DNA from: an uncultured Fibrobacterota bacterium
GTDB lineage: Bacteria > Fibrobacterota > Chitinivibrionia > Chitinivibrionales > FEN-1185
Assembly (NCBI GenBank): GCA_963753345.1
Contig: CAVWBU010000026.1
Span: forward strand, 192,001 to 256,000
Direction of reading: 5' to 3'
DNA: 64,000 nucleotides
Position 1 is the first letter of the stretch; every line of letters starts with the position of its first letter. Below the pieces are notes generated by a model. It saw only the letters and a program-made list of their open reading frames with translations. It was not told where the DNA came from and ran no database searches. Shown piece after piece: positions 1-64,000 of the stretch. The translations under genes and the position numbers were made by a program.

Positions 1-534
1 CTCGCCTCGGCCATCGGTCTGGGCGACAGCGGCGCCCCGGCGCAAGGCGGCCTGTATGCCAGCGGCATCTACGTGCCGCTGCTCGACCGGCTTGCACGGT
101 ACGCGCTTTCCGCGATCCAGAAGGAGCCGCAGACGTGGACCGCGGGATTCCCGAAACGCAATCCCTATTACGGCGGCCGGAGGGGCGCCGACGTGTTCGA
201 CGAATCGGGAAGGAACATTTCTCGCTGGTCAAGTCAGCCCAGGGTAATGTTCGACAAGCCCGGCCTGTACCGCATCCAGCCCGACGGCGATCCGTCCTTT
301 TGGATTGCGGCGAATGTCGACTCGATGGAGGCGGATTTCGCCTGCCGCAGCCCGCGCATCGCCCCCGCCATGGCCCCGCGCGTCAAGTATGTCGAAGCGG
401 GCCGGTTCGCGTCGTTCGTACGACAGCGCCGGCCGGGATCGTTTTCGGGATGGCTGTGGGCTATTCTGGGCTTGCTTGCTATTGCGGAAGTGTTGTTGTG
501 GGAGAGGAAGGGAGTGACGGGCAAGGGCGAATGA
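1..534 (+). CDS. Partial (5'-truncated) membrane-anchored protein, possibly the C-terminus of a BatA/VWA-type protein
   Basis: Frame is open from base 1. Has a KPGLYRI..IAANVDSMEAD segment and a C-terminal TM helix (WLWAILGLLAIAEVLLW). Confidence 0.55.
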   Translation, partial: LASAIGLGDSGAPAQGGLYASGIYVPLLDRLARYALSAIQKEPQTWTAGFPKRNPYYGGRRGADVFDESGRNISRWSSQPRVMFDKPGLYRIQPDGDPSFWIAANVDSMEADFACRSPRIAPAMAPRVKYVEAGRFASFVRQRRPGSFSGWLWAILGLLAIAEVLLWERKGVTGKGE

Positions 535-556
535 ATAAGATTGGGAAAGAAGATCT

Positions 557-718
557 GGGCGTTCCCCTCGCCTTTGTCAAGTCTCAGGCTTGGGTCGGCC
601 CTCCTTCCGGTCTCGCCCTCCGGCCTCGGGCTGCCTGCCGCGAGGGCCCTGCGGTCCGTGGTCAGGCAGCACCGCGCTTCAGCGCGGCCTCCAGTCCGCC
701 TAACGCGCGGCAGAGGAA
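557..718 (+). repeat. Structured repeat module A, copy 1
   Basis: GGGCGTTCCCC-hairpin-GGGTCGG...CCTAACGCGCGG, shared with 7 other loci. Confidence 0.9.
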
Positions 719-825
719 AAACATTTTGTCAATCTTTGCTTCTTGCGCCAAGCGGACATCCTGACGGAAATCAGCTAATGCTTTGAATTGATCTTCCTTC
801 AACTCTCCAACTGCATCTCAACCTT

Positions 826-1010
826 TCAACTCTCTTTCTCGGTGCCCCCGCAGCCAAAGTTTCTTTCTAGCAAATCAACCTACTTGGGGGCTACCCACGA
901 GGGGGAAGCGCAAGACCGGCGCGATTGGTTCGAATTGCAAATTGGGACCGCCGGGCTGAAGCGAGGGGGACGACCCTTGGAAGTACCCGACGGGGTAAAC
1001 TTCCTCCCAT
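826..1010 (+). repeat. Structured repeat module B, copy 1 (with 27-bp insert at 971-997)
   Basis: GGTGCCCCCGCA...GGGGGCTACCCACGAGGGGG-hairpin-GCGAGGGGGA..TTCCTCCC. Confidence 0.9.
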
Positions 1011-1072
1011 TAATGCCTTTCTTATATTTTACATGAAGTAGAATATAGAACCAGCAGGGATATGATTTTCAC

Positions 1073-4000
1073 ATGGATCACATCGGCCAGAAATTCCTCG
1101 ACCTCCTCGCATCAAAAACGCCCATATTATTCGACGGCGCCATGGGAACGCAGATCCAGGAGGCAGACGTACGCGCCGAAGATTATCGCGGCCATAACGG
1201 GTGCAACGAGATTCTTGTTCTGTCGCGGCCCGAACTCATTCTTGACATTCACAAGCGGTATCTCTGCGCCGGCGCAAACGTGATCGAGACCAACACCTTC
1301 GGCGCCAACAGTATAAAACTTTCCGAATACGGACTTGCCCAGAGCGTCCGTGAGATCAACGGCGCCGCAGCAACGATCGCTCGCAGGGCGGCGGAAGAAG
1401 CGCGCTGCGAGCACGCGTGCCTTGTGTGCGGTACCATGGGGCCCACCGGGCTTCTTTTGTCAACCTCGGGCGGCGGAAAGGGAAGACGCGCCTTTTCGGA
1501 GATTGCGGATGTATACCGCGAGCAGGCCGGCGCGCTTATTGACGGCGGGGCAGACCTGCTGCTTCTGGAAACCATGCAGGACCTCCGCGAACTGCGCGCC
1601 GCGGTCCTCGGTATACGGGGCATGCTTGACGAGCGCGGACTTGCCGTGCCGCTCATGGCGCACGCAACGGTCGATACGAACGGCCGCATGCTCTTGGGCT
1701 CCGATATTCCGGCGTTTCTCGGTGCCGCCGGAAACCTCGGGCTCGACTGCCTCGGTCTCAACTGTTCTACCGGCCCGCATGAGATGAAGCGCTCGGTTCT
1801 GGAACTTCTCAGACTCTATCCGGGCCCGGTTTCCATGATGCCCAATGCAGGTATGCCCGAAAACGTTGCCGGCCGGGCGGTCTACAAAATGGACCCCGCC
1901 GAATTCGCCGGCGCTGTCGCGCCCCTGGTCGCGGAAAACGGCCTTGGCATCGTGGGCGGCTGCTGCGGTACCACGCCTGCTCACATTACCGCCCTGCGCA
2001 GCGAGCTTGCGGGAAAGACCGTCGCAGCCCGCATTGTGTCCCAAAAAACGTATCTCGGGTCCGGCATTTCGGGCAAGGAGCTCGAAGGCAGTGCGAAGCC
2101 TCTTATCGTTGGGGAGCGGCTCAACACCCAGGGCTCGAAGAAGACCAAGGAACTGGTGCTGTCGCGCAATTTCGACGAGCTCTTCCAGGTCGCAGCCGAG
2201 CAGAGCAAGAGAGGCGCGACTGCCCTTGACATCTGCGTTGCGGTAAGCGAGCGCGACGACGAGCGGAAAACCATGGCCGATCTCGTGTCGTTTCTATCGG
2301 AGCGCATAAGCGTGCCCTTCTGCATCGACTCAACCGAGCCGAACGTGATCCGCGCCGCGCTGGAGGCTTGCCCCGGGTCTGCACTTATCAACTCGATCAA
2401 CCTGGAGCGCGGCGGAAAACGCGCGCGCGAAATTCTCGCCATGGCCCGCGAGTTCGGCTGCCCGGTGGTGGCGCTCACCATCGACGACGAGGGCATGGCA
2501 AAAACCGTGGCGAAGAAACTCGACTGCGCGCGCCGCATCCGTGATCTTGCCTGCGGCGAGTTTCTGCTGCCCGAGCGCTTTGTCTACGTGGACCCGCTCA
2601 CCTTCACGCTCGCGACCGGCGAGCCGGAAAGCGCCGACGCGGCCAAGATCAGCCTCGAGGCGCTGTTCCGGATCAAGGAGGAGCTGCCGGGCATGCGCAC
2701 CATCATGGGCGTGAGCAACGTGTCGTTCGGCCTTGCGCCCGCGTCGCGCCAGGTGCTCAACAGCGTCATGCTCCACTACGCCGCGCAGGCAGGCCTCGAC
2801 GCGGCGATCTTCAACCCGCTGCACCTGGACAAAATAGAAACCGTTGATCCGGTGCTGCGCGGCTTGGCCGAAGACCTGCTGTTCAACCGCAGGCCGGGTA
2901 CGCTTGCCGATTTTGTCAATGCATTTACGCATGCGACACCTTCGGCGGCGGCGCCGCAGTCGGCGTCAGCGCTGCCGCCCGAAGCGGCGCTGCGCGACAA
3001 GATCCTCAACCGCGACCGGCGGGAGCTTGCGGCCTGCATCGAAACACTGCTTGTGTCGCGCAAGCCCGAAGACATTCTTAACGCCGTGCTCCTTCCCGCC
3101 ATGGCCGAGGTGGGCGCGAGAATGGACAGGGGAGAAATGATCCTGCCGTTCGTGCTCCAGGCCGCCGAGGTGATGAAGGAGGCGCTCGAGATCCTCAAGC
3201 CGCGCCTCGCGGGCGGGGAAGCGGGCAGGCGCGGGAAGATCGTGATGGCAACGGTGTACGGCGACGTGCACGACATCGGCAAGAACCTGGTGGCGTCGAT
3301 TCTTGCAAATCAAGGGTACGAGGTGGTCGATCTCGGCAGGCAGGTGCCGCTGGACGTGATCGTCGCGGCGGTAAAAGCGGAGAAGCCGGACGCGCTCGGG
3401 CTTTCGGCGCTGCTCGTCACCACGAGCCGCGAAATGGCCGCGTGCGTTGCCGAGTTTGACCGGCTCGGGCTGCGCGTTCCGGTCCTTGTGGGAGGCGCGG
3501 CGGCGAACCGCGAATTCGCCCAGCGGATCGCGGTGCTTGACAAGGGCCGCACGTACGGCGGCGGCGTCTATTTTGCCAAAGACGCGTTCGAGGCGGCGAA
3601 AGTACTTGACGAAATAAGAAAGCGCGGGTCCGCGCCGTCCGGCGAGCCTGCGGCGGCAGCGACCGGAGCGCGCGAAGCCGCGCCGGCCGTTGCCACACCA
3701 GGGGCGCTTTCCCATCCGGAAATCGTGTCCCCGCAGTTTTACGGCACAAGCCAGGTGCTGCGCTGGGAATGCGACAAGCTTCTGTCGGGCATCGATACGC
3801 AGCGGCTTTTCAAGGGATATTTCGGCGGCGGAAATCTGGGGAAAGAAGAATTTGTTGCAGCTGCGGAAAAGGAATTCATGCCCGCGTTTGAATCGCTCAA
3901 ACGGGGAATCCTTTCCCAAGGTCTCCTTGACGCTGCAGGAATGTACGGGATCTTTCCGGTGTTTACCGACGACATCCGGCTGTTTGTTCTTGATCCGTCG

Positions 4001-4456
4001 GATTTCCACACCCAGCTTGCCGAATTTGTTCTACCGCGCACGGCGAAAAAGAACCGCTCCATCGCCGACTACTTCCGTCCCGAATTCGATGTTCTGGCTG
4101 TCCAGATCGTCACTATTGGAAAAGGCATTGACGAACAGCGCCGCAGGTTCATGGAGGCGGAAAACAAGCTGACCCACGGGTTTTATCTCAACGGCCTGGC
4201 AAATTTTCTCACCGAGCTCCTTGCCGACAAGACGACCGCGGAAGTGCGGCGCGCAATGTATATCGCACCGGACCGCGGCCGGAGGTACAGCTTCGGCTAC
4301 CCCGGTCTTCCCGGCGTGGAGCAGCAGGCCCGATTGTTTGAAATGCTCGGCGTGGAGGAGCGGCTCGGCGTGTCGTTGACAACGGGGTTTCAGATGGTGC
4401 CGGAGCACTCGACAATGGGGATTTTTGTGCATCATCCGCAGGCAGAGTATTTATAA
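1073..4456 (+). CDS. metH: Cobalamin-dependent methionine synthase
   Basis: FDGAMGT, GLNC and GGCCGTTP (Hcy/Zn domain), GERLN (pterin domain), DVHDIG (B12-binding), RYSFGYP (activation domain). Confidence 0.95.
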   Translation: MDHIGQKFLDLLASKTPILFDGAMGTQIQEADVRAEDYRGHNGCNEILVLSRPELILDIHKRYLCAGANVIETNTFGANSIKLSEYGLAQSVREINGAAATIARRAAEEARCEHACLVCGTMGPTGLLLSTSGGGKGRRAFSEIADVYREQAGALIDGGADLLLLETMQDLRELRAAVLGIRGMLDERGLAVPLMAHATVDTNGRMLLGSDIPAFLGAAGNLGLDCLGLNCSTGPHEMKRSVLELLRLYPGPVSMMPNAGMPENVAGRAVYKMDPAEFAGAVAPLVAENGLGIVGGCCGTTPAHITALRSELAGKTVAARIVSQKTYLGSGISGKELEGSAKPLIVGERLNTQGSKKTKELVLSRNFDELFQVAAEQSKRGATALDICVAVSERDDERKTMADLVSFLSERISVPFCIDSTEPNVIRAALEACPGSALINSINLERGGKRAREILAMAREFGCPVVALTIDDEGMAKTVAKKLDCARRIRDLACGEFLLPERFVYVDPLTFTLATGEPESADAAKISLEALFRIKEELPGMRTIMGVSNVSFGLAPASRQVLNSVMLHYAAQAGLDAAIFNPLHLDKIETVDPVLRGLAEDLLFNRRPGTLADFVNAFTHATPSAAAPQSASALPPEAALRDKILNRDRRELAACIETLLVSRKPEDILNAVLLPAMAEVGARMDRGEMILPFVLQAAEVMKEALEILKPRLAGGEAGRRGKIVMATVYGDVHDIGKNLVASILANQGYEVVDLGRQVPLDVIVAAVKAEKPDALGLSALLVTTSREMAACVAEFDRLGLRVPVLVGGAAANREFAQRIAVLDKGRTYGGGVYFAKDAFEAAKVLDEIRKRGSAPSGEPAAAATGAREAAPAVATPGALSHPEIVSPQFYGTSQVLRWECDKLLSGIDTQRLFKGYFGGGNLGKEEFVAAAEKEFMPAFESLKRGILSQGLLDAAGMYGIFPVFTDDIRLFVLDPSDFHTQLAEFVLPRTAKKNRSIADYFRPEFDVLAVQIVTIGKGIDEQRRRFMEAENKLTHGFYLNGLANFLTELLADKTTAEVRRAMYIAPDRGRRYSFGYPGLPGVEQQARLFEMLGVEERLGVSLTTGFQMVPEHSTMGIFVHHPQAEYL

Positions 4457-4521
4457 ATGTAGATTGAAGAATGTAGAATGTAGAATGAAATTTGCAATCT
4501 ACAATCTACAATCTACATTCT
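4456..4521. repeat. Inverted heptamer tandem repeats (ATGTAGA)n/(TCTACAA)n forming a hairpin after metH
   Basis: aatgtagaatgtagaat ... aatctacaatctacaatctacatt. Confidence 0.75.
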
Positions 4522-4649
4522 GAATTTATTCTGGCCCCCGGCGGCTAAAGCGCCGCCACCCCCTTGGAAAGGGGGAAGAACTTGAAGCCGCTGATTCCTA
4601 CACACTGCCGAGATTTGTTTCTTTTCACGCAGGAAAGCAATAAGGTTTA

Positions 4650-4958
4650 GAATTTAAATCAACAAGATCGCCTACGGCTTCAAGAATGACCGGCCTGTAC
4701 AGTGACCGTATTCACCTGACACCCCAAAATGCTATGCGCTTGAACGAATATAGAATTTTTACTTCACAGCTGTCGCTCCAAGGGTGCGCGCAACGGGTGT
4801 CTCGGTCTTGCCGCAGGCCCACCCACGCCGCACCCCGCGAAGCTCCCAAAGGCATTATAAGTCTATTGATTTGTTGATTGCAGCAATCGATTGTCAGGTG
4901 AATGCTATGTCAATGCAACTAAACTTTCGTCCCAGTTGTTCTTCCTTTACGCAGTGAA
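4650..4958 (+). repeat. Imperfect direct repeat copy 1; contains a decayed 3' end of a putative serine recombinase gene
   Basis: Aligns with 7345-7738. Translates to ..QQDRLRLQ../GLYSDRIHLTPQNAMRLNE..SQLSLQG. Confidence 0.7.
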
Positions 4959-5224
4959 CGCAACGACCTGCTATTGTAAAGTAACACCCCTTCAAGCTGA
5001 TTTCCCCGGTGCTTCTTACGGCTTGTGCACGTCAATCAGAGGTTGATTTTGTCAACCCCGCTTCTCTTTTCGTGTGGCCAAACGCTATTCCCATAAGAAA
5101 AGTCTGAGCATCAGGGCCAAACACGGCATATCGACCGTTCGCTAAAAAAGAACGAAAAATGTCAAACAGGTGTTGCAATTGCCATCATTTGTTTGTAAAT
5201 TCAATAGTGAACAAAAGGGACAAT

Positions 5225-6052
5225 ATGATGCCGTTGATATTTGAATATCTCGATTTCCGAAGATTTCTACGTGACTTCTACGCTGAGAAGAAGCGGAAGA
5301 ATCCTCGATTTTCCTATCAAGTCTGGGCGCATGCCGCGGGGTTCCGGTCAAAGAGCTATTTCCCCGAATTGATTTCCGGAAAGAAGAATATTGCGGACGA
5401 CGCAATCGATACGGTAGCTCGATCTATCGGCCTTGATGGCAAATCGGTCGCTTTTTTTGAGGCACTTGTTGCATTCAACCAGTCCAGGACACACGAACAG
5501 AAAATACGCTCGTGGGCAAAACTCACCGAATTCAACCGCCGCGGCAATGCTCGCCTCCTCATGCGCGACCAACACGACTTCTACAGGCAATGGTACCATC
5601 ACACGATACGGGAACTGGTGGTCATGCACGACATCGGCAACGATTGGGAACGCCTTGCCTTACTCGTGGTCCCTGCCATCAAGCCAAGCCAAGCAAAAGC
5701 CTCAGTGAAACTCCTGCTGCGTCTGGGGTTGATCCGAAAAAAAGGAAAACGATTCGAATTGGTGGATACCGTAGTCACCAGCGGCGATGAGGTGCGGTCG
5801 GTTGCGGTAACCGAATTTCACCTTCAGAACCTCGATGTTGCGAAGAAAGCGATTACAAATTGTCCCAGCGAAGCGCGGGATGTCAGCTCGGTCGTGGCTG
5901 CCTTATCACCACATGGATTTGCAACGATAAAAGAAGAAATTCAGAGGTTCCGGAAAAAACTGCTCTCCATAGTCGAAAGCGATAACGCACAAAACCGCGT
6001 TTACCATATCAATTTCCAGCTATTTCCGACGAGTAAAGAACATGATGAATAA
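5225..6052 (+). CDS. TIGR02147-family protein (HTH plus DUF4423-like), putative regulator
   Basis: IFEYLDFRRFLRDFY..K, WYH..IRELV, VYHINFQLFP; family typical of Fibrobacterota. Confidence 0.85.
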   Translation: MMPLIFEYLDFRRFLRDFYAEKKRKNPRFSYQVWAHAAGFRSKSYFPELISGKKNIADDAIDTVARSIGLDGKSVAFFEALVAFNQSRTHEQKIRSWAKLTEFNRRGNARLLMRDQHDFYRQWYHHTIRELVVMHDIGNDWERLALLVVPAIKPSQAKASVKLLLRLGLIRKKGKRFELVDTVVTSGDEVRSVAVTEFHLQNLDVAKKAITNCPSEARDVSSVVAALSPHGFATIKEEIQRFRKKLLSIVESDNAQNRVYHINFQLFPTSKEHDE

Positions 6053-6494
6053 GTTCTGTTCTTACTCGCTGGCCTTGGTGCCGCTTTCTCTGCTTATGCT
6101 GGCCCGCTGTTCCATTAGCATTACGGGTGGCGGCGAAATAGGGAACCCTTCATCAGCCGGCTTCGCTTTTGTCGATTCGGTCAAATGCCCGGGCGTCATG
6201 ACCTCCGGCAATCAAATTGATATAGGAAACGGCACATCGCCCATCTCGCAACCATCAGGCCAAGGTGAAGCCCGGGTAGGAGAAATGCAGCAGTATACTT
6301 ATCCTTCAGGGTCCGGTACTATTCGTTTCCTGTTTTCGGGGCCATCCACTAAGCTGGTCACTCAATGGTCTCCAGATTCGCAGATTGATTGCGCATGGAC
6401 AACAACAGGAGTATGTTCGGTTCAGGTGCAGGTTGATAGCTGGTTGGACACCATGGCATGGTCGAAGCCATTAATAGTGCACGTAATTGATTAG
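6042..6494 (+). CDS. Putative lipoprotein
   Basis: Signal peptide with LARC lipobox followed by GGGEIGNP; overlaps the upstream stop. Confidence 0.65.
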   Translation: MMNKFCSYSLALVPLSLLMLARCSISITGGGEIGNPSSAGFAFVDSVKCPGVMTSGNQIDIGNGTSPISQPSGQGEARVGEMQQYTYPSGSGTIRFLFSGPSTKLVTQWSPDSQIDCAWTTTGVCSVQVQVDSWLDTMAWSKPLIVHVID

Positions 6495-6562
6495 CAAATA
6501 ATGGCAGATGTGCATCTATCACAATAGTTCTCACAGTGTTTCCATGTCCAAAGGAGAATATC

Positions 6563-7303
6563 GTGAAAAGGTATCTGATTAATGTTTTTCCCTGGCTGGT
6601 ATTGACTTGTTTGGGCTGTGCGGGGACAAACAAGACCCCGGTGCCGCTTGCGGCAATAGACCGGCCACTGGTGAATCCCCGCGGAACCTGGTTTGCGCAC
6701 CCTGGTGTCGGTGGGTATGTCGCCTCCGAAGATTCTATATCATACCGGGGGTTTAATGCTGCGAACATTCTTTCCGTCGGTTACTCGTTATCTGATAATT
6801 TCTCGTTGCCCCTGATTCCTTTTCCATATTTTAGCTGGCAAATAACAAAAAGCCCGCTTGTGGATACTGCCGCCAAATACAAATGGCAAGTTGCCTTTTC
6901 CGGCGGCCTTTCGGGATATAACTCACAGTTGGGTATTTCCTACGACATGCAGTTATTTTGGAAAAAGAGGCTCACACAATCTTTCTGGTATCAGGGAGGG
7001 CTTTTCGATGGGGCATGGCTGGCTTTAAACAGAATAGATGTGGTTGCATATCAACCGGCTGAGGCTTCCAGCGGAATCGGCATACAGCTTTCGCCCAAGG
7101 CAGACATAATTCCCTCCCTTATGGTCAGTTATTTTGGCAATCAAAATCATCCCACAAGAGAATATTTAAGCTGCACTGCAACCTTTAATTTCCATTACAG
7201 CTTTGCGCAATGGGCTTCAATTTACGTCGGATCGTATTTCTCGTTCTACTATCGGCGGGAAATGGCAGCTGGTACGAATATAGGCGGTGAATTCTACTGG
7301 TGA
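6563..7303 (+). CDS. Putative outer-membrane beta-barrel/lipoprotein
   Basis: AAGGAG RBS before GTG, signal peptide, alternating aromatic strands, C-terminal EFYW. Confidence 0.6.
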   Translation: MKRYLINVFPWLVLTCLGCAGTNKTPVPLAAIDRPLVNPRGTWFAHPGVGGYVASEDSISYRGFNAANILSVGYSLSDNFSLPLIPFPYFSWQITKSPLVDTAAKYKWQVAFSGGLSGYNSQLGISYDMQLFWKKRLTQSFWYQGGLFDGAWLALNRIDVVAYQPAEASSGIGIQLSPKADIIPSLMVSYFGNQNHPTREYLSCTATFNFHYSFAQWASIYVGSYFSFYYRREMAAGTNIGGEFYW

Positions 7304-7344
7304 TTTCCAAACATTTCCTCAAATTAAAGAACCACGCAGCACCG

Positions 7345-7738
7345 CGACTTTGGCTGCATGCAAATGATGGGAGCAGAGGCCGTGCCAATCCATTCTGGCT
7401 CATGTCAAGGCAAACGGTTTACAATGATGGTTGTTACTTGACACCTAAGAATGCCATGAGCTTGAACGAATCAAAGATCTCCTCTTCACAACTGTCGCTC
7501 CAAGGGTGCGCGCTTATGTTTATCTAATTCCAAATTATCACCCTCTCCGTGCCGGAGAGGGCCGGGGTGAGGTTGTTCCGATCTTGCCGCAGGCCCACCC
7601 ATGCTGCACCCCGCGAAGCTCCCAAAGGCATTCAAATTTATTGATTGATTTGTTGATTGTAGCATCAATTGTTACGTGAATACGATATCAATACAACTAA
7701 ACGCCTCGTCCCAGTTGTTCTTCGTTTACGCATTGAAC
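7345..7738 (+). repeat. Imperfect direct repeat copy 2 (recombinase-tail remnant) with an inserted REP-like hairpin at 7541-7572
   Basis: LWLHAND/EQRPCQSIL/TVYNDGCYLTPKNAMSLNE..SQLSLQG, and near-identical cttgccgcaggcccaccca..gaagctcccaaaggcat. Confidence 0.7.
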
Positions 7739-7767
7739 TATTTTTTATCACAACAGGAATTCTTTCA

Positions 7768-8091
7768 ATGAACACGAAAAAGAAAAACCATCATCCATCC
7801 TATCACAAACCAGCAACGGGCCGCCCCGTATTCGGCGACAATGTCGACCATGTGCTCACAAAGAAAATCATCGGCCATTCCAGGGAGCCGGGCGTCACCA
7901 AGGCAAGCCCCGTTTTCGAGTCTGCGCCGATAGACAAGACAAAGGCACCGGATTCCTCGTTCACCTACCGAACGCCGGAGGAGAAACGCGAACAAAAGCG
8001 CTCCGGATACGGTCTTGCCGCGCTCGTGTGCCTCGGCCTGCTCGCGGTGATCACCTTCCTCTGGACTAAATTCCGCGACGACGATAGATAA
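7768..8091 (+). CDS. Hypothetical protein with C-terminal TM helix
   Basis: ORF with AGGA RBS and hydrophobic C-terminus. Confidence 0.6.
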   Translation: MNTKKKNHHPSYHKPATGRPVFGDNVDHVLTKKIIGHSREPGVTKASPVFESAPIDKTKAPDSSFTYRTPEEKREQKRSGYGLAALVCLGLLAVITFLWTKFRDDDR

Positions 8092-8128
8092 CGTCTGCAG
8101 TGAAGGTATCTCCACCTGTTGCATGGAA

Positions 8129-8192
8129 ACCCTCACCCCGGCCCTCTCTACCCCTTCGGGTACTTCCAAGGGTCGCCTAGGGGAGAGGGAGA
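8129..8192. repeat. REP-like hairpin (CCCTCACCCC..CCCTCTCCC-loop-GGGAGAGGG family) with a 27-bp insert
   Basis: Same family at 7541-7572, 35003-35052, 44952-45033, 60265-60326 and 63512-63599. Confidence 0.8.
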
Positions 8193-8253
8193 ATTTGGAA
8201 TACGTACCGATGCTTCATCGTGAAGTGTTACTTTTGACATTAACGATAGCGAC

Positions 8254-8913
8254 GTGATCCTTCTCGCCCTTGCCGACATCCATTCGAAGACGGCTTCGCT
8301 TAGGTCAATTTCCGGCGATCTTGCTGCCGCCGACGCCGTGCTGCTCGCGGGCGACATCACGCATTTCGGCGGTGCAGCCGAGCTTTCCGCTGTGCTTGAC
8401 GAAGTGAAGAAGCCCGGCAGGTGGGTGTTCGCCGTGGCAGGCAACTGCGACCGGCCCGAGGCCGCGGCCGCGCTTGCGGAATCGGAGTGCGGGATAGAGG
8501 GGAAAATTATTTCCATAAGGGGTGTCCCCGTTGCCGGGATCGGCGGGTCGCTGCCCTGCCCCGGCACTACGCCCAACGAATTCTCCGAGGCGGACTTCGG
8601 CAGGCTCCTTTCACAGGAACCGTTCGCGTCTCTTTTACCCGGCTCATTCATCTTTGTTTCGCACGAACCGCCCCTAAACACGGCCGTTGACAAGGCGTGG
8701 ATCATGAGGCATGTGGGAAGCAGGGAAATACGGCGCTTTGTAGAAATGAAAAAGCCCTTGCTGTGCATCACCGGGCATATCCACGAGTCGCGCGGCGTCG
8801 ATACGATAGGGGAGACGCGGATTGTAAACCCCGGGGCGTTTAAAAGCGGGAATTATGCGGTGGTCGAAATTGAGAACATGAAGGTGAAGGATGTTTCACT
8901 AAGAAAGGTTTGA
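8254..8913 (+). CDS. Metallophosphoesterase (calcineurin-like)
   Basis: DIH, GDIT, GNCD, SHEPP and GHIHE motifs. Confidence 0.9.
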   Translation: MILLALADIHSKTASLRSISGDLAAADAVLLAGDITHFGGAAELSAVLDEVKKPGRWVFAVAGNCDRPEAAAALAESECGIEGKIISIRGVPVAGIGGSLPCPGTTPNEFSEADFGRLLSQEPFASLLPGSFIFVSHEPPLNTAVDKAWIMRHVGSREIRRFVEMKKPLLCITGHIHESRGVDTIGETRIVNPGAFKSGNYAVVEIENMKVKDVSLRKV

Positions 8914-8941
8914 ACAGGCTGCCGGTGTATGATGGAGCAGA

Positions 8942-9289
8942 TTATACGACCTTGATTGTCACTTTATCAACGCGCGTATTCTTTAGACTCTCCCACTTAT
9001 TCCCCGCAATATTCCCAATATGCTCCACGGGCCATGCCGGCGTCTGGCCGAAGAAAATGCAGAGATATGAACCTTGGTAACTGTAGGCAATGCCGCCAGG
9101 GGGAATGGCTGAGACGAGTTTTCCTGGTTCGTCACAGGAAAGGGGAAGTGTCCCATATAGCTCCCCGCCCCAGGAAGTGAGATCGATTGTTGCTGGAAGA
9201 ATTTTCACCAGTGCTTCACAGATCGGCAAGTCAAAAAGTTTGGCACGCAGGTCAAACGTGCCAAAATCGAGGACTATTTGACTGGGCAT
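8942..9289 (-). CDS. Cyclophilin-like fold protein (TM1367/DUF369-like)
   Basis: LP..I.L..WGGELY, G.IAY...G..LCIFFG.TP. Confidence 0.75.
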   Translation of the reverse strand: MPSQIVLDFGTFDLRAKLFDLPICEALVKILPATIDLTSWGGELYGTLPLSCDEPGKLVSAIPPGGIAYSYQGSYLCIFFGQTPAWPVEHIGNIAGNKWESLKNTRVDKVTIKVV

Positions 9290-9858
9290 CTGAAGCAACC
9301 TTTCACATGGTCGTTTACCATGCCCACCGCCTGCATATGCGAATAGCAAATCACCGACCCAACAAAGGTAAACCCCCGCTTCCGGAGGTCCGCGCTCATG
9401 GCATCAGAAATTCCAGTGCGCGCCGGAATGTTGTTCCAGGTCTTGTAGGGCCGTTTCGGCAGGAGCGTTGTATTGTCGGTAAACCTCCACATATAGTTGG
9501 AGAAGGTCCCGAATTCCTTTCGCACCTCGATGAAGCGTTTGGCGTTGTTGATCGTTGAAACGATTTTGAGCCTGTTGCGTATGATGCCCGCGTCTGCCAT
9601 CAGCCGTTTCACGTCGCGGCCGGAATACCGCGAGATCGTGTCCCAGTCCCAATTGTCAAACGACTTCCTGAATTTTTCGCGGCGTTTGAGGATGGTGATC
9701 CAGCTGAGTCCCGCCTGGAACCCTTCGAGGATCAGAAACTCGAAGAGCTTTTTGTCGTTATGGACCGGCACGCCCCACTCGTTGTCGTGATAGGCGAGGT
9801 AGACGGGGTCGGTTCCGGCCCACGAGCATCGGATAGGGTTTTTTAGCTGATGTGCCAT
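9274..9858 (-). CDS. tag: DNA-3-methyladenine glycosylase I
   Basis: RCSW, YHDNEWG, LEGFQAGLSW, IIRNRLKI, GMVNDH..C. Confidence 0.95.
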   Translation of the reverse strand: MAHQLKNPIRCSWAGTDPVYLAYHDNEWGVPVHNDKKLFEFLILEGFQAGLSWITILKRREKFRKSFDNWDWDTISRYSGRDVKRLMADAGIIRNRLKIVSTINNAKRFIEVRKEFGTFSNYMWRFTDNTTLLPKRPYKTWNNIPARTGISDAMSADLRKRGFTFVGSVICYSHMQAVGMVNDHVKGCFRCPVK

Positions 9859-9902
9859 GATGGAGAAGATACTTTTTCTAAAAAACAAAATCTAAAAAAT
9901 AT

Positions 9903-10050
9903 TGGGGGAGAGGTATCTCCCCCGGCCTCGGCCTCCTCGCCGCTTTGCGACTGCGGTGTCCTCGGCTCGCCCCCCTCCTGCGTGGTCCCCTTGATGGAGC
10001 AGATGCAAGCGCGAGACATTGTTGCGGGGCACGCACGAGAAAGTAGTTGA
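9903..10050 (-). repeat. Module B, copy 2
   Basis: Reverse-strand GCGTGCCCCGCA..GGGGACCACGCAGGAGGGGG..GGGGGAGA..TCTCCCCC. Confidence 0.8.
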
Positions 10051-10153
10051 GCGGTTGGGAAGTTGAGGGGTTGAAATGCCAGGAAATGAGATTCTGTTAA
10101 TTCTTGCAGATGCCGATGGCGCAAGGATTAGTTCTTGACTGAGGAGATTTCTT

Positions 10154-10297
10154 ATTTCAGCGCGTTAGGTGGACCGTAGGGTGAGCTGGAGCGAATTGCC
10201 GCCTGATCCCTAGCCGAAGGCGGTTGGGACAGGCGGCAACGAGGCCGAACGGCCGAGCCCGAAGGGAGACCGACCCCGCCAAAGGCGGGGAACGCCC
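10154..10297 (-). repeat. Module A, copy 2
   Basis: Reverse-strand GGGCGTTCCCC..GGGTCGG..CCTAACGCG. Confidence 0.9.
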
Positions 10298-10376
10298 AGA
10301 TTTTTTCAACAATTACCAAATAATATCTGCATGTGGTATTTTTTTCTTTCACTCAATCTTAAGAAAAGGATCCATC

Positions 10377-11201
10377 ATGCCCGAAAAAACAATTGACATA
10401 ACGAAATGCACGCGCTGCAACCGCTGCGTCGAAATATGCCCAATCGAAATCTGGGAGATTGACGCGGCAACGGGCTTTCCGGCCGTGTCGCGGCCCAGGG
10501 ACAAGCGCTGCACGGCGTGCGGCCACTGCGAGGCGATATGCCCGGTAAACGCCATCGTCGTGAGAGGCGGGACCTTGCAGGATGCATTCGTTCCCTCTGC
10601 CGGTTCCGCGTTTTTGCCGGAACAGGTGGCAGCCTATTTTACCGCGCGAAGGTCAACGCGGCGATTCTCTCCCGAACCCGTGGAAAAGCAAACGCTGGAG
10701 AAGATCCTCGACATCGCGCGGTACGCGCCGTCGGGAGTCAACCGCCAGCCGATCTCATGGAGCGTCGTGAATTCCCCGGAAATGGTGAAAAACCTCGCCG
10801 CATTGGCGGCGGAATGGATGCGCGCACAGGTGCAGTCCAAAACGCCGGTCTCGCTCGCCCTGCGGTTCGACGTGCTCCTTGACTCATGGGAAAAGGGCAA
10901 AGACCCGCTGTGCAGGAACGCGCCCGCATGCGTGTTCGCAAGCGCGCACCGGGAAGACCGCATGGCCGGCACGGACGGCACCATCGCGCTTGCGCACGCG
11001 GAGCTCGCAGCGCCCGCGTTCGGGCTCGGCGCGTGCTGGGCGGGGTACCTGAGCATTGCGACAAACGCGCACCCGCCGCTCAGGGCCGCCGCAGGGATTG
11101 AAGACGAGTATGCGTGCCTCGGCAGCCTGATGATAGGCAGACCGAAATATTCGTTTGCGCGGGTGCCGAAGAGGAATGCGGGGAAGGTGAAGTGGGTGTG
11201 A
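10377..11201 (+). CDS. Nitroreductase family protein with N-terminal 4Fe-4S ferredoxin domain
   Basis: Two CxxCxxCxxxCP motifs, RRSTRRF, APSGVN, GLGACW. Confidence 0.92.
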   Translation: MPEKTIDITKCTRCNRCVEICPIEIWEIDAATGFPAVSRPRDKRCTACGHCEAICPVNAIVVRGGTLQDAFVPSAGSAFLPEQVAAYFTARRSTRRFSPEPVEKQTLEKILDIARYAPSGVNRQPISWSVVNSPEMVKNLAALAAEWMRAQVQSKTPVSLALRFDVLLDSWEKGKDPLCRNAPACVFASAHREDRMAGTDGTIALAHAELAAPAFGLGACWAGYLSIATNAHPPLRAAAGIEDEYACLGSLMIGRPKYSFARVPKRNAGKVKWV

Positions 11202-11242
11202 GGAGAAGGAAGTGGGTGAGGGGAAATTGGCCTTGCCGTTGA

Positions 11243-11593
11243 TTATTTTTTCGTAACAATGATAAAATTCATGGCTCTTTGCCTGCACCATGTTTTGGCG
11301 CGTTCGTGTTTTCGTATTGTATCCGGGTTGTCAAGAAACTGCGTCCCTTTGACTTCATGCAATTCTATTTTACCGTCTATTTTTTCCACAAGAAAATCGG
11401 GACGGTAACCGCGCTTGTTGCCTGCCTCCGTGATGTATTCAATCACAATGCCGTGGTTCTTTGTCCATTTTTTTACGGTCTTGTCGAGTTCAAGCTTCTT
11501 CATGTATTGACATTCCCACGAAGACTCGTAACGCTCAACGGAATAGGCCGATTTCTTCGGATTGTCAAAATCGCCATGTTCACTTGTCGGCAT
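11243..11593 (-). CDS. Small PD-(D/E)XK endonuclease (TnsA N-terminal-like)
   Basis: YESSWE, YRPDFLV..IELHEVKG; own G-rich RBS inside the end of the helicase gene. Confidence 0.8.
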   Translation of the reverse strand: MPTSEHGDFDNPKKSAYSVERYESSWECQYMKKLELDKTVKKWTKNHGIVIEYITEAGNKRGYRPDFLVEKIDGKIELHEVKGTQFLDNPDTIRKHERAKTWCRQRAMNFIIVTKK

Positions 11594-13673
11594 TTTGGCC
11601 CCCCTTGCGGTACTTTACCATGCTCGCAATTAATCCCGGTTTCTCCTCGATATTTTGGGAAAGAGTGTAACGATGATTAATCGCGTGCCTGAGTGTCTCT
11701 GCTGAAGACTCTCCGGCGCTTTTTCCCTCCAGAAGCTTGTCCCGCACATGGTCCATCAAAATGCCATAGATATACCCCAGTTCGTGCGAGCCTATCCCTT
11801 CTTCGGCGAGAAGATCCGCGGCAATATCCCTGACGCTGTGTTTGAGGGTCTCAATAAGGTCTTCCAGCCGGGGTTCGATTGTCTTTTCTTCCACCTTGGA
11901 TTGCGGAGGCGCGTCGAGGATTTCGGTAAATCCATTGTCATCCAGTTTTGTCCCGCTCACGCTTGCTATTTCAACTTTGGTAATCTGGACTTCAGCGCCA
12001 TATTCAAAACTTGCAAGAATGTTTTGCCAATTCGGATAATCCCCTTCAACCACCGTCAAATCATCAAGATCGCTGAAATCAGCGTCCTCTTCTTCTTCCG
12101 GTTCCGGAATTTTTATTATGTTCTCCGGGTTAATTAATAGTTGCGGTTTTCTTTTTGGCGGCAGGTCTTCATCGCCGAAAAGATTACCCTGGTCAACGTC
12201 CTTTTTAATCCGCGCCCCGACGATTTCCCATAACCAATGATGATCCAGTTTTTCATGGTCGACGATGGCGCAAAATTCCTGCGCATCCTCACCGCGAATA
12301 TTGAGCCGCAACCCGCGCCCGACCACCTGTTGGCCGTACACCCGTGAAGAAAATTTTCTGAGAAGAAGTATTACCGACACGGCCGGAAGGTCCCAGCCTT
12401 CCCGCAACATGAGGACGCTCACCACCGCCTCAAGCCGGCTTCCCCGCTCGATAAGCTCCTGCGCCTTGCTCAATCCGACTTTTCGCTCAAGGTTCTTCTT
12501 CGTCTCCTCAAGAGCGTTCCCCCGTTTTCCGATAACGCCGGCAAGGAGGCGTTCTTCTTCGGTCGATTCTTCGGTTACCACGACGGCCTTTATTCCGAAC
12601 CCTCCTTTTTCCTTGGGCAAAGAAAGCATTTCGGCGGCGGCCTTCGCGTCTTTTATGCAGATGCCCACCACAAAGAGAATGGGCGTGTACGCGCCGTGCC
12701 CGATTGTCAATGCTCTTCGTTTCTGTTCCTCCAGCCGTTCCAGCGCGATGCCGATCTGTTTGCGCATAGGGTCCGGGTCCGTCACCCACTGCGTTGGACT
12801 CAACCCTTTTTCAATTTTATCGAATTCCTCATCCATCTCGTCCACGGTCCGGCGTTCGCCGGTGTCCGGATTGGTGTAGGTGAGCTGCACCGAGGCCAGT
12901 TTCGGCTGATACACCACGATGCTTTTAATGATCGGCGGGACTTCGGATTGCGCGTCCGCTATCATGTACTCATAAATCATTTTCGTGTCGGGGGTTTTAC
13001 CGTCGGCCCTGTCCGGTGTTGCTGTTGTGTCAAGCCGGAACTTGCACTTGGGAGAAAGGGCGAAAAGCGTACGGTCATATTCTTCCGCAGGCGTATTATG
13101 GGCCTCGTCGTTGAAAATCGCCAGTTGTTCAACGTAATTCATAATGAACGCGAGGTTGCGCTGGCCGTTTATGTTTGATTGGTACAGTTGATGTATGTTC
13201 CCAAGCACAATCCCATTATCAAGAATTCCCTGCGGGTTCGCGCCGCATTCAAGAATGTGCAGGCCAAGCTCGTTGGTCAAATGTTCGGTGCCCGGCTGGA
13301 AAAAAGCAAAATTCCTGAAAACAGAGGCATCGGCGAAATCGTCTTCAATCCGGTCCCGCACAATGGTATTGGGGCATAAAATGAGGAATTTGTGAATATT
13401 ATGGCATGTCTTAAGCCACGAAATAACCGCGCCGATGATCGCGGTTTTTCCGCCGCCGGTCACGATATTAAGAAGGACATTTTTAAGCTGGAGCAACTCA
13501 TAGGAATAAACGATGCGGTAAACGGCTTCCTGCTGGTGCCGCCACAGCTTGCGCGGCGCGTCTTCCCGTTTCAGATATTCCAGAAAATCCCTGGAAAGCG
13601 GGTTTATTTCCGGGAAACCCGCGTCTATCCATTGTCTGAAGTCCTGTTCGTAGTGCTGGAAGGCATTGTACAT
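11580..13673 (-). CDS. SF2 helicase/ATPase, type III restriction (Res)-like subunit
   Basis: TGGGKT Walker A, DEAH, TATP, MLREGWD, QVVGRGLR. Confidence 0.88.
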   Translation of the reverse strand: MYNAFQHYEQDFRQWIDAGFPEINPLSRDFLEYLKREDAPRKLWRHQQEAVYRIVYSYELLQLKNVLLNIVTGGGKTAIIGAVISWLKTCHNIHKFLILCPNTIVRDRIEDDFADASVFRNFAFFQPGTEHLTNELGLHILECGANPQGILDNGIVLGNIHQLYQSNINGQRNLAFIMNYVEQLAIFNDEAHNTPAEEYDRTLFALSPKCKFRLDTTATPDRADGKTPDTKMIYEYMIADAQSEVPPIIKSIVVYQPKLASVQLTYTNPDTGERRTVDEMDEEFDKIEKGLSPTQWVTDPDPMRKQIGIALERLEEQKRRALTIGHGAYTPILFVVGICIKDAKAAAEMLSLPKEKGGFGIKAVVVTEESTEEERLLAGVIGKRGNALEETKKNLERKVGLSKAQELIERGSRLEAVVSVLMLREGWDLPAVSVILLLRKFSSRVYGQQVVGRGLRLNIRGEDAQEFCAIVDHEKLDHHWLWEIVGARIKKDVDQGNLFGDEDLPPKRKPQLLINPENIIKIPEPEEEEDADFSDLDDLTVVEGDYPNWQNILASFEYGAEVQITKVEIASVSGTKLDDNGFTEILDAPPQSKVEEKTIEPRLEDLIETLKHSVRDIAADLLAEEGIGSHELGYIYGILMDHVRDKLLEGKSAGESSAETLRHAINHRYTLSQNIEEKPGLIASMVKYRKGGQNADK

Positions 13674-13676
13674 TGG

Positions 13677-15705
13677 TTACTTTATCTCAATTTCCATGAT
13701 AACGGTGCGTTCGCCACCCTGATCGTCCTGCACCGAGCACGCGATCTTTTTCTTTCCAGCGGTTTCAAATTCGTATTCCACGATAAGGACCGGCCTCCCT
13801 GTCTGCTTATCCCGCAAAAATGCAAACCCCTCTGTCGAACTGAATCTGTGGACATAGTCAAAGTCCCATTGCACGTTGGCGATAACGCCGTCTTTATTAA
13901 GGCTCACCGATTCCGAAACGTCAAACCGGTATTTGAGCCTGCCGGTCCTCGTTGGCGCCACCCGCACTTCCGGCGGCTGGATAAAGCTCAATAATTGCCC
14001 ATAGTCTTTATGTTTTGTCACCACATGCTCGCGGAACGCTTCATCCTCAAGGCGCACCAGATTAAGGCGGACAAAATCAATCCTCTTGTTCTCCCGTGCG
14101 GAAAGGATTTGCGCGGCCTTGCGGGCGTCCGCTGAAAAATTCCAGGCCAGCATTGCGCCGAAATTTGTTTTCCGCTCCTTGAATATCGCCTGGGCGAATC
14201 TGGCGACGTCGTCTTTGGTTATGCGGGAACTACGCGAAGGCTCGCCCACGTAAAGAGGCACGCCGTAGCGGGTGCCGTGGATGTTCGGCGAAACGGTTTC
14301 TGTTTTGCCGCCAAAGGCTTTTACCACGAATTCCCTGAATTCGCCCTGCTTGAGTTTTTCAAGAATGGGGGTTTCGTAAATGCCCCAGTGTTCGACGGTG
14401 AAATCGGGCACGGGAAAAAGACGGCCGCTTCCTTCCTTTTCTTCGACAACACGGGCGATCCTGTCCGCAGTGACCGCGACCGCGATGCGCGATTGGTCGC
14501 AGGCGATCCAACGGCGGTTGAGGCGCTGGGCGACGGCTGGGGTTGTGCCGCCGCCGGAGAAGAAGTCGGCGACGACGTCGGATTCGTTGGAGGATGTTTC
14601 GATCAAACGGCCGAGTAAGGATTCAGGTTTTTGAGTTGGATATCCAATAGATTCTGCAGAGGAAGAGGTAATTAAATCAATGTCGTCCCAAAAATCAGTT
14701 ACAGGAACACCTTTATTATCTTTTAAATAATATTTAAGTCTTGGAAGTCCACCTTCCTTTTGTGGCCAATAAATTAAGCCGTTTTTCTCATATTCATCAA
14801 GTTTTTTCGGTTTAGTAACCCAATGGCTTCCACTCTTGCCTACTTTATTTGGATTAATTCCTTTCCATGTTTGTCCTGTTTCACCGTTCCTTATTCCGCT
14901 CACAATGAGTGGAACAAGTTGATAAAATCCCTTTTCATCCTTATTTTGAGAATACAAATCTTTTGATGCATCTGATAATTCCTTGTACTGAATATTGAAA
15001 GTGTAATTATTGGTTTTTGAATAAGCTAGAATGGTATCATGAGATCGCTTAAATATTTTGCTTATTGATGACCGTGTTTGACTTCGCCTCCACACAATTT
15101 CACTTATAAAGTTATCCACCCCAAAAATCTTATCCATTTCCACCTTCACATAATGGCTCGCATGCCAATCTAAATGCACATAAATGCTTCCCGTGTCCTT
15201 CAACAACCGTTTCATCTCATACAGTCTCGCGTTCAGCCATATCAAATACCCCGGCATTCCGCCTTCCCAAATATCCGTAAACGACCGGACTTCGTTCCTG
15301 TCCCCGAAAATAACGTTGTAGTTTCTTCCCGAAAAGAAAGGCGGGTCAATGTAGATCAGGTCAATGCTCTTGCTCGGCAATTGACGCATCATATGAAGGT
15401 TGTCGCCGAAGAAAAGGCGGTTTGCGCCTTTGGGGAAAAGGTCCGTAGTTTCAAACTAATCCGCTATGGCCGAACTCAATCCTCTGGACTTCCTGAAATG
15501 GCAGGAAAATACGGGGGAATGCGTGCTCGAATTTGGTAATCTTGGTTTCGTGCCGCCTAGTTTCCACTTCCCATCCGAGCGGAGCCTCGTCCACGGGCAC
15601 TGCGCCGAAACGAGCCGGAATTTTATAAAATTCTACCTGCTTCGGGATTTCCGTTTCGGTCCCAGGAATTTGAATGGCGACTGGATCGAGGTTTTTCTTT
15701 CTCAT
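13677..15705 (-). CDS. N6-adenine/N4-cytosine DNA methyltransferase with long C-terminal extension; split by a +1 frameshift at about 15451-15457
   Basis: NRLFFGDNLH, DPPF, YPTQKPE, DFFSGGGTT; upstream ORF 15451-15705 ends at GTT-TGA where the catalytic frame begins. Confidence 0.85.
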
Positions 15706-15762
15706 GGCCGATCTTCTCCGGAGTCCGGCCATAAAAAAAAGAGGCGCGAACTCCAAGTCCGT

Positions 15763-15885
15763 GTCTCAACCGAGGGCTGCTACACCCTGTTGTAGAAACA
15801 CAAAACGAGAAGCCGCGCCCTTTCGGGCGCGTTCCCGCCAGTGTCGTCTCTACAACTTTGAAAAGTGCTAGTTTTCGGTAGAAAC
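15763..15885 (-). promoter_or_regulatory. Structured leader/ncRNA candidate upstream of the MTase operon
   Basis: Nested stems GTTGTAGAGAC/GTTTCTACAAC and CGCGCCC-GAAA-GGGCGCG, two small hairpins both with TAGCA loops, and a T8 run downstream. Confidence 0.6.
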
Positions 15886-16041
15886 GATTACTGCGTTAAC
15901 GCAATGTCAAGATTCTATTTTGACCTTATTCAAGCCTCCATCACTCGGTTAAGTCTTAGAGTAAAAAATATACGCCAGTATTGCTGAAAAGCAAATTTCA
16001 AACATAACTCCGGATAAAAACCATTAGGAAGTCGAAGGGGG

Positions 16042-16620
16042 CTACGCGCCGGCCCCTTGAACATAGGGCGCAAAACGACACAAGTCAAAATACATAAGTC
16101 GGGTTTTCATCGCGTAATCGTTCCCAGTCAGGAAAACAAAGCTGTTTCGGGTATAAAAAGAAATGGTATCCGGGTTATTGTAGGCGTCCACGGTTATGAA
16201 CCGGCATCCTGTTTTATTGTTGCTGAGAAAGGACATTTTTATTGAATCAAGTAATTGCGTCCCGATTTTCATCCTCTTGTATTTTTGGGTCACGCCAAAG
16301 CGCCCGATTTTAACGGCAGGATATCCCTTCAGTTTCTTCTTTTCCGGAAAAAGACTCCGAAACCGTTTCCAGGCATTTCTTGAAAGAGATTCCGTATCGT
16401 AGAATATCTTGTCGTTTGAAACGCTGAAAAAGGCGACAATTTCGGCGCCGTATTCGTAGAGGTATGTCACTGCCAGAAGTTCGGAAAGGAAATTTTTCGC
16501 ATCTTGGAAAAGGAATTCGTTGAGGTCGGCATCATTGCAATCGAAGGGTTTTATTATCGTGTCGGGCGCAAGGCGGATCAGTTTGCAGTCGGATAAATGG
16601 ACCACATTCAAAACCTGCAA
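16042..16620 (-). CDS. GNAT acetyltransferase, putative toxin (AtaT/TacT-like)
   Basis: FDCNDADLNEFL, YPAVKIGRFGV, GCRFITVDAYN, FY..N.F. Confidence 0.85.
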   Translation of the reverse strand: MQVLNVVHLSDCKLIRLAPDTIIKPFDCNDADLNEFLFQDAKNFLSELLAVTYLYEYGAEIVAFFSVSNDKIFYDTESLSRNAWKRFRSLFPEKKKLKGYPAVKIGRFGVTQKYKRMKIGTQLLDSIKMSFLSNNKTGCRFITVDAYNNPDTISFYTRNSFVFLTGNDYAMKTRLMYFDLCRFAPYVQGAGA

Positions 16621-16772
16621 TCCGTTTTCCGCCTCATTTCCTCATACGTCTTCTTCGCCCGGTCATAATCCTCTTTTGATATGGGCCGCGCCGCCGCTGT
16701 TTGGGCGTTTTCCGCGAATTTTTCCGCATCTTCTCCATGCAATATTGGTGTTTCCCTTATTGGTAGCGCCAT
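16608..16772 (-). CDS. 54-aa putative antitoxin (not in the ORF track)
   Basis: MALPIRETPILHGEDAEKFAENAQTAAARPISKEDYDRAKKTYEEMRRKTDCRF; strong AGAGGAGG RBS; overlaps the GNAT start. Confidence 0.75.
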   Translation of the reverse strand: MALPIRETPILHGEDAEKFAENAQTAAARPISKEDYDRAKKTYEEMRRKTDCRF

Positions 16773-17078
16773 TGTATCCTCCTCTTGTTCTTAAATTATA
16801 TCCTGCTCAACGATAAAATATTCTATGACGGATGCCATGTAAAGCCGGGAGGCTGAAATGCGTCCTTCAACGAGCTTAGTGTGACATCAAAGCTGGGTGA
16901 TCATACAGATGAACTGATTTGTAATTTGCCGGACTCGAGCATCAACCAGCCTGACCACATTTTGCCTTCCCTTCATCCCGGTTGTCATTATGGTTGTCAA
17001 TAATCCTGATTCATTGTAGAGTTCTAACCGCGCGTAGTAGTTTTTAATCACCAAAACATCTCCGGCGCACAACCACCC

Positions 17079-18308
17079 ATGCCCTCAAAACTAACATTCT
17101 CACTCCTTCTCTCCCTCGCCATAATTATTAGGCTCATTTATGTATTCCTCCTCCCGCCCACCCAAACGGTTTCTTTCCGCCTCGAAGGCCTCAACGACGA
17201 AGCGTCGCACCTCAACTACGTGCATTACCTCGCGCAGAATAAAAGCTTTCCGGTGCAGCGGCACCATGCCCGGGAGAAGGACGCGTTTGTCGTTAACGAG
17301 TTCGAATACTATCAGGCGCCGCTGTATTATGTGATCGGCGCGGGTTTGGAGCTGGTTGCCGGCAAGGACAACAGCCTTCTTGCGTGCAGGCTGCTGTCGT
17401 TTCTGTTCGGCGTTCTGTCGCTGCTTGTCATAAGGAGAATATTCAGCGCGGCCTCGCTTTCCGAGGCCGCGGGAAACGGCGCGATGCTGTTTGCCGCGCT
17501 TTTTCCCCCGCACGCCTATTTCTGTTCGGTTGCCTCCAATGACTCCATGAGCTGGCTTGTTGCCCTGCTTATGACGCTCGAGCTGGTGCGCATGTGCAGT
17601 CCGGCGGATGCCCCTCAAGCGCGTTCTCCTTTGAGGTCGGGCGCATATTTCGGCCTGCTGCTCGGCATCGGCATGCTCACCAAGGCGTCCTTGTTCCTGT
17701 TCGCGCCCGTTGCCGCCGCGGTCTTTGTGTGGCTGTTCTTTACAAGGCGCGAGCCAGGCCGGCGGTATGCGCTCGTTGCAATGCTCTGTGTTGCTGCCGT
17801 TTGTGCCGGTCCCTGGTATCTTCGGAACCTTCGGATGTACGGCTCCCTGTTCGCGTTCGGGGTGGGGAACGGCCCGCCGCAGTTTTTTCTCTTTGCGCCG
17901 CAGCAGTTTGTTCGGTTCGTCAAGATCGCGGTGTACTGTTTCTGGTTCCCCATGCAGCACGTGCCGCCGTCGCACGCCGTGGCCGCGATGATCGGGTTTG
18001 AGCTGCTTGTTCTCGGAGCCAACATATGGTTGTTTGTGTCTTATATGATCCGAAAGAGACGTGTTGCTTTATGGGAAGCTGTGCTTGGTCTGCTCCTGAT
18101 TCTCAACCTTGCCGCGTATGTCAACTACAACCTGCACTGGGACAATGCGGATGGGCGGTTTTTGTTTCCGTCACTGGCAGTGCTGCTGATTTACTTTTGT
18201 GTTCCTCTTGAGAAATTCTGTGAGAGGCATGGTCTGAGAAAGTTGTATACCCCATTACTTGCCGCCGAGGCGCTGTTTCCCTATATTCTCTTGTTGTTGG
18301 TGTCGTGA
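17079..18308 (+). CDS. Polytopic membrane glycosyltransferase (GT-C, ArnT/PMT-like)
   Basis: NDEASH, YQAPLYY, SND, many TM helices, GRFLFP. Confidence 0.75.
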   Translation: MPSKLTFSLLLSLAIIIRLIYVFLLPPTQTVSFRLEGLNDEASHLNYVHYLAQNKSFPVQRHHAREKDAFVVNEFEYYQAPLYYVIGAGLELVAGKDNSLLACRLLSFLFGVLSLLVIRRIFSAASLSEAAGNGAMLFAALFPPHAYFCSVASNDSMSWLVALLMTLELVRMCSPADAPQARSPLRSGAYFGLLLGIGMLTKASLFLFAPVAAAVFVWLFFTRREPGRRYALVAMLCVAAVCAGPWYLRNLRMYGSLFAFGVGNGPPQFFLFAPQQFVRFVKIAVYCFWFPMQHVPPSHAVAAMIGFELLVLGANIWLFVSYMIRKRRVALWEAVLGLLLILNLAAYVNYNLHWDNADGRFLFPSLAVLLIYFCVPLEKFCERHGLRKLYTPLLAAEALFPYILLLLVS

Positions 18309-18368
18309 TTGGTTATATGCTGTCTTCATTATCAACAAACCTGTTTGCACATTCGTCAGAAACCTTTT

Positions 18369-18640
18369 CCGGGGGCTTCACCCCCGGACCCCGACCAAGG
18401 GGTGCTCAACAGCGAGCACCCCTTGGAACCCCGCGCCGCGCCTGCAGCGCCGCCTGGTCCCTCGGCCGTCGGGCCGCTCGCGAACTCGCCCGGCCAGAAG
18501 CAAATGTCAAGCAGTCAACATTGGTACATTTCAGTATATTCGTTCAAACTAGACCGGGCCGGGCTCAACAGCGCGAGCGTCCAAGTAACCCGCCCGTCCC
18601 GTTGGGCGGGTTAGCGCCGATGGCCTCAGGGGCGGCGCTG
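18369..18640. repeat. Cluster of palindromic repeat modules
   Basis: CCGGGGG-CTTCA-CCCCCGG, CCAAGGGGTGCTC..GAGCACCCCTTGG, GCTCGCGAACTCGCCCGGCC..GGCCGGGCTCAACAGCGCGAGC. Confidence 0.65.
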
Positions 18641-18667
18641 ATGGCGGGAAGAAACGGATACGGCAAC

Positions 18668-18816
18668 TTTCCTATGCCCGGCGCCAGGTTGGACTGAAGG
18701 GTGCGCCAGAGCGCATTGCCGGCCGACCCTCCCCGAAGGGGACTACGGGCGGTCCGGCAACGAGGCGAATAGCCGAGCCCGGAAGGAGAACCGCCGCCGT
18801 CTTCGGCGGGGCGCCC
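18668..18816 (-). repeat. Module A, copy 3 (GCGCC/GGCGC variant)
   Basis: Reverse-strand GGGCGCCCC..CCTGGCGCC. Confidence 0.85.
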
Positions 18817-18916
18817 AGATCTTCTCTTGGGTTTTGAGACAGGCTGGACTTCCCCCCTAAATAATCTTCTTGTATTGAAAAACTGTGTAAAGAACAATAT
18901 AGTATAGACTATACTC

Positions 18917-19573
18917 ATGCATCAGAACCGTCTTCGATCATTCGCCTTGAGAACCGCGCTCCTGTCAGCAGCCATGGCGCTTCTCGCAATTCCCGGCTGC
19001 GGTATCCACCGGTACACCAATCCGGATCTTCTGAAGAAAACAGAAGTCACCTTTCCGAAAGAATACCAGAACATCATCTCGCCGCTTGACAGCGCGCTTG
19101 TCCCGATCCGCAAGCGCATATTCCTTCTCAGGAATGACGTGGCCAAGATGAAGGACAAACTGTGGGACGGCGGATCAAACCAGCGTATCACGAGGATCGA
19201 CGACAACATCGACACCGCACGAAAGGAAATTTCGACGCTTTCGGCGATCCAGAAGGAGATCCTCAATACAATTTATCACATCTATCCGGGATACGAGGAG
19301 CCCGAGATCCTGCCATATGTCGGAGAGGGGAAGAAATACAAGGAAATCAAGAAGCCGATCATCTTGGTGACCCTGCAGGACCAGCGCGATTACGAGGACG
19401 TGAAATCGGGCGGCGGCAAGCTGTCCGAAAGCCTGGAGTACAAGCCGCTGGTGCGGTATGCGCTCAAGCAGTACGACAACCTGCCCGATTCGCTCAAGCC
19501 GAAACCCGAGCCCATCGGCTCGCCCGGGCCTGTGCGCAGGCTGGAGCCGTACGAGCCGCCAAAGCCGAAATAA
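18917..19573 (+). CDS. Putative lipoprotein, unknown function
   Basis: Signal peptide ending IPGC; helical, coiled-coil-like body. Confidence 0.7.
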   Translation: MHQNRLRSFALRTALLSAAMALLAIPGCGIHRYTNPDLLKKTEVTFPKEYQNIISPLDSALVPIRKRIFLLRNDVAKMKDKLWDGGSNQRITRIDDNIDTARKEISTLSAIQKEILNTIYHIYPGYEEPEILPYVGEGKKYKEIKKPIILVTLQDQRDYEDVKSGGGKLSESLEYKPLVRYALKQYDNLPDSLKPKPEPIGSPGPVRRLEPYEPPKPK

Positions 19574-19692
19574 GCCAGGGTTGGTGCTTGACATAAGCGC
19601 AACAATCAGCGGTGAATTCAGAGAAAAAAATGCAAAGATTAAAACCAGCATGTCTACTACTGCTGCCGGCGGAAGAATAATCCCCGAAAAAC

Positions 19693-20733
19693 CTATTGGG
19701 CCTTGTATTGAAAAATGACTTTACCAGCCTTATTTATATAGCCGTCGATTTCTTTTGAGATGCCGACATTTGCTATTCCGTCTGAAAAATTATAACCGTG
19801 GGAAAATGGTGTTTTTATTGAAATATCTCCGTTTCTGTCAATATAATAGGTTTTACCCTTTATGGAAACAGGAGCGAGTCCTTCAGAAAATCTACAAGGC
19901 GAATAAGCTTGGTCTATTTCTATACTTTTAGATAAAACGTTCCCAAGGGTATCAATCATAACAAATCTGCCGTTTAGATTGACAAAACATCTTCCCTCAT
20001 GAAACACACTATAGCTGCTAATTTGAAGGCCATTGTAGGCTGAAAACTGGCAAGGTATGACAAGTTTGCCGGATCTGTCGATGAAGCCTATTTTGTTATC
20101 CCTGATCACCAAGGCGCGTCTTTCATTGAAATGGGAACCGTATTCAAAAGGCGTTTTTAAAACTATATTGCCGTTTGTATCTGCGTAAGCCAAAAGTCTA
20201 TTCGGCGAAAAGACCGGAGCTAATCCTTCAGAGAATCGGTTGTCGTAGGTATATGTCGTTAGAAAAACAGGTTTTCCGTTTCTGTCAATATAACCGTAAT
20301 TCTTTCCAAAGCAAACAAACGCTCTGGCATTGTGAAAGTCTTGTGCGGTTGAGAATTGCTCTTGGATTACAATCCTGCCGGTCTTGTCAATGAACCCTAC
20401 ATTACGGACATCTGAATTCTTTTGTAAGGAAGCAAGTCCTTCGCTAAAAATGCCTATACAGTTGAAAGCTGGCTCAATCACGACTTTGCCGTTTTGGTCA
20501 ATGAACCCTTCCGCCACGTTTAACGGGAAATGAGTCACATAAAAAGGAATTAGATCGGCATCCTTCGCGTACATATAACCGTTTAGGGTTCCCTTGATCG
20601 ACGGTTCTACTACAACTACACCGGTACTATCGATAAAACCAATTTTAGCATCAACACAGAAAGGGTAATGTGTGGCTGCGGCCAAACATTTTATGCCGAT
20701 GACAATTATTCCGAAAATCAATTTTCGTTTCAT
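19693..20733 (-). CDS. WG-repeat (KWG-like) secreted protein
   Basis: Repeated GFID..G..VI..F....FSEGLA. Confidence 0.85.
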   Translation of the reverse strand: MKRKLIFGIIVIGIKCLAAATHYPFCVDAKIGFIDSTGVVVVEPSIKGTLNGYMYAKDADLIPFYVTHFPLNVAEGFIDQNGKVVIEPAFNCIGIFSEGLASLQKNSDVRNVGFIDKTGRIVIQEQFSTAQDFHNARAFVCFGKNYGYIDRNGKPVFLTTYTYDNRFSEGLAPVFSPNRLLAYADTNGNIVLKTPFEYGSHFNERRALVIRDNKIGFIDRSGKLVIPCQFSAYNGLQISSYSVFHEGRCFVNLNGRFVMIDTLGNVLSKSIEIDQAYSPCRFSEGLAPVSIKGKTYYIDRNGDISIKTPFSHGYNFSDGIANVGISKEIDGYINKAGKVIFQYKAQ

Positions 20734-21612
20734 CTTGGACGTCCAGTTACCCTTCTTACCGTCGAGCTACCAGCTTTCTTATGCATTCCGCGCCTCTGAG
20801 TGGATTTTCTCTTTTCCTGAAGCGCCTCCGCCATCTCAAAATCCTCTTTCGTGGTGATCTTGAAATTGAGCGGGTCGCCCTGCGCGACGCCGACGGCGAC
20901 GCCGGCAGCCTGCATGAGCATGGCTTCATCAGTGGGCGGCGAGGGAAGCAGGGCCGCGTGTTTGAACGCGGCCGTTAGTCCCGAGCGCCTGAACAATCTG
21001 GGGGGTCTGGACGCGGACCAGTCCGTTTCTGTCAAGCGTATTGCCGGCGCAATCGCCCGTGAATCCCATAGCGAGCGCATTCCTCGAAGCTTGCTTCGGG
21101 GTTGGCGAGCGACTATGAGTATGTTTTTTTTCCATAGGGATGGAAGATTCCTCGTCCCGCGGGACTGCGGGGTTCTTCAATTCCCTGATGGTATCGACCT
21201 CGGGCGTGGCGGCGATCACCGCGTCGTACTTTCCAGAAACGGAAAGCACGGCGTTGATGATTCTTTTCGTCAAGAACGGCCGGGCCGAGTCGTGGATCAT
21301 CACCCATTCGGCCTTTGATACGTCCACGCCGCTTTTCACCGACAGCCAACGGTGAAGGCCGCCTTTTACAATGATGATCTCTTTTTTGACACGTAAGGTT
21401 GAAACGATCTTCCGTGCTCTATCCGTCATTGCCGCAGGAACAACGAGGATGATTTTGTCGATGGCGCGATGGCGTGCAAAGACAAGGAGGGAATGGACAA
21501 ACAGCGGCCTGTCACCAAGATTGACAAACGCCTTGGGCATTTTCGCGCCCAGCCGCTTTCCGCTTCCCGCAGCGACAATGATGCAATCGGCGATTGTTCG
21601 CTTTTCGGTCAT
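20730..21612 (-). pseudogene. ispD: 2-C-methyl-D-erythritol 4-phosphate cytidylyltransferase with a 117-bp in-frame insertion and a +1 frameshift (real or assembly error)
   Basis: AAGSGKRLG..PK, IHDSARPF and QTPQ are in one frame; FRRS..TDEA..NFKITTKED are in another. Confidence 0.8.
21064..21180 (-). mobile_element. Non-autonomous palindromic element (possibly IS200/IS605-end-derived) inside ispD
   Basis: Two hairpin-like ends (ACCCCGCAG..CGAGG and ACCCCGAAGCAAGCTTCGAGG). Removal restores DTIRE-FTGD. The second hairpin recurs at 60339-60372. Confidence 0.7.
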
Positions 21613-21644
21613 ATTGTTTGTCTTTAACTGTCAACCGTCAACTG

Positions 21645-22850
21645 TCAACTCTTTCTTCTTTCAACAATCCCCGCCACCTTCATCGGCAGCCCGAAGATCC
21701 GTATGAACCCCCGCGCGTCCTTCTGGTCGTAGAAATCGGTGTCGGTAAAGGACGCGAGGTCCGAAAGGTACAGCGATTTCGGCGATTTTGAGCCGGCCGG
21801 GTAGATGCCACCCTTGTACAGCTTGAGCCTTACGGCGCCGGTGACATTTTCCTGCGTGGCATTGACAAAGGCATCCAGCGATTCACGGAGCTTTGAGAAC
21901 CACTGGCCGAAGTACACGAGCTCGGCATAGCGGAGTGCCACGGTTTCCTTGTAGTGCAGGGTGTCGCGATCGAGCACCAGGCGCTCGAGCTCGCGGTGCG
22001 CCGCGTAGAGAATCGACCCGCCGGGCGTTTCGTACACGCCGCGCGACTTGATGCCCACCAGCCTGTTTTCCACCATGTCAACATGCCCCACGCCGTGCAG
22101 CCCGCCCAGGCGGTTGAGTTCGGACAGCAGCGCCACGGGCCCAAGCGCCTTGCCGTTCACCGACATGGGCGTGCCTTTGCGGAAGGCGACCGTTACATAC
22201 CCGGGCCTGGCCGGCGCTTTTTCAACCATGCTTGACAGAGTATACACATTGTCCGGAGGCTCGGCCGCAGGATCTTCGAGCACGCCGCCCTCGTGGCTGA
22301 TGTGCCATATGTTGCGGTCCTCGGAGTAGATGCGTTTCTTTGACTGGCTCACGGGGATGTTGCGCGCAGCGGCATAGGCAAGACAGTCTTCGCGCGACCG
22401 CAGCGTCCACTTCGGGTCTTTCCAGGGGGAAATGATTGCAAGCGACGGGTCGAGCGCCATTACGGTGAGCTCGAAGCGCACCTGGTCGTTTCCCTTGCCG
22501 GTCGCGCCGTGCGCCACGGCGTCGGCGCGTTCACGGTGCGCGATTTCCACGGCGCGCTTCGCAATGATGGGCCGGGCAAAGCTCGTTCCGAGCAGGTAGC
22601 TGCCCTCGTACACGGCCCCGGCGCGCAGCGTGGGGTAAATGTAATCGACGATGAATTCCTCGCGCAGGTCTTCGAGGCAGAACTTGGAGGCGCCGGTTCT
22701 GAGCGCCTTCTGCCGGAGGCCGCGCGTTTCCTCGGCCTGGCCCACGTCGGCGCACATGGCGATCACCTGGCAGTGATAGTTCTCCCTGAGCCACGGGATC
22801 ATTATCGACGTGTCAAGACCGCCGGAGTAGAGGAGGACGACTTTCTTCAT
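21645..22850 (-). CDS. argG: Argininosuccinate synthase
   Basis: [39 protein letters not shown]. Confidence 0.97.
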
Positions 22851-22942
22851 GATGCGATGCCTTTCGGAAAATGAAAGGGGGATATGATCGATTTTTCTTT
22901 CGACGAGCGGTGCGGTCTACCGAGTGCTAAGCGCGCCCCGGG

Positions 22943-24151
22943 TCACAGTTTGCATTTGACAAGAACGTTCCCGAATATTTCAAGCGCGGCCGTGATGTCC
23001 TTTTCCTCAACGATGAGGGGAGGCATGAACCGCACCGTGTTGTGCTCGGCCTTGATAAGGAGGAGTCCCTCCTCCTTGCACAGCGGGATTATTTCCTTGG
23101 GGTCGTGCGCCATTTCCACGCCGACAAGCAGGCCCATGCCGCGCACCTCCTTCATGCCGGGATGCGACAAGGCAATCGTCGTGAGTGCCTTCTTCAGGAT
23201 GCCGCCGTTCTTGGCGACGTTGGAAAGAAAGACCGGCTGCGAAATAATGTTGAGCGTCACGCACCCGAGGGCGCAGGCGAGCGGGTTGCCGCCGAACGTG
23301 GTGCCGTGGCTGCCGGGCGATACGGCCGCGGCGATGTGGTCCTTGCAGACCACGGCGCCAAGGGGAAGCCCGCCGCCCAGAGGCTTTGCCGCCGCGAGGA
23401 TGTCCGGCACGATGCCGTACTGCTCGCAGCACCAGAGCGTGCCGGTGCGGCCCATGCCGCACTGGATCTCGTCGAACACCAGCGCGATGTCCTTCTTGCT
23501 CGCATACTCGCGCAGAAACCGCAGGAATTCCTTGGAGGCCAGGTTCACCCCGCCCTCGCCCTGCACGGGCTCCACGATGATGGCCGCGAAGTCGTGCTTG
23601 TCAAGCATTTCCCCGGCCGCCCCGATGTCGTTGAACGGCGCGTGGTGAAACCCCTCGAGCATGGGGCCAAACCCGTCCTGGAAATGCTCCTGCGCGGTCG
23701 CCGACAGCGCGCCGTAGGTGCGGCCGTGAAATCCGCTTGAGAAGGACAGGACATGGTACTTTTCTTTGTCAATTTGCGCCGCCCGTTTCCGTGAGAACTT
23801 GATGGCCGCCTCGATCGCCTCGGTGCCGCTGTTGCAGAGAAACACCTTGCCGCCGAACGTTTTTTCCGAAAGCAATTTCGCAAGCGCCAGCTGCGGCTGA
23901 GTGAAGTAGAGGTTCGAGGAATGGATCAGGAGCGACCCCTGTTCCCGCAGCGCCGCGATGATGGCGGGATGGCCGTGGCCCAGCGCGTTCACCGCGATGC
24001 CCGCGCCGAAATCGAGGTACCGCCTGCCGTCGGCGTCGAACAGATACATGCCCTCGCCCCGCACGAGCGGCGCGCCGCTCCGGGAGAACGTGGGGACGAA
24101 AACGTCGGCGTTGTCTGGATTCTGTGAAGGTGCTTTATGATCTTTGTTCAT
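22943..24151 (-). CDS. argD: Acetylornithine aminotransferase
   Basis: NSGTEAIEAAIK, FHGRT, DEIQCGMGRTG, HGTTFGGNP; arg operon context. Confidence 0.93.
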   Translation of the reverse strand: MNKDHKAPSQNPDNADVFVPTFSRSGAPLVRGEGMYLFDADGRRYLDFGAGIAVNALGHGHPAIIAALREQGSLLIHSSNLYFTQPQLALAKLLSEKTFGGKVFLCNSGTEAIEAAIKFSRKRAAQIDKEKYHVLSFSSGFHGRTYGALSATAQEHFQDGFGPMLEGFHHAPFNDIGAAGEMLDKHDFAAIIVEPVQGEGGVNLASKEFLRFLREYASKKDIALVFDEIQCGMGRTGTLWCCEQYGIVPDILAAAKPLGGGLPLGAVVCKDHIAAAVSPGSHGTTFGGNPLACALGCVTLNIISQPVFLSNVAKNGGILKKALTTIALSHPGMKEVRGMGLLVGVEMAHDPKEIIPLCKEEGLLLIKAEHNTVRFMPPLIVEEKDITAALEIFGNVLVKCKL

Positions 24152-24193
24152 GATGAAAATCCTTGCTGTCAACTTCTTGAATCTTGAACTATT

Positions 24194-24224
24194 GAAGAAG
24201 CCCGCCAAATGGCGGGGCTTCTTC
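24194..24224. terminator. Hairpin between argB and argD
   Basis: GAAGAAGCCCGCCA-AA-TGGCGGGGCTTCTTC. Confidence 0.5.
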
Positions 24225-24314
24225 CTTGCCCAGGGAAAAGATATTTGTAATTCGCCCGCTAAGGTTAGCGGGCTGTGGCAATCAACGTTTCAACGCTTCA
24301 ACTTTTCAACGTTG

Positions 24315-25100
24315 TCACGCTAGGACAACCGTGCCCCCGGCAGTAGCCGGGTCAAGCTCACGAATCAGCGTTTCCGCCCCGTTCCATCCGCAGATGTGGA
24401 CCCGCGCCACTCCGCGGTTCACGGATTCGGCAGCGCCGCGCAGCTTGGGCACCATGCCGCCCTTGACATGTCCTGAGGCGATGAGGTCCTCTATCTCGGA
24501 TATCTTTATGCTGGGCTTCACTGAGCCGTTGACAAGCACGCCCGCTACGTCGGAAACGAACACCAGGTGGTCGGCGTGCAGCACCGCCGCGATTTCGCTC
24601 GCCGCGACGTCGGCATTCACATTGTAGATATTACCGCCGTCGTCGCGGGAAATGGGCGATATCACCGGCACGATGCGTTCGCCCCGGCACAGGTCGATTA
24701 TTTTCTTGTCAACCTTGCGTATTTCGCCCACGAAGCCGATGTCCCGGCCCTTTACGGTCATGCGCGACGCCGAAAGCAGGTTGCAGTCGACCCCGCTTAT
24801 GCCCAGCGCGGTTACGCCCGCGGTCTCGAGCGCGTTCACCAGCCGCTTGTTGACGTCGCCGGACAGCACCATCTGCACGGTGCCCACGGTTTCGGCATCG
24901 GTCACTCGCATGCCTTCAACGAACGTGTATTCCTTCTTGAGCAGGTCGAGCTGGCGGCCGATGTCTTTGCCGCCGCCGTGGACTACCACCGGAAAGCAAG
25001 AGGAAACAATGGCGGCAAGGCTTTTGCCGAAGGCGGGGAAAAACCCCGGGGCGTCGAGCGTTGCGCCGCCGATTTTGATGCACACGGTTTGCATGGACAA
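24315..25100 (-). CDS. argB: Acetylglutamate kinase
   Basis: IKIGG, VHGGG, GMRVTD, NVNAD, GGMVPK. Confidence 0.95.
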   Translation of the reverse strand: MSMQTVCIKIGGATLDAPGFFPAFGKSLAAIVSSCFPVVVHGGGKDIGRQLDLLKKEYTFVEGMRVTDAETVGTVQMVLSGDVNKRLVNALETAGVTALGISGVDCNLLSASRMTVKGRDIGFVGEIRKVDKKIIDLCRGERIVPVISPISRDDGGNIYNVNADVAASEIAAVLHADHLVFVSDVAGVLVNGSVKPSIKISEIEDLIASGHVKGGMVPKLRGAAESVNRGVARVHICGWNGAETLIRELDPATAGGTVVLA

Positions 25101-25112
25101 GGATCCTTCGCG

Positions 25113-26138
25113 CTACAGGAGGCCGCTCGTCTCGGGGAACCCGAACATGATGTTCATGTTCTGCACGGCCTGGCCGCTTGCGCCCTTCACGAGATTGTCG
25201 AGCGACGACACCGCAATCACGGGCCGGCCGTTCTCGCCCGCGGTAAACGTGATGTCGCAGTAGTTCGTGTTCGCCGTGCCGCCCGTGGTCGGCAGGTCGG
25301 AAGGCTCCCGCATCCTCACAAACGGCTCGCCCCGGTACGCCTTTCCCACGATGTCAAGACACTCGGCCGCGGTCCGGTTCGTGGTGAGGTAGATGGTTGA
25401 TAGAATGCCCCGGTTCGTGGGGAGAAGGTGCGGCGAAAACGTGATGGTCACGGGTTTGCCGCAGGCTCTTGAAAACTCCTGCTCGATTTCGGCGATGTGC
25501 CGGTGGCTGTGGCCCACCGAATAGGCGGAGAAATTCTCGTGCACTTCCACGAAATGGCTCGAAAGCTTAAGGGCCCGTCCGGCGCCGCTCAAACCGGATT
25601 TTGAATCGGCAATGACAAGAGAGAGCATGGTGCCCTTGTCTCTGAAGAGCGGCAGCAGCGGCAGCATGATGCTCGTGGAATAGCAGCCGGGGTTCGCCAC
25701 GATCCTGGCTTTTGCGATGTCGCTTCTGTACCATTCGCACAGTCCGAACACGGCTTCGGACAAAAGCTCAGGGCACGGGTGCTCGGTCTTGTACCAGGCG
25801 GCGTATTCCTTCGGGTCCCGTATCCTGAAGTCGGCGCTGAGGTCGATCACCCGCACCGAATTATTGATAAAGGGCAACAGGAAGCCCGCAGAGGTCGCGT
25901 GCGGCAGGCAGGAAAAGACGCAGTCCACGGCGACCTCTGCGGTTTTGTCGGGCGCGAGCAGGACCTTGTCGCAGATGCCCTTCACCTGGGGGAATACGGC
26001 GCTCAGCTTCTGTCCCGCGTACGATTGCGACGACACGAACGCGATTGACGCGTGCGCGTGCCTCGCAAGGATTTTGACCAGCTCGATGCCCGTGTACCCG
26101 GTCGCGCCGAGGATGCCGATGGTGATTTTGTTTGTCAT
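25113..26138 (-). CDS. argC: N-acetyl-gamma-glutamyl-phosphate reductase
   Basis: GATGYTG, DLSADFR, ANPGCY, DNLVKGASGQA. Confidence 0.96.
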   Translation of the reverse strand: MTNKITIGILGATGYTGIELVKILARHAHASIAFVSSQSYAGQKLSAVFPQVKGICDKVLLAPDKTAEVAVDCVFSCLPHATSAGFLLPFINNSVRVIDLSADFRIRDPKEYAAWYKTEHPCPELLSEAVFGLCEWYRSDIAKARIVANPGCYSTSIMLPLLPLFRDKGTMLSLVIADSKSGLSGAGRALKLSSHFVEVHENFSAYSVGHSHRHIAEIEQEFSRACGKPVTITFSPHLLPTNRGILSTIYLTTNRTAAECLDIVGKAYRGEPFVRMREPSDLPTTGGTANTNYCDITFTAGENGRPVIAVSSLDNLVKGASGQAVQNMNIMFGFPETSGLL

Positions 26139-26241
26139 TGCTACTATGCCTTTTCCGCGTTTTTCGTATCAAAGGTAAAATAATTTACTCGCAGGATTGT
26201 AAAGTAGGTTGGATAGACCTCAGTTACCAAACGGTACACTT

Positions 26242-26396
26242 GGGCGCCCCGCCTTCGGCGGCGGCCCTCCTTCCAGGCTCGGCCTTTCGGCCTCGTTGCC
26301 GCCTTCCACGAGGGCCCTGCGGGCCGTGGCCAGGCGGCAATCCCGCCTTGGCGGGACCATTTTTTCCAGTCCGGCCTGGCGCGCGGCAAAGGAAAT
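26242..26396 (+). repeat. Module A, copy 4 (GCGCC/GGCGC variant)
   Basis: GGGCGCCCC-GCCTTCGGC-..CCTGGCGCGCGG. Confidence 0.85.
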
Positions 26397-26612
26397 ATAT
26401 TCCGTCAAGCATCCTCAATGCGCCTGCCCGAGTTCAAAGTTAATCGGTTAGAGTTTGTTCTTGTCCGAAATTGTGAGGCCACAAGGTGGGCAGGTGAGGG
26501 ATGGAGCGGGCGACCGATTCACAGCCACTGCTCGCGGGGCAAAGGTTTCAAGAGGGGGGAGAAACACCTTTGCCGGACGGCAATGGCATGTGAACCGTGA
26601 AGCCGCTCGTTA

Positions 26613-27809
26613 TTACCGAGCAGGATTGCAGATCAGCTTTGCATTTACAACAGATCCGTCCCTGCTGAATATTGCCAGATATGAACCTGCATGTTTGATC
26701 CGCGGAATATTTTCGACCGACGTGTTGCCATTGAACGTGAAACGTTCGAGCAATCTACCGCGCACATCGAACAGCTTCAACTCATCAAAAGCAGAGCTCA
26801 CGTTTATTGACAAGGGAGCAAACGTAACTGCTGTGGGCGCTGGCGGAACATAGGGCCCGTATTTGGCTCTTATCGTATCCACCCACCAGCGCACGCCCGG
26901 ATCCGCCGAGGAACCGTACCCGCCGAAACCGGCATTAGGGCCTAAGGGCGGAACCGCCTGCAGCCACATTGAGGAATACATATATCCTTCGCCTTTAGTC
27001 AAGTGGCCAAAAGTGCCGCTGATCGCGGATTTCTCGTCAGAGGCCGCATAGACCCCTATGGCAGAAGCGGTGTAATTGCCGCTTCCGTAACTCCATATGC
27101 CGTCGCCTTCGGTCTCGGCATACGGTTTAGTGGCGTCGTGTGAAGAAAGATGGATTGCAAGATCGGCAGCTGCAGGACACGTCCCGAAGTATCCCGCAAC
27201 AATAGCGGTGGGGTTTGCGGCTTTTCCGGCCATAACCACGCTGTCCGTACTTGTATATTTTTTTTGTTGAAAAGCCATGCCTTCGTTGTCGGCATCAAAG
27301 AACACGTTACCGTAACCATGGTTTTTTGCCCAGGCTACGGTATTTGCAAGAGCATGTTCGAAATCCTGCTGCCCCCAATTTGAAAAATTTGCATTGTTTG
27401 TTCCATAGTAACAACAGCCGACAAGGACCACCATTCCTTTGGCGTCTGCAGCCTCAATGATTTTACCCATGCGCGCGCTGTAAATCGGGTTGAGCGTCGC
27501 ATCCTGAGTATACCCCCCAATGTTGCCGTAGCGCGAGCCCTGGAAGTAAACGCTGAACGAATTAAGGCCGTATAACTCAAATGAGTCAAGATGCGCTATC
27601 AGGTCGTTTGCCGCAGAGTCGTTGATGAGCGAGTTTGAGCACCGGAATCCTTTAAGGAGAATTTCCTGGCCGTTTAAATAGGTCTTTGTCCCGGAAACCG
27701 AAAAAACATACTGCCCGGAAAAACAGGGCATGCAAAGCAGACCGACAAAGGCCAGAGTTCCAACGACTATCCCGGTTTTTTTCTTGGATAGGATACGCAG
27801 AGGGTTCAT
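26613..27809 (-). CDS. Secreted TIM-barrel glycoside hydrolase-like protein (clan GH-A-like), paralog 3, with C-terminal sorting-like domain
   Basis: Signal peptide, DNEG, PYAETEG, tail LFDVRGRLL. Confidence 0.7.
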   Translation of the reverse strand: MNPLRILSKKKTGIVVGTLAFVGLLCMPCFSGQYVFSVSGTKTYLNGQEILLKGFRCSNSLINDSAANDLIAHLDSFELYGLNSFSVYFQGSRYGNIGGYTQDATLNPIYSARMGKIIEAADAKGMVVLVGCCYYGTNNANFSNWGQQDFEHALANTVAWAKNHGYGNVFFDADNEGMAFQQKKYTSTDSVVMAGKAANPTAIVAGYFGTCPAAADLAIHLSSHDATKPYAETEGDGIWSYGSGNYTASAIGVYAASDEKSAISGTFGHLTKGEGYMYSSMWLQAVPPLGPNAGFGGYGSSADPGVRWWVDTIRAKYGPYVPPAPTAVTFAPLSINVSSAFDELKLFDVRGRLLERFTFNGNTSVENIPRIKHAGSYLAIFSRDGSVVNAKLICNPAR

Positions 27810-27872
27810 ACTTACTCCTTTTGTAAATTGGTGCCTATCTCATTATGAAACAGCCTTTTTGCAAAAGACCTT

Positions 27873-29048
27873 TCAACGACCAGTATTGCAGAAAGATTTG
27901 ATATTAATAATATCATTTCCCTTGCTGTAGACCACGACATTCACGCGCGTATTCCTGGATAATAGCTTCATGCTTGCGTTTAGCATGTTGCCAGAATACG
28001 TCGCAACCAGTTTGCCGCGCAGGTCGAATACTTTGACGTTATCATAGGCAGCAGTCGCAATGTGCAACGGGAGCTCATGCGACACCCCAACCTGCAGGGG
28101 CGGGGGCGGGTTCCATGAGCCCCATGCGGCTTTGAGCGCTTCGAGCCAAAAGCGTATTCCGGGACTCCCGGCAGTGCCGTTGCCACCCGGATTCATGTTG
28201 GGACCAAGCGGCGGGGCAGCCTGCAGCCACATATCAGCTAACATAAATCCTTTTGGGCCGGCAGCCTGCGCCTGTGATACGGCGCATCCACCATGTTGTG
28301 TACCTATGGCCGATGCTGTATAGTTGTTGCTACCGTAACTCCAAGTGCCGCAACCTTCGCTCTCGATGTAGGGTTTCCCTGCGACCTGTGTTCCGATATG
28401 GACTGAAAGATCCGCGGCCGCTGCCGCCGCCGCATCGCCCCAATCACACGAAAAAAGAATCTGAGGATCGACTGCCCTTCCTGATTGTATCGCCTCAACC
28501 TTGTTAGGTATGATACCGCCGGCCATGCCTTCGTTGTCGATATCAACAAAGACATTCCGATAATTATGGCTACTGATCCATCTCGCCGTGTTTGCAACAG
28601 CAGTGTCTACGTTACTCTGGCCCCAATCGGTGAATTTTGCAGTGGTACCCCCCCAGTAAAGGCACCCGACCAGCACTATCATGCCCTTGGAATCAGCGGC
28701 CTCAATTATCTGGCCAAGCCTTGCGGAATAGATAGGGTTAAGGGTGCCATCGTGGTTGTACCCCGGAATGTTGCCGTAACGCGAACCCATTATGTAAACA
28801 CTAACGATATTACATCCGTAGTACTTGAAGGTGTCAAGATAGAAGATCAGCGAATCGGTGGCCGCCTGGGTGATGAGCGATTGGGAACAACGCACCCCTT
28901 TGGCGACGAAGCCCACGCCGTTGATGACCGTCGAGTCGCCGCGTACCGAAAAAACATATTGGGATGCCGAAGCGGAAACGATTAAGAACGAGAGCGCCAC
29001 CATCGCGCCTAACGCGAAGCGGCTGAACTTAACATAAGACATTTTCAT
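27873..29048 (-). CDS. Secreted GH-A-like protein, paralog 2
   Basis: GSRYG, IIEAAD..GMIVLVGCLYW, DNEG, PYIESEG, tail VFDLRGKLV. Confidence 0.7.
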   Translation of the reverse strand: MKMSYVKFSRFALGAMVALSFLIVSASASQYVFSVRGDSTVINGVGFVAKGVRCSQSLITQAATDSLIFYLDTFKYYGCNIVSVYIMGSRYGNIPGYNHDGTLNPIYSARLGQIIEAADSKGMIVLVGCLYWGGTTAKFTDWGQSNVDTAVANTARWISSHNYRNVFVDIDNEGMAGGIIPNKVEAIQSGRAVDPQILFSCDWGDAAAAAAADLSVHIGTQVAGKPYIESEGCGTWSYGSNNYTASAIGTQHGGCAVSQAQAAGPKGFMLADMWLQAAPPLGPNMNPGGNGTAGSPGIRFWLEALKAAWGSWNPPPPLQVGVSHELPLHIATAAYDNVKVFDLRGKLVATYSGNMLNASMKLLSRNTRVNVVVYSKGNDIINIKSFCNTGR

Positions 29049-29068
29049 AACGACTCCTTGTGGATTTG

Positions 29069-30355
29069 TTAAGGATTGCATATCCGCTTCACATTGACAA
29101 CGGCTCCGTCACTGCTGAAAAGCGCCAGATACGGACTCGCGTACTTGATGCGCGGCATATATTCAAACGGCATCTTGTTGCTGAAGGCGAATCGCTGCAG
29201 CAGCCTTCCCCTCATGTCGAATATCTTCAGGTCATCATATACAGGGGAGATATTTCTTGACAATGTAGCAACCGAAACCGACGTTGTCATCGGCGGCGGC
29301 GGTGTCCATGCCCCGTATTGGCCTTTCAGCCATTCCAGCCACCAGCGGATACCGGCATCAGGCATGATCGTGGTGACAACGGGATTAATTTGGGCATCTG
29401 TATAATTCGAATACCCGCCAGGCACCATGAAAGGCCCACCTACAGGCGTTCCCCCGGTAACGCCCGCCCCAGGCCCGCACTGTGCCCAGGTAGAAGCGGT
29501 CCACCACCCGTTGCGGGTGCTGACGCCATTTGTGGTATTATTTTCAAGAGTGGTTTTCATTGTCGCGGTATATAGACCTATGCGGATATAATTGTTTGGA
29601 AAACTAGCATCCTTGCTGTAGGTTGTCCAATACGGGGGATTTGCATCAACCCCTTCGGTCTCCATATATGGTTTTGTAGCATCGTAGGTGCCGAAATGAA
29701 TGTTAATGTCTGCACCGGTTGCGCCGGTTGTATTGCTTGCAATCATGATTTTCCCGGTTGAGAAAGTGTCGGCAGCGTGAGCCGCGGCAATCTGTGTGGT
29801 TGTATTGCATATTCCGGCTGCCGCTGCCATACCTTCATTATCAGGGTCTACAAAGACGTTGAGGTAGGTGTGCTGATGAATCCAATTGAGAACATTGATA
29901 ATGGCTGCATTCGCCTGAGTCTGCTTCCAAGCGCCGAGAGCACTATTGGCCGCGGAGCCGCCCCAATAGAGGCACCCGACCAGCACGATCATTCCCCGCG
30001 CGTCGGCTGCTTCAATGATTCGTTGCATACGCGGCGTATACACCGGGTTAAGGCTGGCATCAGGCAGGAATCCAATGATGTCGCCAAATCGGCTGCCCAT
30101 CCAATAAACACTAAAGGAGTTGATTCCGTAGGATTTGAATGTATCAAGATACATGATCAATGAATCGGTCTTTGCGTCCGACACCAAAGCATTGGATAGG
30201 CGAAGACCGAGGGATTTGAATGCGACATTGTTGATGTAGATTTGGTTTCCCGTTATGGAAAACTTGTATTGCGGTGTGTAGGCATGAGTGCAGAAAGAAA
30301 TGCCGACAACAACGCAGAAGAAAAGAGAGATTCGTGACAGGAAAGTTGAATTCAT
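29069..30355 (-). CDS. Secreted GH-A-like protein, paralog 1
   Basis: GSRFG, IIEAADARGMIVLVGCLYW, DNEG, PYMETEG, tail IFDMRGRLL. Confidence 0.7.
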   Translation of the reverse strand: MNSTFLSRISLFFCVVVGISFCTHAYTPQYKFSITGNQIYINNVAFKSLGLRLSNALVSDAKTDSLIMYLDTFKSYGINSFSVYWMGSRFGDIIGFLPDASLNPVYTPRMQRIIEAADARGMIVLVGCLYWGGSAANSALGAWKQTQANAAIINVLNWIHQHTYLNVFVDPDNEGMAAAAGICNTTTQIAAAHAADTFSTGKIMIASNTTGATGADINIHFGTYDATKPYMETEGVDANPPYWTTYSKDASFPNNYIRIGLYTATMKTTLENNTTNGVSTRNGWWTASTWAQCGPGAGVTGGTPVGGPFMVPGGYSNYTDAQINPVVTTIMPDAGIRWWLEWLKGQYGAWTPPPPMTTSVSVATLSRNISPVYDDLKIFDMRGRLLQRFAFSNKMPFEYMPRIKYASPYLALFSSDGAVVNVKRICNP

Positions 30356-30421
30356 GGGTCCTCCTTGTGGCAGTGTGAGGTCATTAAATCGTATTTAAAT
30401 TTCCTCGGCCTTTTTCTCCTG

Positions 30422-31654
30422 CTATAGCCCCAGGCACCAGTTCACGGCAGCGTCAAATAGCTTCCAGCCGTTTTCATTCAAACTGAGAGCGACTTCCATT
30501 TTTAGCAGCATCCCCACCCTGCGGTCCGGTGCAGGCGTAGCGTCGTAGAGAGGCGCTCCGGCTTCATAACAGAATATGGTTGCCTGGGTCGGCTGGTTCG
30601 GGATAATTGCGACAACCGTCGCTGATGCAGCGGGCGCAGCCCACGGCAGAGCCAGGTTCTGGTTTACAACCGTTACTGTCCCTGAAAAGCCCGCAGCCAG
30701 CGGATGCGATGGCGCGGCGATGGAAATGTTGTCTATGCTGTCCGTGATATTTCCAAAATCAACGCCGGTTGTCGGACCGCAGAGGTCCATGGCATTGAAC
30801 AGAACCGTTTCACAGGCGATAACCGGCTTTTTTAAAACACGCAGCATACCGGTTGCAGAGCTGCTGATCGTTGACGCGAAAAATATTGCATTTATATTCG
30901 CGGTATCTGCAGCGGAAAGGGAATCATCCACCCTGATCACCATGGCAATTCCCCTGGATTCCAGCCGCTGCATGAACAGGGTATCACGTTTGACAAGTGA
31001 CGTATCTTTGGCGACATAGAGCACCCGGTAATTGGCGGTCCGAACAGTGTCGTTGGAGGCAACATGCACATTTCGCGCCGCGATGGAGGATGATTCCGGC
31101 TGTGCGGCGGAACAGAACAGGATTGTGGAGAATATTCCCGCAGGAATGGAATCCATGGTGATTGCCGGGCCGGTTCCGGAAAAAGCGGCGGAAAAGGTGG
31201 TGCCGGTCATGAAGACGAATCCTGACGCAGGACGCAAACTGTCTGCAATGACCACCGTGACGGTCCCAACAGCCTTGAGAAAACCGGCCGGGGCCGGCGT
31301 GGTGTCGTCTTTCCTGACATCAAGGCCGGAAATGAACAAACGTGTCCGTTCTGTAAGGTGAACTGCTTCTATATTGTAAAGGCCTGGATTGGAAACCCTG
31401 AACTTGTAGGCACCCATATCATCGGTCGTGTCAAAAAGAACGGCGCTGCCAGACTGCGGAACAACCGGGTTGTGCTGCACCGGCACAAGCATTACTTGAG
31501 TGTTAGCTGCCGGCGAATTCCCCTGTTCCATGATAGTGCCCCTTACATATCCCACATCGCTGGCCGAACCGCCGGTTGAGGCAACCGGGCTCGTGCCGCA
31601 GGAGAACAATTCCGCCGCGAGACACGGCACAAGTAGGAAAAGAATCCTTTTCAC
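30422..31654 (-). CDS. Lipoprotein with carboxypeptidase-regulatory-like beta domains and a C-terminal alpha/beta domain
   Basis: LFSC lipobox, GGSASDVG, TTDDMGAYKF, HPLAAGFSG..LFDAAVNW; GTGA overlap with the upstream gene. Confidence 0.7.
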   Translation of the reverse strand: MKRILFLLVPCLAAELFSCGTSPVASTGGSASDVGYVRGTIMEQGNSPAANTQVMLVPVQHNPVVPQSGSAVLFDTTDDMGAYKFRVSNPGLYNIEAVHLTERTRLFISGLDVRKDDTTPAPAGFLKAVGTVTVVIADSLRPASGFVFMTGTTFSAAFSGTGPAITMDSIPAGIFSTILFCSAAQPESSSIAARNVHVASNDTVRTANYRVLYVAKDTSLVKRDTLFMQRLESRGIAMVIRVDDSLSAADTANINAIFFASTISSSATGMLRVLKKPVIACETVLFNAMDLCGPTTGVDFGNITDSIDNISIAAPSHPLAAGFSGTVTVVNQNLALPWAAPAASATVVAIIPNQPTQATIFCYEAGAPLYDATPAPDRRVGMLLKMEVALSLNENGWKLFDAAVNWCLGL

Positions 31655-32496
31655 GAAGGCCTGCCTCTCTTTTTGGGTGTCTGTTCCAGAGGGAGAAGCT
31701 GCATGCCGATCGAATGCACTTTCCTGGACGTTCCCCCGTCTTGTGCAATGATATTGACAATCCTTTTGCGCGTGTTGTCAAGTTCGAGTTTTATCCGGCC
31801 GAACGCCTCGTCCGAAAAACTGCCTGTGATGGTCCTCAGATATTGTTTCTCGGCAGGGGTCGAATCCATTATGGTGGAGCTTATTTCCATCATGGATTTG
31901 TGCAGGTTGCGTGCGGCAATGCTGTTAATATCCGATCCTGTGGAGATGATCCGGTCGCTCACCTGGTAAAATCCATCCTGCCCGAGCCTGATGAGCCCGA
32001 GGTCAAGAAGCAGCTTGATGGATTTCTTTGCCTGACGAGGCGTGATTTTGGGAATAATTGCCTTGATAAGACCCCGGTAGTCATCGAGGAATTTGTGGGA
32101 ATGAACGTATTCGCGGATGGCGAGGTTATGCCAGCAGGAAAGATAGTCGAACTGGTCAGTGCGTATCCTTTGTATTTCCGAACGATGTGAGAATCCGGAC
32201 AGCAGTATAAAGTATTTCTGCTTTTCCTGTAGTGTGCGGGCCTGATTGTACCGGACCAGGTTCGAAAAATATTCGGTTTCCTTTATAGATAGCCCGCACG
32301 CTATTGCAAACTTCTTTATCGAATCGGCGGAAAGGTTCTTTTTTCCGTCAATGACATTTTTAAGAAAATTTGGACCCGACATGCCAGCCTTTTTGAGGAA
32401 GAGCCGGTGAGAAAATCCCGGCGTTGTCTGTTTTTGAAAAACATAGAAATCCGCCAGATACTGTCGGTAGTCGGTGTATTCGAAAAGGGCGTTCAT
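31651..32496 (-). CDS. TIGR02147-family protein
   Basis: LFEYTDYRQYLADFY, GKKNLS, WHNLAIRE, MQLLP. Confidence 0.85.
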   Translation of the reverse strand: MNALFEYTDYRQYLADFYVFQKQTTPGFSHRLFLKKAGMSGPNFLKNVIDGKKNLSADSIKKFAIACGLSIKETEYFSNLVRYNQARTLQEKQKYFILLSGFSHRSEIQRIRTDQFDYLSCWHNLAIREYVHSHKFLDDYRGLIKAIIPKITPRQAKKSIKLLLDLGLIRLGQDGFYQVSDRIISTGSDINSIAARNLHKSMMEISSTIMDSTPAEKQYLRTITGSFSDEAFGRIKLELDNTRKRIVNIIAQDGGTSRKVHSIGMQLLPLEQTPKKRGRPS

Positions 32497-32860
32497 GCCT
32501 TATAAGATAACGGAAACTTGGCAAAAAGTCAACTATTTAATAGACTACACAAAAATGAGAGTTTAAAAGTTGTGTATAATTTTAAAGATCAATAAGTTAT
32601 AAGTTCAACAAATTTTAAATTATTTGAGATATAATAGCATAATATGATCAAGTGTAGAGTGATTATAATAAGTGATGAATCAGAAGAATATTCATCGAAT
32701 CCGATTGATTCCTATCGGTCTTCCCATCAAGGTGTGCAGGCTAAATCACATGCAGGTTGTTCAAGAGGGGATGGCGAAAGCGCTGGAGGAAGGAATACAG
32801 AATACAGAATAAAGAAACAGCCGGATATCTCCTATGGGTTGTTATCTCTCAACTTTTCAA

Positions 32861-32990
32861 CAACTCTTCTCTGGTGCCCCCGCACAGGAGTTTGGTTCTA
32901 CAACTACTTCATCAAGGGGTGCACCCAGGAGGGGGTAGCGGAAGACTTTGCGAAGCAAAGGCTGAAGCGAGGGGGAGCCTTCCCCCACAT
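32861..32990 (+). repeat. Module B, copy 3 (no recognisable A upstream)
   Basis: GGTGCCCCCGCA..GGGGTGCACCCAGGAGGGGG..GCGAGGGGGA..TTCCCCCAC. Confidence 0.85.
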
Positions 32991-33017
32991 GAACACTTCT
33001 TCGTATTGCGACCGGTA

Positions 33018-33566
33018 TTATTTCCTCGTGTAGGTCCCCACAAGCTCCCCCGAATCCAGCACGTGGCCCTTCATGGCCTTCTCGATGTCGAGCTTGGTCT
33101 TTCCGGCCGGCGCGGTGAGCATGACGTCAAGGGCGTAGACTTTGAAGAAGTAGCGGTGGGTGCCGCCGGGAGGGCAGGGGCCGCCGTAGCCCGGTTTGTG
33201 GAAATCGGTGGTCCCCTGCTTTCCGCCGCAGGCAAGGCCGTCGGCCGGGGGAATGCCTTCCGCAAGGGAATCCACCGAGGCGGGAATGTCGTAGCATACC
33301 CAGTGCACCCAGGTGCCCATGGGCGCGTCTGGATCGTCGCAGATAAGCACAATGCTTTTCGCCGTTTTGGGAACACCGGTCCAGTGCAGGGGAGGAGAGA
33401 CGTTTTTGCCGTCGCACGTGTACCGGGAGGGGATGGCTTTCATGGAACCGAACGCGGAACTTGACACCGTAATAGTACCCACGGCTGCTCCTTTGTGATC
33501 GCACAGCACGGTCTGGCACAACAGGGCGATAATTCCGAACGCAACACAGCAGGACGCCTGTTTCAT
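33018..33566 (-). CDS. YbhB/YbcL family (PEBP/Raf kinase inhibitor-like) protein
   Basis: SPPL.W, DDPDAP..WVHW, YGGPCPP, HRY.F.VYALD. Confidence 0.93.
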   Translation of the reverse strand: MKQASCCVAFGIIALLCQTVLCDHKGAAVGTITVSSSAFGSMKAIPSRYTCDGKNVSPPLHWTGVPKTAKSIVLICDDPDAPMGTWVHWVCYDIPASVDSLAEGIPPADGLACGGKQGTTDFHKPGYGGPCPPGGTHRYFFKVYALDVMLTAPAGKTKLDIEKAMKGHVLDSGELVGTYTRK

Positions 33567-33682
33567 GGCCCACCTCGACGTTTTGAGGGTCGTGCTACGA
33601 ATAGAAGGCGGAAAAGAAAAACCCTCTTGGCTGAAAAGACAAAAGGGTGAAATGTTCATCCGTAAAGGGGAAAGCAGGCTTT

Positions 33683-33967
33683 CTACTTCCTGCGTTTGCG
33701 CTGCGTCCCGCCGCGGATGATGCGATACACCTGCGACACCGACATCTTGAATTTTCTCGCGAGTTTGGTCCCCGGCGTTCCGGACTTGTAAGCCTTGGCA
33801 ATCTCGGCGTTGCGGTCGGCGTGCTTCTCCGCGAGAGGGCCGATGCCGAACTTGTTACGGATCTGGTGCACGGCCTGCCGTGTGATGCCGAACAGGTTGC
33901 CGATTGCGTCGTCCGTCTTGTACTTTGCCTGCAGTTTAATGAGCTGCTGCTTGGAAATTCTCGCCAT
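33683..33967 (-). CDS. Small basic double-HTH DNA-binding protein
   Basis: IGNLFGITRQAVHQ and LARKFKMSVSQVYRII. Confidence 0.75.
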   Translation of the reverse strand: MARISKQQLIKLQAKYKTDDAIGNLFGITRQAVHQIRNKFGIGPLAEKHADRNAEIAKAYKSGTPGTKLARKFKMSVSQVYRIIRGGTQRKRRK

Positions 33968-34118
33968 GATAAGTGCCCCCTTCGGATGGATACGGCGGTT
34001 TCGCGGTATTAACAGTAAGAGAATATAGCTCTGTGATATTCGCCGGGCAAGAAAATAGTTACGGCAAGGTTTGACAAAAGGACCCGCCTGGCCGCCGGAA
34101 AAAGACCGGCAGCGGCAC

Positions 34119-34691
34119 TCACGGCGCGGCCTCCGGTGCCGCACACGACAGTACCCCGTTGATCTGGTCTTTTGTCAATGCCGCCTTGAGGCTCACGGTC
34201 CAGCCCTTGCCCGTGCGGTGGCCCTGCTTTGCGGTCACGAACGATGCCGCCAGTCCCACGCATCGGGCCAGGGATTCCTCTGAGACCGTGTTCGTATCGG
34301 TGCGGGGCCGCAATTGCTGCACGATTTTCTTTATGGCTGCCCCCCGCGCCGCCTCGCGCGCTTCGTCGAGCGATTCGCGGCCCGCGGTGGCGGTCGCGGA
34401 GACGGACTTGAGCGTCACGGTCCTGCGCGGCAGCGCGTTCCCTGCAGTGTCCGCAAAGTCCCATGTCCTGTCTTCATGGAGCACGATGTTCTTGTCGCCA
34501 TATACGTTCACGGTGGTTTCGCCCGGCAGGGCAGCGGACGTTCCGCCGCCTTTGATGCTCCACGTGTAATCGTCGTGGAGTACGAGCGTGCGGCCGTCCG
34601 AAAGGGTGACATTTTCGTCGGCGGAAGATACGGGCAGCACCGCGGCTGCGACAACAAGGAATGCCGAAATGAAAAAGGACATGATGCGCAT
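34119..34691 (-). CDS. Secreted protein with DUF3157-like repeats
   Basis: VTLSDGRTLVLHDDYTW and IVLHEDRTW; signal peptide. Confidence 0.6.
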   Translation of the reverse strand: MRIMSFFISAFLVVAAAVLPVSSADENVTLSDGRTLVLHDDYTWSIKGGGTSAALPGETTVNVYGDKNIVLHEDRTWDFADTAGNALPRRTVTLKSVSATATAGRESLDEAREAARGAAIKKIVQQLRPRTDTNTVSEESLARCVGLAASFVTAKQGHRTGKGWTVSLKAALTKDQINGVLSCAAPEAAP

Positions 34692-34802
34692 GATCGGCCT
34701 TTCGTGCTTGGGAGATCTATCCAAAGGCGTAAGTCTGCTTCACAAAATAGATTGGTGAATGGGAGGCAGGCAAATTGGCTACTTTTATAAAGAGGGAATA
34801 TT

Positions 34803-34950
34803 GTTGGTGGGGGAGGTGTCCCCCTGGCCCCCGGCTGCCGTCCCGATGGGACGGCGATCCGGGGGCACACCCCCTCGTGGGTAGCCCCCAAGAGAGTTGA
34901 TTTGCAAGAAAGAAACCTCGGCTTCGGGGGCACCAAGAAATAGAGTTGAA
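34803..34950 (-). repeat. Module B, copy 4
   Basis: Reverse-strand match to copies 1 and 6. Confidence 0.9.
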
Positions 34951-35090
34951 AGTTGACGGTTGACAGTTGACAGCAGGAATATAAAGGAAACAATCTACAT
35001 TTCCCCTCTCTACTTGTGGAGAGGGATGGCCGTGACAGCGGCCGGGGTGAGGCGACGGTTTGGCGCGAGAAACACTAATTTACAAAAGAT

Positions 35091-35266
35091 ATTTCCTCTG
35101 CCGCTGCGTTAGGTGGACCGGAGGGTGAGCTAGAGCGAATTGCCGCCTAACCACGGCCCGCAGGGCCCTTGTGGCAGGCGGCAACGAGGCGAATAGCCGA
35201 GCCCGGAGGGAGACCCGACCCCATGCAGAGCCGCATGGCTGTGCGGCTCTGCATGGGGGAACGCCC
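35091..35266 (-). repeat. Module A, copy 5
   Basis: Reverse-strand GGGCGTTCCCC..CCTAACGC. Confidence 0.9.
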
Positions 35267-35404
35267 AACTCTTTGTATTGATTTTCAAGTTATTCTACCA
35301 AGGATGGACATTATTAGCCCTTGTCCTCACCCCTCGCCAAAGGTATAATTGTACTCTCAGGTTCATCTTCTCAATTTACCCTGGTTCAAACCCAAGGAAT
35401 GCCC

Positions 35405-37729
35405 ATGGATTCAAAGTCTTTGTTTACGTTTCTCCGGGAAAAGGTCGAGCTGTTCAAGGATTTTCCGGAAGACAAGCTGAAGGAACTCATCGATGGTTCG
35501 CGTCTGACAACGTTCGAGAACAACGAGGCGGTTATCAAGTTCGGGGAAGAGGGAAGGTTTCTGGGTGTGCTGCTTTCGGGCCAGGCTGAGGCTGCGGTGA
35601 CCGACAACACCGGCCGCAAGGTGCGGCTCAACCTTCTCGAACCGGGCAGCATCTTCGGCGAGATTTCCCTGATGACCGGGAACCAGACCATAGCAAACAT
35701 TATCGGCATACGGCGGTGCGAGGCGCTCCTCGTTCCGCAGCAGCTGTTCTCCACCATGCTTGTCACCCAGCCGTCGGCCATCCGGTACCTTTCGCGCACC
35801 ATGACGACCCGAAGCACGGAGTGGGCGGCCCTGAGCAACCTCGCGGCCGAGGCCGTCCAGAAAAGCGACGACCCCTACGGCCTGCGGCTCTTCACCGAAA
35901 CGCCGTCGAAGTTCCTTGTTGTCAATTGCGGTTCGTCGTCGCTCAAGTATTCGCTGTTCGACACGGCAAACGAGTCGCGCGTGGTGCGCGGCTCGGTGGA
36001 GCGCCTCGGCATGCCTGCCGTTAAGCACACGTGCCGCGTGGGCAACGAGGAAAAGGACGTTGTTGCGCCGCCCGCAGGCGGCGGTCACCGCGAGGCGTTC
36101 CTCGCAATGGTAAACGCGCTTTCGTCAAAGGCCGTTAGTGCCATGGGTGGTCCTGCCGACGTCACGGCCGTGGGCCACCGCGTGGTGCACGGCGGCGACA
36201 AACTCAACACGCCCGTGGTGATAACGGGCGACGTGATCGCGGCCATCGAAGAGGCGTCGTCCATCGCGCCGCTGCACAACCCGGTCAACCTGATCGGCAT
36301 CCGCGAGGCAATGAAGCTGTTCCCGCACGTGCCCCATGTTGCCGTGTTCGACACGGGCTTCCATCACACCCTGCCGCCGTATGCGTACATGTACGGACTG
36401 CCGTACGAGTTTTACAAAGAGAAAAAGATCCGGCGCTACGGTTTTCACGGAACGTCGCATCTGTACGTTTCGCTCAAGGCGGCCGAGTTCCTCAAACGGC
36501 CCTTTTCGGGCCTCGACCTCATCTCCTGCCACCTGGGCAATGGCGCGTCGCTGTGCGCCGTGGACCACGGCCGGAGCGTGGACACGTCAATGGGCTTCAC
36601 GCCGACGCAAGGTTTGCTTATGGGAACGCGCAGCGGCGACCTTGATCCCGGCATCCTGATCCACCTGATGCGCACTGAGAAAATGGGCGCCGATGACCTG
36701 GAAAAGCTCATCAACAACAAAAGCGGATTTCTGGGCGTGTCGGGCATCACCAACGACATGCGCGAAATAGAGATCGCGGCGCAGCAGGGCCATCACCGTG
36801 CCCTCCTGGCATACAAGACGTTCTGCTACCAGATCCGCAAGTACATCGGCGCGTACGTGGCGGCCATGCAGGGGCTCGACGCGGTGATCTTTACAGGCGG
36901 GATAGGCCAGGGGAGCGCAGGCGTGCGGAGCCTTGCCTGCCAGGGTCTGGGCTACATGGGTATCGAGATCGACGAGACAAAAAACCGCAGCATCGACGGA
37001 TTCGCTTCTGTAAACGACATTTCTGCCGACGGCGCCCGTGTGAGGGTGCTCGTGGTCCCCACCGACGAGGAGCGCATGATCGCCCGTGAGACCATCCGCG
37101 CGGTGTCGTCCGGCTACATCGGCGACATCCTCAAGGCGCAGAAGAGCACGCCCGTGCCCATCGAAGTGTCGGCGCACCACGTGCACCTGGCCGCGGAGCA
37201 CGTGGAGGCGCTGTTCGGCAAAGGCAGCACGCTCACGCCCGAGCACGAGCTGTCGCAGCCGGGCCAATTCGCGTGCAAGGAAACGGTCAACCTCGTTGGC
37301 CCCAAGGGACGCGTTGAGCGCGTGCGCGTGCTCGGGCCCGTGCGCAAGGAAACCCAGGTGGAAATCGCCATGACCGAGCAGTTCAAGCTGGGCATCCACC
37401 CGCCCATCCGCGAATCGGGCGACCTGGAAAACACGCCCGGCATCACCATCGAGGGAACGGCCGGCTCGGTCGCCATCCCCAAGGGCGTGATCTGCGCGCT
37501 GCGGCATATCCATATGTCAACCGAGGACGCGCTCAAGTTCGGCCTGCGCGACAAATTCAAGGTGCGCGTGCGCGTGGAAGGGGAGAGGGAATTGGTATTC
37601 GGCGATGTTCTGGTGAGGGTCAATCCGCAATTTAAATTGGCAATGCATATAGATACCGATGAGGGAAACGCGGCGAATATCAAGACGGGCGCGGTGGGGC
37701 ATATTGAGGCGGTACAAACAAGAGATTAG
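35405..37729 (+). CDS. Fusion: cNMP-binding domain + acetate/propionate kinase + PduL-type phosphotransacylase
   Basis: FGEISL (CNB); NCGSSSLK, GHRVVHGG, APLHNP, RRYGFHGTSH, FTGGIG (AckA); SAHHVHL, LSQPGQFA, RVLGP, RHIHM, HIDTDEGNA (PduL). Confidence 0.92.
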   Translation: MDSKSLFTFLREKVELFKDFPEDKLKELIDGSRLTTFENNEAVIKFGEEGRFLGVLLSGQAEAAVTDNTGRKVRLNLLEPGSIFGEISLMTGNQTIANIIGIRRCEALLVPQQLFSTMLVTQPSAIRYLSRTMTTRSTEWAALSNLAAEAVQKSDDPYGLRLFTETPSKFLVVNCGSSSLKYSLFDTANESRVVRGSVERLGMPAVKHTCRVGNEEKDVVAPPAGGGHREAFLAMVNALSSKAVSAMGGPADVTAVGHRVVHGGDKLNTPVVITGDVIAAIEEASSIAPLHNPVNLIGIREAMKLFPHVPHVAVFDTGFHHTLPPYAYMYGLPYEFYKEKKIRRYGFHGTSHLYVSLKAAEFLKRPFSGLDLISCHLGNGASLCAVDHGRSVDTSMGFTPTQGLLMGTRSGDLDPGILIHLMRTEKMGADDLEKLINNKSGFLGVSGITNDMREIEIAAQQGHHRALLAYKTFCYQIRKYIGAYVAAMQGLDAVIFTGGIGQGSAGVRSLACQGLGYMGIEIDETKNRSIDGFASVNDISADGARVRVLVVPTDEERMIARETIRAVSSGYIGDILKAQKSTPVPIEVSAHHVHLAAEHVEALFGKGSTLTPEHELSQPGQFACKETVNLVGPKGRVERVRVLGPVRKETQVEIAMTEQFKLGIHPPIRESGDLENTPGITIEGTAGSVAIPKGVICALRHIHMSTEDALKFGLRDKFKVRVRVEGERELVFGDVLVRVNPQFKLAMHIDTDEGNAANIKTGAVGHIEAVQTRD

Positions 37730-37762
37730 ATATATAATTATCTCAAGTCAAGAAGAATGTCT

Positions 37763-37937
37763 GGGCGTTCCCCCTTGTAGAGGCACACGGCCGTGCGCCT
37801 CTACAAGGGGTCGGCCCTCCTTCCGGTCTCGGCCTTCGGCCTCGGGCCGCCTGCCACGAGGGCCCTGCGGGCCGTGGTCAGGCAGCACCGCGTTCTAACG
37901 CGGCCTCCAGTCCTGCCTAACGCGCGGCAGTGGAAAT
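37763..37937 (+). repeat. Module A, copy 6
   Basis: First arm holds GTAGAGGCACACGGCCGTGCGCCTCTAC. Confidence 0.9.
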
Positions 37938-38040
37938 CTATTTAGTCAAATATTTATTCTCGCGCCAATCGATATTCAAAACACGCATACGTAAACGCGT
38001 CTACGCGTGTACCTGCCAAATTCTCAACTTCTCAACATCT

Positions 38041-38205
38041 CAACTACTCTTCGTGGGTGCCCCCGCACAGGTGCATGGTTCTGCAACTGCTTCTACTTGG
38101 GGTGCACCCAGGAGGGGGTAGCGGAAGCCCGGCACGCGTGTGATCTCAAGAGTCAATATCGTGCCGCGTGCCGGGCTGGAGCGAGGGGGAAACTTCCCCC
38201 ACATG
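38041..38205 (+). repeat. Module B, copy 5
   Basis: Close to copy 3, with a longer variable arm. Confidence 0.9.
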
Positions 38206-38237
38206 AATATTATAAAACGATGCTTGACAAATAACTT

Positions 38238-39266
38238 CTACGCCTTTTCCGCCAACTCTTTAATTAGTCTCTCCGTATCATCCCACCCCAGACACGGATC
38301 GGTAATCGACTTCCCATATACATTTTCATCCGGCTTCTGCGTTCCTTCCTCAATAAAGCTCTCGATCATGAGGCCGCGAACGATTTTCCGCAGCGTGGGG
38401 GACTGTCTTCTGCTCTCCATGATCTCGAGCGCGATCCTCGGCTGGTCCTTGTACCGCTTGTTGGAATTGGAGTGGTTGGTGTCGACCACGATTGCCGGAT
38501 TGACAAGCCCGCGCCGGTGGTATTTCTCCGCGCAGAGCATGAGGTCCTCGTAGTGGTAGTTGGGGATGTTCTGCCCGTAGTGGTTCACCGCGCCGCGCAG
38601 CACCGCATGCGCGTGCGGGTTGCCGCTCGTGCTCACTTCCCACCCGTTGTAGAGAAAAACGTGGCCCGTCTGCGCCGCCGCAATGGCGTTGAACATCACC
38701 TCCATGTCGCCGCTTGTAGGGTTCTTGGCGCCCACCGGAATGTCAAGCCCGCTCACGGTGAGGCGGTGCGCCTGGTTCTCAACCGAGCGCGCGCCGATTG
38801 CGACGTACGAAAGCAGGTCTTCGAGGTAGGGATAGTTTTCCGGGTACAGCATTTCGTCGGCTGCGGAAAGCCCGGTCTCGGAGAGCGCGCGGATGTGCAT
38901 GCGCCGTATGGCGCGCAGGCCCTCCACGATGTTCGGCTCCTTCTGCGGGTCGGGCTGGTGAGCCATGCCCTTGTATCCCACGCCCATGGTGCGGGGCTTG
39001 TTGGTGTAGATGCGCGGCACAAGGATGAGGCGGTCTTTCACTGCTTCGCCGGTCTTGGCGAGCCTGTTGATGTAGTCGCACACCGCGTCTTCGTCGTGCG
39101 CCGAGCACGGGCCGACGATGAGCACGAATCGGTCGGTTGTTCCCGACAGGGCGTCGATGATGTCGCGATCGCGCTGCTGCTTGATGTCGGTGAAGTATTT
39201 TGACAAGGGCATCTGCGAGAGAATTTCCTTGACTGTGGGGACTTTCTTGAGTTTCTTGAAGCTCAT
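38238..39266 (-). CDS. 3-deoxy-7-phosphoheptulonate (DAHP) synthase, class I (AroF/G/H-type)
   Basis: GPCSAH, KPRT.G.GYKG, IGARS, KNPTSG, DTNHSNS, SITDPC. Confidence 0.93.
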   Translation of the reverse strand: MSFKKLKKVPTVKEILSQMPLSKYFTDIKQQRDRDIIDALSGTTDRFVLIVGPCSAHDEDAVCDYINRLAKTGEAVKDRLILVPRIYTNKPRTMGVGYKGMAHQPDPQKEPNIVEGLRAIRRMHIRALSETGLSAADEMLYPENYPYLEDLLSYVAIGARSVENQAHRLTVSGLDIPVGAKNPTSGDMEVMFNAIAAAQTGHVFLYNGWEVSTSGNPHAHAVLRGAVNHYGQNIPNYHYEDLMLCAEKYHRRGLVNPAIVVDTNHSNSNKRYKDQPRIALEIMESRRQSPTLRKIVRGLMIESFIEEGTQKPDENVYGKSITDPCLGWDDTERLIKELAEKA

Positions 39267-39450
39267 GGATATTTCCAATACAATAAAGGGTGATGACTGA
39301 AACGGAAAGTTACCTTTTGAAATATACAATCAAGAGATGTGATTTAGGTGGGGGAAGTGCCCACTTGTAAGTAAGAAAGGCGGAAATTGGGCGCCCCGCC
39401 GCTATGCGGCGGAACGCCCAATTCTTCTTTCTATCGTACTTACCATGCAG

Positions 39451-40677
39451 TCAATAATCCGCTATTATCTCCTCGCCATTGACAACTACGAGTCTCGCCT
39501 CCGGCTCGCCCATGATGAGTTCTTCGAGAAGGTCGGCACCGGGTTTCTGCGGAAAGCGCAGGCCCGTGATGTCGGCCCGCAGCCCCGTCGCAAGGCTTCC
39601 GATTTGTGAAGATGCGCCGAGCGCGGCCGCCGGGTTTGAGGTGATCCAGCGGAGCATGTCGGCCGCCGGCACATGGGGGTACGCGCGCCGGGCGCAGAAC
39701 AGTTCGTCGAACAGGTTCATGGAGCGCTCGAGCGAGAGGCTCTCGGTGGCGGCGCAGAGCAGCATGCCGCGGTTGATCGCGGCGTCGAGCGGGAAAGCCT
39801 TGTGGCCCGCTTCGCGCGAGTACTGGAAGCAGAGCACGATGGACGCACCGAGCTCGGCAAGCCGCGAAAGCTCCTGGCCGTTGACGTAATTGCAGTGGTA
39901 GCAGATCGCTCCCGGCGGGATCAGGTTTTCCGAAAGCGCGCAGTCCATGGAGCCCGTGGTCACCCGGCCGAAAGGCCAGGGCTTTCGGCGCGTCATCTGA
40001 AAATAGAGGTCGCCGGTCTGATCGGAAAACGCCTGGAGCTCCTCTGCGCTCTCCGCGACATGGCACGACCACAAATACCCGTTTCGGCGTCCGAACTCGG
40101 CAAGGGCCGCGTGAGCGTCCGGCGACAGCGAGTACACCGCATGCGGTCCTACCCCGGTGGCGGCGCGGTCCGCGGCCGCGCCGATACGGTGGGAAAGCGC
40201 GACGACGATTTCGTTCTCGTCCTCGGCCGTCTCGGGGTGCGCCTCGTGGAACACATAGGAGCGGATAGGCTCCTGCGCAAGCACGCGGCCGGAAATTCCC
40301 CTTTGTGAACAGTCCGCCACGGTGGTGATGCCGGACGAAAGCATTTCCCTGGTCGCGAGCCGCACCGCGTTTTCAATCGCGGCGTCGGAACAATGGCGCA
40401 GCCGCGTGCCGCGCTTCGCGGTCCACGAGGCGAATGTTTCGTTTTCGGCCCTCGGCATGTCGCGCACTACGTTTTCCTCAAGGTGCGTGTGGATGTTGAT
40501 GAGGCCGGGCAGAAGAAACATGTCGCCGAGGTTCACCACGCGGTCTTGGTCGCCGTGTTTCGTCCAGCCCCTTGGTCCGGCGCTCAGGATACGGCCGTTC
40601 TCCACGGATACTGCCGCGTTGTGAAGCACTTCGAAGGAGGGGAGAAGGACCCATTTGGCGAAATAAATAGTAGCCAT
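39451..40677 (-). CDS. Metal-dependent amidohydrolase (nucleoside deaminase-like)
   Basis: PGLINIHTHLE, GITTVAD, PHAVYS, HVAES, G.L..G.RAD. Confidence 0.85.
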   Translation of the reverse strand: MATIYFAKWVLLPSFEVLHNAAVSVENGRILSAGPRGWTKHGDQDRVVNLGDMFLLPGLINIHTHLEENVVRDMPRAENETFASWTAKRGTRLRHCSDAAIENAVRLATREMLSSGITTVADCSQRGISGRVLAQEPIRSYVFHEAHPETAEDENEIVVALSHRIGAAADRAATGVGPHAVYSLSPDAHAALAEFGRRNGYLWSCHVAESAEELQAFSDQTGDLYFQMTRRKPWPFGRVTTGSMDCALSENLIPPGAICYHCNYVNGQELSRLAELGASIVLCFQYSREAGHKAFPLDAAINRGMLLCAATESLSLERSMNLFDELFCARRAYPHVPAADMLRWITSNPAAALGASSQIGSLATGLRADITGLRFPQKPGADLLEELIMGEPEARLVVVNGEEIIADY

Positions 40678-40720
40678 GTGATGAGGTGCAAAATAAGTCT
40701 TCCAAGAGACGAGAAGATCT

Positions 40721-40885
40721 GGGCGTTCCCCTCCCCCTCGACAAGCTCGGGGTCGGGTCGGTTCTCCTTCCGGTCTCGGGCCATGCCCTCGGGCCGCCAC
40801 GGCCCTATGGCCCACAGGGCCGGGTCCGGGCGGCATCCCGCTATGGCGGGACCTCCAGTCGCCCCTAACGCGCGGAAACGGAATT
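40721..40885 (+). repeat. Module A, copy 7
   Basis: GGGCGTTCCCC..GGGTCGG..CCTAACGCGCGG. Confidence 0.9.
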
Positions 40886-40966
40886 CTATTCAGTCAATTA
40901 CCTATTCTTGCGCCAATTGGAATCTCAGGGAGAAAAGCAACATTCTTGATGTTAACTTTTCAACTA

Positions 40967-41116
40967 TTCAACTCTCTTTCTCGGGTGCCCCCGCAGCCGA
41001 AGCTTGTTTCTTGCAAATCAACTCTCTTGGGGGCCACCCACGAGGGGGTATGCCGCCCGGATCACCGGTGCGCAGCGCCGGAAGCCGGCAGCGAGGGGGA
41101 CACTTCCCCCACCAAC
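40967..41116 (+). repeat. Module B, copy 6
   Basis: GGGTGCCCCCGCA..GGGGGCCACCCACGAGGGGG..GGGGGACACTTCCCCCAC. Confidence 0.9.
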
Positions 41117-41242
41117 TAAGTACTATTTACCAAAAATTCTAGAAATTACAGTTGCACATCAATCCATCACGGAGCCATTTTTGAGGGCTGTCGAAAATGC
41201 GACGCGGGCAAAATTGGTTTATTACTCAGCCGAGAAACGTTT

Positions 41243-43894
41243 ATGAACGCCGCCCCCAACGCTCCGAACCGGCCTGCCCCGAAAAGGTCCCTTCTCAAGT
41301 CAAAAACCGCCGCCGATGCAAGGAAGCTCATTGACGCATGCGCATGCACCGAAGGCGAGGCGTTTCGCATTCTGCAAACCGGGCAGGCCGGGCTCTCAGC
41401 GCAACAGGCTGCGGAGCGCCTCGCTACGGTAGGTCCCAACACCCCGGCGTCGGCGCGGAAGACTTCCGCATTGGTGGACCTTTTCCAGCGCGGAAAGGAC
41501 CCGCTGGTGATCCAGCTCATGGTGATAAGCGTCGTGGCACTGCTCATGGGCGACGTGCGGTCGGCCGTGGTGGTGGCGCTCATGCTGATGCTGAGCGTGG
41601 TGCTCGCCTATGTTCAGGAGCAGCGCTCCATCCGGGCGGCCGAGGAGCTCAAAAAGCTGGTTCAGACGTCGGCGCTGGTGGTCCGCGACGGCAAGGAACA
41701 GGAGATACAGCTGTCCGAGGTTGTTCCGGGCGACCTTGTGGTGCTCGCGGCCGGCGCCATCATCCCCGCCGACATCCGCGTCGTATCGGCAAAAGACTTC
41801 TTTGTCAACCAATCGTCCATGACCGGCGAGTCCATGCCCGTGGAAAAGGGCCCGGCGGTCGCGGCCGCGCCGGTGACCGAGGCGCTCGACCTCCCCAACG
41901 CGTGCTTCCAGGGGAGCACCGTGGTGAGCGGTTCGGCCAGGGGCGTCGCGGTGTGCACCGGAGGGTCAACGCTGCTCGGCGCCATCGCGCGCGACGTGTC
42001 GCGCGACAAGGAGGCCACGAGCTTTGACAAAGGGGTAAAATCGTTCGTATGGCTCATGGTGCGGTTCATGGTGGTGATGGTGTCGGCGGTGTTTCTTATT
42101 GTGGGCATCACCAAACACGACTGGATGGAGGCGCTTTTGTTCGGGCTTTCGGTGGCCGTGGGTCTCACGCCCGAGATGCTCCCCATGATAATGACCGTGT
42201 GCCTGTCCAAGGGCGCCATCGCTATGTCGCGGAAAAAGGTTATCGTCAAGAAGCTCAAGGCCATTCAGAATTTCGGGGCCATGAACATATTGTGCACCGA
42301 CAAGACCGGCACGCTCACGCAGGACAAAATCGTGCTCGAACGGTACGTCGACGTCACCAACCGGCCCAGCGAGGACGTGCTGCGCTACGCCTACATGAAC
42401 AGCTACTACCAGACCGGCCTGAGAAACCTGCTCGACAAGGCGATACTGGGCCACGAAGACCTCGATGTGGAACGCTCCTGCCGCAAGGTCGACGAACTGC
42501 CATTTGATTTCGTGCGCAAGCGCATGTCGGTGGTTATCGACAGCGAAGACATGCATGTTCTTATCTGTAAAGGCGCGGTCGAGGAGGTGTACGGCGTTTC
42601 CACCTATTACCAGGTGGACGACGACATTTACCCCCTGTTTGATGTTGTGCGCAACGATCTCATGGAGGAGTACCAGCGCCTGAGTTCCGACGGCTACCGC
42701 GTGCTGGCGGTCGCCTACAAGGAATTCCCTAAAGACAAGGAGTCGTTTTCCGCAGCGGACGAAACCGGCCTGGTGCTGCTCGGGTACCTCGCGTTCTTCG
42801 ACCCGCCCAAGGAATCGTCGGCGCAGGCCATCAAGGCGCTCTCGGAAGCGGGCGTCGCGGTGAAGATCCTCACGGGCGACAACGAACTTGTCACGCGCAA
42901 CGTTTGCAGGAACGTGGGGCTGGACGTGGACACCGTGATCACCGGTTCCCAGCTCGCCGGGCTTTCCGAGGAGCAGCTCTGTAAGACGGTGATCGAGGGC
43001 GTGGCGTTCGCCCGTCTGTCTCCCATGCAGAAGGAGACGATCATCGAGTGCCTCAAGCGCCAGGGCAAGACCGTGGGCTTTCTGGGCGACGGCATCAACG
43101 ACGCGGCGGCGCTCAAGGCCGCCGATGTGGGCATTTCGGTGGACACCGCGGTGGACATCGCCAAGGAATCGGCCGACATCATCCTCCTCGAGCGCAGCCT
43201 GCTCGTGCTGGAGGAGGGCATCAAGGAGGGCCGCAGGATTTTCGCGAACATCATCAAGTACATCAAGATGGGCGCGAGCTCGAATTTCGGCAACATGTTC
43301 AGCGTGGTGGGCGGCAGCTACTTTCTGCCCTTCTTGCCCATGGCGCCCATACAGGTGCTGCTCAACAACCTGCTCTACGACATATCGCAGACCGGCATTC
43401 CCACCGACCATGTCGACGAGGAACTGGTTGCGAAGCCGCAGGCCTGGGACGTGGGGTTCATCAGGCGGTTCATGATGATTATCGGGCCTATAAGCTCGAT
43501 ATTCGACTATGCCACGTTTTTTCTCATGCTGTACTTCTTCAAGTGCATTGTGTTTTCGCATGAGGGAACGTCCCACGAGATGAAATCGCACCTCGAATGC
43601 CTGTTTCACACCGGGTGGTTCATCGAATCGATTTTTACCCAGACGCTCATCGTCCACATCATTCGGACCAACAGGATCCCCTTTCTGCAAAGCAGGCCGA
43701 GCGCCGGACTCCTGTTCTCCACCCTCGGCATTCTCGCGGTGGGGGCGTACCTGCCGTATTCCCCTTTGGCAACATACCTCGGCCTCGTGCCGCTGCCGCT
43801 TGTCTACTGGGGGTGGATTGCCGGGTTTATGGCCTGCTACGCGCTCATCACCAACACGGTGAAGCAATGGTTTAACCGCAAATACGGAGTGTAA
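41243..43894 (+). CDS. mgtA: Magnesium-translocating P-type ATPase
   Basis: TGES, VGLTPEMLP, DKTGTLT, GDGINDA, ASSNFGN, TGWF.ES..TQ. Confidence 0.93.
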   Translation: MNAAPNAPNRPAPKRSLLKSKTAADARKLIDACACTEGEAFRILQTGQAGLSAQQAAERLATVGPNTPASARKTSALVDLFQRGKDPLVIQLMVISVVALLMGDVRSAVVVALMLMLSVVLAYVQEQRSIRAAEELKKLVQTSALVVRDGKEQEIQLSEVVPGDLVVLAAGAIIPADIRVVSAKDFFVNQSSMTGESMPVEKGPAVAAAPVTEALDLPNACFQGSTVVSGSARGVAVCTGGSTLLGAIARDVSRDKEATSFDKGVKSFVWLMVRFMVVMVSAVFLIVGITKHDWMEALLFGLSVAVGLTPEMLPMIMTVCLSKGAIAMSRKKVIVKKLKAIQNFGAMNILCTDKTGTLTQDKIVLERYVDVTNRPSEDVLRYAYMNSYYQTGLRNLLDKAILGHEDLDVERSCRKVDELPFDFVRKRMSVVIDSEDMHVLICKGAVEEVYGVSTYYQVDDDIYPLFDVVRNDLMEEYQRLSSDGYRVLAVAYKEFPKDKESFSAADETGLVLLGYLAFFDPPKESSAQAIKALSEAGVAVKILTGDNELVTRNVCRNVGLDVDTVITGSQLAGLSEEQLCKTVIEGVAFARLSPMQKETIIECLKRQGKTVGFLGDGINDAAALKAADVGISVDTAVDIAKESADIILLERSLLVLEEGIKEGRRIFANIIKYIKMGASSNFGNMFSVVGGSYFLPFLPMAPIQVLLNNLLYDISQTGIPTDHVDEELVAKPQAWDVGFIRRFMMIIGPISSIFDYATFFLMLYFFKCIVFSHEGTSHEMKSHLECLFHTGWFIESIFTQTLIVHIIRTNRIPFLQSRPSAGLLFSTLGILAVGAYLPYSPLATYLGLVPLPLVYWGWIAGFMACYALITNTVKQWFNRKYGV

Positions 43895-43896
43895 CC

Positions 43897-44709
43897 ATGA
43901 AGAGCCTTCTCTCGGCGCTCCAGGAAGGGCGCCTCGTGGAACTGCCGGACCCCAACAAGGAAAAGGCGCTGGAGTACCTTGCGCTGCTCATCGAGGCCAT
44001 TCCCGACGGGCACGCCCAGGCCGACATTGTCCAGGAAGTAAAGCAGCGGGAGGCGGCGGCGAGCACGGCGCTGGGCAAGGGCATCGCGTGCCCGCACGCG
44101 CGCAGGATCGGCGAGGGCGACCTGCTCTGCGCCGTGGGATGGTCGCCGCAGGGCATCGACTACGGCGCGCCCGACGGCCAGAAGGTGCAGCTCGTGATCA
44201 TGTACTTCATTCCCGACTCACAGCGCAATTCGTACCTCAAGGAGATCTCGGGCCTTGCCAAGGCCGTTGACAAAACAAAAGGCATCGCGTCCATCGCCAC
44301 CGCGGGCGACATCCATGCCGTCCGCAGCCAGCTGCTTGACTGGGTCGGATACGCCATCGACTCCGCGATCCCCGATGCCAAGGCGCGGATGATCAAGCTT
44401 CAGGAGAAGCAGGCTGCCATCATGGCCGGCGAACCCGGCAAGGCGGCGCGGCCGTTTACCATCGTTCCGTTCTACGTTCTCGTGGCCGAGGCGGCAAAAC
44501 CCGTGGTGCTCGCACCCGACGCCGATTTCGTGAAGGCCATCGAATCGCAACCGTCAATTACCGACCTGCTCCGAAAGACCGACGCGTTCGAGTGCGGCGG
44601 TTACCAGATCATGGTGCGCTCGGCCTCGAGCTTCGCGGCCAACAGGGTTCTGCATGATTGTCTTGCAGTAAAGCCTGCTCAGAGTCCTGGATCTTCCAAT
44701 ACCAAATAA
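43897..44709 (+). CDS. PTS EIIA (Ntr/Fru-type) domain protein with C-terminal extension
   Basis: RE..STALGKGIACPHAR phospho-His motif, GIDYGAPDG..V. Confidence 0.85.
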   Translation: MKSLLSALQEGRLVELPDPNKEKALEYLALLIEAIPDGHAQADIVQEVKQREAAASTALGKGIACPHARRIGEGDLLCAVGWSPQGIDYGAPDGQKVQLVIMYFIPDSQRNSYLKEISGLAKAVDKTKGIASIATAGDIHAVRSQLLDWVGYAIDSAIPDAKARMIKLQEKQAAIMAGEPGKAARPFTIVPFYVLVAEAAKPVVLAPDADFVKAIESQPSITDLLRKTDAFECGGYQIMVRSASSFAANRVLHDCLAVKPAQSPGSSNTK

Positions 44710-44716
44710 TGAAGCT

Positions 44717-44890
44717 GGGCGTTCCCCCTTTGTAGAGTTGCACAGCTGTGCAACTCTACAAAGGGGTCGGTCTCCCTCCGGGCTCGGCCTGTCGGCCTCG
44801 TTGCCGCTTGTCCCAACCGCCTTCGGCGAGGGATCAAGCGGCAATGCGCTCTGGCGCACCACTCCGGTCCACCTAACGCGCGGCAGAAGT
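44717..44890 (+). repeat. Module A, copy 8
   Basis: First arm holds GTAGAGTTGCACAGCTGTGCAACTCTAC. Confidence 0.9.
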
Positions 44891-45052
44891 TGACATCCGC
44901 AATTTTACGCTCCTCTTCGCACTATTAATCAAATCGATGAGTACCTTTCGCTCCCCCTCTCCCCGTGGGAGAGGGGGACGGGGGGTGAGGTTCTCCCCCT
45001 TATCAAGGGGGAGGTGCCGAAGGCGGAGGGGGTTCTTCCGCAGTGGTTGCGT

Positions 45053-45200
45053 TGCAAAGGGGCGACGGCTCGCGAGCGCCAAGCGAGCGACATAGCCGCG
45101 CCCCTTTGCTGGAGGGGGTGTGCCCCGAGACCCCGCAGACGCGCAAAGCGCGGCGAGGAGGCTTGGGGCCAGGGGGAAACGCGAAGCGGTGCCCCCACCA
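45053..45200 (+). repeat. Module B variant, copy 7 (different first hairpin)
   Basis: GCAAAGGGGCG..CGCCCCTTTGC then GGAGGGGGTGTGC..GGCCAGGGGGA..CCCCCACC. Confidence 0.7.
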
Positions 45201-45229
45201 AGAGCATTAATATTAACTATTGGTATTAG

Positions 45230-46630
45230 TCAATCATGAGCCGAAATCGAAAGCTTCCCCCGTGCCAGCACCACGGCCCGGATGGCGTTGTCGGTGAGGG
45301 TGACGCCGCCCAGGGCGAGCGAGTCGATGTCGCCGGTGACAAAGAGGTTCTTCGAGATTTCCTTGTGGGAGAGCATCTTCTGGACAAGGAGCTGCGTTTC
45401 GAGCAGGTGCTCGCGAAGCGGAAAGCGGAGAAACGGTTTCACCTTGTCAAGGATGATGCCGTGAAAGAGCCAGCCCGCGGCGGCATGCAGCGCGTTGCGC
45501 GTAGTGATGTCGAACTCCAGGTCCTCTATTGACACGGTGGAACTCGCTTCGTCGTACCGCACGCGGCCGATCACGTACACCGTACCCGAAAAGGAGCCGG
45601 TGAACTGGATGCTCACCACCGCATATCCCTGCATGCCGTACAGCGAGACGTCCTGGACGATCACTTCCTTGTCGCCTGCGGTAAAGTTCCTTCCCTTGAG
45701 CGCGCTTATGAGCATCTGGCTTGCGCTTGCATAGGAAATCTCGCTGTACAGGTTTATCACGAACGACGTGTCGATGCTGTCCGACACCGTGAACGGCGGC
45801 AGCGAATCGACCGGGTTTGACGCGGGCCGGTTACCCAGGAACGTTTCGGCAACCGAGCGTATGCCCACCGACCCCCGGATGGTTCCTGCCGTGCCCGAAA
45901 GCTGGGTCATGTACACCGACTGCGGGGAAAGCCTCAGCCACAGGCTGTCGGGCGCATTGGTGAGCAGGATGGGCGTCTGGATGCGCGTCCAGAGGGGCTG
46001 CAGCATTTTCTTGAGGTCGAGAGAGCCGTTCACGGCGCTGTCGACCATCGCGCCGAGCATATTCTGCTGTGTCAAGAGAATGACGTCCGCGACCGGAGTG
46101 ACGGGAATGGCAACAAACCGCAGGCGCAGCATGGGCTCGGATATCCATTCGTACCCGTCCGATTGCGTTGCGGTGACCACCTTCCAGTCGTTCTTGACGG
46201 AAAAGTGCGAGCGGAACTTGAGCGCCAGCGCCGCCTCCACCTCCTGGTATTCGGTGTGCGAGAACCCAAGCGCACCGACCGTGAACTGAAATTGCAGCCA
46301 GATCTTCAGCGGCACGCGGTACGATATTTCGTTTCCGTCAAGCGCTATCCGGATTGAGTCGCCCTTCCACACCTTAAGCTTGACCGGCTTCATGCCGGCA
46401 ACGGTCATGGTGTCGCATTCGTAAAGAAGGCCGTTCACCTGGTCGTTGAGGAGCTTCTCCAGGTACCACGATTTCATCTCAAGGGGCACGTCGATCACCG
46501 ACGGCACGGGCGCAAACGCGGCCGCGGGAGAGATGTCGGCCGGCAGCTCGGGCTTGGCGTTCTGGAGGGAAGGCTGCTTGCAGGATACAACAGCGAGGAA
46601 AAAGGAAAGGAGGATGATTTGTTTTTTCAT
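45230..46630 (-). CDS. DUF4403-like lipoprotein
   Basis: VVSC lipobox; SLWLRLSP..V and G.V...G...YD segments typical of the family. Confidence 0.65.
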   Translation of the reverse strand: MKKQIILLSFFLAVVSCKQPSLQNAKPELPADISPAAAFAPVPSVIDVPLEMKSWYLEKLLNDQVNGLLYECDTMTVAGMKPVKLKVWKGDSIRIALDGNEISYRVPLKIWLQFQFTVGALGFSHTEYQEVEAALALKFRSHFSVKNDWKVVTATQSDGYEWISEPMLRLRFVAIPVTPVADVILLTQQNMLGAMVDSAVNGSLDLKKMLQPLWTRIQTPILLTNAPDSLWLRLSPQSVYMTQLSGTAGTIRGSVGIRSVAETFLGNRPASNPVDSLPPFTVSDSIDTSFVINLYSEISYASASQMLISALKGRNFTAGDKEVIVQDVSLYGMQGYAVVSIQFTGSFSGTVYVIGRVRYDEASSTVSIEDLEFDITTRNALHAAAGWLFHGIILDKVKPFLRFPLREHLLETQLLVQKMLSHKEISKNLFVTGDIDSLALGGVTLTDNAIRAVVLARGKLSISAHD

Positions 46631-46813
46631 GACTGATTTTTTGGGCCTCAGGGTGAGCGGTTGACTCATCAGATCAAGAAGGAACAATGGTTCCAACAAT
46701 GGATATAAGCGCCATGGGTGGCTCGGAAAGGAATATAAATGATAGCCGTGGACGAAAAAAATACGGCTTGTCAACCATAGGGGTCAACAAACCGCATTTC
46801 CGGCAGAATCAGC

Positions 46814-47563
46814 TTACATCTCGTGATGATGATGCTTGTGCGGCCCCCATCCGCCGAGCACCAGCCTGATATACGGACCCGCCTGCTGGATGGACGGCAG
46901 ATCGCTCAGGACGACTCCGTCGGAATACCAGCGTTTGGTGTAGTACAGGTCCGCAAGGAATCCCACCCTCAGCCCTGCCGTAAGCCCCCTGGTGCCGTCT
47001 TTGTTGGCAAACAGGAAATTTGACCCGAGCCCGAGGTCAAGCAGCGGGGTGAACTGCCAGGCGTAAACATTCGGTTCGCTTGTCGCAAGGAGCGAGGCGA
47101 GGGTTCTTGAATTTGCACGGAAGAACATCGCGTTCAGTCCCGCGCCCAGTCCGAGATACGGGTACAGGCTTGCAAACAGGTCGGGCGGCAGCACATTGAA
47201 CCCGGCCCTGCCGGTAATGTCACCGACGAACAGCGAGGTTCGCAGACCCGCGTTGAGATTGTCGCCGTAAATGTCTAGCGACAGCGAGCGCTCCATGATC
47301 AGCCTGCGGAACTCCTTTTCCCTTCCGAACGACAATGTCCAGGCGTGGTCAGGAAATCCGCTGAGGCCGGATGAAGCAAGAAAACCGTTCAGTTGTCCCA
47401 GGGAAGTCCACGAGATCCCCGGGCTCACATAGCCGAACTCGCGGGTCGGCGTCATCATCTTTTTCATCGCCGAATCGCGGCTTTCCTGGTTCGGCTCTTC
47501 TGCGGCAACGGCCGACAGCGAAAGCAGCAGCATGCTTAACAAGATCCTGTTGAGCGTTCTCAT
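46814..47563 (-). CDS. Putative outer-membrane beta-barrel protein
   Basis: Signal peptide, YPYLGLGAG, GPYIRLVLG; AAGGAGG RBS. Confidence 0.65.
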   Translation of the reverse strand: MRTLNRILLSMLLLSLSAVAAEEPNQESRDSAMKKMMTPTREFGYVSPGISWTSLGQLNGFLASSGLSGFPDHAWTLSFGREKEFRRLIMERSLSLDIYGDNLNAGLRTSLFVGDITGRAGFNVLPPDLFASLYPYLGLGAGLNAMFFRANSRTLASLLATSEPNVYAWQFTPLLDLGLGSNFLFANKDGTRGLTAGLRVGFLADLYYTKRWYSDGVVLSDLPSIQQAGPYIRLVLGGWGPHKHHHHEM

Positions 47564-47837
47564 ACATGCCTCCTTGATGGTGTATCTCCTCTCGGGAAGG
47601 TGCCCGCTTCCCCTTCTTCCTATCTCTGTATTGTTAATTTACGGACAAGTGCCGTGAGAATTGCGGGTTTTGGATGATTAATCGCCACGGTTGGGCCGAT
47701 TAGGACTGCGGGGACCATGCCATGCGCCGGCAATCCAGCGGGTTTACAGGAGCTTGCATCAAATTTTGCAGGGGGTTATTTTTGTCCCGTTCATCGGTAC
47801 GCTGCGTTTCCCACAGAATGCGAAGGATGCCACACCC

Positions 47838-48890
47838 ATGCCTCTCAAACTCACCTGGGCGGAACGCCAGATCTTCCTAAACCGCGCATGGGGGCCCGGT
47901 CCTCTGCTCGACATGTTTTCCGCGCTCGGGTTCAAGGCGGTGTGCGCCGCCGTGAAGCTGAGTCTGTTTGAGACCCTGGAATCCGGCGGCCCTCAAACGC
48001 CGGCGCAGGTCGCTTCGACCATCGGCGCCGACGGCCGGGGCGTGGAACTTCTCCTGCGCGTGCTGCAGGGACTGGGGTACGTGCGCCGAAGGGGAAAATC
48101 GCGTTATGTCAATTCTCCGATGACCCGCGCCTGGATGCTTCCCGACTCGCCGGTCGACTGCTCCGTCATGCTGGGATATTTCGAGGACGCCTGCGAGCGC
48201 TGGTCGAGGCTCGATGCCTCAATCCGCGGCGGCGCGCCGGCCGAGACCTGCGACAAGTGGCTCAACCGCCACCCGGGAACCTGGGAGCGCTATCACGCGA
48301 ACATGTACGGTGTGGCGCGGCTTATCTCCGGGGAAATCGGGGCGCGGTGCAAACTGCCGCCGTCCGCGAAACGGCTCATCGACCTCGGCGGCGGCCACGG
48401 GCTTTACAGCGTGGAATTCTGCAGGCGCAATCCCTTGCTCTCCGCCGTGGTCTTTGACTGGCCGCAGGCCAGGGCAGCCGCCGAGCAAACGATACGCAAC
48501 CACGGGATGGCCGAAAGGGTTCGCTTTACGGAGGGGGATTTCTTCCGTGACGACATCGGCGCCGGCTACGACGCCGCGCTCCTGTTCAACGTGATCCGGA
48601 TCTTCATGGAGGGCGACGCCGTGGCGCTCCTTTGCAAGGCGCGGGACGCGCTCAGGGCGGGCGGCAAGGTGTTCGTTGCAGATCAGTTCAACTCAAGAAC
48701 GCCCACGGAGTTCTCTAAAGTAAACGCATTTCTCGTTCACCTCGAACTGTACAACGGGTGTCCGGGCATTTCGTACACCGCCTCCCAGGCAATGGACATC
48801 CTGGGCAAGGCGGGATTTTCGCAGGCACGGGAAATTCCGCTCAGGCGCGCCGGGGGCGTGAGCGTGATCGAGGCGGTGCGCGGCTCCTAG
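47838..48890 (+). CDS. SAM-dependent O-methyltransferase (dimerisation domain + Methyltransf_2)
   Basis: AAVKLSLFE, LIDLGGGHG, FDWP, GDFF. Confidence 0.9.
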   Translation: MPLKLTWAERQIFLNRAWGPGPLLDMFSALGFKAVCAAVKLSLFETLESGGPQTPAQVASTIGADGRGVELLLRVLQGLGYVRRRGKSRYVNSPMTRAWMLPDSPVDCSVMLGYFEDACERWSRLDASIRGGAPAETCDKWLNRHPGTWERYHANMYGVARLISGEIGARCKLPPSAKRLIDLGGGHGLYSVEFCRRNPLLSAVVFDWPQARAAAEQTIRNHGMAERVRFTEGDFFRDDIGAGYDAALLFNVIRIFMEGDAVALLCKARDALRAGGKVFVADQFNSRTPTEFSKVNAFLVHLELYNGCPGISYTASQAMDILGKAGFSQAREIPLRRAGGVSVIEAVRGS

Positions 48891-48988
48891 ACGCCTTCGC
48901 AGATGTCCCTCATTTATCTGTTGCGCTAAAACAGGAACATACTATTTTTCTCTTTGGATACTCCCTTCCTTTTTTACAGGAGGCTACC

Positions 48989-49501
48989 GTGAGAAAATCA
49001 ATGAAAGTCGCCGCGGCACTGTGTCTAGCCGCGCTCTTTGTTTCCTGCAGCTCGCCTTCGTCTTCCTCTTCGACTACTCCGGTCACACCCAAAGCGTTTA
49101 CGTTGACCGCCACTGTTGATGGCACAACGCAGTTTTCCGGCGGCGCCACGATCACAATCTTTCCTAACGGCAATACGTCGGTGATCGATATTAAGGCCAC
49201 CTCTTCGTCGCTGGGTCAAAGCATGGAGCTTTCTTTTGTGTCTCAGTCAAAGGTGACAGCGCCGGTCACGCTTGGCCCTACCAGCCCGGGATTTGTGAGG
49301 GGCCAATACTTCTATGGTGACGTGGGGAGCAATACAGTCTGGCTCAGTGGAGACACCGCTACTGCAACCGTCGATTCCTTTTTCGTGGGACCGACCGATA
49401 CGACCCTTGCCGTTGATTTTTCATTCGCTGCATGGGGCGGTGAAGGTACAGGAACCGCGACCCTCAAGAATGTCACGGCAGGAAGGGTTCGGAAGAACTG
49501 A
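48989..49501 (+). CDS. Putative lipoprotein
   Basis: AGGAGG RBS, FVSC lipobox, Ser-rich linker. Confidence 0.7.
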   Translation: MRKSMKVAAALCLAALFVSCSSPSSSSSTTPVTPKAFTLTATVDGTTQFSGGATITIFPNGNTSVIDIKATSSSLGQSMELSFVSQSKVTAPVTLGPTSPGFVRGQYFYGDVGSNTVWLSGDTATATVDSFFVGPTDTTLAVDFSFAAWGGEGTGTATLKNVTAGRVRKN

Positions 49502-49529
49502 CGCCGAATAATCGTGTCTATCAAAAACG

Positions 49530-49561
49530 AAAGAGGCGCGGGCAAAATCCGCGCCTCTTTT
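49530..49561. terminator. Bidirectional intrinsic terminator
   Basis: AAAGAGGCGCGG-loop-CCGCGCCTCTTTT between convergent genes. Confidence 0.8.
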
Positions 49562-49588
49562 GTCATCTCCTAACGTTCCGATCCGCTG

Positions 49589-49819
49589 CTAGTTGTACAT
49601 CCCCAGGTGCCGCCGCACAGTTTCCGTGAGCTTTCCCCACGGAATAAAGATGGAATCGGTGCGGATGCGGTTCTGCGGCCCCGTGGTCACCTGGTGGATG
49701 ATCTCGACGCCGTCCTTCTCCTCGTAATACCAGTTGTGCTCGTCGATATTCTGCGGTGCAACCGAATGGTGCACGAGATGAATGTTCCGCTCCAGGCCCG
49801 TGTCGCTCTGCTTTCTCAT
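49589..49819 (-). CDS. Small hypothetical protein
   Basis: AAGGAG RBS; MRKQSDTG..WYYEEKDGVEIIHQ. Confidence 0.55.
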   Translation of the reverse strand: MRKQSDTGLERNIHLVHHSVAPQNIDEHNWYYEEKDGVEIIHQVTTGPQNRIRTDSIFIPWGKLTETVRRHLGMYN

Positions 49820-49856
49820 GAGAAGTTCTCCTTTTCCTGCGGCACAAACGCCGCCG

Positions 49857-50615
49857 CTATTCTTCCTTAATAGTGATATTGCCGCTGGTAGCCGAACAGG
49901 TGATGACGGCCGTGGAATCCCCGCCGTTGAGGGCGGTTTTATTTCCGTGCGGAGTGGTAATGACCCCTGATTTTGTGGAAAGCGCCAGGTTCGCGCTGAA
50001 GCTGCGCGGGACGCTGATGCTGATATTCCCGCTTGTCGTGTTGAATGTTGCGCTTGCAAAGGTGCTGTCCGGCTCAAGGGTTGCGTCGATGTTCCCGCTT
50101 GTCACGCTGATGTAGCAGCCGTGGACGACGTCGGCGCTTACGTTGCCGCTGGTGGATTCCAGATTGATAAACCCGTTGATGCCGGAGAGCGTGATGTTGC
50201 CCGAGCTGGTTGTTGCGTACACGTCAAGCGAACGGTTGACCACAAGGGTCGCCTCTTCGAACCGGAGAAGCTCCCACAGGTCCTTGTTGTCGGTGAGGGA
50301 GAACCCCACCGTTGCCACGCCGTTTGCCGGGGTGACCGTCACGGTAAGCTGGTCGGCCGCGGTCTCGCCCGAACCCTGTATCGCCATTTCGCTCACCGTG
50401 AGGGTCGCCTTGACGACCGAATCGGCGGTCCCGCTTACCGTGATATTGCCCAGACGGTCGCCCAGATCGATCGACGCTACGTTGACGGAAGCGCTTGAGC
50501 ACTCGCCGCTTTTCTCGGTGGTGATCCTCGTTGCGTTAAAGACGCATCCGGCCGCACCCGCCGCGGCGAGCGCCGCCAGGGGCCACAGAAGGCTTCGAAC
50601 CGTTTTCACGTTCAT
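49857..50615 (-). CDS. DUF4097-like beta-strand repeat lipoprotein
   Basis: AAGC lipobox; repeated T(T/S)SGNI. Confidence 0.8.
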   Translation of the reverse strand: MNVKTVRSLLWPLAALAAAGAAGCVFNATRITTEKSGECSSASVNVASIDLGDRLGNITVSGTADSVVKATLTVSEMAIQGSGETAADQLTVTVTPANGVATVGFSLTDNKDLWELLRFEEATLVVNRSLDVYATTSSGNITLSGINGFINLESTSGNVSADVVHGCYISVTSGNIDATLEPDSTFASATFNTTSGNISISVPRSFSANLALSTKSGVITTPHGNKTALNGGDSTAVITCSATSGNITIKEE

Positions 50616-50633
50616 CGGAGTGCGGTCCTTTCG

Positions 50634-51767
50634 TCAGAAGTTGAAGGCGTAGGACATGCCCACGTCGATCCACAGTGCGCCCTGCGGCAGCACGCCCGAG
50701 TGCTGGCTCAGCGCCGCGGTGTAGTAGGGTCCGTAGGCCGCGTAGTTGAGGCGCACAAGGGGGCTAATCGAAAAATGATTTCGTACCCATACTTCGTTGA
50801 ACAGCGCAAGGAACGGCGCCACGCTTGCGCGGGCAGGGTGCCCCGCGCCCACCCGCCCCTCCACCGAAACGCCTGCCACGGCGCCGAGCTGCAGTCTCTT
50901 GACAGGAAAGATTGCGAATCGCGCCGAAGGAGATGCCGCCACCGCGTACCGCTGTCCGTCCGGCGTCTCCTCCCAGTAAGCCGTGATGTCCTGCAGGCCC
51001 AGGTCGAAGTTCTTGGTGAGCGTGTAGGTGAGGAACATGCCGTGGAGAAGGAGCAGGTCCAGCTTCTGCTGGTTGTAGGGACCGACGTCGGTGATGCGGA
51101 GCTGGAACCCGAAATGCAGGGGAAACCGTTTTGAAAGCGCAAGCGGGTTCTGGTCTTCGGCGAGCCTGTTGGCTTTTTCCGAAAGGTCTTCCGCAAGGTC
51201 TTCGCGCTTGCCGGCGGTCTCCTCGAGTTCACGGGCCTTGACGGACATCTCCCGGGATTTGTCGAGGAGCTCCTGGGAGTTTTCCTGGATTTCCTGCACC
51301 AGTTTTTTCTGCTGTTCCAGGTCCTGCGACGTATCACTTGACATATGCGAAAGCACGGCGTCGAGGCTGTCCGCCTGGAATTCGTACAGGGAATCTTCCG
51401 CGGTCTTCGCGCCGTGCGCCCGCCTCACGCGCTCGACGTCGGCCTGGATGAGTTTCTTGATCCGCTCGATTTCCGTTCGCACCTGCCCGGCGGCGTGGCG
51501 GACGTCCTGCTCGCCGATTTCCTGCTGGAGTTTTTCCGCCTTTTGCTGGGCTTCGACGGCCCGCTTTTCAGCGTCGTCGGACGAGCGGTTGAGGGTATCT
51601 GCCAGATCGCGCAGCGCCTTTGCCTCCGCCTTGAGCCGCGCCGCGTCGGCGCGCAGGCTTTCAACGCTCACGCGGTTGGTTGCGGAATCTTGGGCCGCGT
51701 TCAGGGGAAAAAAAAGTGCGAGCAGAATTGCGGGCATCGCGCGCACCAGTTTCGACGAAAGTGTCAT
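50634..51767 (-). CDS. Secreted protein with N-terminal coiled coil and C-terminal beta-barrel-like domain
   Basis: Heptad-rich N-half; C-terminus YAFNF; start codon uncertain. Confidence 0.6.
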   Translation of the reverse strand: MTLSSKLVRAMPAILLALFFPLNAAQDSATNRVSVESLRADAARLKAEAKALRDLADTLNRSSDDAEKRAVEAQQKAEKLQQEIGEQDVRHAAGQVRTEIERIKKLIQADVERVRRAHGAKTAEDSLYEFQADSLDAVLSHMSSDTSQDLEQQKKLVQEIQENSQELLDKSREMSVKARELEETAGKREDLAEDLSEKANRLAEDQNPLALSKRFPLHFGFQLRITDVGPYNQQKLDLLLLHGMFLTYTLTKNFDLGLQDITAYWEETPDGQRYAVAASPSARFAIFPVKRLQLGAVAGVSVEGRVGAGHPARASVAPFLALFNEVWVRNHFSISPLVRLNYAAYGPYYTAALSQHSGVLPQGALWIDVGMSYAFNF

Positions 51768-51944
51768 GTGAAACCTCGTTTGTGCTGAACGATAGGGGCC
51801 GGGTTCTGTAGAAGAATTTACCATTGCCTTTGTAAGCCGGGCAATCACGGAATCCGCCACCTGCACGCGGGGTCGGTGAACTGCATCGCGCGACAGGCGG
51901 TAACGGGGAAATCGGGCGCTTCTGTCAACAAACGGGAGGGGCGG

Positions 51945-52655
51945 TCACGCGGCCGGGCTTTCCAGCCTTGTGCGGATTGCCTGATAATGCGTCCGGCTCA
52001 CCGGGAGCAGGGTACCGTCGCGCAGCTCGAGCTCGTACCTGCCGCCGCCATGGACGCGGATTTCCTTTGCGTCAAGCAGGTTCACGATGTACGACTTGTG
52101 AATGCGGCAGTAGGTTGGGGGCAGGAGGCGGGAGAGCGACTCCATGGACTTGGCGTACAGCTCGAGGGTGCCGTTGGTCAGGTGGAGTTCCACGTAATCG
52201 TCGGCCCCCTTGAAGAACCGAACGGATTCCACGGGGATGAGCCGGACCGCGCCCAGGTTTTTTACGGCAAGGAGCCGCATGCCGGGCGACGGCGCGGGCA
52301 CGGCCGACCGGAGCCTGTCGAAAGCCTTTTTGAGGCGCTCGCGGTCGTAGGGCTTGGGCACGAAGTCGAGCACGCCGTACTCGAACGCCTTGACGGCCTG
52401 GTCAAGGCTTGCCGAGACCACAATGGTGTGGAACGATCCTGCCGCCATGCGCGACAGCAGTTCGAAGCCGCTGGCGCCGTTCAGGTTGAGGTCGAGAAGC
52501 ACGAGGTCGGCACGGTGGCCGGCAAGGTGTTCCTCGGCCCCGGCGAGGGAGTTCTTTATTGCCAAGGAACCGGCGGCGGCGCCGAGGATCTCGGCGGTCA
52601 TGCGCTCAAGCCGGCGTGCGGCAAGCGCCTCGTCTTCCACAATGAGGATGTCCAT
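51945..52655 (-). CDS. LytTR-family response regulator
   Basis: IVEDE, LLDLNL, DFVPKP, RIHKSYIVN, PVSR. Confidence 0.93.
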   Translation of the reverse strand: MDILIVEDEALAARRLERMTAEILGAAAGSLAIKNSLAGAEEHLAGHRADLVLLDLNLNGASGFELLSRMAAGSFHTIVVSASLDQAVKAFEYGVLDFVPKPYDRERLKKAFDRLRSAVPAPSPGMRLLAVKNLGAVRLIPVESVRFFKGADDYVELHLTNGTLELYAKSMESLSRLLPPTYCRIHKSYIVNLLDAKEIRVHGGGRYELELRDGTLLPVSRTHYQAIRTRLESPAA

Positions 52656-52657
52656 GG

Positions 52658-54466
52658 TCACGCTGCCCCCTGCACAATCTCCATGCGCGCCTCCCAGCCT
52701 CCCGGCACCGGGCCGCCGGAAAATTTCCATGCCCCCGGAAACGCCTCCTCAAGTCGGGTCTTTACGTACCGGACGCCGGTTCCCTCGGGGCCCGGAACCA
52801 CGGCCGCGTCGCCTACGCCGTCGTTGAAAATAATGTAGGTGACGCGCGCGCCGTCCGTCTTCCGGCGGAACACGAACTTCCCGCGGCCGTCCTTGCAACC
52901 GTGGGTGAGGCCGTTTTCCACCAAGGTGTGCAATACCAGGGGCGGAACGCGTTCGGCCTCCGGCGCTGTTTCCGCTTCAAGAACGTAGGCGCGGTCGTGG
53001 CGCAGTCCCATCACCTCAAGGTGAAGGCCGCACAGCCTGAGTTCTTCGTTGACCGGAACGAGTTTCTCCTTTGAAAACTGAATCATCAGACGCAGCTCTT
53101 CGGCAAGGGCGTTGACAAGACGGACCGCATTGGCGGGGTTCTCCTCCAGCCACGCGACAATGGAGTTGAGCGAATTAAGCAGGAAATGGGGCTGGATGTG
53201 CTTCTTGAGAAGCTCGAGTTCGAGCCGCGCGCTCCGCAGCTCGCTTTCCTGGCGTCTGCGGTTCTGTTCGGCCATCTGGCGGGAGAGCGACAGCGTGAGC
53301 AATACGATGAGCGCGCAGAACCCCAGGGCCCAGGCATAATCGGTGCGGCGCTGGAACGAAACGTAGATGCCGGCAAACAGCGCGATGCAGCCCGAAAGGG
53401 CGAGCACGGCCCCCTTGTTTCTGCGCAGAACATTGATAAAAGCGATAACCGCCGAGAACAGCGTCACGGCATACATCAGGAAACGGTTCGCAACGTCGAA
53501 GACGGGAAGCCAGCCCACCGGCAGCAGCCCGAACATAATGAGCCGTGGCGGCACGATACAGGCAAGCGCCACGACAGCAATTGCGGCCGAGAGTTTGTGG
53601 CGCAGCGGGTGGGCGAACTCGTACAGAAAGAAGACCGGCAGAAGCGCCATCATGAGGAACCACGGGATGTCGTTGACAAGTGCGATGGCGTAGTAATGCG
53701 CCAGGTTGGTGGGGAAGTAGCTTACGGCGACGTCGATGAGCAGGTACACGGCCGACGACAGGCACAGCACCGCGAACAGCGCGTAGGCGGGCCCGCGCGC
53801 GCGTCCGAGGATCACGGCGAAGTGGAACAGGGCGGTGATGAGGAAGACCCCGGCGCACAGGATCAGCAGGGTCTGGCTGCGGCGCATGCCGCCGAGCAGC
53901 TCGTCGAAATAGCCTATTTGTAAAGGAGTTTCCACGAGGCCGGAGAACGTTTTTGCGTTTCCCACCCTGAGCGCGACCGTGTGCCTGCCCGGCGTTGCAA
54001 GGTAGCGCGGCACAATCGCAAACGCCGCCGAAACGCCGGGGGCCTCGGGAGAATTTCCCATGGCGATCCTGCCGTTTTGCGAAATGAGAACGCCGTCCCA
54101 GTACAACTCCGAGGCGCATACAGCGGCGCGGCAGAACAGGCCGCAGGGCCTCAGGGAATCGAGCGGCTCCGGAAGAAAGATCGTCTTGCGGTACCACTGC
54201 ACGCCCGTGCCCGGCGCCTTGTCGCGCGCCCACAGCGTCCCGACCGCTTCGGCGGTCCAGCGCGAATCATCGAAGCCTGGAAAGCGCCATGCGGAATCGT
54301 CTCCCCGGCGTGTTTTCCACAGCGCCAGAAAGGTGACCGGCGTTTCATTGGGAAACAGGTACACGGCCGTGGAATCGGCAGGCTGGGCGCCGCATTCCGG
54401 AATTCCGCAGACGCCGCAGACAATCAGTATATTTAGAATGACACGAACTGCCAATAATTGGCGCAT
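52658..54466 (-). CDS. LytS/YehU-type sensor histidine kinase with periplasmic sugar-binding-like and 7TM domains
   Basis: FDDSRW, WYRK, about 7 TM helices, QPHFLLNSLN, LVENG. Confidence 0.88.
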   Translation of the reverse strand: MRQLLAVRVILNILIVCGVCGIPECGAQPADSTAVYLFPNETPVTFLALWKTRRGDDSAWRFPGFDDSRWTAEAVGTLWARDKAPGTGVQWYRKTIFLPEPLDSLRPCGLFCRAAVCASELYWDGVLISQNGRIAMGNSPEAPGVSAAFAIVPRYLATPGRHTVALRVGNAKTFSGLVETPLQIGYFDELLGGMRRSQTLLILCAGVFLITALFHFAVILGRARGPAYALFAVLCLSSAVYLLIDVAVSYFPTNLAHYYAIALVNDIPWFLMMALLPVFFLYEFAHPLRHKLSAAIAVVALACIVPPRLIMFGLLPVGWLPVFDVANRFLMYAVTLFSAVIAFINVLRRNKGAVLALSGCIALFAGIYVSFQRRTDYAWALGFCALIVLLTLSLSRQMAEQNRRRQESELRSARLELELLKKHIQPHFLLNSLNSIVAWLEENPANAVRLVNALAEELRLMIQFSKEKLVPVNEELRLCGLHLEVMGLRHDRAYVLEAETAPEAERVPPLVLHTLVENGLTHGCKDGRGKFVFRRKTDGARVTYIIFNDGVGDAAVVPGPEGTGVRYVKTRLEEAFPGAWKFSGGPVPGGWEARMEIVQGAA

Positions 54467-54618
54467 ATTCAGGATGATTTCGTGAAAGAAGTCGTATCCT
54501 TTACAGTGCCGGATTTCCCGTATGTCAGGATTTCGATCATAAGAATACTTGATGGGACATCCGCGTGCGAGAAAATAATTCGCGGCTGCCGGCGGCACTT
54601 CCGGGAGCATTTCCGGGC

Positions 54619-55104
54619 ATGACAAGCAAACGGAAACAATTGCGAGGATTCCGATCAACGGCGGCGGTTTTGGCCCTTATCGCGCTGTGTATGGGCTGGC
54701 TTCCCTTTGCGCGCTCCGCGCGGGCGCAGGTCTTCCGGGGATATTCGCAGAGCGGTTCTTTACAGATGAAATCGGACCTGCGGGGCAACAGAAAAGTCAT
54801 CACCACGTATTACGCGAGCGGCAAGCTCGAGGCGGTTTACGAATACGAAGACGGGAAGCTGAACGGCGTGACGCGCCAGTACTACGAAAACGGGGTGCTG
54901 AGGACCGAAACCTGGTACAAGAACGACAAGCGGGACGGTACGGCGAAGTTCTATTATCCGAGCGGCATGCTCAAGGCGAGGATCGAGTATCAGAACGATG
55001 TGCAGACGGGCGTGCCACGGCTGTACGACGAGAAAGGCAGGCCTCTTCCGGTTCCCGGCGCAGAAAAACCCGCCGCCACCGTCCCTTCCTCTTCTGCTCG
55101 ATAA
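54619..55104 (+). CDS. MORN-variant repeat (YwqK-like) secreted protein
   Basis: Repeated YY.SG.L..E..Y..G...G. Confidence 0.8.
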   Translation: MTSKRKQLRGFRSTAAVLALIALCMGWLPFARSARAQVFRGYSQSGSLQMKSDLRGNRKVITTYYASGKLEAVYEYEDGKLNGVTRQYYENGVLRTETWYKNDKRDGTAKFYYPSGMLKARIEYQNDVQTGVPRLYDEKGRPLPVPGAEKPAATVPSSSAR

Positions 55105-55118
55105 AGAGTATTGTCCTG

Positions 55119-55892
55119 TCAACCTTCGGCATCGTCGCGGGCTTCCCGCGCGCCTTTCTCCAACCTCGTGATATCGCGGATCGGCAGGCCGCCCAGCGCG
55201 GCGATCACCGATCGGTCCGGAATCTGCTTGTTCTTCCGGATGAACGAGTACTGTCCGATGACGCAATTTCTTCCGATGGTCACTCCCGGACTTATGTAGC
55301 ATTGCTGGCCGATGAAGGTGTTGGCGCCTATCTTTACCGGCTGCAACAGCAGGAAGCCATGCTCAAACGTGTGACAGGAGATGTCGGACTTGCCGCCGAT
55401 GATCACGTTGTCGCCGATTTCAAGAAGGTACGCGTCATTGAGAAACCACGTATTGATCGAAACGTTCCTGCCGATTTTCGCACCGATAATCCGGAAAAAC
55501 AATGTTGCCAGGAAACTGAGCGGAATTAACTCGAGGATCGTTTTACCTGCCAGGTGATAGATGCCGCTGTACGTGAGCCACCGAATCATGGTGAACGACA
55601 CCATGGGATACCTGCCTGCCTTCATGCCGAGGCTGAGGAGCCGGACCACAACGCTCATCACAATGGTGCCGGAAATGAAATACAGGAATAGCGCAAGTCC
55701 GCAGGCCACCGAAAATGCAAGAACATGGAGCGGCGCACCCTGCGCCAGAATAACCTTCTTCGCCCAGAATACGAGGCAGATCGACGGTGTCAGCGAAATA
55801 CCGATGACTAGCGCGTCTCCGGCGTAGATGACAAGAGTGACAAGCGCCTGAATCAGTTCCGATTTGCCAATGGCGGCAATGACTTTGTTCAT
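55119..55892 (-). CDS. Membrane-anchored hexapeptide-repeat acyltransferase-like protein
   Basis: N-terminal TM helices; GAKIGRNV, IGDNVIIG, IGANTFIG, GVTIGRNCVIG. Confidence 0.8.
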   Translation of the reverse strand: MNKVIAAIGKSELIQALVTLVIYAGDALVIGISLTPSICLVFWAKKVILAQGAPLHVLAFSVACGLALFLYFISGTIVMSVVVRLLSLGMKAGRYPMVSFTMIRWLTYSGIYHLAGKTILELIPLSFLATLFFRIIGAKIGRNVSINTWFLNDAYLLEIGDNVIIGGKSDISCHTFEHGFLLLQPVKIGANTFIGQQCYISPGVTIGRNCVIGQYSFIRKNKQIPDRSVIAALGGLPIRDITRLEKGAREARDDAEG

Positions 55893-57278
55893 CACACAAT
55901 CCCTTGGTTCTGGTTTGCGGCAAGCCTGCTTTTGATTTCTGCGTGCTTTGCCGCGTTGATGGGGTAAAACGCAAGGATCGCAAGTCCGGCAGCAATAAAG
56001 GCGAGCGGCAACCCCGCAAGAAGCACGTTGATTCCCCGGATGGCGCTTAAGGATTGGTCGAGCACCGCGCCGCCCGGTGCCTGGGCAAATCCGGTCGCCG
56101 AGAGAACGGCGCCGTTGATTGCTGCGCTTGCGGCCATGCCGAGCTTTTGGACAAAAAACCACAGGCCGTAATAGATGCCCTCATTGCGCCGGCCGGTCTG
56201 CATTTCCCCGTATTCAACCACGTCGGGAATCATGGACCACAGCACGATGAAGAACGACGACAGGCCGATTCCGGAAACTATTGCCAGCGAATAGAAGACC
56301 CCCTGGCCCGCGGCAAGCCCGATCCGCGAAACGCAAACAAGCCCCGCGGCAAACACCGCCATGCCTGCGAAAAGCGAAACTTTCTTTGATGCCGCCTTCG
56401 AAACCCAGGCCCAGAGTGGCAGCGCGGCGATCGCGGCCATCACCAGCACTCCCATAACGAGGCTCGACTGGAAGTCGCTGCGGAGCCTGAGCGAATACTT
56501 CACAAAGTAAACGAATATCCCCGATACGCCGGTGGTGGCGATGGTGAGCAGCAGATACGACGAGACCAGGAGCACGAACGGCCTGTTGCGGAAGGCCGAA
56601 AGCCATATCCGGAAGTGGACGCCTTCCGGTTTGTCAACCACCGTGTCGCGGTTGCGCGTTGCGGCAACGGCGGTGAGGCCGCCGCCGAGCATCACCACGC
56701 CGTACACGCCCGCCATTCCCGGGTACCCGACGTGGGGCAGGCCCGCGAGCAGCTGGGTGGCCCCGGCGCCGATGATCATTGCGAAGAGGGAGAAGACCAT
56801 CCGCACGCCCGTGAGGCTCGTGCGTTCGTGGTAGTCGCGGGTGAGATCGGCGGTCATGCTGCCATAGGGAATATTGTACATGGTGAAGGAAGTGGAGAAC
56901 AGAACAAACAGCAGCGAATACACGACGAACTGCACCGATCTGATTTCCGGGAAACCTGAACCACAGCAGGGCGAAGAATATAACAAAGGGGCCGATGGCG
57001 GCAAGCATCCAGAACCGGTGCTTGCCTTGCTTCGACGTCGTGCTGTCGACAATCATTCCCATCACGGGGTCCATGACAGCGTCCCATGCCCTGCCGATAA
57101 GGAGTACGAGCCCGGCAAGATAGGCCGGCATGCCGACAACCGTGTTGAGGAAATAAAGATAGAAAAAATTGAGGACGTTAAAGGCAAGTCCGGCGACAAG
57201 ATCGCCGGAACCATAGCAAAGTTTTATGCGCAGCGAAAGTGATTCCCTGCCGTGCGGGCCGCCGTCTGCAAGGTTCAT
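55892..57278 (-). pseudogene. GPH-family (MelB-like) MFS sugar:cation symporter with a +1 frameshift at about 56935
   Basis: YGSGD, WDAVMDP..G..VD in one frame; NIPYGSM..LT....ERT, MIPDVVEY..GRRNEG in the next. Confidence 0.8.
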
Positions 57279-57282
57279 GGCC

Positions 57283-58173
57283 CTATTCCTTTGGTACAAA
57301 GGCGTCCGCAAGCCGGAAATCGGCGCCGAGCATGCAGCCGACAAAGTACCTGTGGTTAAAAAGCGGATCCTGCGGATAGAAACCGACGGTCACCGCCGCA
57401 AAGGTGGATTTGAGGGCCGGGCGCGTCGGCTTGACAATTGCAATTGCGCACAGCCGTTGCGACCGGAGCGCCGTCCCCGTCACGTACGCGAAGCGGTACG
57501 TGGCGCCGGCCAGAAGCCAGGGCGAGCATTCGGCGAGAAGATATGCTTCGTTGATGACGTCGAGATCGTTCGTGCGGTGCGGCAGGTACGAGCGCACCTC
57601 GAGGAAATACCCGGTGCCGTTGATGCCCAGCTGGTTCACCGTCACGGTGTTGAGCGCGACAAGCCGCCAGAGTTTCGCCTTGAGGGTGGGAGCCACCGAA
57701 ATCCAGTATCCGCGGGCGTTGTCCGGCGTAAGCTTCCGTTGCGCGTCCGGCCCGTACGCGTCCTTTGGAGACCCGAGCCTGAAACACCCGTAGCCGAGCA
57801 GGTTGTACATGTCGTATACGCCCGCCTTGCACACCAGTTCGAAAAACGCCACCGGCTCCATGCTGACCCGCCCGGACGCCACATTGTCGGCAGGCGTCCA
57901 TTCGTTTTGCACCCCGCCCGCGATGTTTGTGGATTCCCAGAGAAGGCCCGGTTTCTTGACAAGAGGAAGTCTCCCGAAAAGCCTGCTGTCGAGAATGACG
58001 CCCAGCGGATTGAGCGAAGCGCCTATGGACTGGCTGAAGAACAGCCCATCATCGGTTTTCTGGGCAATGGCTGCCGAGGCGACAACAAGGATAAAGAGCG
58101 CGGCAACTGCTCCGGAAATGCTGGAAGAATTTGTGTTCAGGGGATCCGAACGTGCGGTGCGATTGGATTGCAT
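57283..58173 (-). CDS. Putative outer-membrane beta-barrel protein
   Basis: Signal-like hydrophobic segment, amphipathic strands; start codon uncertain. Confidence 0.55.
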   Translation of the reverse strand: MQSNRTARSDPLNTNSSSISGAVAALFILVVASAAIAQKTDDGLFFSQSIGASLNPLGVILDSRLFGRLPLVKKPGLLWESTNIAGGVQNEWTPADNVASGRVSMEPVAFFELVCKAGVYDMYNLLGYGCFRLGSPKDAYGPDAQRKLTPDNARGYWISVAPTLKAKLWRLVALNTVTVNQLGINGTGYFLEVRSYLPHRTNDLDVINEAYLLAECSPWLLAGATYRFAYVTGTALRSQRLCAIAIVKPTRPALKSTFAAVTVGFYPQDPLFNHRYFVGCMLGADFRLADAFVPKE

Positions 58174-58605
58174 TTCCGGTAAGGTCTTCAAATGACGTGC
58201 CAGAGAGTCCGATGTTGTGCAACGTGTTGTTTCATAAGCGGAAATCCTGCTTTGGCCTGCGTTGCTCGAAAGGCCGATAACTATGCAGGAGCGCAACGAG
58301 GTGACCGTTATGTGCAATTCCGCAACCGAATCTTCAGAAAGACCTAGAACGGATGTGCGAAACGGCCGAACTTCCCTACGTATCCCTTGTTGAACGCAGG
58401 AACGGTTCCTGGAGTATCTTCTCCCTTTTGCTCACCAATAATATAGTCTTCGCTCGTCTGCTTTGCACATGCGAAAGCGGAAAACCTGGCGATCGAGGCC
58501 TGCCGCATGTTATTTCTAAAACATGGCGCGGTTCGGAGACCCCGCCGTCGCCGCGAAAACGGACGTGCCGGGGCGGACACCATTTGCTAGGGGAGACAAG
58601 CCGGC

Positions 58606-59634
58606 ATGAACGTTCCAAAAACGATGCTCGCCATGGTGCTGGAAAAACAGGGACGGCGGCTTGTCAAAAGGGAAATACCGGTTCCGTGGCCCGGGCCGGG
58701 CCAGGTCCTGCTTCGCGTGGCCGCGTGCGGCGTATGCCGCACCGACCTGCATATCCTCGACGGCGACCTGCCGGCGCCGGCACTGCCGGTCATCATGGGA
58801 CACGAAATCGTGGGGACCGTGGTTGCCGCCGGAGCGAACACCTCGAGGTTCGCCATCGGAGACAGGGTGGGAGTTCCGTGGCTCGGTTCCACCTGTGGCA
58901 CGTGCCGATATTGCCGAAGCGGACGCGAGAATCTGTGCGACAAAGCGTGCTTTACAGGATACACCATCAACGGCGGCTACGCTGAATATTCGGCCGCAGA
59001 CGAGCGGTTCTGTTTTCCCGTGCCACCGTCGTACGGCGACGCCTCCGCCGCGCCGCTTCTGTGCGCGGGCCTCATCGGCTACCGGTCGTACCGGATGGTT
59101 CCACGGCACGCGCGCGACATCGGGGTGTACGGTTTCGGCGCGGCCGCCCACATCATTACCCAGATCGCGCGTTACGAGGGGAAGAGGATATTCGCTTTTG
59201 TGAAGCCCGGTGACGCCAAGGGCCGAGCGTATGCACGGCGGCGGGGGGCTTTCTGGGCCGGCGGTTCGGACCGGCCGTCGCCGTCGGAGCTTGATGCGGC
59301 GATACTCTTCGCGCCCATCGGGCCGCTCGTGCCCGCCGCGCTCAGGGCGTGCGCGAAAGGAGGCGTCGTGGTGTGCGCCGGGATACACATGACCGACATC
59401 CCTTCGTTTCCGTACGGCATTCTCTGGGGCGAACGCGTCGTCCGCTCGGTGGCGAATCTCACCCGGCAGGACGGTGAGGAATTGATGGCGCTTGCCCCGA
59501 AGGTCCCGGTTCAAACGGATTGCACGGTCTTCAACCTTGCAGACGCGAACGCGGCACTGGAAACCCTGAGAAACGGCGCGGTTGACGGCGCGATAGTCCT
59601 CTCAACCGAGGCCGCGCCTACGGGACGTAATTGA
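58606..59634 (+). CDS. Zinc-dependent alcohol dehydrogenase family protein
   Basis: CGVCRTDLH, GHEIVG, CxxCxxC..ENLC, APLLCAG, GFGAAAH. Confidence 0.93.
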   Translation: MNVPKTMLAMVLEKQGRRLVKREIPVPWPGPGQVLLRVAACGVCRTDLHILDGDLPAPALPVIMGHEIVGTVVAAGANTSRFAIGDRVGVPWLGSTCGTCRYCRSGRENLCDKACFTGYTINGGYAEYSAADERFCFPVPPSYGDASAAPLLCAGLIGYRSYRMVPRHARDIGVYGFGAAAHIITQIARYEGKRIFAFVKPGDAKGRAYARRRGAFWAGGSDRPSPSELDAAILFAPIGPLVPAALRACAKGGVVVCAGIHMTDIPSFPYGILWGERVVRSVANLTRQDGEELMALAPKVPVQTDCTVFNLADANAALETLRNGAVDGAIVLSTEAAPTGRN

Positions 59635-60004
59635 TTATGGTGGTGCCTTGGAACTGGAAGGCATTCTGGTAGGTTGAATTCTCGGTGACCGCAGGATCAA
59701 CAAACGAGGCCACGTTTTCATTCTTGCCCGCGCTCTGCATGATCATAGGCGGGAAAGCCGGGCGCTGATCGGCCTTGATGAGAACCATCTGGGGACGACG
59801 GATTTTTCCTTCGATCTTCTGTTCCTCGAAAATTATCCTCTGCACGGCGGCTTTTCCCTTTTCGGGATTCTTGGAAACCGGCGCAGCCTTGTCGTCTTTC
59901 GAAGGAGCGGCGTGTGCGACCAGGAACAGTCCTGCCACGCAGACGGCAGTGAGGCTGAGCCACCGCCTGTTGCGACATCGCGTTTTTCCATGAATCCTGC
60001 TCAT
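59618..60004 (-). CDS. Small secreted protein with CglF/GltF-like motif
   Basis: Signal peptide; IIFEEQKIEGKIRRP. Confidence 0.5.
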   Translation of the reverse strand: MSRIHGKTRCRNRRWLSLTAVCVAGLFLVAHAAPSKDDKAAPVSKNPEKGKAAVQRIIFEEQKIEGKIRRPQMVLIKADQRPAFPPMIMQSAGKNENVASFVDPAVTENSTYQNAFQFQGTTIINYVP

Positions 60005-60338
60005 GCCATAAAAGTACGATTTGTTTGGCCGGTTTTCAAGCATAAAAAAACGGGCATGGCCTGTATACACCTTGAATACGGAAAGTGCATTCTTTGCGCA
60101 GTTTTGTCGGGTTTCAGGATGTTTTGTTGTTACATTAGTAGTATACGCTGCTCCATGATTTGTTTCAGAAATAGTGCGCGCGTGGGGGAGGGGCAGGCCA
60201 AGGGGGAGACATAAAGGGATGAGAGCCGGCAGCACGCCGGTCTTTCATCCCTTTCCTTTTTTAACTCACCCCTCCTCGCTTCGCTCGGTTTCCCCTCTCT
60301 ATCAAGAGAGGGGATTAAGGGGTGAGTTGTAGATTCTG

Positions 60339-60372
60339 GATACCTCGAAGCTTGCTTCGGGGTATTTCATTT
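60339..60372. repeat. Solo palindrome related to the ispD insertion end
   Basis: GATACCTCGAAGCTTGCTTCGGGGTATTTCATTT. Confidence 0.7.
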
Positions 60373-60398
60373 GATGCCGGACAATCCGGGCCGAACGG

Positions 60399-62285
60399 CT
60401 ACCGCGCCTGTGCGTGCGCCACGAGGAAGGCGGCTGCAGCCGCGACGAGGAAAATCGCCTCACCGATAAGGAACGAATACAAGACCGTCACCCCTGTGGT
60501 GGTGAACCCGTACGAGTGCATGCCGATCCCCAGCAGGTTCACGCCGATCCACGCGAACATCACCAGCACAAGGCTCAAAATCGCGCCCACGGCGGTTCCG
60601 GTCTGCTTTACCATGCCGGCCCGGCGCGCGTGAAACACCACGGCGCACCACAGAATGATAAGCAGCGCGCCGTTTTCCTTGGGGTCCCATCCCCAGAACC
60701 TGCCCCAGCTCTGATCCGCCCACATTCCGCCGAGCATGGTGCCGATAAGGGTGAATACCAGGCCGAAGGCAAGCATTCCGTACACGGCATTTGCCGTGGA
60801 GGCGAGCGCTTCATCCGCAGCCTTCAGGAAGAGCTTCTTAACAAGGTACACGTGCCCGATGATGCCTGCGCAGCAGCACCCCGCATAGCCGAGCGTCACC
60901 GTCATGATATGCGTGGTGAGCCAGAAATTCGAATTGAGCACGGCTGCGATCATTCCCATGGAGTCTTCGCCCACGTTGTACCTGCCCGCAAGGTGAAGAA
61001 AGAAAAACCCGCACAGGGACGAGATGAGAATGCCCAGTGATTTTTTCTGGATGAATTCGAGGACCAGGCCGAGGGCCGCGCACGCCCACGCGACAAAAAG
61101 GAATGTTTCGTAGATCGTGGCGAGCGGCGGACGGTGCAGGATGACGACGCGCGCGACAAGGCCGAACGTGTGCGGCACGAGCGCGCCGCAGACGAGGGCG
61201 AGCGCGAGCGCGGACATCCACCTGCGGGAGACGACGGCTACAAGCAGGAGCGCAAGGAGGGCGGCAAGGCCGTAGAGGATTTTCGCTTTTGAAAAGGGGT
61301 TGATCCGGTTGTACAGCAGTTCCACGGCGGGCGACGGCGCGTGCGCGGTCTGCCGCACCGCAGCTTCAAACGATACCGCGGCAACGGCAAAGCCTTTGTC
61401 GTCGCCCGAAAGGAATGCGGCGCGCATCCCTGCAAGGGACGAGAGATCGGCGCGCGCCTGCGCCTTCTCGCCCGCGTCGAGCATCACCACCCACGGACAC
61501 TGCCACTCTTCGCGTCCGTCAACAAGGCGCGGAATGATGTGAAACGGCTGGTCCCCGCGCGACTGGGTCCAGCGGTTTAGCGCCCTGGAAAGCGACAGCA
61601 TGGTCATATCAAAAACCGTCCATCGGTTCCTGTCTTTTTGTTCGGCCGCCGCCGCGGCCTGCGCGATTTTTTCGGCATGGGGCGTGAGATCGTAGAAGGA
61701 GAGCTGCGCCGCTTTCGGGGCGAGGCCCAAAAATGCGCGCGCCGAAGAATCGTTCACGCTGAATTCCGGATACGGCATAAGGAACATGAGCACCGACGAA
61801 AGCTGCAGGTAGTCCTGCAGGTTGCGCGACACGCGCACCAGTTCGTTTTCGAACTGCGAACGCTCCTTTGCATCCTTCATCTGCGCGGCCCGCGCCATGC
61901 CGGTGAGCTGGTGATAGCCGCGCTTGATGTCGCTGAAGCTGTACCGCCGACGCTTCTCCGGCGCAACGCCTATTGCGTCGGCCACCTCCGGGTTGTTGAT
62001 GAGAAACACCTTGTCGTCGGCTGCGGCGAGCGGCGTGAAGATCACGCGGCCAAGCCATTGCGCGGGCGACATTCCGTGAAATGTCTGGCGGCCGGAAAAC
62101 TGGGTAAGCATGGAACGGGCATACGAATCGAGAGGCTTGAGGCGCCCGTTGTCGAGGATCAGGATCGATGCCAGGGCATCGGCCTTCGCGCATGCAACGG
62201 AAGCGTTTTCGCCATGCGCCGCCGGCGCGAGCAGTGCCAGCGCAACAATCGCGGCGGCAGGGAATCTGCCGAGGAAGGCGCTCAT
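60399..62285 (-). CDS. ccsA: Cytochrome c biogenesis protein (system II)
   Basis: GRLKPLD, PP...YE, L.SNFWL..H, GGMWADQSWGRFWGWDPKE, G.HSY. Confidence 0.93.
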   Translation of the reverse strand: MSAFLGRFPAAAIVALALLAPAAHGENASVACAKADALASILILDNGRLKPLDSYARSMLTQFSGRQTFHGMSPAQWLGRVIFTPLAAADDKVFLINNPEVADAIGVAPEKRRRYSFSDIKRGYHQLTGMARAAQMKDAKERSQFENELVRVSRNLQDYLQLSSVLMFLMPYPEFSVNDSSARAFLGLAPKAAQLSFYDLTPHAEKIAQAAAAAEQKDRNRWTVFDMTMLSLSRALNRWTQSRGDQPFHIIPRLVDGREEWQCPWVVMLDAGEKAQARADLSSLAGMRAAFLSGDDKGFAVAAVSFEAAVRQTAHAPSPAVELLYNRINPFSKAKILYGLAALLALLLVAVVSRRWMSALALALVCGALVPHTFGLVARVVILHRPPLATIYETFLFVAWACAALGLVLEFIQKKSLGILISSLCGFFFLHLAGRYNVGEDSMGMIAAVLNSNFWLTTHIMTVTLGYAGCCCAGIIGHVYLVKKLFLKAADEALASTANAVYGMLAFGLVFTLIGTMLGGMWADQSWGRFWGWDPKENGALLIILWCAVVFHARRAGMVKQTGTAVGAILSLVLVMFAWIGVNLLGIGMHSYGFTTTGVTVLYSFLIGEAIFLVAAAAAFLVAHAQAR

Positions 62286-63439
62286 GCCGCCCCCTGTTTA
62301 CGAATGTGCAAAACAAGCTTGACGCCGAAATGGAGCACAAGGCCCAAGGCCATGAGCAGTCCGGCGACGTAGGGGAGCCACTTGCCCTGGTTTTCCACCA
62401 CCGCAAGGGTCGACGACTGCCGGCCGTTGCTTTGCGAATACGACGATTGATAAAAGGTATACTGCCGGTATCTAAACGGCTTGTTCATGGAGATCACCGC
62501 CTCGCGGTCGATGTCGGGCCCTTTTGCGTGAATGGTGCTGCTGAACTGCCGCGCCGTCTGCGTACCGGCGTAGTCTTCCTTGACAAATTTTACAAGCGTG
62601 ATCGCAAGCGGAAGCGGTTGCGGTTTGCGTCGAACGGAACAGTGCAGCGTGTCGCCGCCGATGGGCACGCGAATCGGATCGGCCGACCCGCCGTACAGTA
62701 CCGCGCGTGCAGCAGGGCCGCCGTCCGCCGCAATGGAGATCACTGCGCCGGGAACATTGTCCGCCGGATCCGCCGCAGGTTTCTCAGCCTCTATTGAATC
62801 GATCAAAAGCGGGATGGCAGTTGCAGGCATGGAATCGGTCATGGCCGAGGGCATGAGCGCGGCGCAGTTCTTGTACACGCTTTCAATTGCAAGCGCTGCG
62901 TCCCGCAGGGCGGAACGGCAGGATTGGCCCGGCCGGAGCGTGTCGAGGCCAACGGCGCAGACCGCCGCTGCCCGGCCGGTTTTCGCGTCTGTCCAGGTTG
63001 CAAGCTGCCAGTCGCGGTAGGAGAGCGCCTGGTCCGACGTTTCACCTTCCCAGAGCGCAAGAAACGTCTCGCGGGCCGTGTACGAAACAATGCCGCCGCC
63101 TATGAGAAGCACGAGTATGCCGCAATGGGTGACGATAAGTCCCGCCTTGGCGGGCCGCCATTGCTGTTTGAAAATCAGAATTGCCGCCTGATTGAGTACG
63201 AGAGCGCACACGGTGAGACGCACGCCCGGGAATGGAATCATGCCTCCGATCATCACGATCCATGCGGAAAAAAACCGCGCCTTGGCGGCATAGATGCCGT
63301 GGTCCACCTGGTAGAGCGTTCCCCACAGAACGAGGATACAAAGGACGATGAGGCAGACAACGGTTGTGTGAAGAGAGAGAAACAGCGATGAGAAAATGTT
63401 CGCGGCTGTTGCCGATTTCTTTTTCGCGCCTGTCGTCAT
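62282..63439 (-). CDS. ResB/Ccs1-like cytochrome c biogenesis protein
   Basis: GTLYQ, H.GI, F....Y.GT.....F.S, ISMNKP..Y..Y.FYQSSY. Confidence 0.9.
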   Translation of the reverse strand: MTTGAKKKSATAANIFSSLFLSLHTTVVCLIVLCILVLWGTLYQVDHGIYAAKARFFSAWIVMIGGMIPFPGVRLTVCALVLNQAAILIFKQQWRPAKAGLIVTHCGILVLLIGGGIVSYTARETFLALWEGETSDQALSYRDWQLATWTDAKTGRAAAVCAVGLDTLRPGQSCRSALRDAALAIESVYKNCAALMPSAMTDSMPATAIPLLIDSIEAEKPAADPADNVPGAVISIAADGGPAARAVLYGGSADPIRVPIGGDTLHCSVRRKPQPLPLAITLVKFVKEDYAGTQTARQFSSTIHAKGPDIDREAVISMNKPFRYRQYTFYQSSYSQSNGRQSSTLAVVENQGKWLPYVAGLLMALGLVLHFGVKLVLHIRKQGAA

Positions 63440-63698
63440 GACAATACTGCTGCCAAGCCTTTTCTGTTCAACAAGGTAAACCCTTGCCTTGGTGGATTCT
63501 TGTAGCCGCATCCCCTGTCCCCTTCTCCCACAAGGAGAAGGGGGTTGGATGAATCTTTTGTCAAGCCCCTCTCCTGCGGGAGAGGGGATGGGGTGAGGTC
63601 AAAGGAAACAAGCGATGTCATGAGGCACGCTTCAAGGGTGCTCAATTAGTGACCCCCGCTATGGCGGGGGGATTCTTTATTTCAAGCGCGGGAAGAAA

Positions 63699-64000
63699 TC
63701 ACCGCATGACGGCCGCGGCCGACGACGCCTCCAGATTGCCGTCTGTCAACACTATCCTGTACACTCCCGACCCAAGCCCGGTCCCTGCCAGCGAAAAGGC
63801 ATTTGATCCGGACCGCATCGACCTGACCCTGGAAGTGAGGTCGAGCGCCAGCCTGCCGTTTGCGGAAAAGATTTTCAGCGATGCGGCCGATGGATGAACG
63901 AGCCTGAGCGTTACCACGGCTCCGTGAACCGACAGACCGTCCGTGTTCTTCATTAGAACGGGCGCAGATGGAAGAACCGACGTGTTGCCGGTTGCGCGGA
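63699..64000 (-). CDS. Partial secreted protein, C-terminal sorting-like domain
   Basis: LKIFSANGRL..GLGSGVY; frame runs off the window end. Confidence 0.6.
   Translation of the reverse strand, partial: RATGNTSVLPSAPVLMKNTDGLSVHGAVVTLRLVHPSAASLKIFSANGRLALDLTSRVRSMRSGSNAFSLAGTGLGSGVYRIVLTDGNLEASSAAAVMR

Follow-up and report, generated by a model that had tools for sequence, protein, structure and literature searches.

The question raised by this locus is whether two structured modules, A and B, which recur in the intergenic gaps of a 64-kb window (the whole stretch of DNA analysed, 64,000 nucleotides of assembly G000 from an uncultured Fibrobacterota bacterium), constitute one genetic element, and of what kind. 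The first-pass annotation had described a single A-spacer-B unit, either a large structured RNA or a non-autonomous element mobilised in trans. Searches with nhmmer returned eight copies of A, as had been counted, and seven of B (E-values 1e-17 to 1e-58), and at all six loci named in that annotation A is indeed followed by B on one strand (written here A>B>). The nhmmer pairs lie at 549-1001 (+), 9893-10305 (-), 34796-35274 (-), 37756-38214 (+), 40713-41123 (+) and 44711-45210 (+).

In the first pair, module A consists of a core fold and an A/U-rich tail ending CTTGCGCCAA (549-760, +; nhmmer 187.6; covariance model R1, 212.9 bits over 553-756), and is followed by an octamer TCAAC tract and module B (806-1004, +; nhmmer 124.0; covariance model R2, 109.1 bits over 830-1004). 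A 27-nt mini-hairpin, evident as an alignment insert and in the repeat listing, is nested in the loop of the last hairpin of this B at approximately 969-997 (+); such a nested hairpin is possible in either module. On the minus strand, B at 9891-10068 (tract 10046-10074) is paired with A at 10108-10305, and B at 34794-34973 (heptamer tract 34944-34973) with A at 35055-35274, whose same-site copy in the congener G001 is 81% identical. On the plus strand, A at 37756-37979 precedes an octamer tract (38017-38049) and B at 38017-38215, and A at 40713-40926 precedes an octamer tract (40954-40973) and B at 40950-41125. These copies were found by nhmmer and the respective covariance model, and their four tracts were returned by TRF as arrays of period 7-8. 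The A of the last pair (44711-44934, +; nhmmer and R1) starts 2 nt past the stop codon of the upstream ORF (43897-44709), and its partner (44998-45210, +; nhmmer 73.7) is a divergent B without the TCAAC tract; R2 regains six of the seven window B copies at E<=0.001, this variant being the exception. The remaining modules stand alone: A at 18636-18823 (-; nhmmer 18664-18823; R1 102.1 bits), A at 26238-26431 (+; nhmmer 26262-26413; R1 112.6 bits), and B with a TCAAC tract at 32842-33001 (+; nhmmer 32842-32997, R2 and TRF), 5' of which TRF reports a GAATACA array of four repeats (32793-32820). Both lone A copies carry a variant of the closing helix P1, in which GCGUU/AACGC is replaced by GCGCC/GGCGC. 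Spurious ORFs arise from the modules, for example at 40393-41142.

Module A spans approximately 210 nt, of which about 150 nt form the core, and has a ten-helix fold with a multi-way junction and strong covariation. In an alignment of 48 copies, 92.8% of cells pair (29-50% in slid controls), and double changes occur in 32 of 44 pairs; the alignment also bears out the earlier observation that arms vary while junctions are kept. The fold is specific to one strand (G:U 71 versus A:C 15). Fourteen matches in six genomes belonging to other families and orders (12 clear A-like copies and two below 20 bits) give 91.8% pairing with 26 of 44 pairs doubly changed, and the junction nucleotides are conserved across orders. 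The strand-specific multi-helix fold of A is kept by compensatory changes, both within the genome and in the A-like copies of other orders. The conservation of the junctions across orders fits a conserved host partner equally with a transposase. The proposed lack of a matching Rfam family stood: Rfam 15 gave no matches over the whole window at the gathering score, and two units searched at E<=10 returned chance-level rows only. No tRNA or tmRNA was found by ARAGORN.

Module B (about 175 nt) contains several helices and ends in a G+C-rich hairpin. Its sequence is more conserved than that of A and displays little covariation. The tract of 7-8-nt TCAAC repeats preceding B varies in copy number from 0 to 12, and spacer length is likewise freely variable. 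The spacer motifs ascribed to most copies are present in most window units, with an exact GTCAA in four of six and both CT[TC]GCGCCA and TCAAC micro-repeats in five of six. At the outer 5' end, an A-rich run ANTTGGGCG and ANTT precede GGGCG, and at the outer 3' end CCCCC-ACCAAAA (CCACCAAAA) is followed by a T-rich run; A by itself reads TTGGGCG ... CGCCAA. The claim that terminal inverted repeats are absent needs qualifying to this extent, as the A-run and T-run give the outer ends a weak, low-complexity symmetry. No conserved promoter was found 5' of A, where there is the A-rich run only, and no poly(A)-type 3' tail was found at the units. The T-run begins about 10 nt past the last hairpin, and a terminator scan gave 13 sites versus 19.1 expected, which is no excess, with none at element ends.

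Across the whole assembly, 424 A and 304 B matches were found at 456 loci, corresponding to 2.8% of the DNA, and the very high copy number that had been predicted is thereby confirmed. The loci comprise 208 A>B> units, 120 lone A, 77 lone B and 28 inverted A><A pairs; two further loci are an A><A pair plus an extra A, and the divergent arrangement <A A> does not occur among the 456. Of the 424 A matches, 228 are followed by a co-oriented B within 600 nt, the median gap from one model end to the next being 49 nt; a co-oriented B precedes only two, and three have a B in the opposite orientation within 900 nt. Linkage of A to B is therefore far beyond chance, and the modules are not unlinked genome-wide. 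Copies occur on both strands throughout 55 contigs, and a replication-strand bias is not strong (150 versus 129 and 81 versus 56). The median nearest-neighbour identity within the genome is 89.7% for A and 86% for B, with a 95th percentile of 96%; near-identical copies are almost absent outside duplicated regions, and there is no sign of a recent burst. The modules also cause breaks in metagenome assemblies.

The annotation had taken A-spacer-B for one unit rather than chance neighbours. The linkage supports the latter half of that statement, but the modules are separable. Across 143 units, r between the A and B genealogies is 0.07, and when units are ranked by B similarity, the one whose A is nearest falls at a median rank of 0.51; the two genealogies are independent. 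The lone copies and A><A loci counted above point the same way, and no B was found near the distant A-like copies of other families and orders. Because the genealogies are uncorrelated, partners are swapped and distant A-like copies lack B, A-spacer-B is favoured as an arrangement but does not propagate as one unit.

Comparison of shared sites reveals rapid exchange. Between G000 and G001, A copies at a shared site have 55-81% identity, against differences of just 17-24% at 4-fold sites: modules at shared intergenic sites are replaced or reshuffled faster than neutral divergence. Where the window has A at 40713-40926, the partner of A in G001 is an inverted A in place of B. A 75-nt remnant in the window (39347-39421, -), made of the A 5' end and then the 3' half of the last hairpin of B, lies where G001 has a full A>B>; its P2 hairpin is closed as a TTGGGCG/CGCCCAA palindrome, the sole such form genome-wide. 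In strain-variant contigs, whole cassettes are replaced between nearly identical flanks, the replaced segments stop abruptly at gene ends, and no close donor for them was found within the genome. One B occurs both with and without A and the tract at the same site (contigs C16 versus C4). The sites compared are remnants or replacements, never clean empties, and no target duplication was seen. In very close strain pairs, differing positions number 24 of 3723 in modules, 316 of 16116 at third codon positions and 108 of 10233 in other intergenic DNA. So low a divergence suggests that copies may be constrained where they stand, something that would be unnecessary for a pure parasite.

The units appear in all types of gene context. 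Counted against crude ORF-based genes, the 213 A>B> units examined lie in convergent (56), divergent (40), tandem sense (40) and tandem antisense (77) gaps, with convergent gaps over-represented relative to their 19% share of all gaps; the upstream gene is co-oriented with 96 of the 213. Since modules occur in every gene context they are not a riboswitch, and the annotation's argument to that effect holds; a cis-regulatory leader is likewise ruled out by the four contexts and the preponderance of antisense over sense copies in tandem gaps. Units nearly fill the spacer: a median of 46 nt separates them from the upstream gene and 29 nt from the downstream one. The flanking genes are unrelated housekeeping genes.

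Both A and B are abundant in four of five congeners (G001, G002, G004 and G005). The fifth, G003 (99% complete), gave no match to either and has short spacers at the orthologous genes. No A was found in two sister genera, and weak A-like copies were detected in 16 of 151 sampled genomes of the phylum, G000 counted in. A and B share a patchy, lineage-specific distribution. The HUH/Y1 or reverse transcriptase mobiliser that had been suggested was not supported: Y1/RAYT (PF01797) and reverse transcriptase (PF00078) each gave no match in G000 (94% complete) or G001 (73% complete), assemblies from which multicopy genes may be missing. Y1 matches were obtained in other congeners (eight in G002, two in G004, weak fragments only in G005). 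A TnpB-type domain was not found in G000, and its lone IS110-like gene is without counterpart in the element-rich G004. Tyrosine recombinases in general (PF00589) matched in all five genomes tested, with eight in G000 and seven in the element-free G003. The search for a multicopy protein gene in G000 gave none but one spurious ORF in three to four near-identical copies, which we take to be a probable rRNA-operon region. No ORF is common to the wider A...B pairs, and the 10 ORFs beside five of the distant A-like copies are ordinary genes with no relation to one another.

We judge the chances to be about even that A and B represent two distinct families of interspersed repeats, both structured, non-coding and non-autonomous, and that they form mosaic intergenic cassettes with a fixed grammar. 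The modules behave like outsize, elaborate bacterial interspersed repeats more than like one RNA gene, and they are best read as a new family of mosaic repeats, similar to BIME and BOX, with a putative mobiliser. They would be selfish or commensal DNA, of which one folded single strand, DNA or RNA, could be recognised by a putative trans-acting factor. Such a factor would copy, insert or recombine modules into AT-rich spacers at gene ends, and its recognition would be what preserves the fold; effects on neighbouring transcripts would be secondary. Against mobile repeats, no mobilising gene, clean empty site, target duplication or recent burst was found in the searches above. A lesser but appreciable probability belongs to transcript elements that serve the host (terminator, insulator or RNA-decay barrier) and are selected at gene ends, spread being merely their delivery. 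The nearly filled spacers, the convergent and antisense excesses and the lower variation of modules than of synonymous sites in close strain pairs would suit this, as would the flanking A-rich and T-rich runs, which recall an enlarged bidirectional terminator, and the C/U-rich, G-poor TCAAC tract, which presumably resembles a Rho loading site. However, orientation to genes is nearly free despite a strand-specific fold, the T-run begins some 10 nt past the last hairpin, the terminator scan shows no excess and is negative at element ends, G003 and two sister genera do without modules, and same-site copies are exchanged for unrelated copies or partners.

It is unlikely, though conceivable, that the A core represents a new class of functional nucleic-acid fold, perhaps a ribozyme, perhaps a scaffold or guide within an unrecognised recombination or copying machinery. 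It would then mobilise itself with conserved host factors in place of a dedicated transposase, and B, together with the octamer tract and mini-hairpin, would dock to it as accessory modules. That the modules act as recombination sites comparable in principle to attC, read as a folded single strand, marking the junctions of cassettes and promoting gene exchange between them, is rather improbable. Conservation of structure rather than sequence on one strand and the abrupt ends of replaced segments speak for such sites, and in the gap between acetate kinase and DAHP synthase, where G000 has A>B> only, inverted A copies in G001 bracket an 8-kb restriction-modification and helicase island, and G005 has about 13 kb between A copies. 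This association of insertions with A may be due to chance, because one site was examined and a module occurs every ~10 kb; moreover, copies are scattered genome-wide between housekeeping genes, on either strand, and form no co-oriented arrays, and the tyrosine recombinases do not correlate with the modules. The annotation's first option, a family of structured-RNA genes, each giving a single transcript of about 450 nt, would explain the strict order and strand of A and B, the complex covarying A fold and the terminal hairpin of B, and is very doubtful in view of the independent genealogies, the lone and inverted loci, the distant A-like copies without B, the missing promoter and the free variation of spacer and tract. 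Its second option taken literally, REP/REPIN- or SINE-like repeats moved by a RAYT/IS200-type Y1 or RT, is scarcely credible: single-strand-specific hairpins and A><A pairs do recall REPINs, and some congeners encode Y1, yet G000, with more than 400 A copies, and G001 gave no match to either domain, strand bias is not strong and no poly(A)-type 3' tail was found.

Approximately 3% of the genome of an uncultured peat bacterium consists of 170-220-nt modules with no mobilising gene in sight, and at one site of its relative G001 they flank an inserted defence island. The A fold rivals a riboswitch or small ribozyme in elaborateness and is preserved across a phylum; should an unknown enzyme read it, the modules would point to a mechanism of DNA movement or recombination not described before.

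As a rule, the interspersed repeats of bacteria are short hairpins linked to a known transposase. For A and B, no related autonomous element with a transposase was found, which distinguishes them from MITEs. Candidates among large or multicopy structured RNAs include HEARO/IscB omega RNA, GOLLD, ROOL, OLE and multicopy motifs, which share a multi-helix covarying fold, non-coding character and, in some classes, many copies per genome; the modules here match no Rfam family (gathering score, E<=10). HEARO adjoins its nuclease ORF, unlike the distant A-like copies with their unrelated neighbours, and no TnpB-type domain was found in G000. Integron attC sites, which lie between genes, are recognised as a folded single strand with structure rather than sequence conserved, and in these respects resemble the modules. 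An attC, however, is a single imperfect hairpin, and its arrays run in one orientation next to intI, whereas the modules are multi-helix and occur on both strands, genome-wide among housekeeping genes.

Closer parallels are found in the BIME, REP and REPIN sequences of Enterobacteria, Pseudomonas and Stenotrophomonas, which (PMC2817692, PMC3337134, PMC3116915) likewise number hundreds of extragenic copies limited to a genus or species, with a fixed mosaic grammar in which inverted pairs occur, single-strand-specific hairpins and dynamic behaviour at fixed intergenic sites. REPs are described as simple palindromes of 20-40 nt (PMC3733652) with which RAYT genes are obligately associated (PMC2817692). 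The modules differ in their length and in the ten helices and multi-way junction of A, in that no RAYT gene was found in G000 or G001, in the dominance of direct A>B> (208 of 456, with A><A at 28) over alternating orientation, and in an A fold kept across a phylum.

BOX modules measure about 45-60 nt. They are simple stem-loops, and differ from the modules here in the far greater complexity of the A fold, the independence of the A and B genealogies and the G+C-rich modules within AT-rich spacer. In architecture, the pneumococcal arrangement boxA-(boxB)n-boxC is nonetheless similar as described (PMC3049150; Croucher et al. 2011): boxB, a variable-number internal unit, corresponds to the TCAAC octamer, and lone modules, extensive predicted RNA structure and confinement to a species group are shared. 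TIRs and target duplications are reported there for BOX and RUP (PMC3049150); neither could be demonstrated for the units here. BOX, RUP and SPRITE were judged in that text to be parasitic and slowly transposing, with the transposase not identified, and the AAAA/TTTT ends of SPRITE resemble the A-run and T-run of the present units (PMC3049150).

Repeat finding, alignment of six loci and nhmmer profiles derived from it place eight copies of module A and seven of module B in the window. The alignment and the profiles confirmed six loci at which A precedes a same-strand B (557–1010, 37763–38205, 40721–41116 and 44717–45200 on the forward strand, 9903–10297 and 34803–35266 on the reverse). The B of the sixth pair (44998–45210) is a divergent variant that was matched by nhmmer and missed by the B covariance model at E ≤ 0.001. 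The nhmmer searches also returned two lone A copies, at 18664–18823 (−) and 26262–26413 (+), and a lone B at 32842–32997 (+). The spacer motifs described in the first-pass annotation were borne out: GTCAA is exact in four of the six copies, CT[TC]GCGCCA is present in five, and arrays of period 7–8 lie ahead of B.

High copy number had been anticipated genome-wide, and the 4.52-Mb assembly (G000, 55 contigs) returned 424 A and 304 B matches with nhmmer at E ≤ 1e-3, totals that are somewhat inflated because many of the 29 contigs under 25 kb are strain variants, 90–99.9% identical to parts of large contigs; the bin is therefore a mix of close strains. On contigs of at least 25 kb there are 369 A and 268 B matches. 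The combined footprint of the modules is 127 kb, or 2.8% of the assembly. The linkage of A to B holds across the genome: 228 of the 424 A matches are followed within 600 nt by a same-strand B (median gap 49 nt), versus two with a B upstream on A's strand and three with a B on the opposite strand within 900 nt. By our estimate, spacing past about 300 nt looks like background. Clustering gave 456 loci, comprising 208 A>B> (arrows denote strand), 120 A, 77 B, 28 A><A, 8 A>A>B>, 7 A>A> and a few further arrangements; no locus holds two A copies in divergent orientation (<A A>).

Within the TCAAC tract that precedes B, a step of 8 nt between successive CAAC motifs was counted 260 times and one of 7 nt 96 times, and the 130 nt upstream of each of 295 anchored B copies contain 0–12 such motifs, versus 0.56 expected by base frequency. 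Other intergenic arrays are found in the window, with AATGTAG (×4.6, 4456–4487) facing CAATCTA (×3.9, 4495–4521) and GAATACA (×4.1) at 32793–32820; heptamer and octamer arrays seem widespread in the spacers of this genome, beyond the TCAAC tract.

Full-length copies of A share only about 70% pairwise identity (217 copies). RNAalifold on a MAFFT alignment of these copies gave an unusable structure, and HMM-anchored and covariance-model alignments were used instead. The A model was built from window copies with the structure checked by hand, and 48 copies were aligned, namely the eight of the window and 40 picked for diversity. In this alignment, which is fitted to the model and so favours both the pairing percentage and the ratio of G:U to A:C, 92.8% of 1998 cells are paired (79.8% in shuffles), and G:U exceeds A:C by 71 to 15, indicating that the named strand of A is the folding strand. 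The covariance expected of a structured element is seen in changes on both sides of 32 of the 44 pairs, and only 29–50% of cells pair when the partners are slid by 1–3 columns. Variant copies, both lone A copies of the window among them, have GCGCC/GGCGC in place of GCGUU/AACGC in the closing helix. Mutual information in an independent HMM-anchored alignment of 242 copies recovers several of the model's pairs, part of the signal being subfamily structure.

Module B is more conserved in sequence than A. Its pairing extends to 89.4% of cells in 46 copies, versus 87.5% in shuffles, with double changes in only 3 of 23 pairs; the outer helix consists for the most part of U:G pairs, and the middle hairpin is swapped wholesale between subtypes. 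Four of the 46 copies carry a 27-nt hairpin placed exactly within the loop of their last stem. This G+C-rich mini-hairpin, present in the window at 969–997 (inside B) and at 8149–8175 (inverted, free-standing), has 82 copies in G000, of which 49 are inside modules and a further 23 lie no more than 400 nt from one; the other 10 are elsewhere. It resembles an independent, very small insertion element that prefers the loop of B's last hairpin.

On the 5' side of GGGCG in A, 305 copies share an A-rich stretch (−19 to −4) and keep A-N-T-T; on the 3' side of the last CCCCC, 175 copies reveal ACCAAAA followed by a T-rich run from +10 to +21. The earlier view that terminal inverted repeats are lacking needs qualification, as the outer ends have a weak, low-complexity symmetry composed of TTGG...CCAA with the A-run and the T-run. 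By itself, A bears TTGGGCG...CGCCAA. The modules match no described Rfam family, at gathering score over the window or at E ≤ 10 on two units, and ARAGORN returned no tRNA or tmRNA. No copies of A or B were present in the phage and plasmid collections searched. A motif scan of viral contigs gave five loci, close to our estimate for chance; the A model matched two weakly (25.6 and 17.3 bits) and the B model none, and these loci were discarded. Scanning of window positions 30000–47000 for promoters and terminators gave 13 terminator-like sites versus 19.1 expected, none at element ends, and one promoter-like site on the reverse strand of a TCAAC tract. Among the papers searched that mention Chitinivibrionales, none deals with repeats as far as titles and opening lines of abstracts tell.

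Gene context was assessed with a crude gene set of longest ORFs filtered by GC3. By this set, 213 classifiable A>B> units occupy 56 convergent, 40 divergent, 40 tandem-sense and 77 tandem-antisense gaps, in agreement with the first-pass annotation that all three arrangements alike hold units. Median distances to the neighbouring genes are 46 nt upstream and 29 nt downstream. Unit orientation is only weakly biased with respect to GC skew, and the genes flanking window units are housekeeping genes. A contig scan that used the DAHP synthase as query matched distant phyla only. Long spurious ORFs cross G+C-rich modules, for example at 40393–41142 (+), where gene callers would probably predict false proteins. 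The window also contains a direct repeat other than A and B, with two copies of about 160 nt that are 78–90% identical (4698–4856 and 7420–7632; families D9 and D15). Three tandem ORFs of 398, 402 and 428 aa on the minus strand at 26613–30355, with common repeats (D2, D3, D16, D19) spaced 1248–1310 nt, are probably a tandem paralogue array. An 802-aa ORF at 35321–37729 (+) fuses a cyclic-nucleotide-binding domain, acetate kinase and a PTAC phosphate acyltransferase domain.

The modules proved abundant in four of five congeners, with A-like copies beyond the order. At E ≤ 0.001 the A model matches 13 of 61 relatives, G000 included; the four matching congeners each have 38 of 38 scored candidates, there is no match in the fifth (G003, 99% complete) or in either of two sister genera, and matches in other families are weak. 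The distribution of B within the genus parallels that of A, with 52, 51, 76, 0 and 1 matches per 150 scored candidates in G002, G004, G005, G003 and G006, respectively. In a phylum sample of 151 genomes, A has matches at E ≤ 1e-6 in 16, four of them outside the order. Six genomes of other families and orders provide 12 clear A-like copies (of 14 matches, two score below 20 bits), in which the fold is kept: 91.8% of cells are paired, 26 of 44 pairs are doubly changed, and slid controls give 34–46%. In several, the long hairpin is shortened with the junction nucleotides kept.

Four window sites were compared with congeners. One <B<A cassette is kept in G001 at 81% identity. The A copies at the three other sites are only 55–68% identical between G000 and G001, versus flanking proteins 94–98% identical and 4-fold sites differing by 17–24%, and so are not simply orthologous. 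Within G000, the closest relative has a median identity of 89.7% for A and 86% for B, so copying or conversion has gone on after the species split; near-identical module pairs are rare. Neither clean empty and filled alleles nor a target duplication were found at the sites compared: the 121-nt G000 gap at 39330–39450 holds a 75-nt A>B> remnant (39347–39421, −), of a form unique in the genome, where G001 is complete, and the strain-variant contigs C4 and C16 differ by a replacement, not a simple insertion.

The divergence pattern of the strain-variant contigs is bimodal. Where two strains are at least 97.5% identical, differences affect 24 of 3723 module positions, versus 316 of 16116 third codon positions and 108 of 10233 positions in other intergenic DNA. 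A small number of strain sites show replacement of the whole cassette, with some 40–60 nt on either side, between nearly identical flanks, and no donor closer than 80% was found in the genome. Breaks between aligned strain blocks often coincide with modules; contigs from four DNA runs aligned to the window pile up and break at repeats, with joints that resemble repeat-induced joins. In the acetate-kinase/DAHP-synthase gap, A copies in G005 enclose about 13 kb. In the same gap G001 (L057, G001:C477, 5350–13200) carries an 8-kb island between inverted A copies, encoding an Eco57I-type restriction-modification enzyme, a PLD-helicase protein and an aspartyl-protease/SEC-C protein; the G000 gap contains A>B> alone.

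A, spacer and B had been taken as one unit, and this did not hold. For 143 units on large contigs, A–A similarity is unrelated to B–B similarity (Pearson r = 0.07), and when units are ranked by B similarity, the one with the nearest A stands at a median rank of 0.51 (0.5 being random) and reaches the top tenth 9.8% of the time. Two strain-variant contigs carry the same B, identical from the first helix on, with or without A plus tract, and the gap before the P-type ATPase gene (window A at 40713–40926, +) holds A>B> in G000 versus A><A in G001. In other families and orders, no B was found within 2.5 kb of A-like copies at 19 loci, the search giving only two 30-nt fragments at E ≤ 0.1. A-spacer-B is a favoured arrangement of modules that do not propagate as one unit. 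A single 450-nt RNA gene, in keeping with the recurrent same-strand order, would on these comparisons be very improbable.

The proposed Y1- or RT-driven mobilisation fared no better. There are no matches to Y1/RAYT, reverse transcriptase or TnpB domains in G000; literal RAYT or RT mobilisation of these dispersed repeats is the least probable reading. The genome has one IS110-like gene, whose family is absent from element-rich G004. Paralogue clustering of the G000 ORF set revealed no multicopy protein gene, ORFs inside wider A...B pairs include no candidate autonomous partner, and the ten ORFs neighbouring five distant A-like copies are all unrelated, with no partner candidate. Folded, exchangeable modules bring to mind attC-like recombination sites, which we regard as improbable; tyrosine recombinases occur equally in G003, which lacks the elements. 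A transcript element serving the host is an unlikely reading: spacers corresponding to module sites are short in G003, and the modules are thus dispensable. A and B are consistent with a mosaic family of structured, non-autonomous repeats. There is perhaps an even chance that the modules spread and reshuffle via a folded single strand, which would be read by a putative factor.

In their lifestyle, these repeats most resemble BIMEs (PMC2817692) and pneumococcal BOX elements (PMC3049150). Unlike those elements, A and B have no cognate transposase found in the searches of G000; the modules are also many times larger, and the fold of A is conserved across a phylum.
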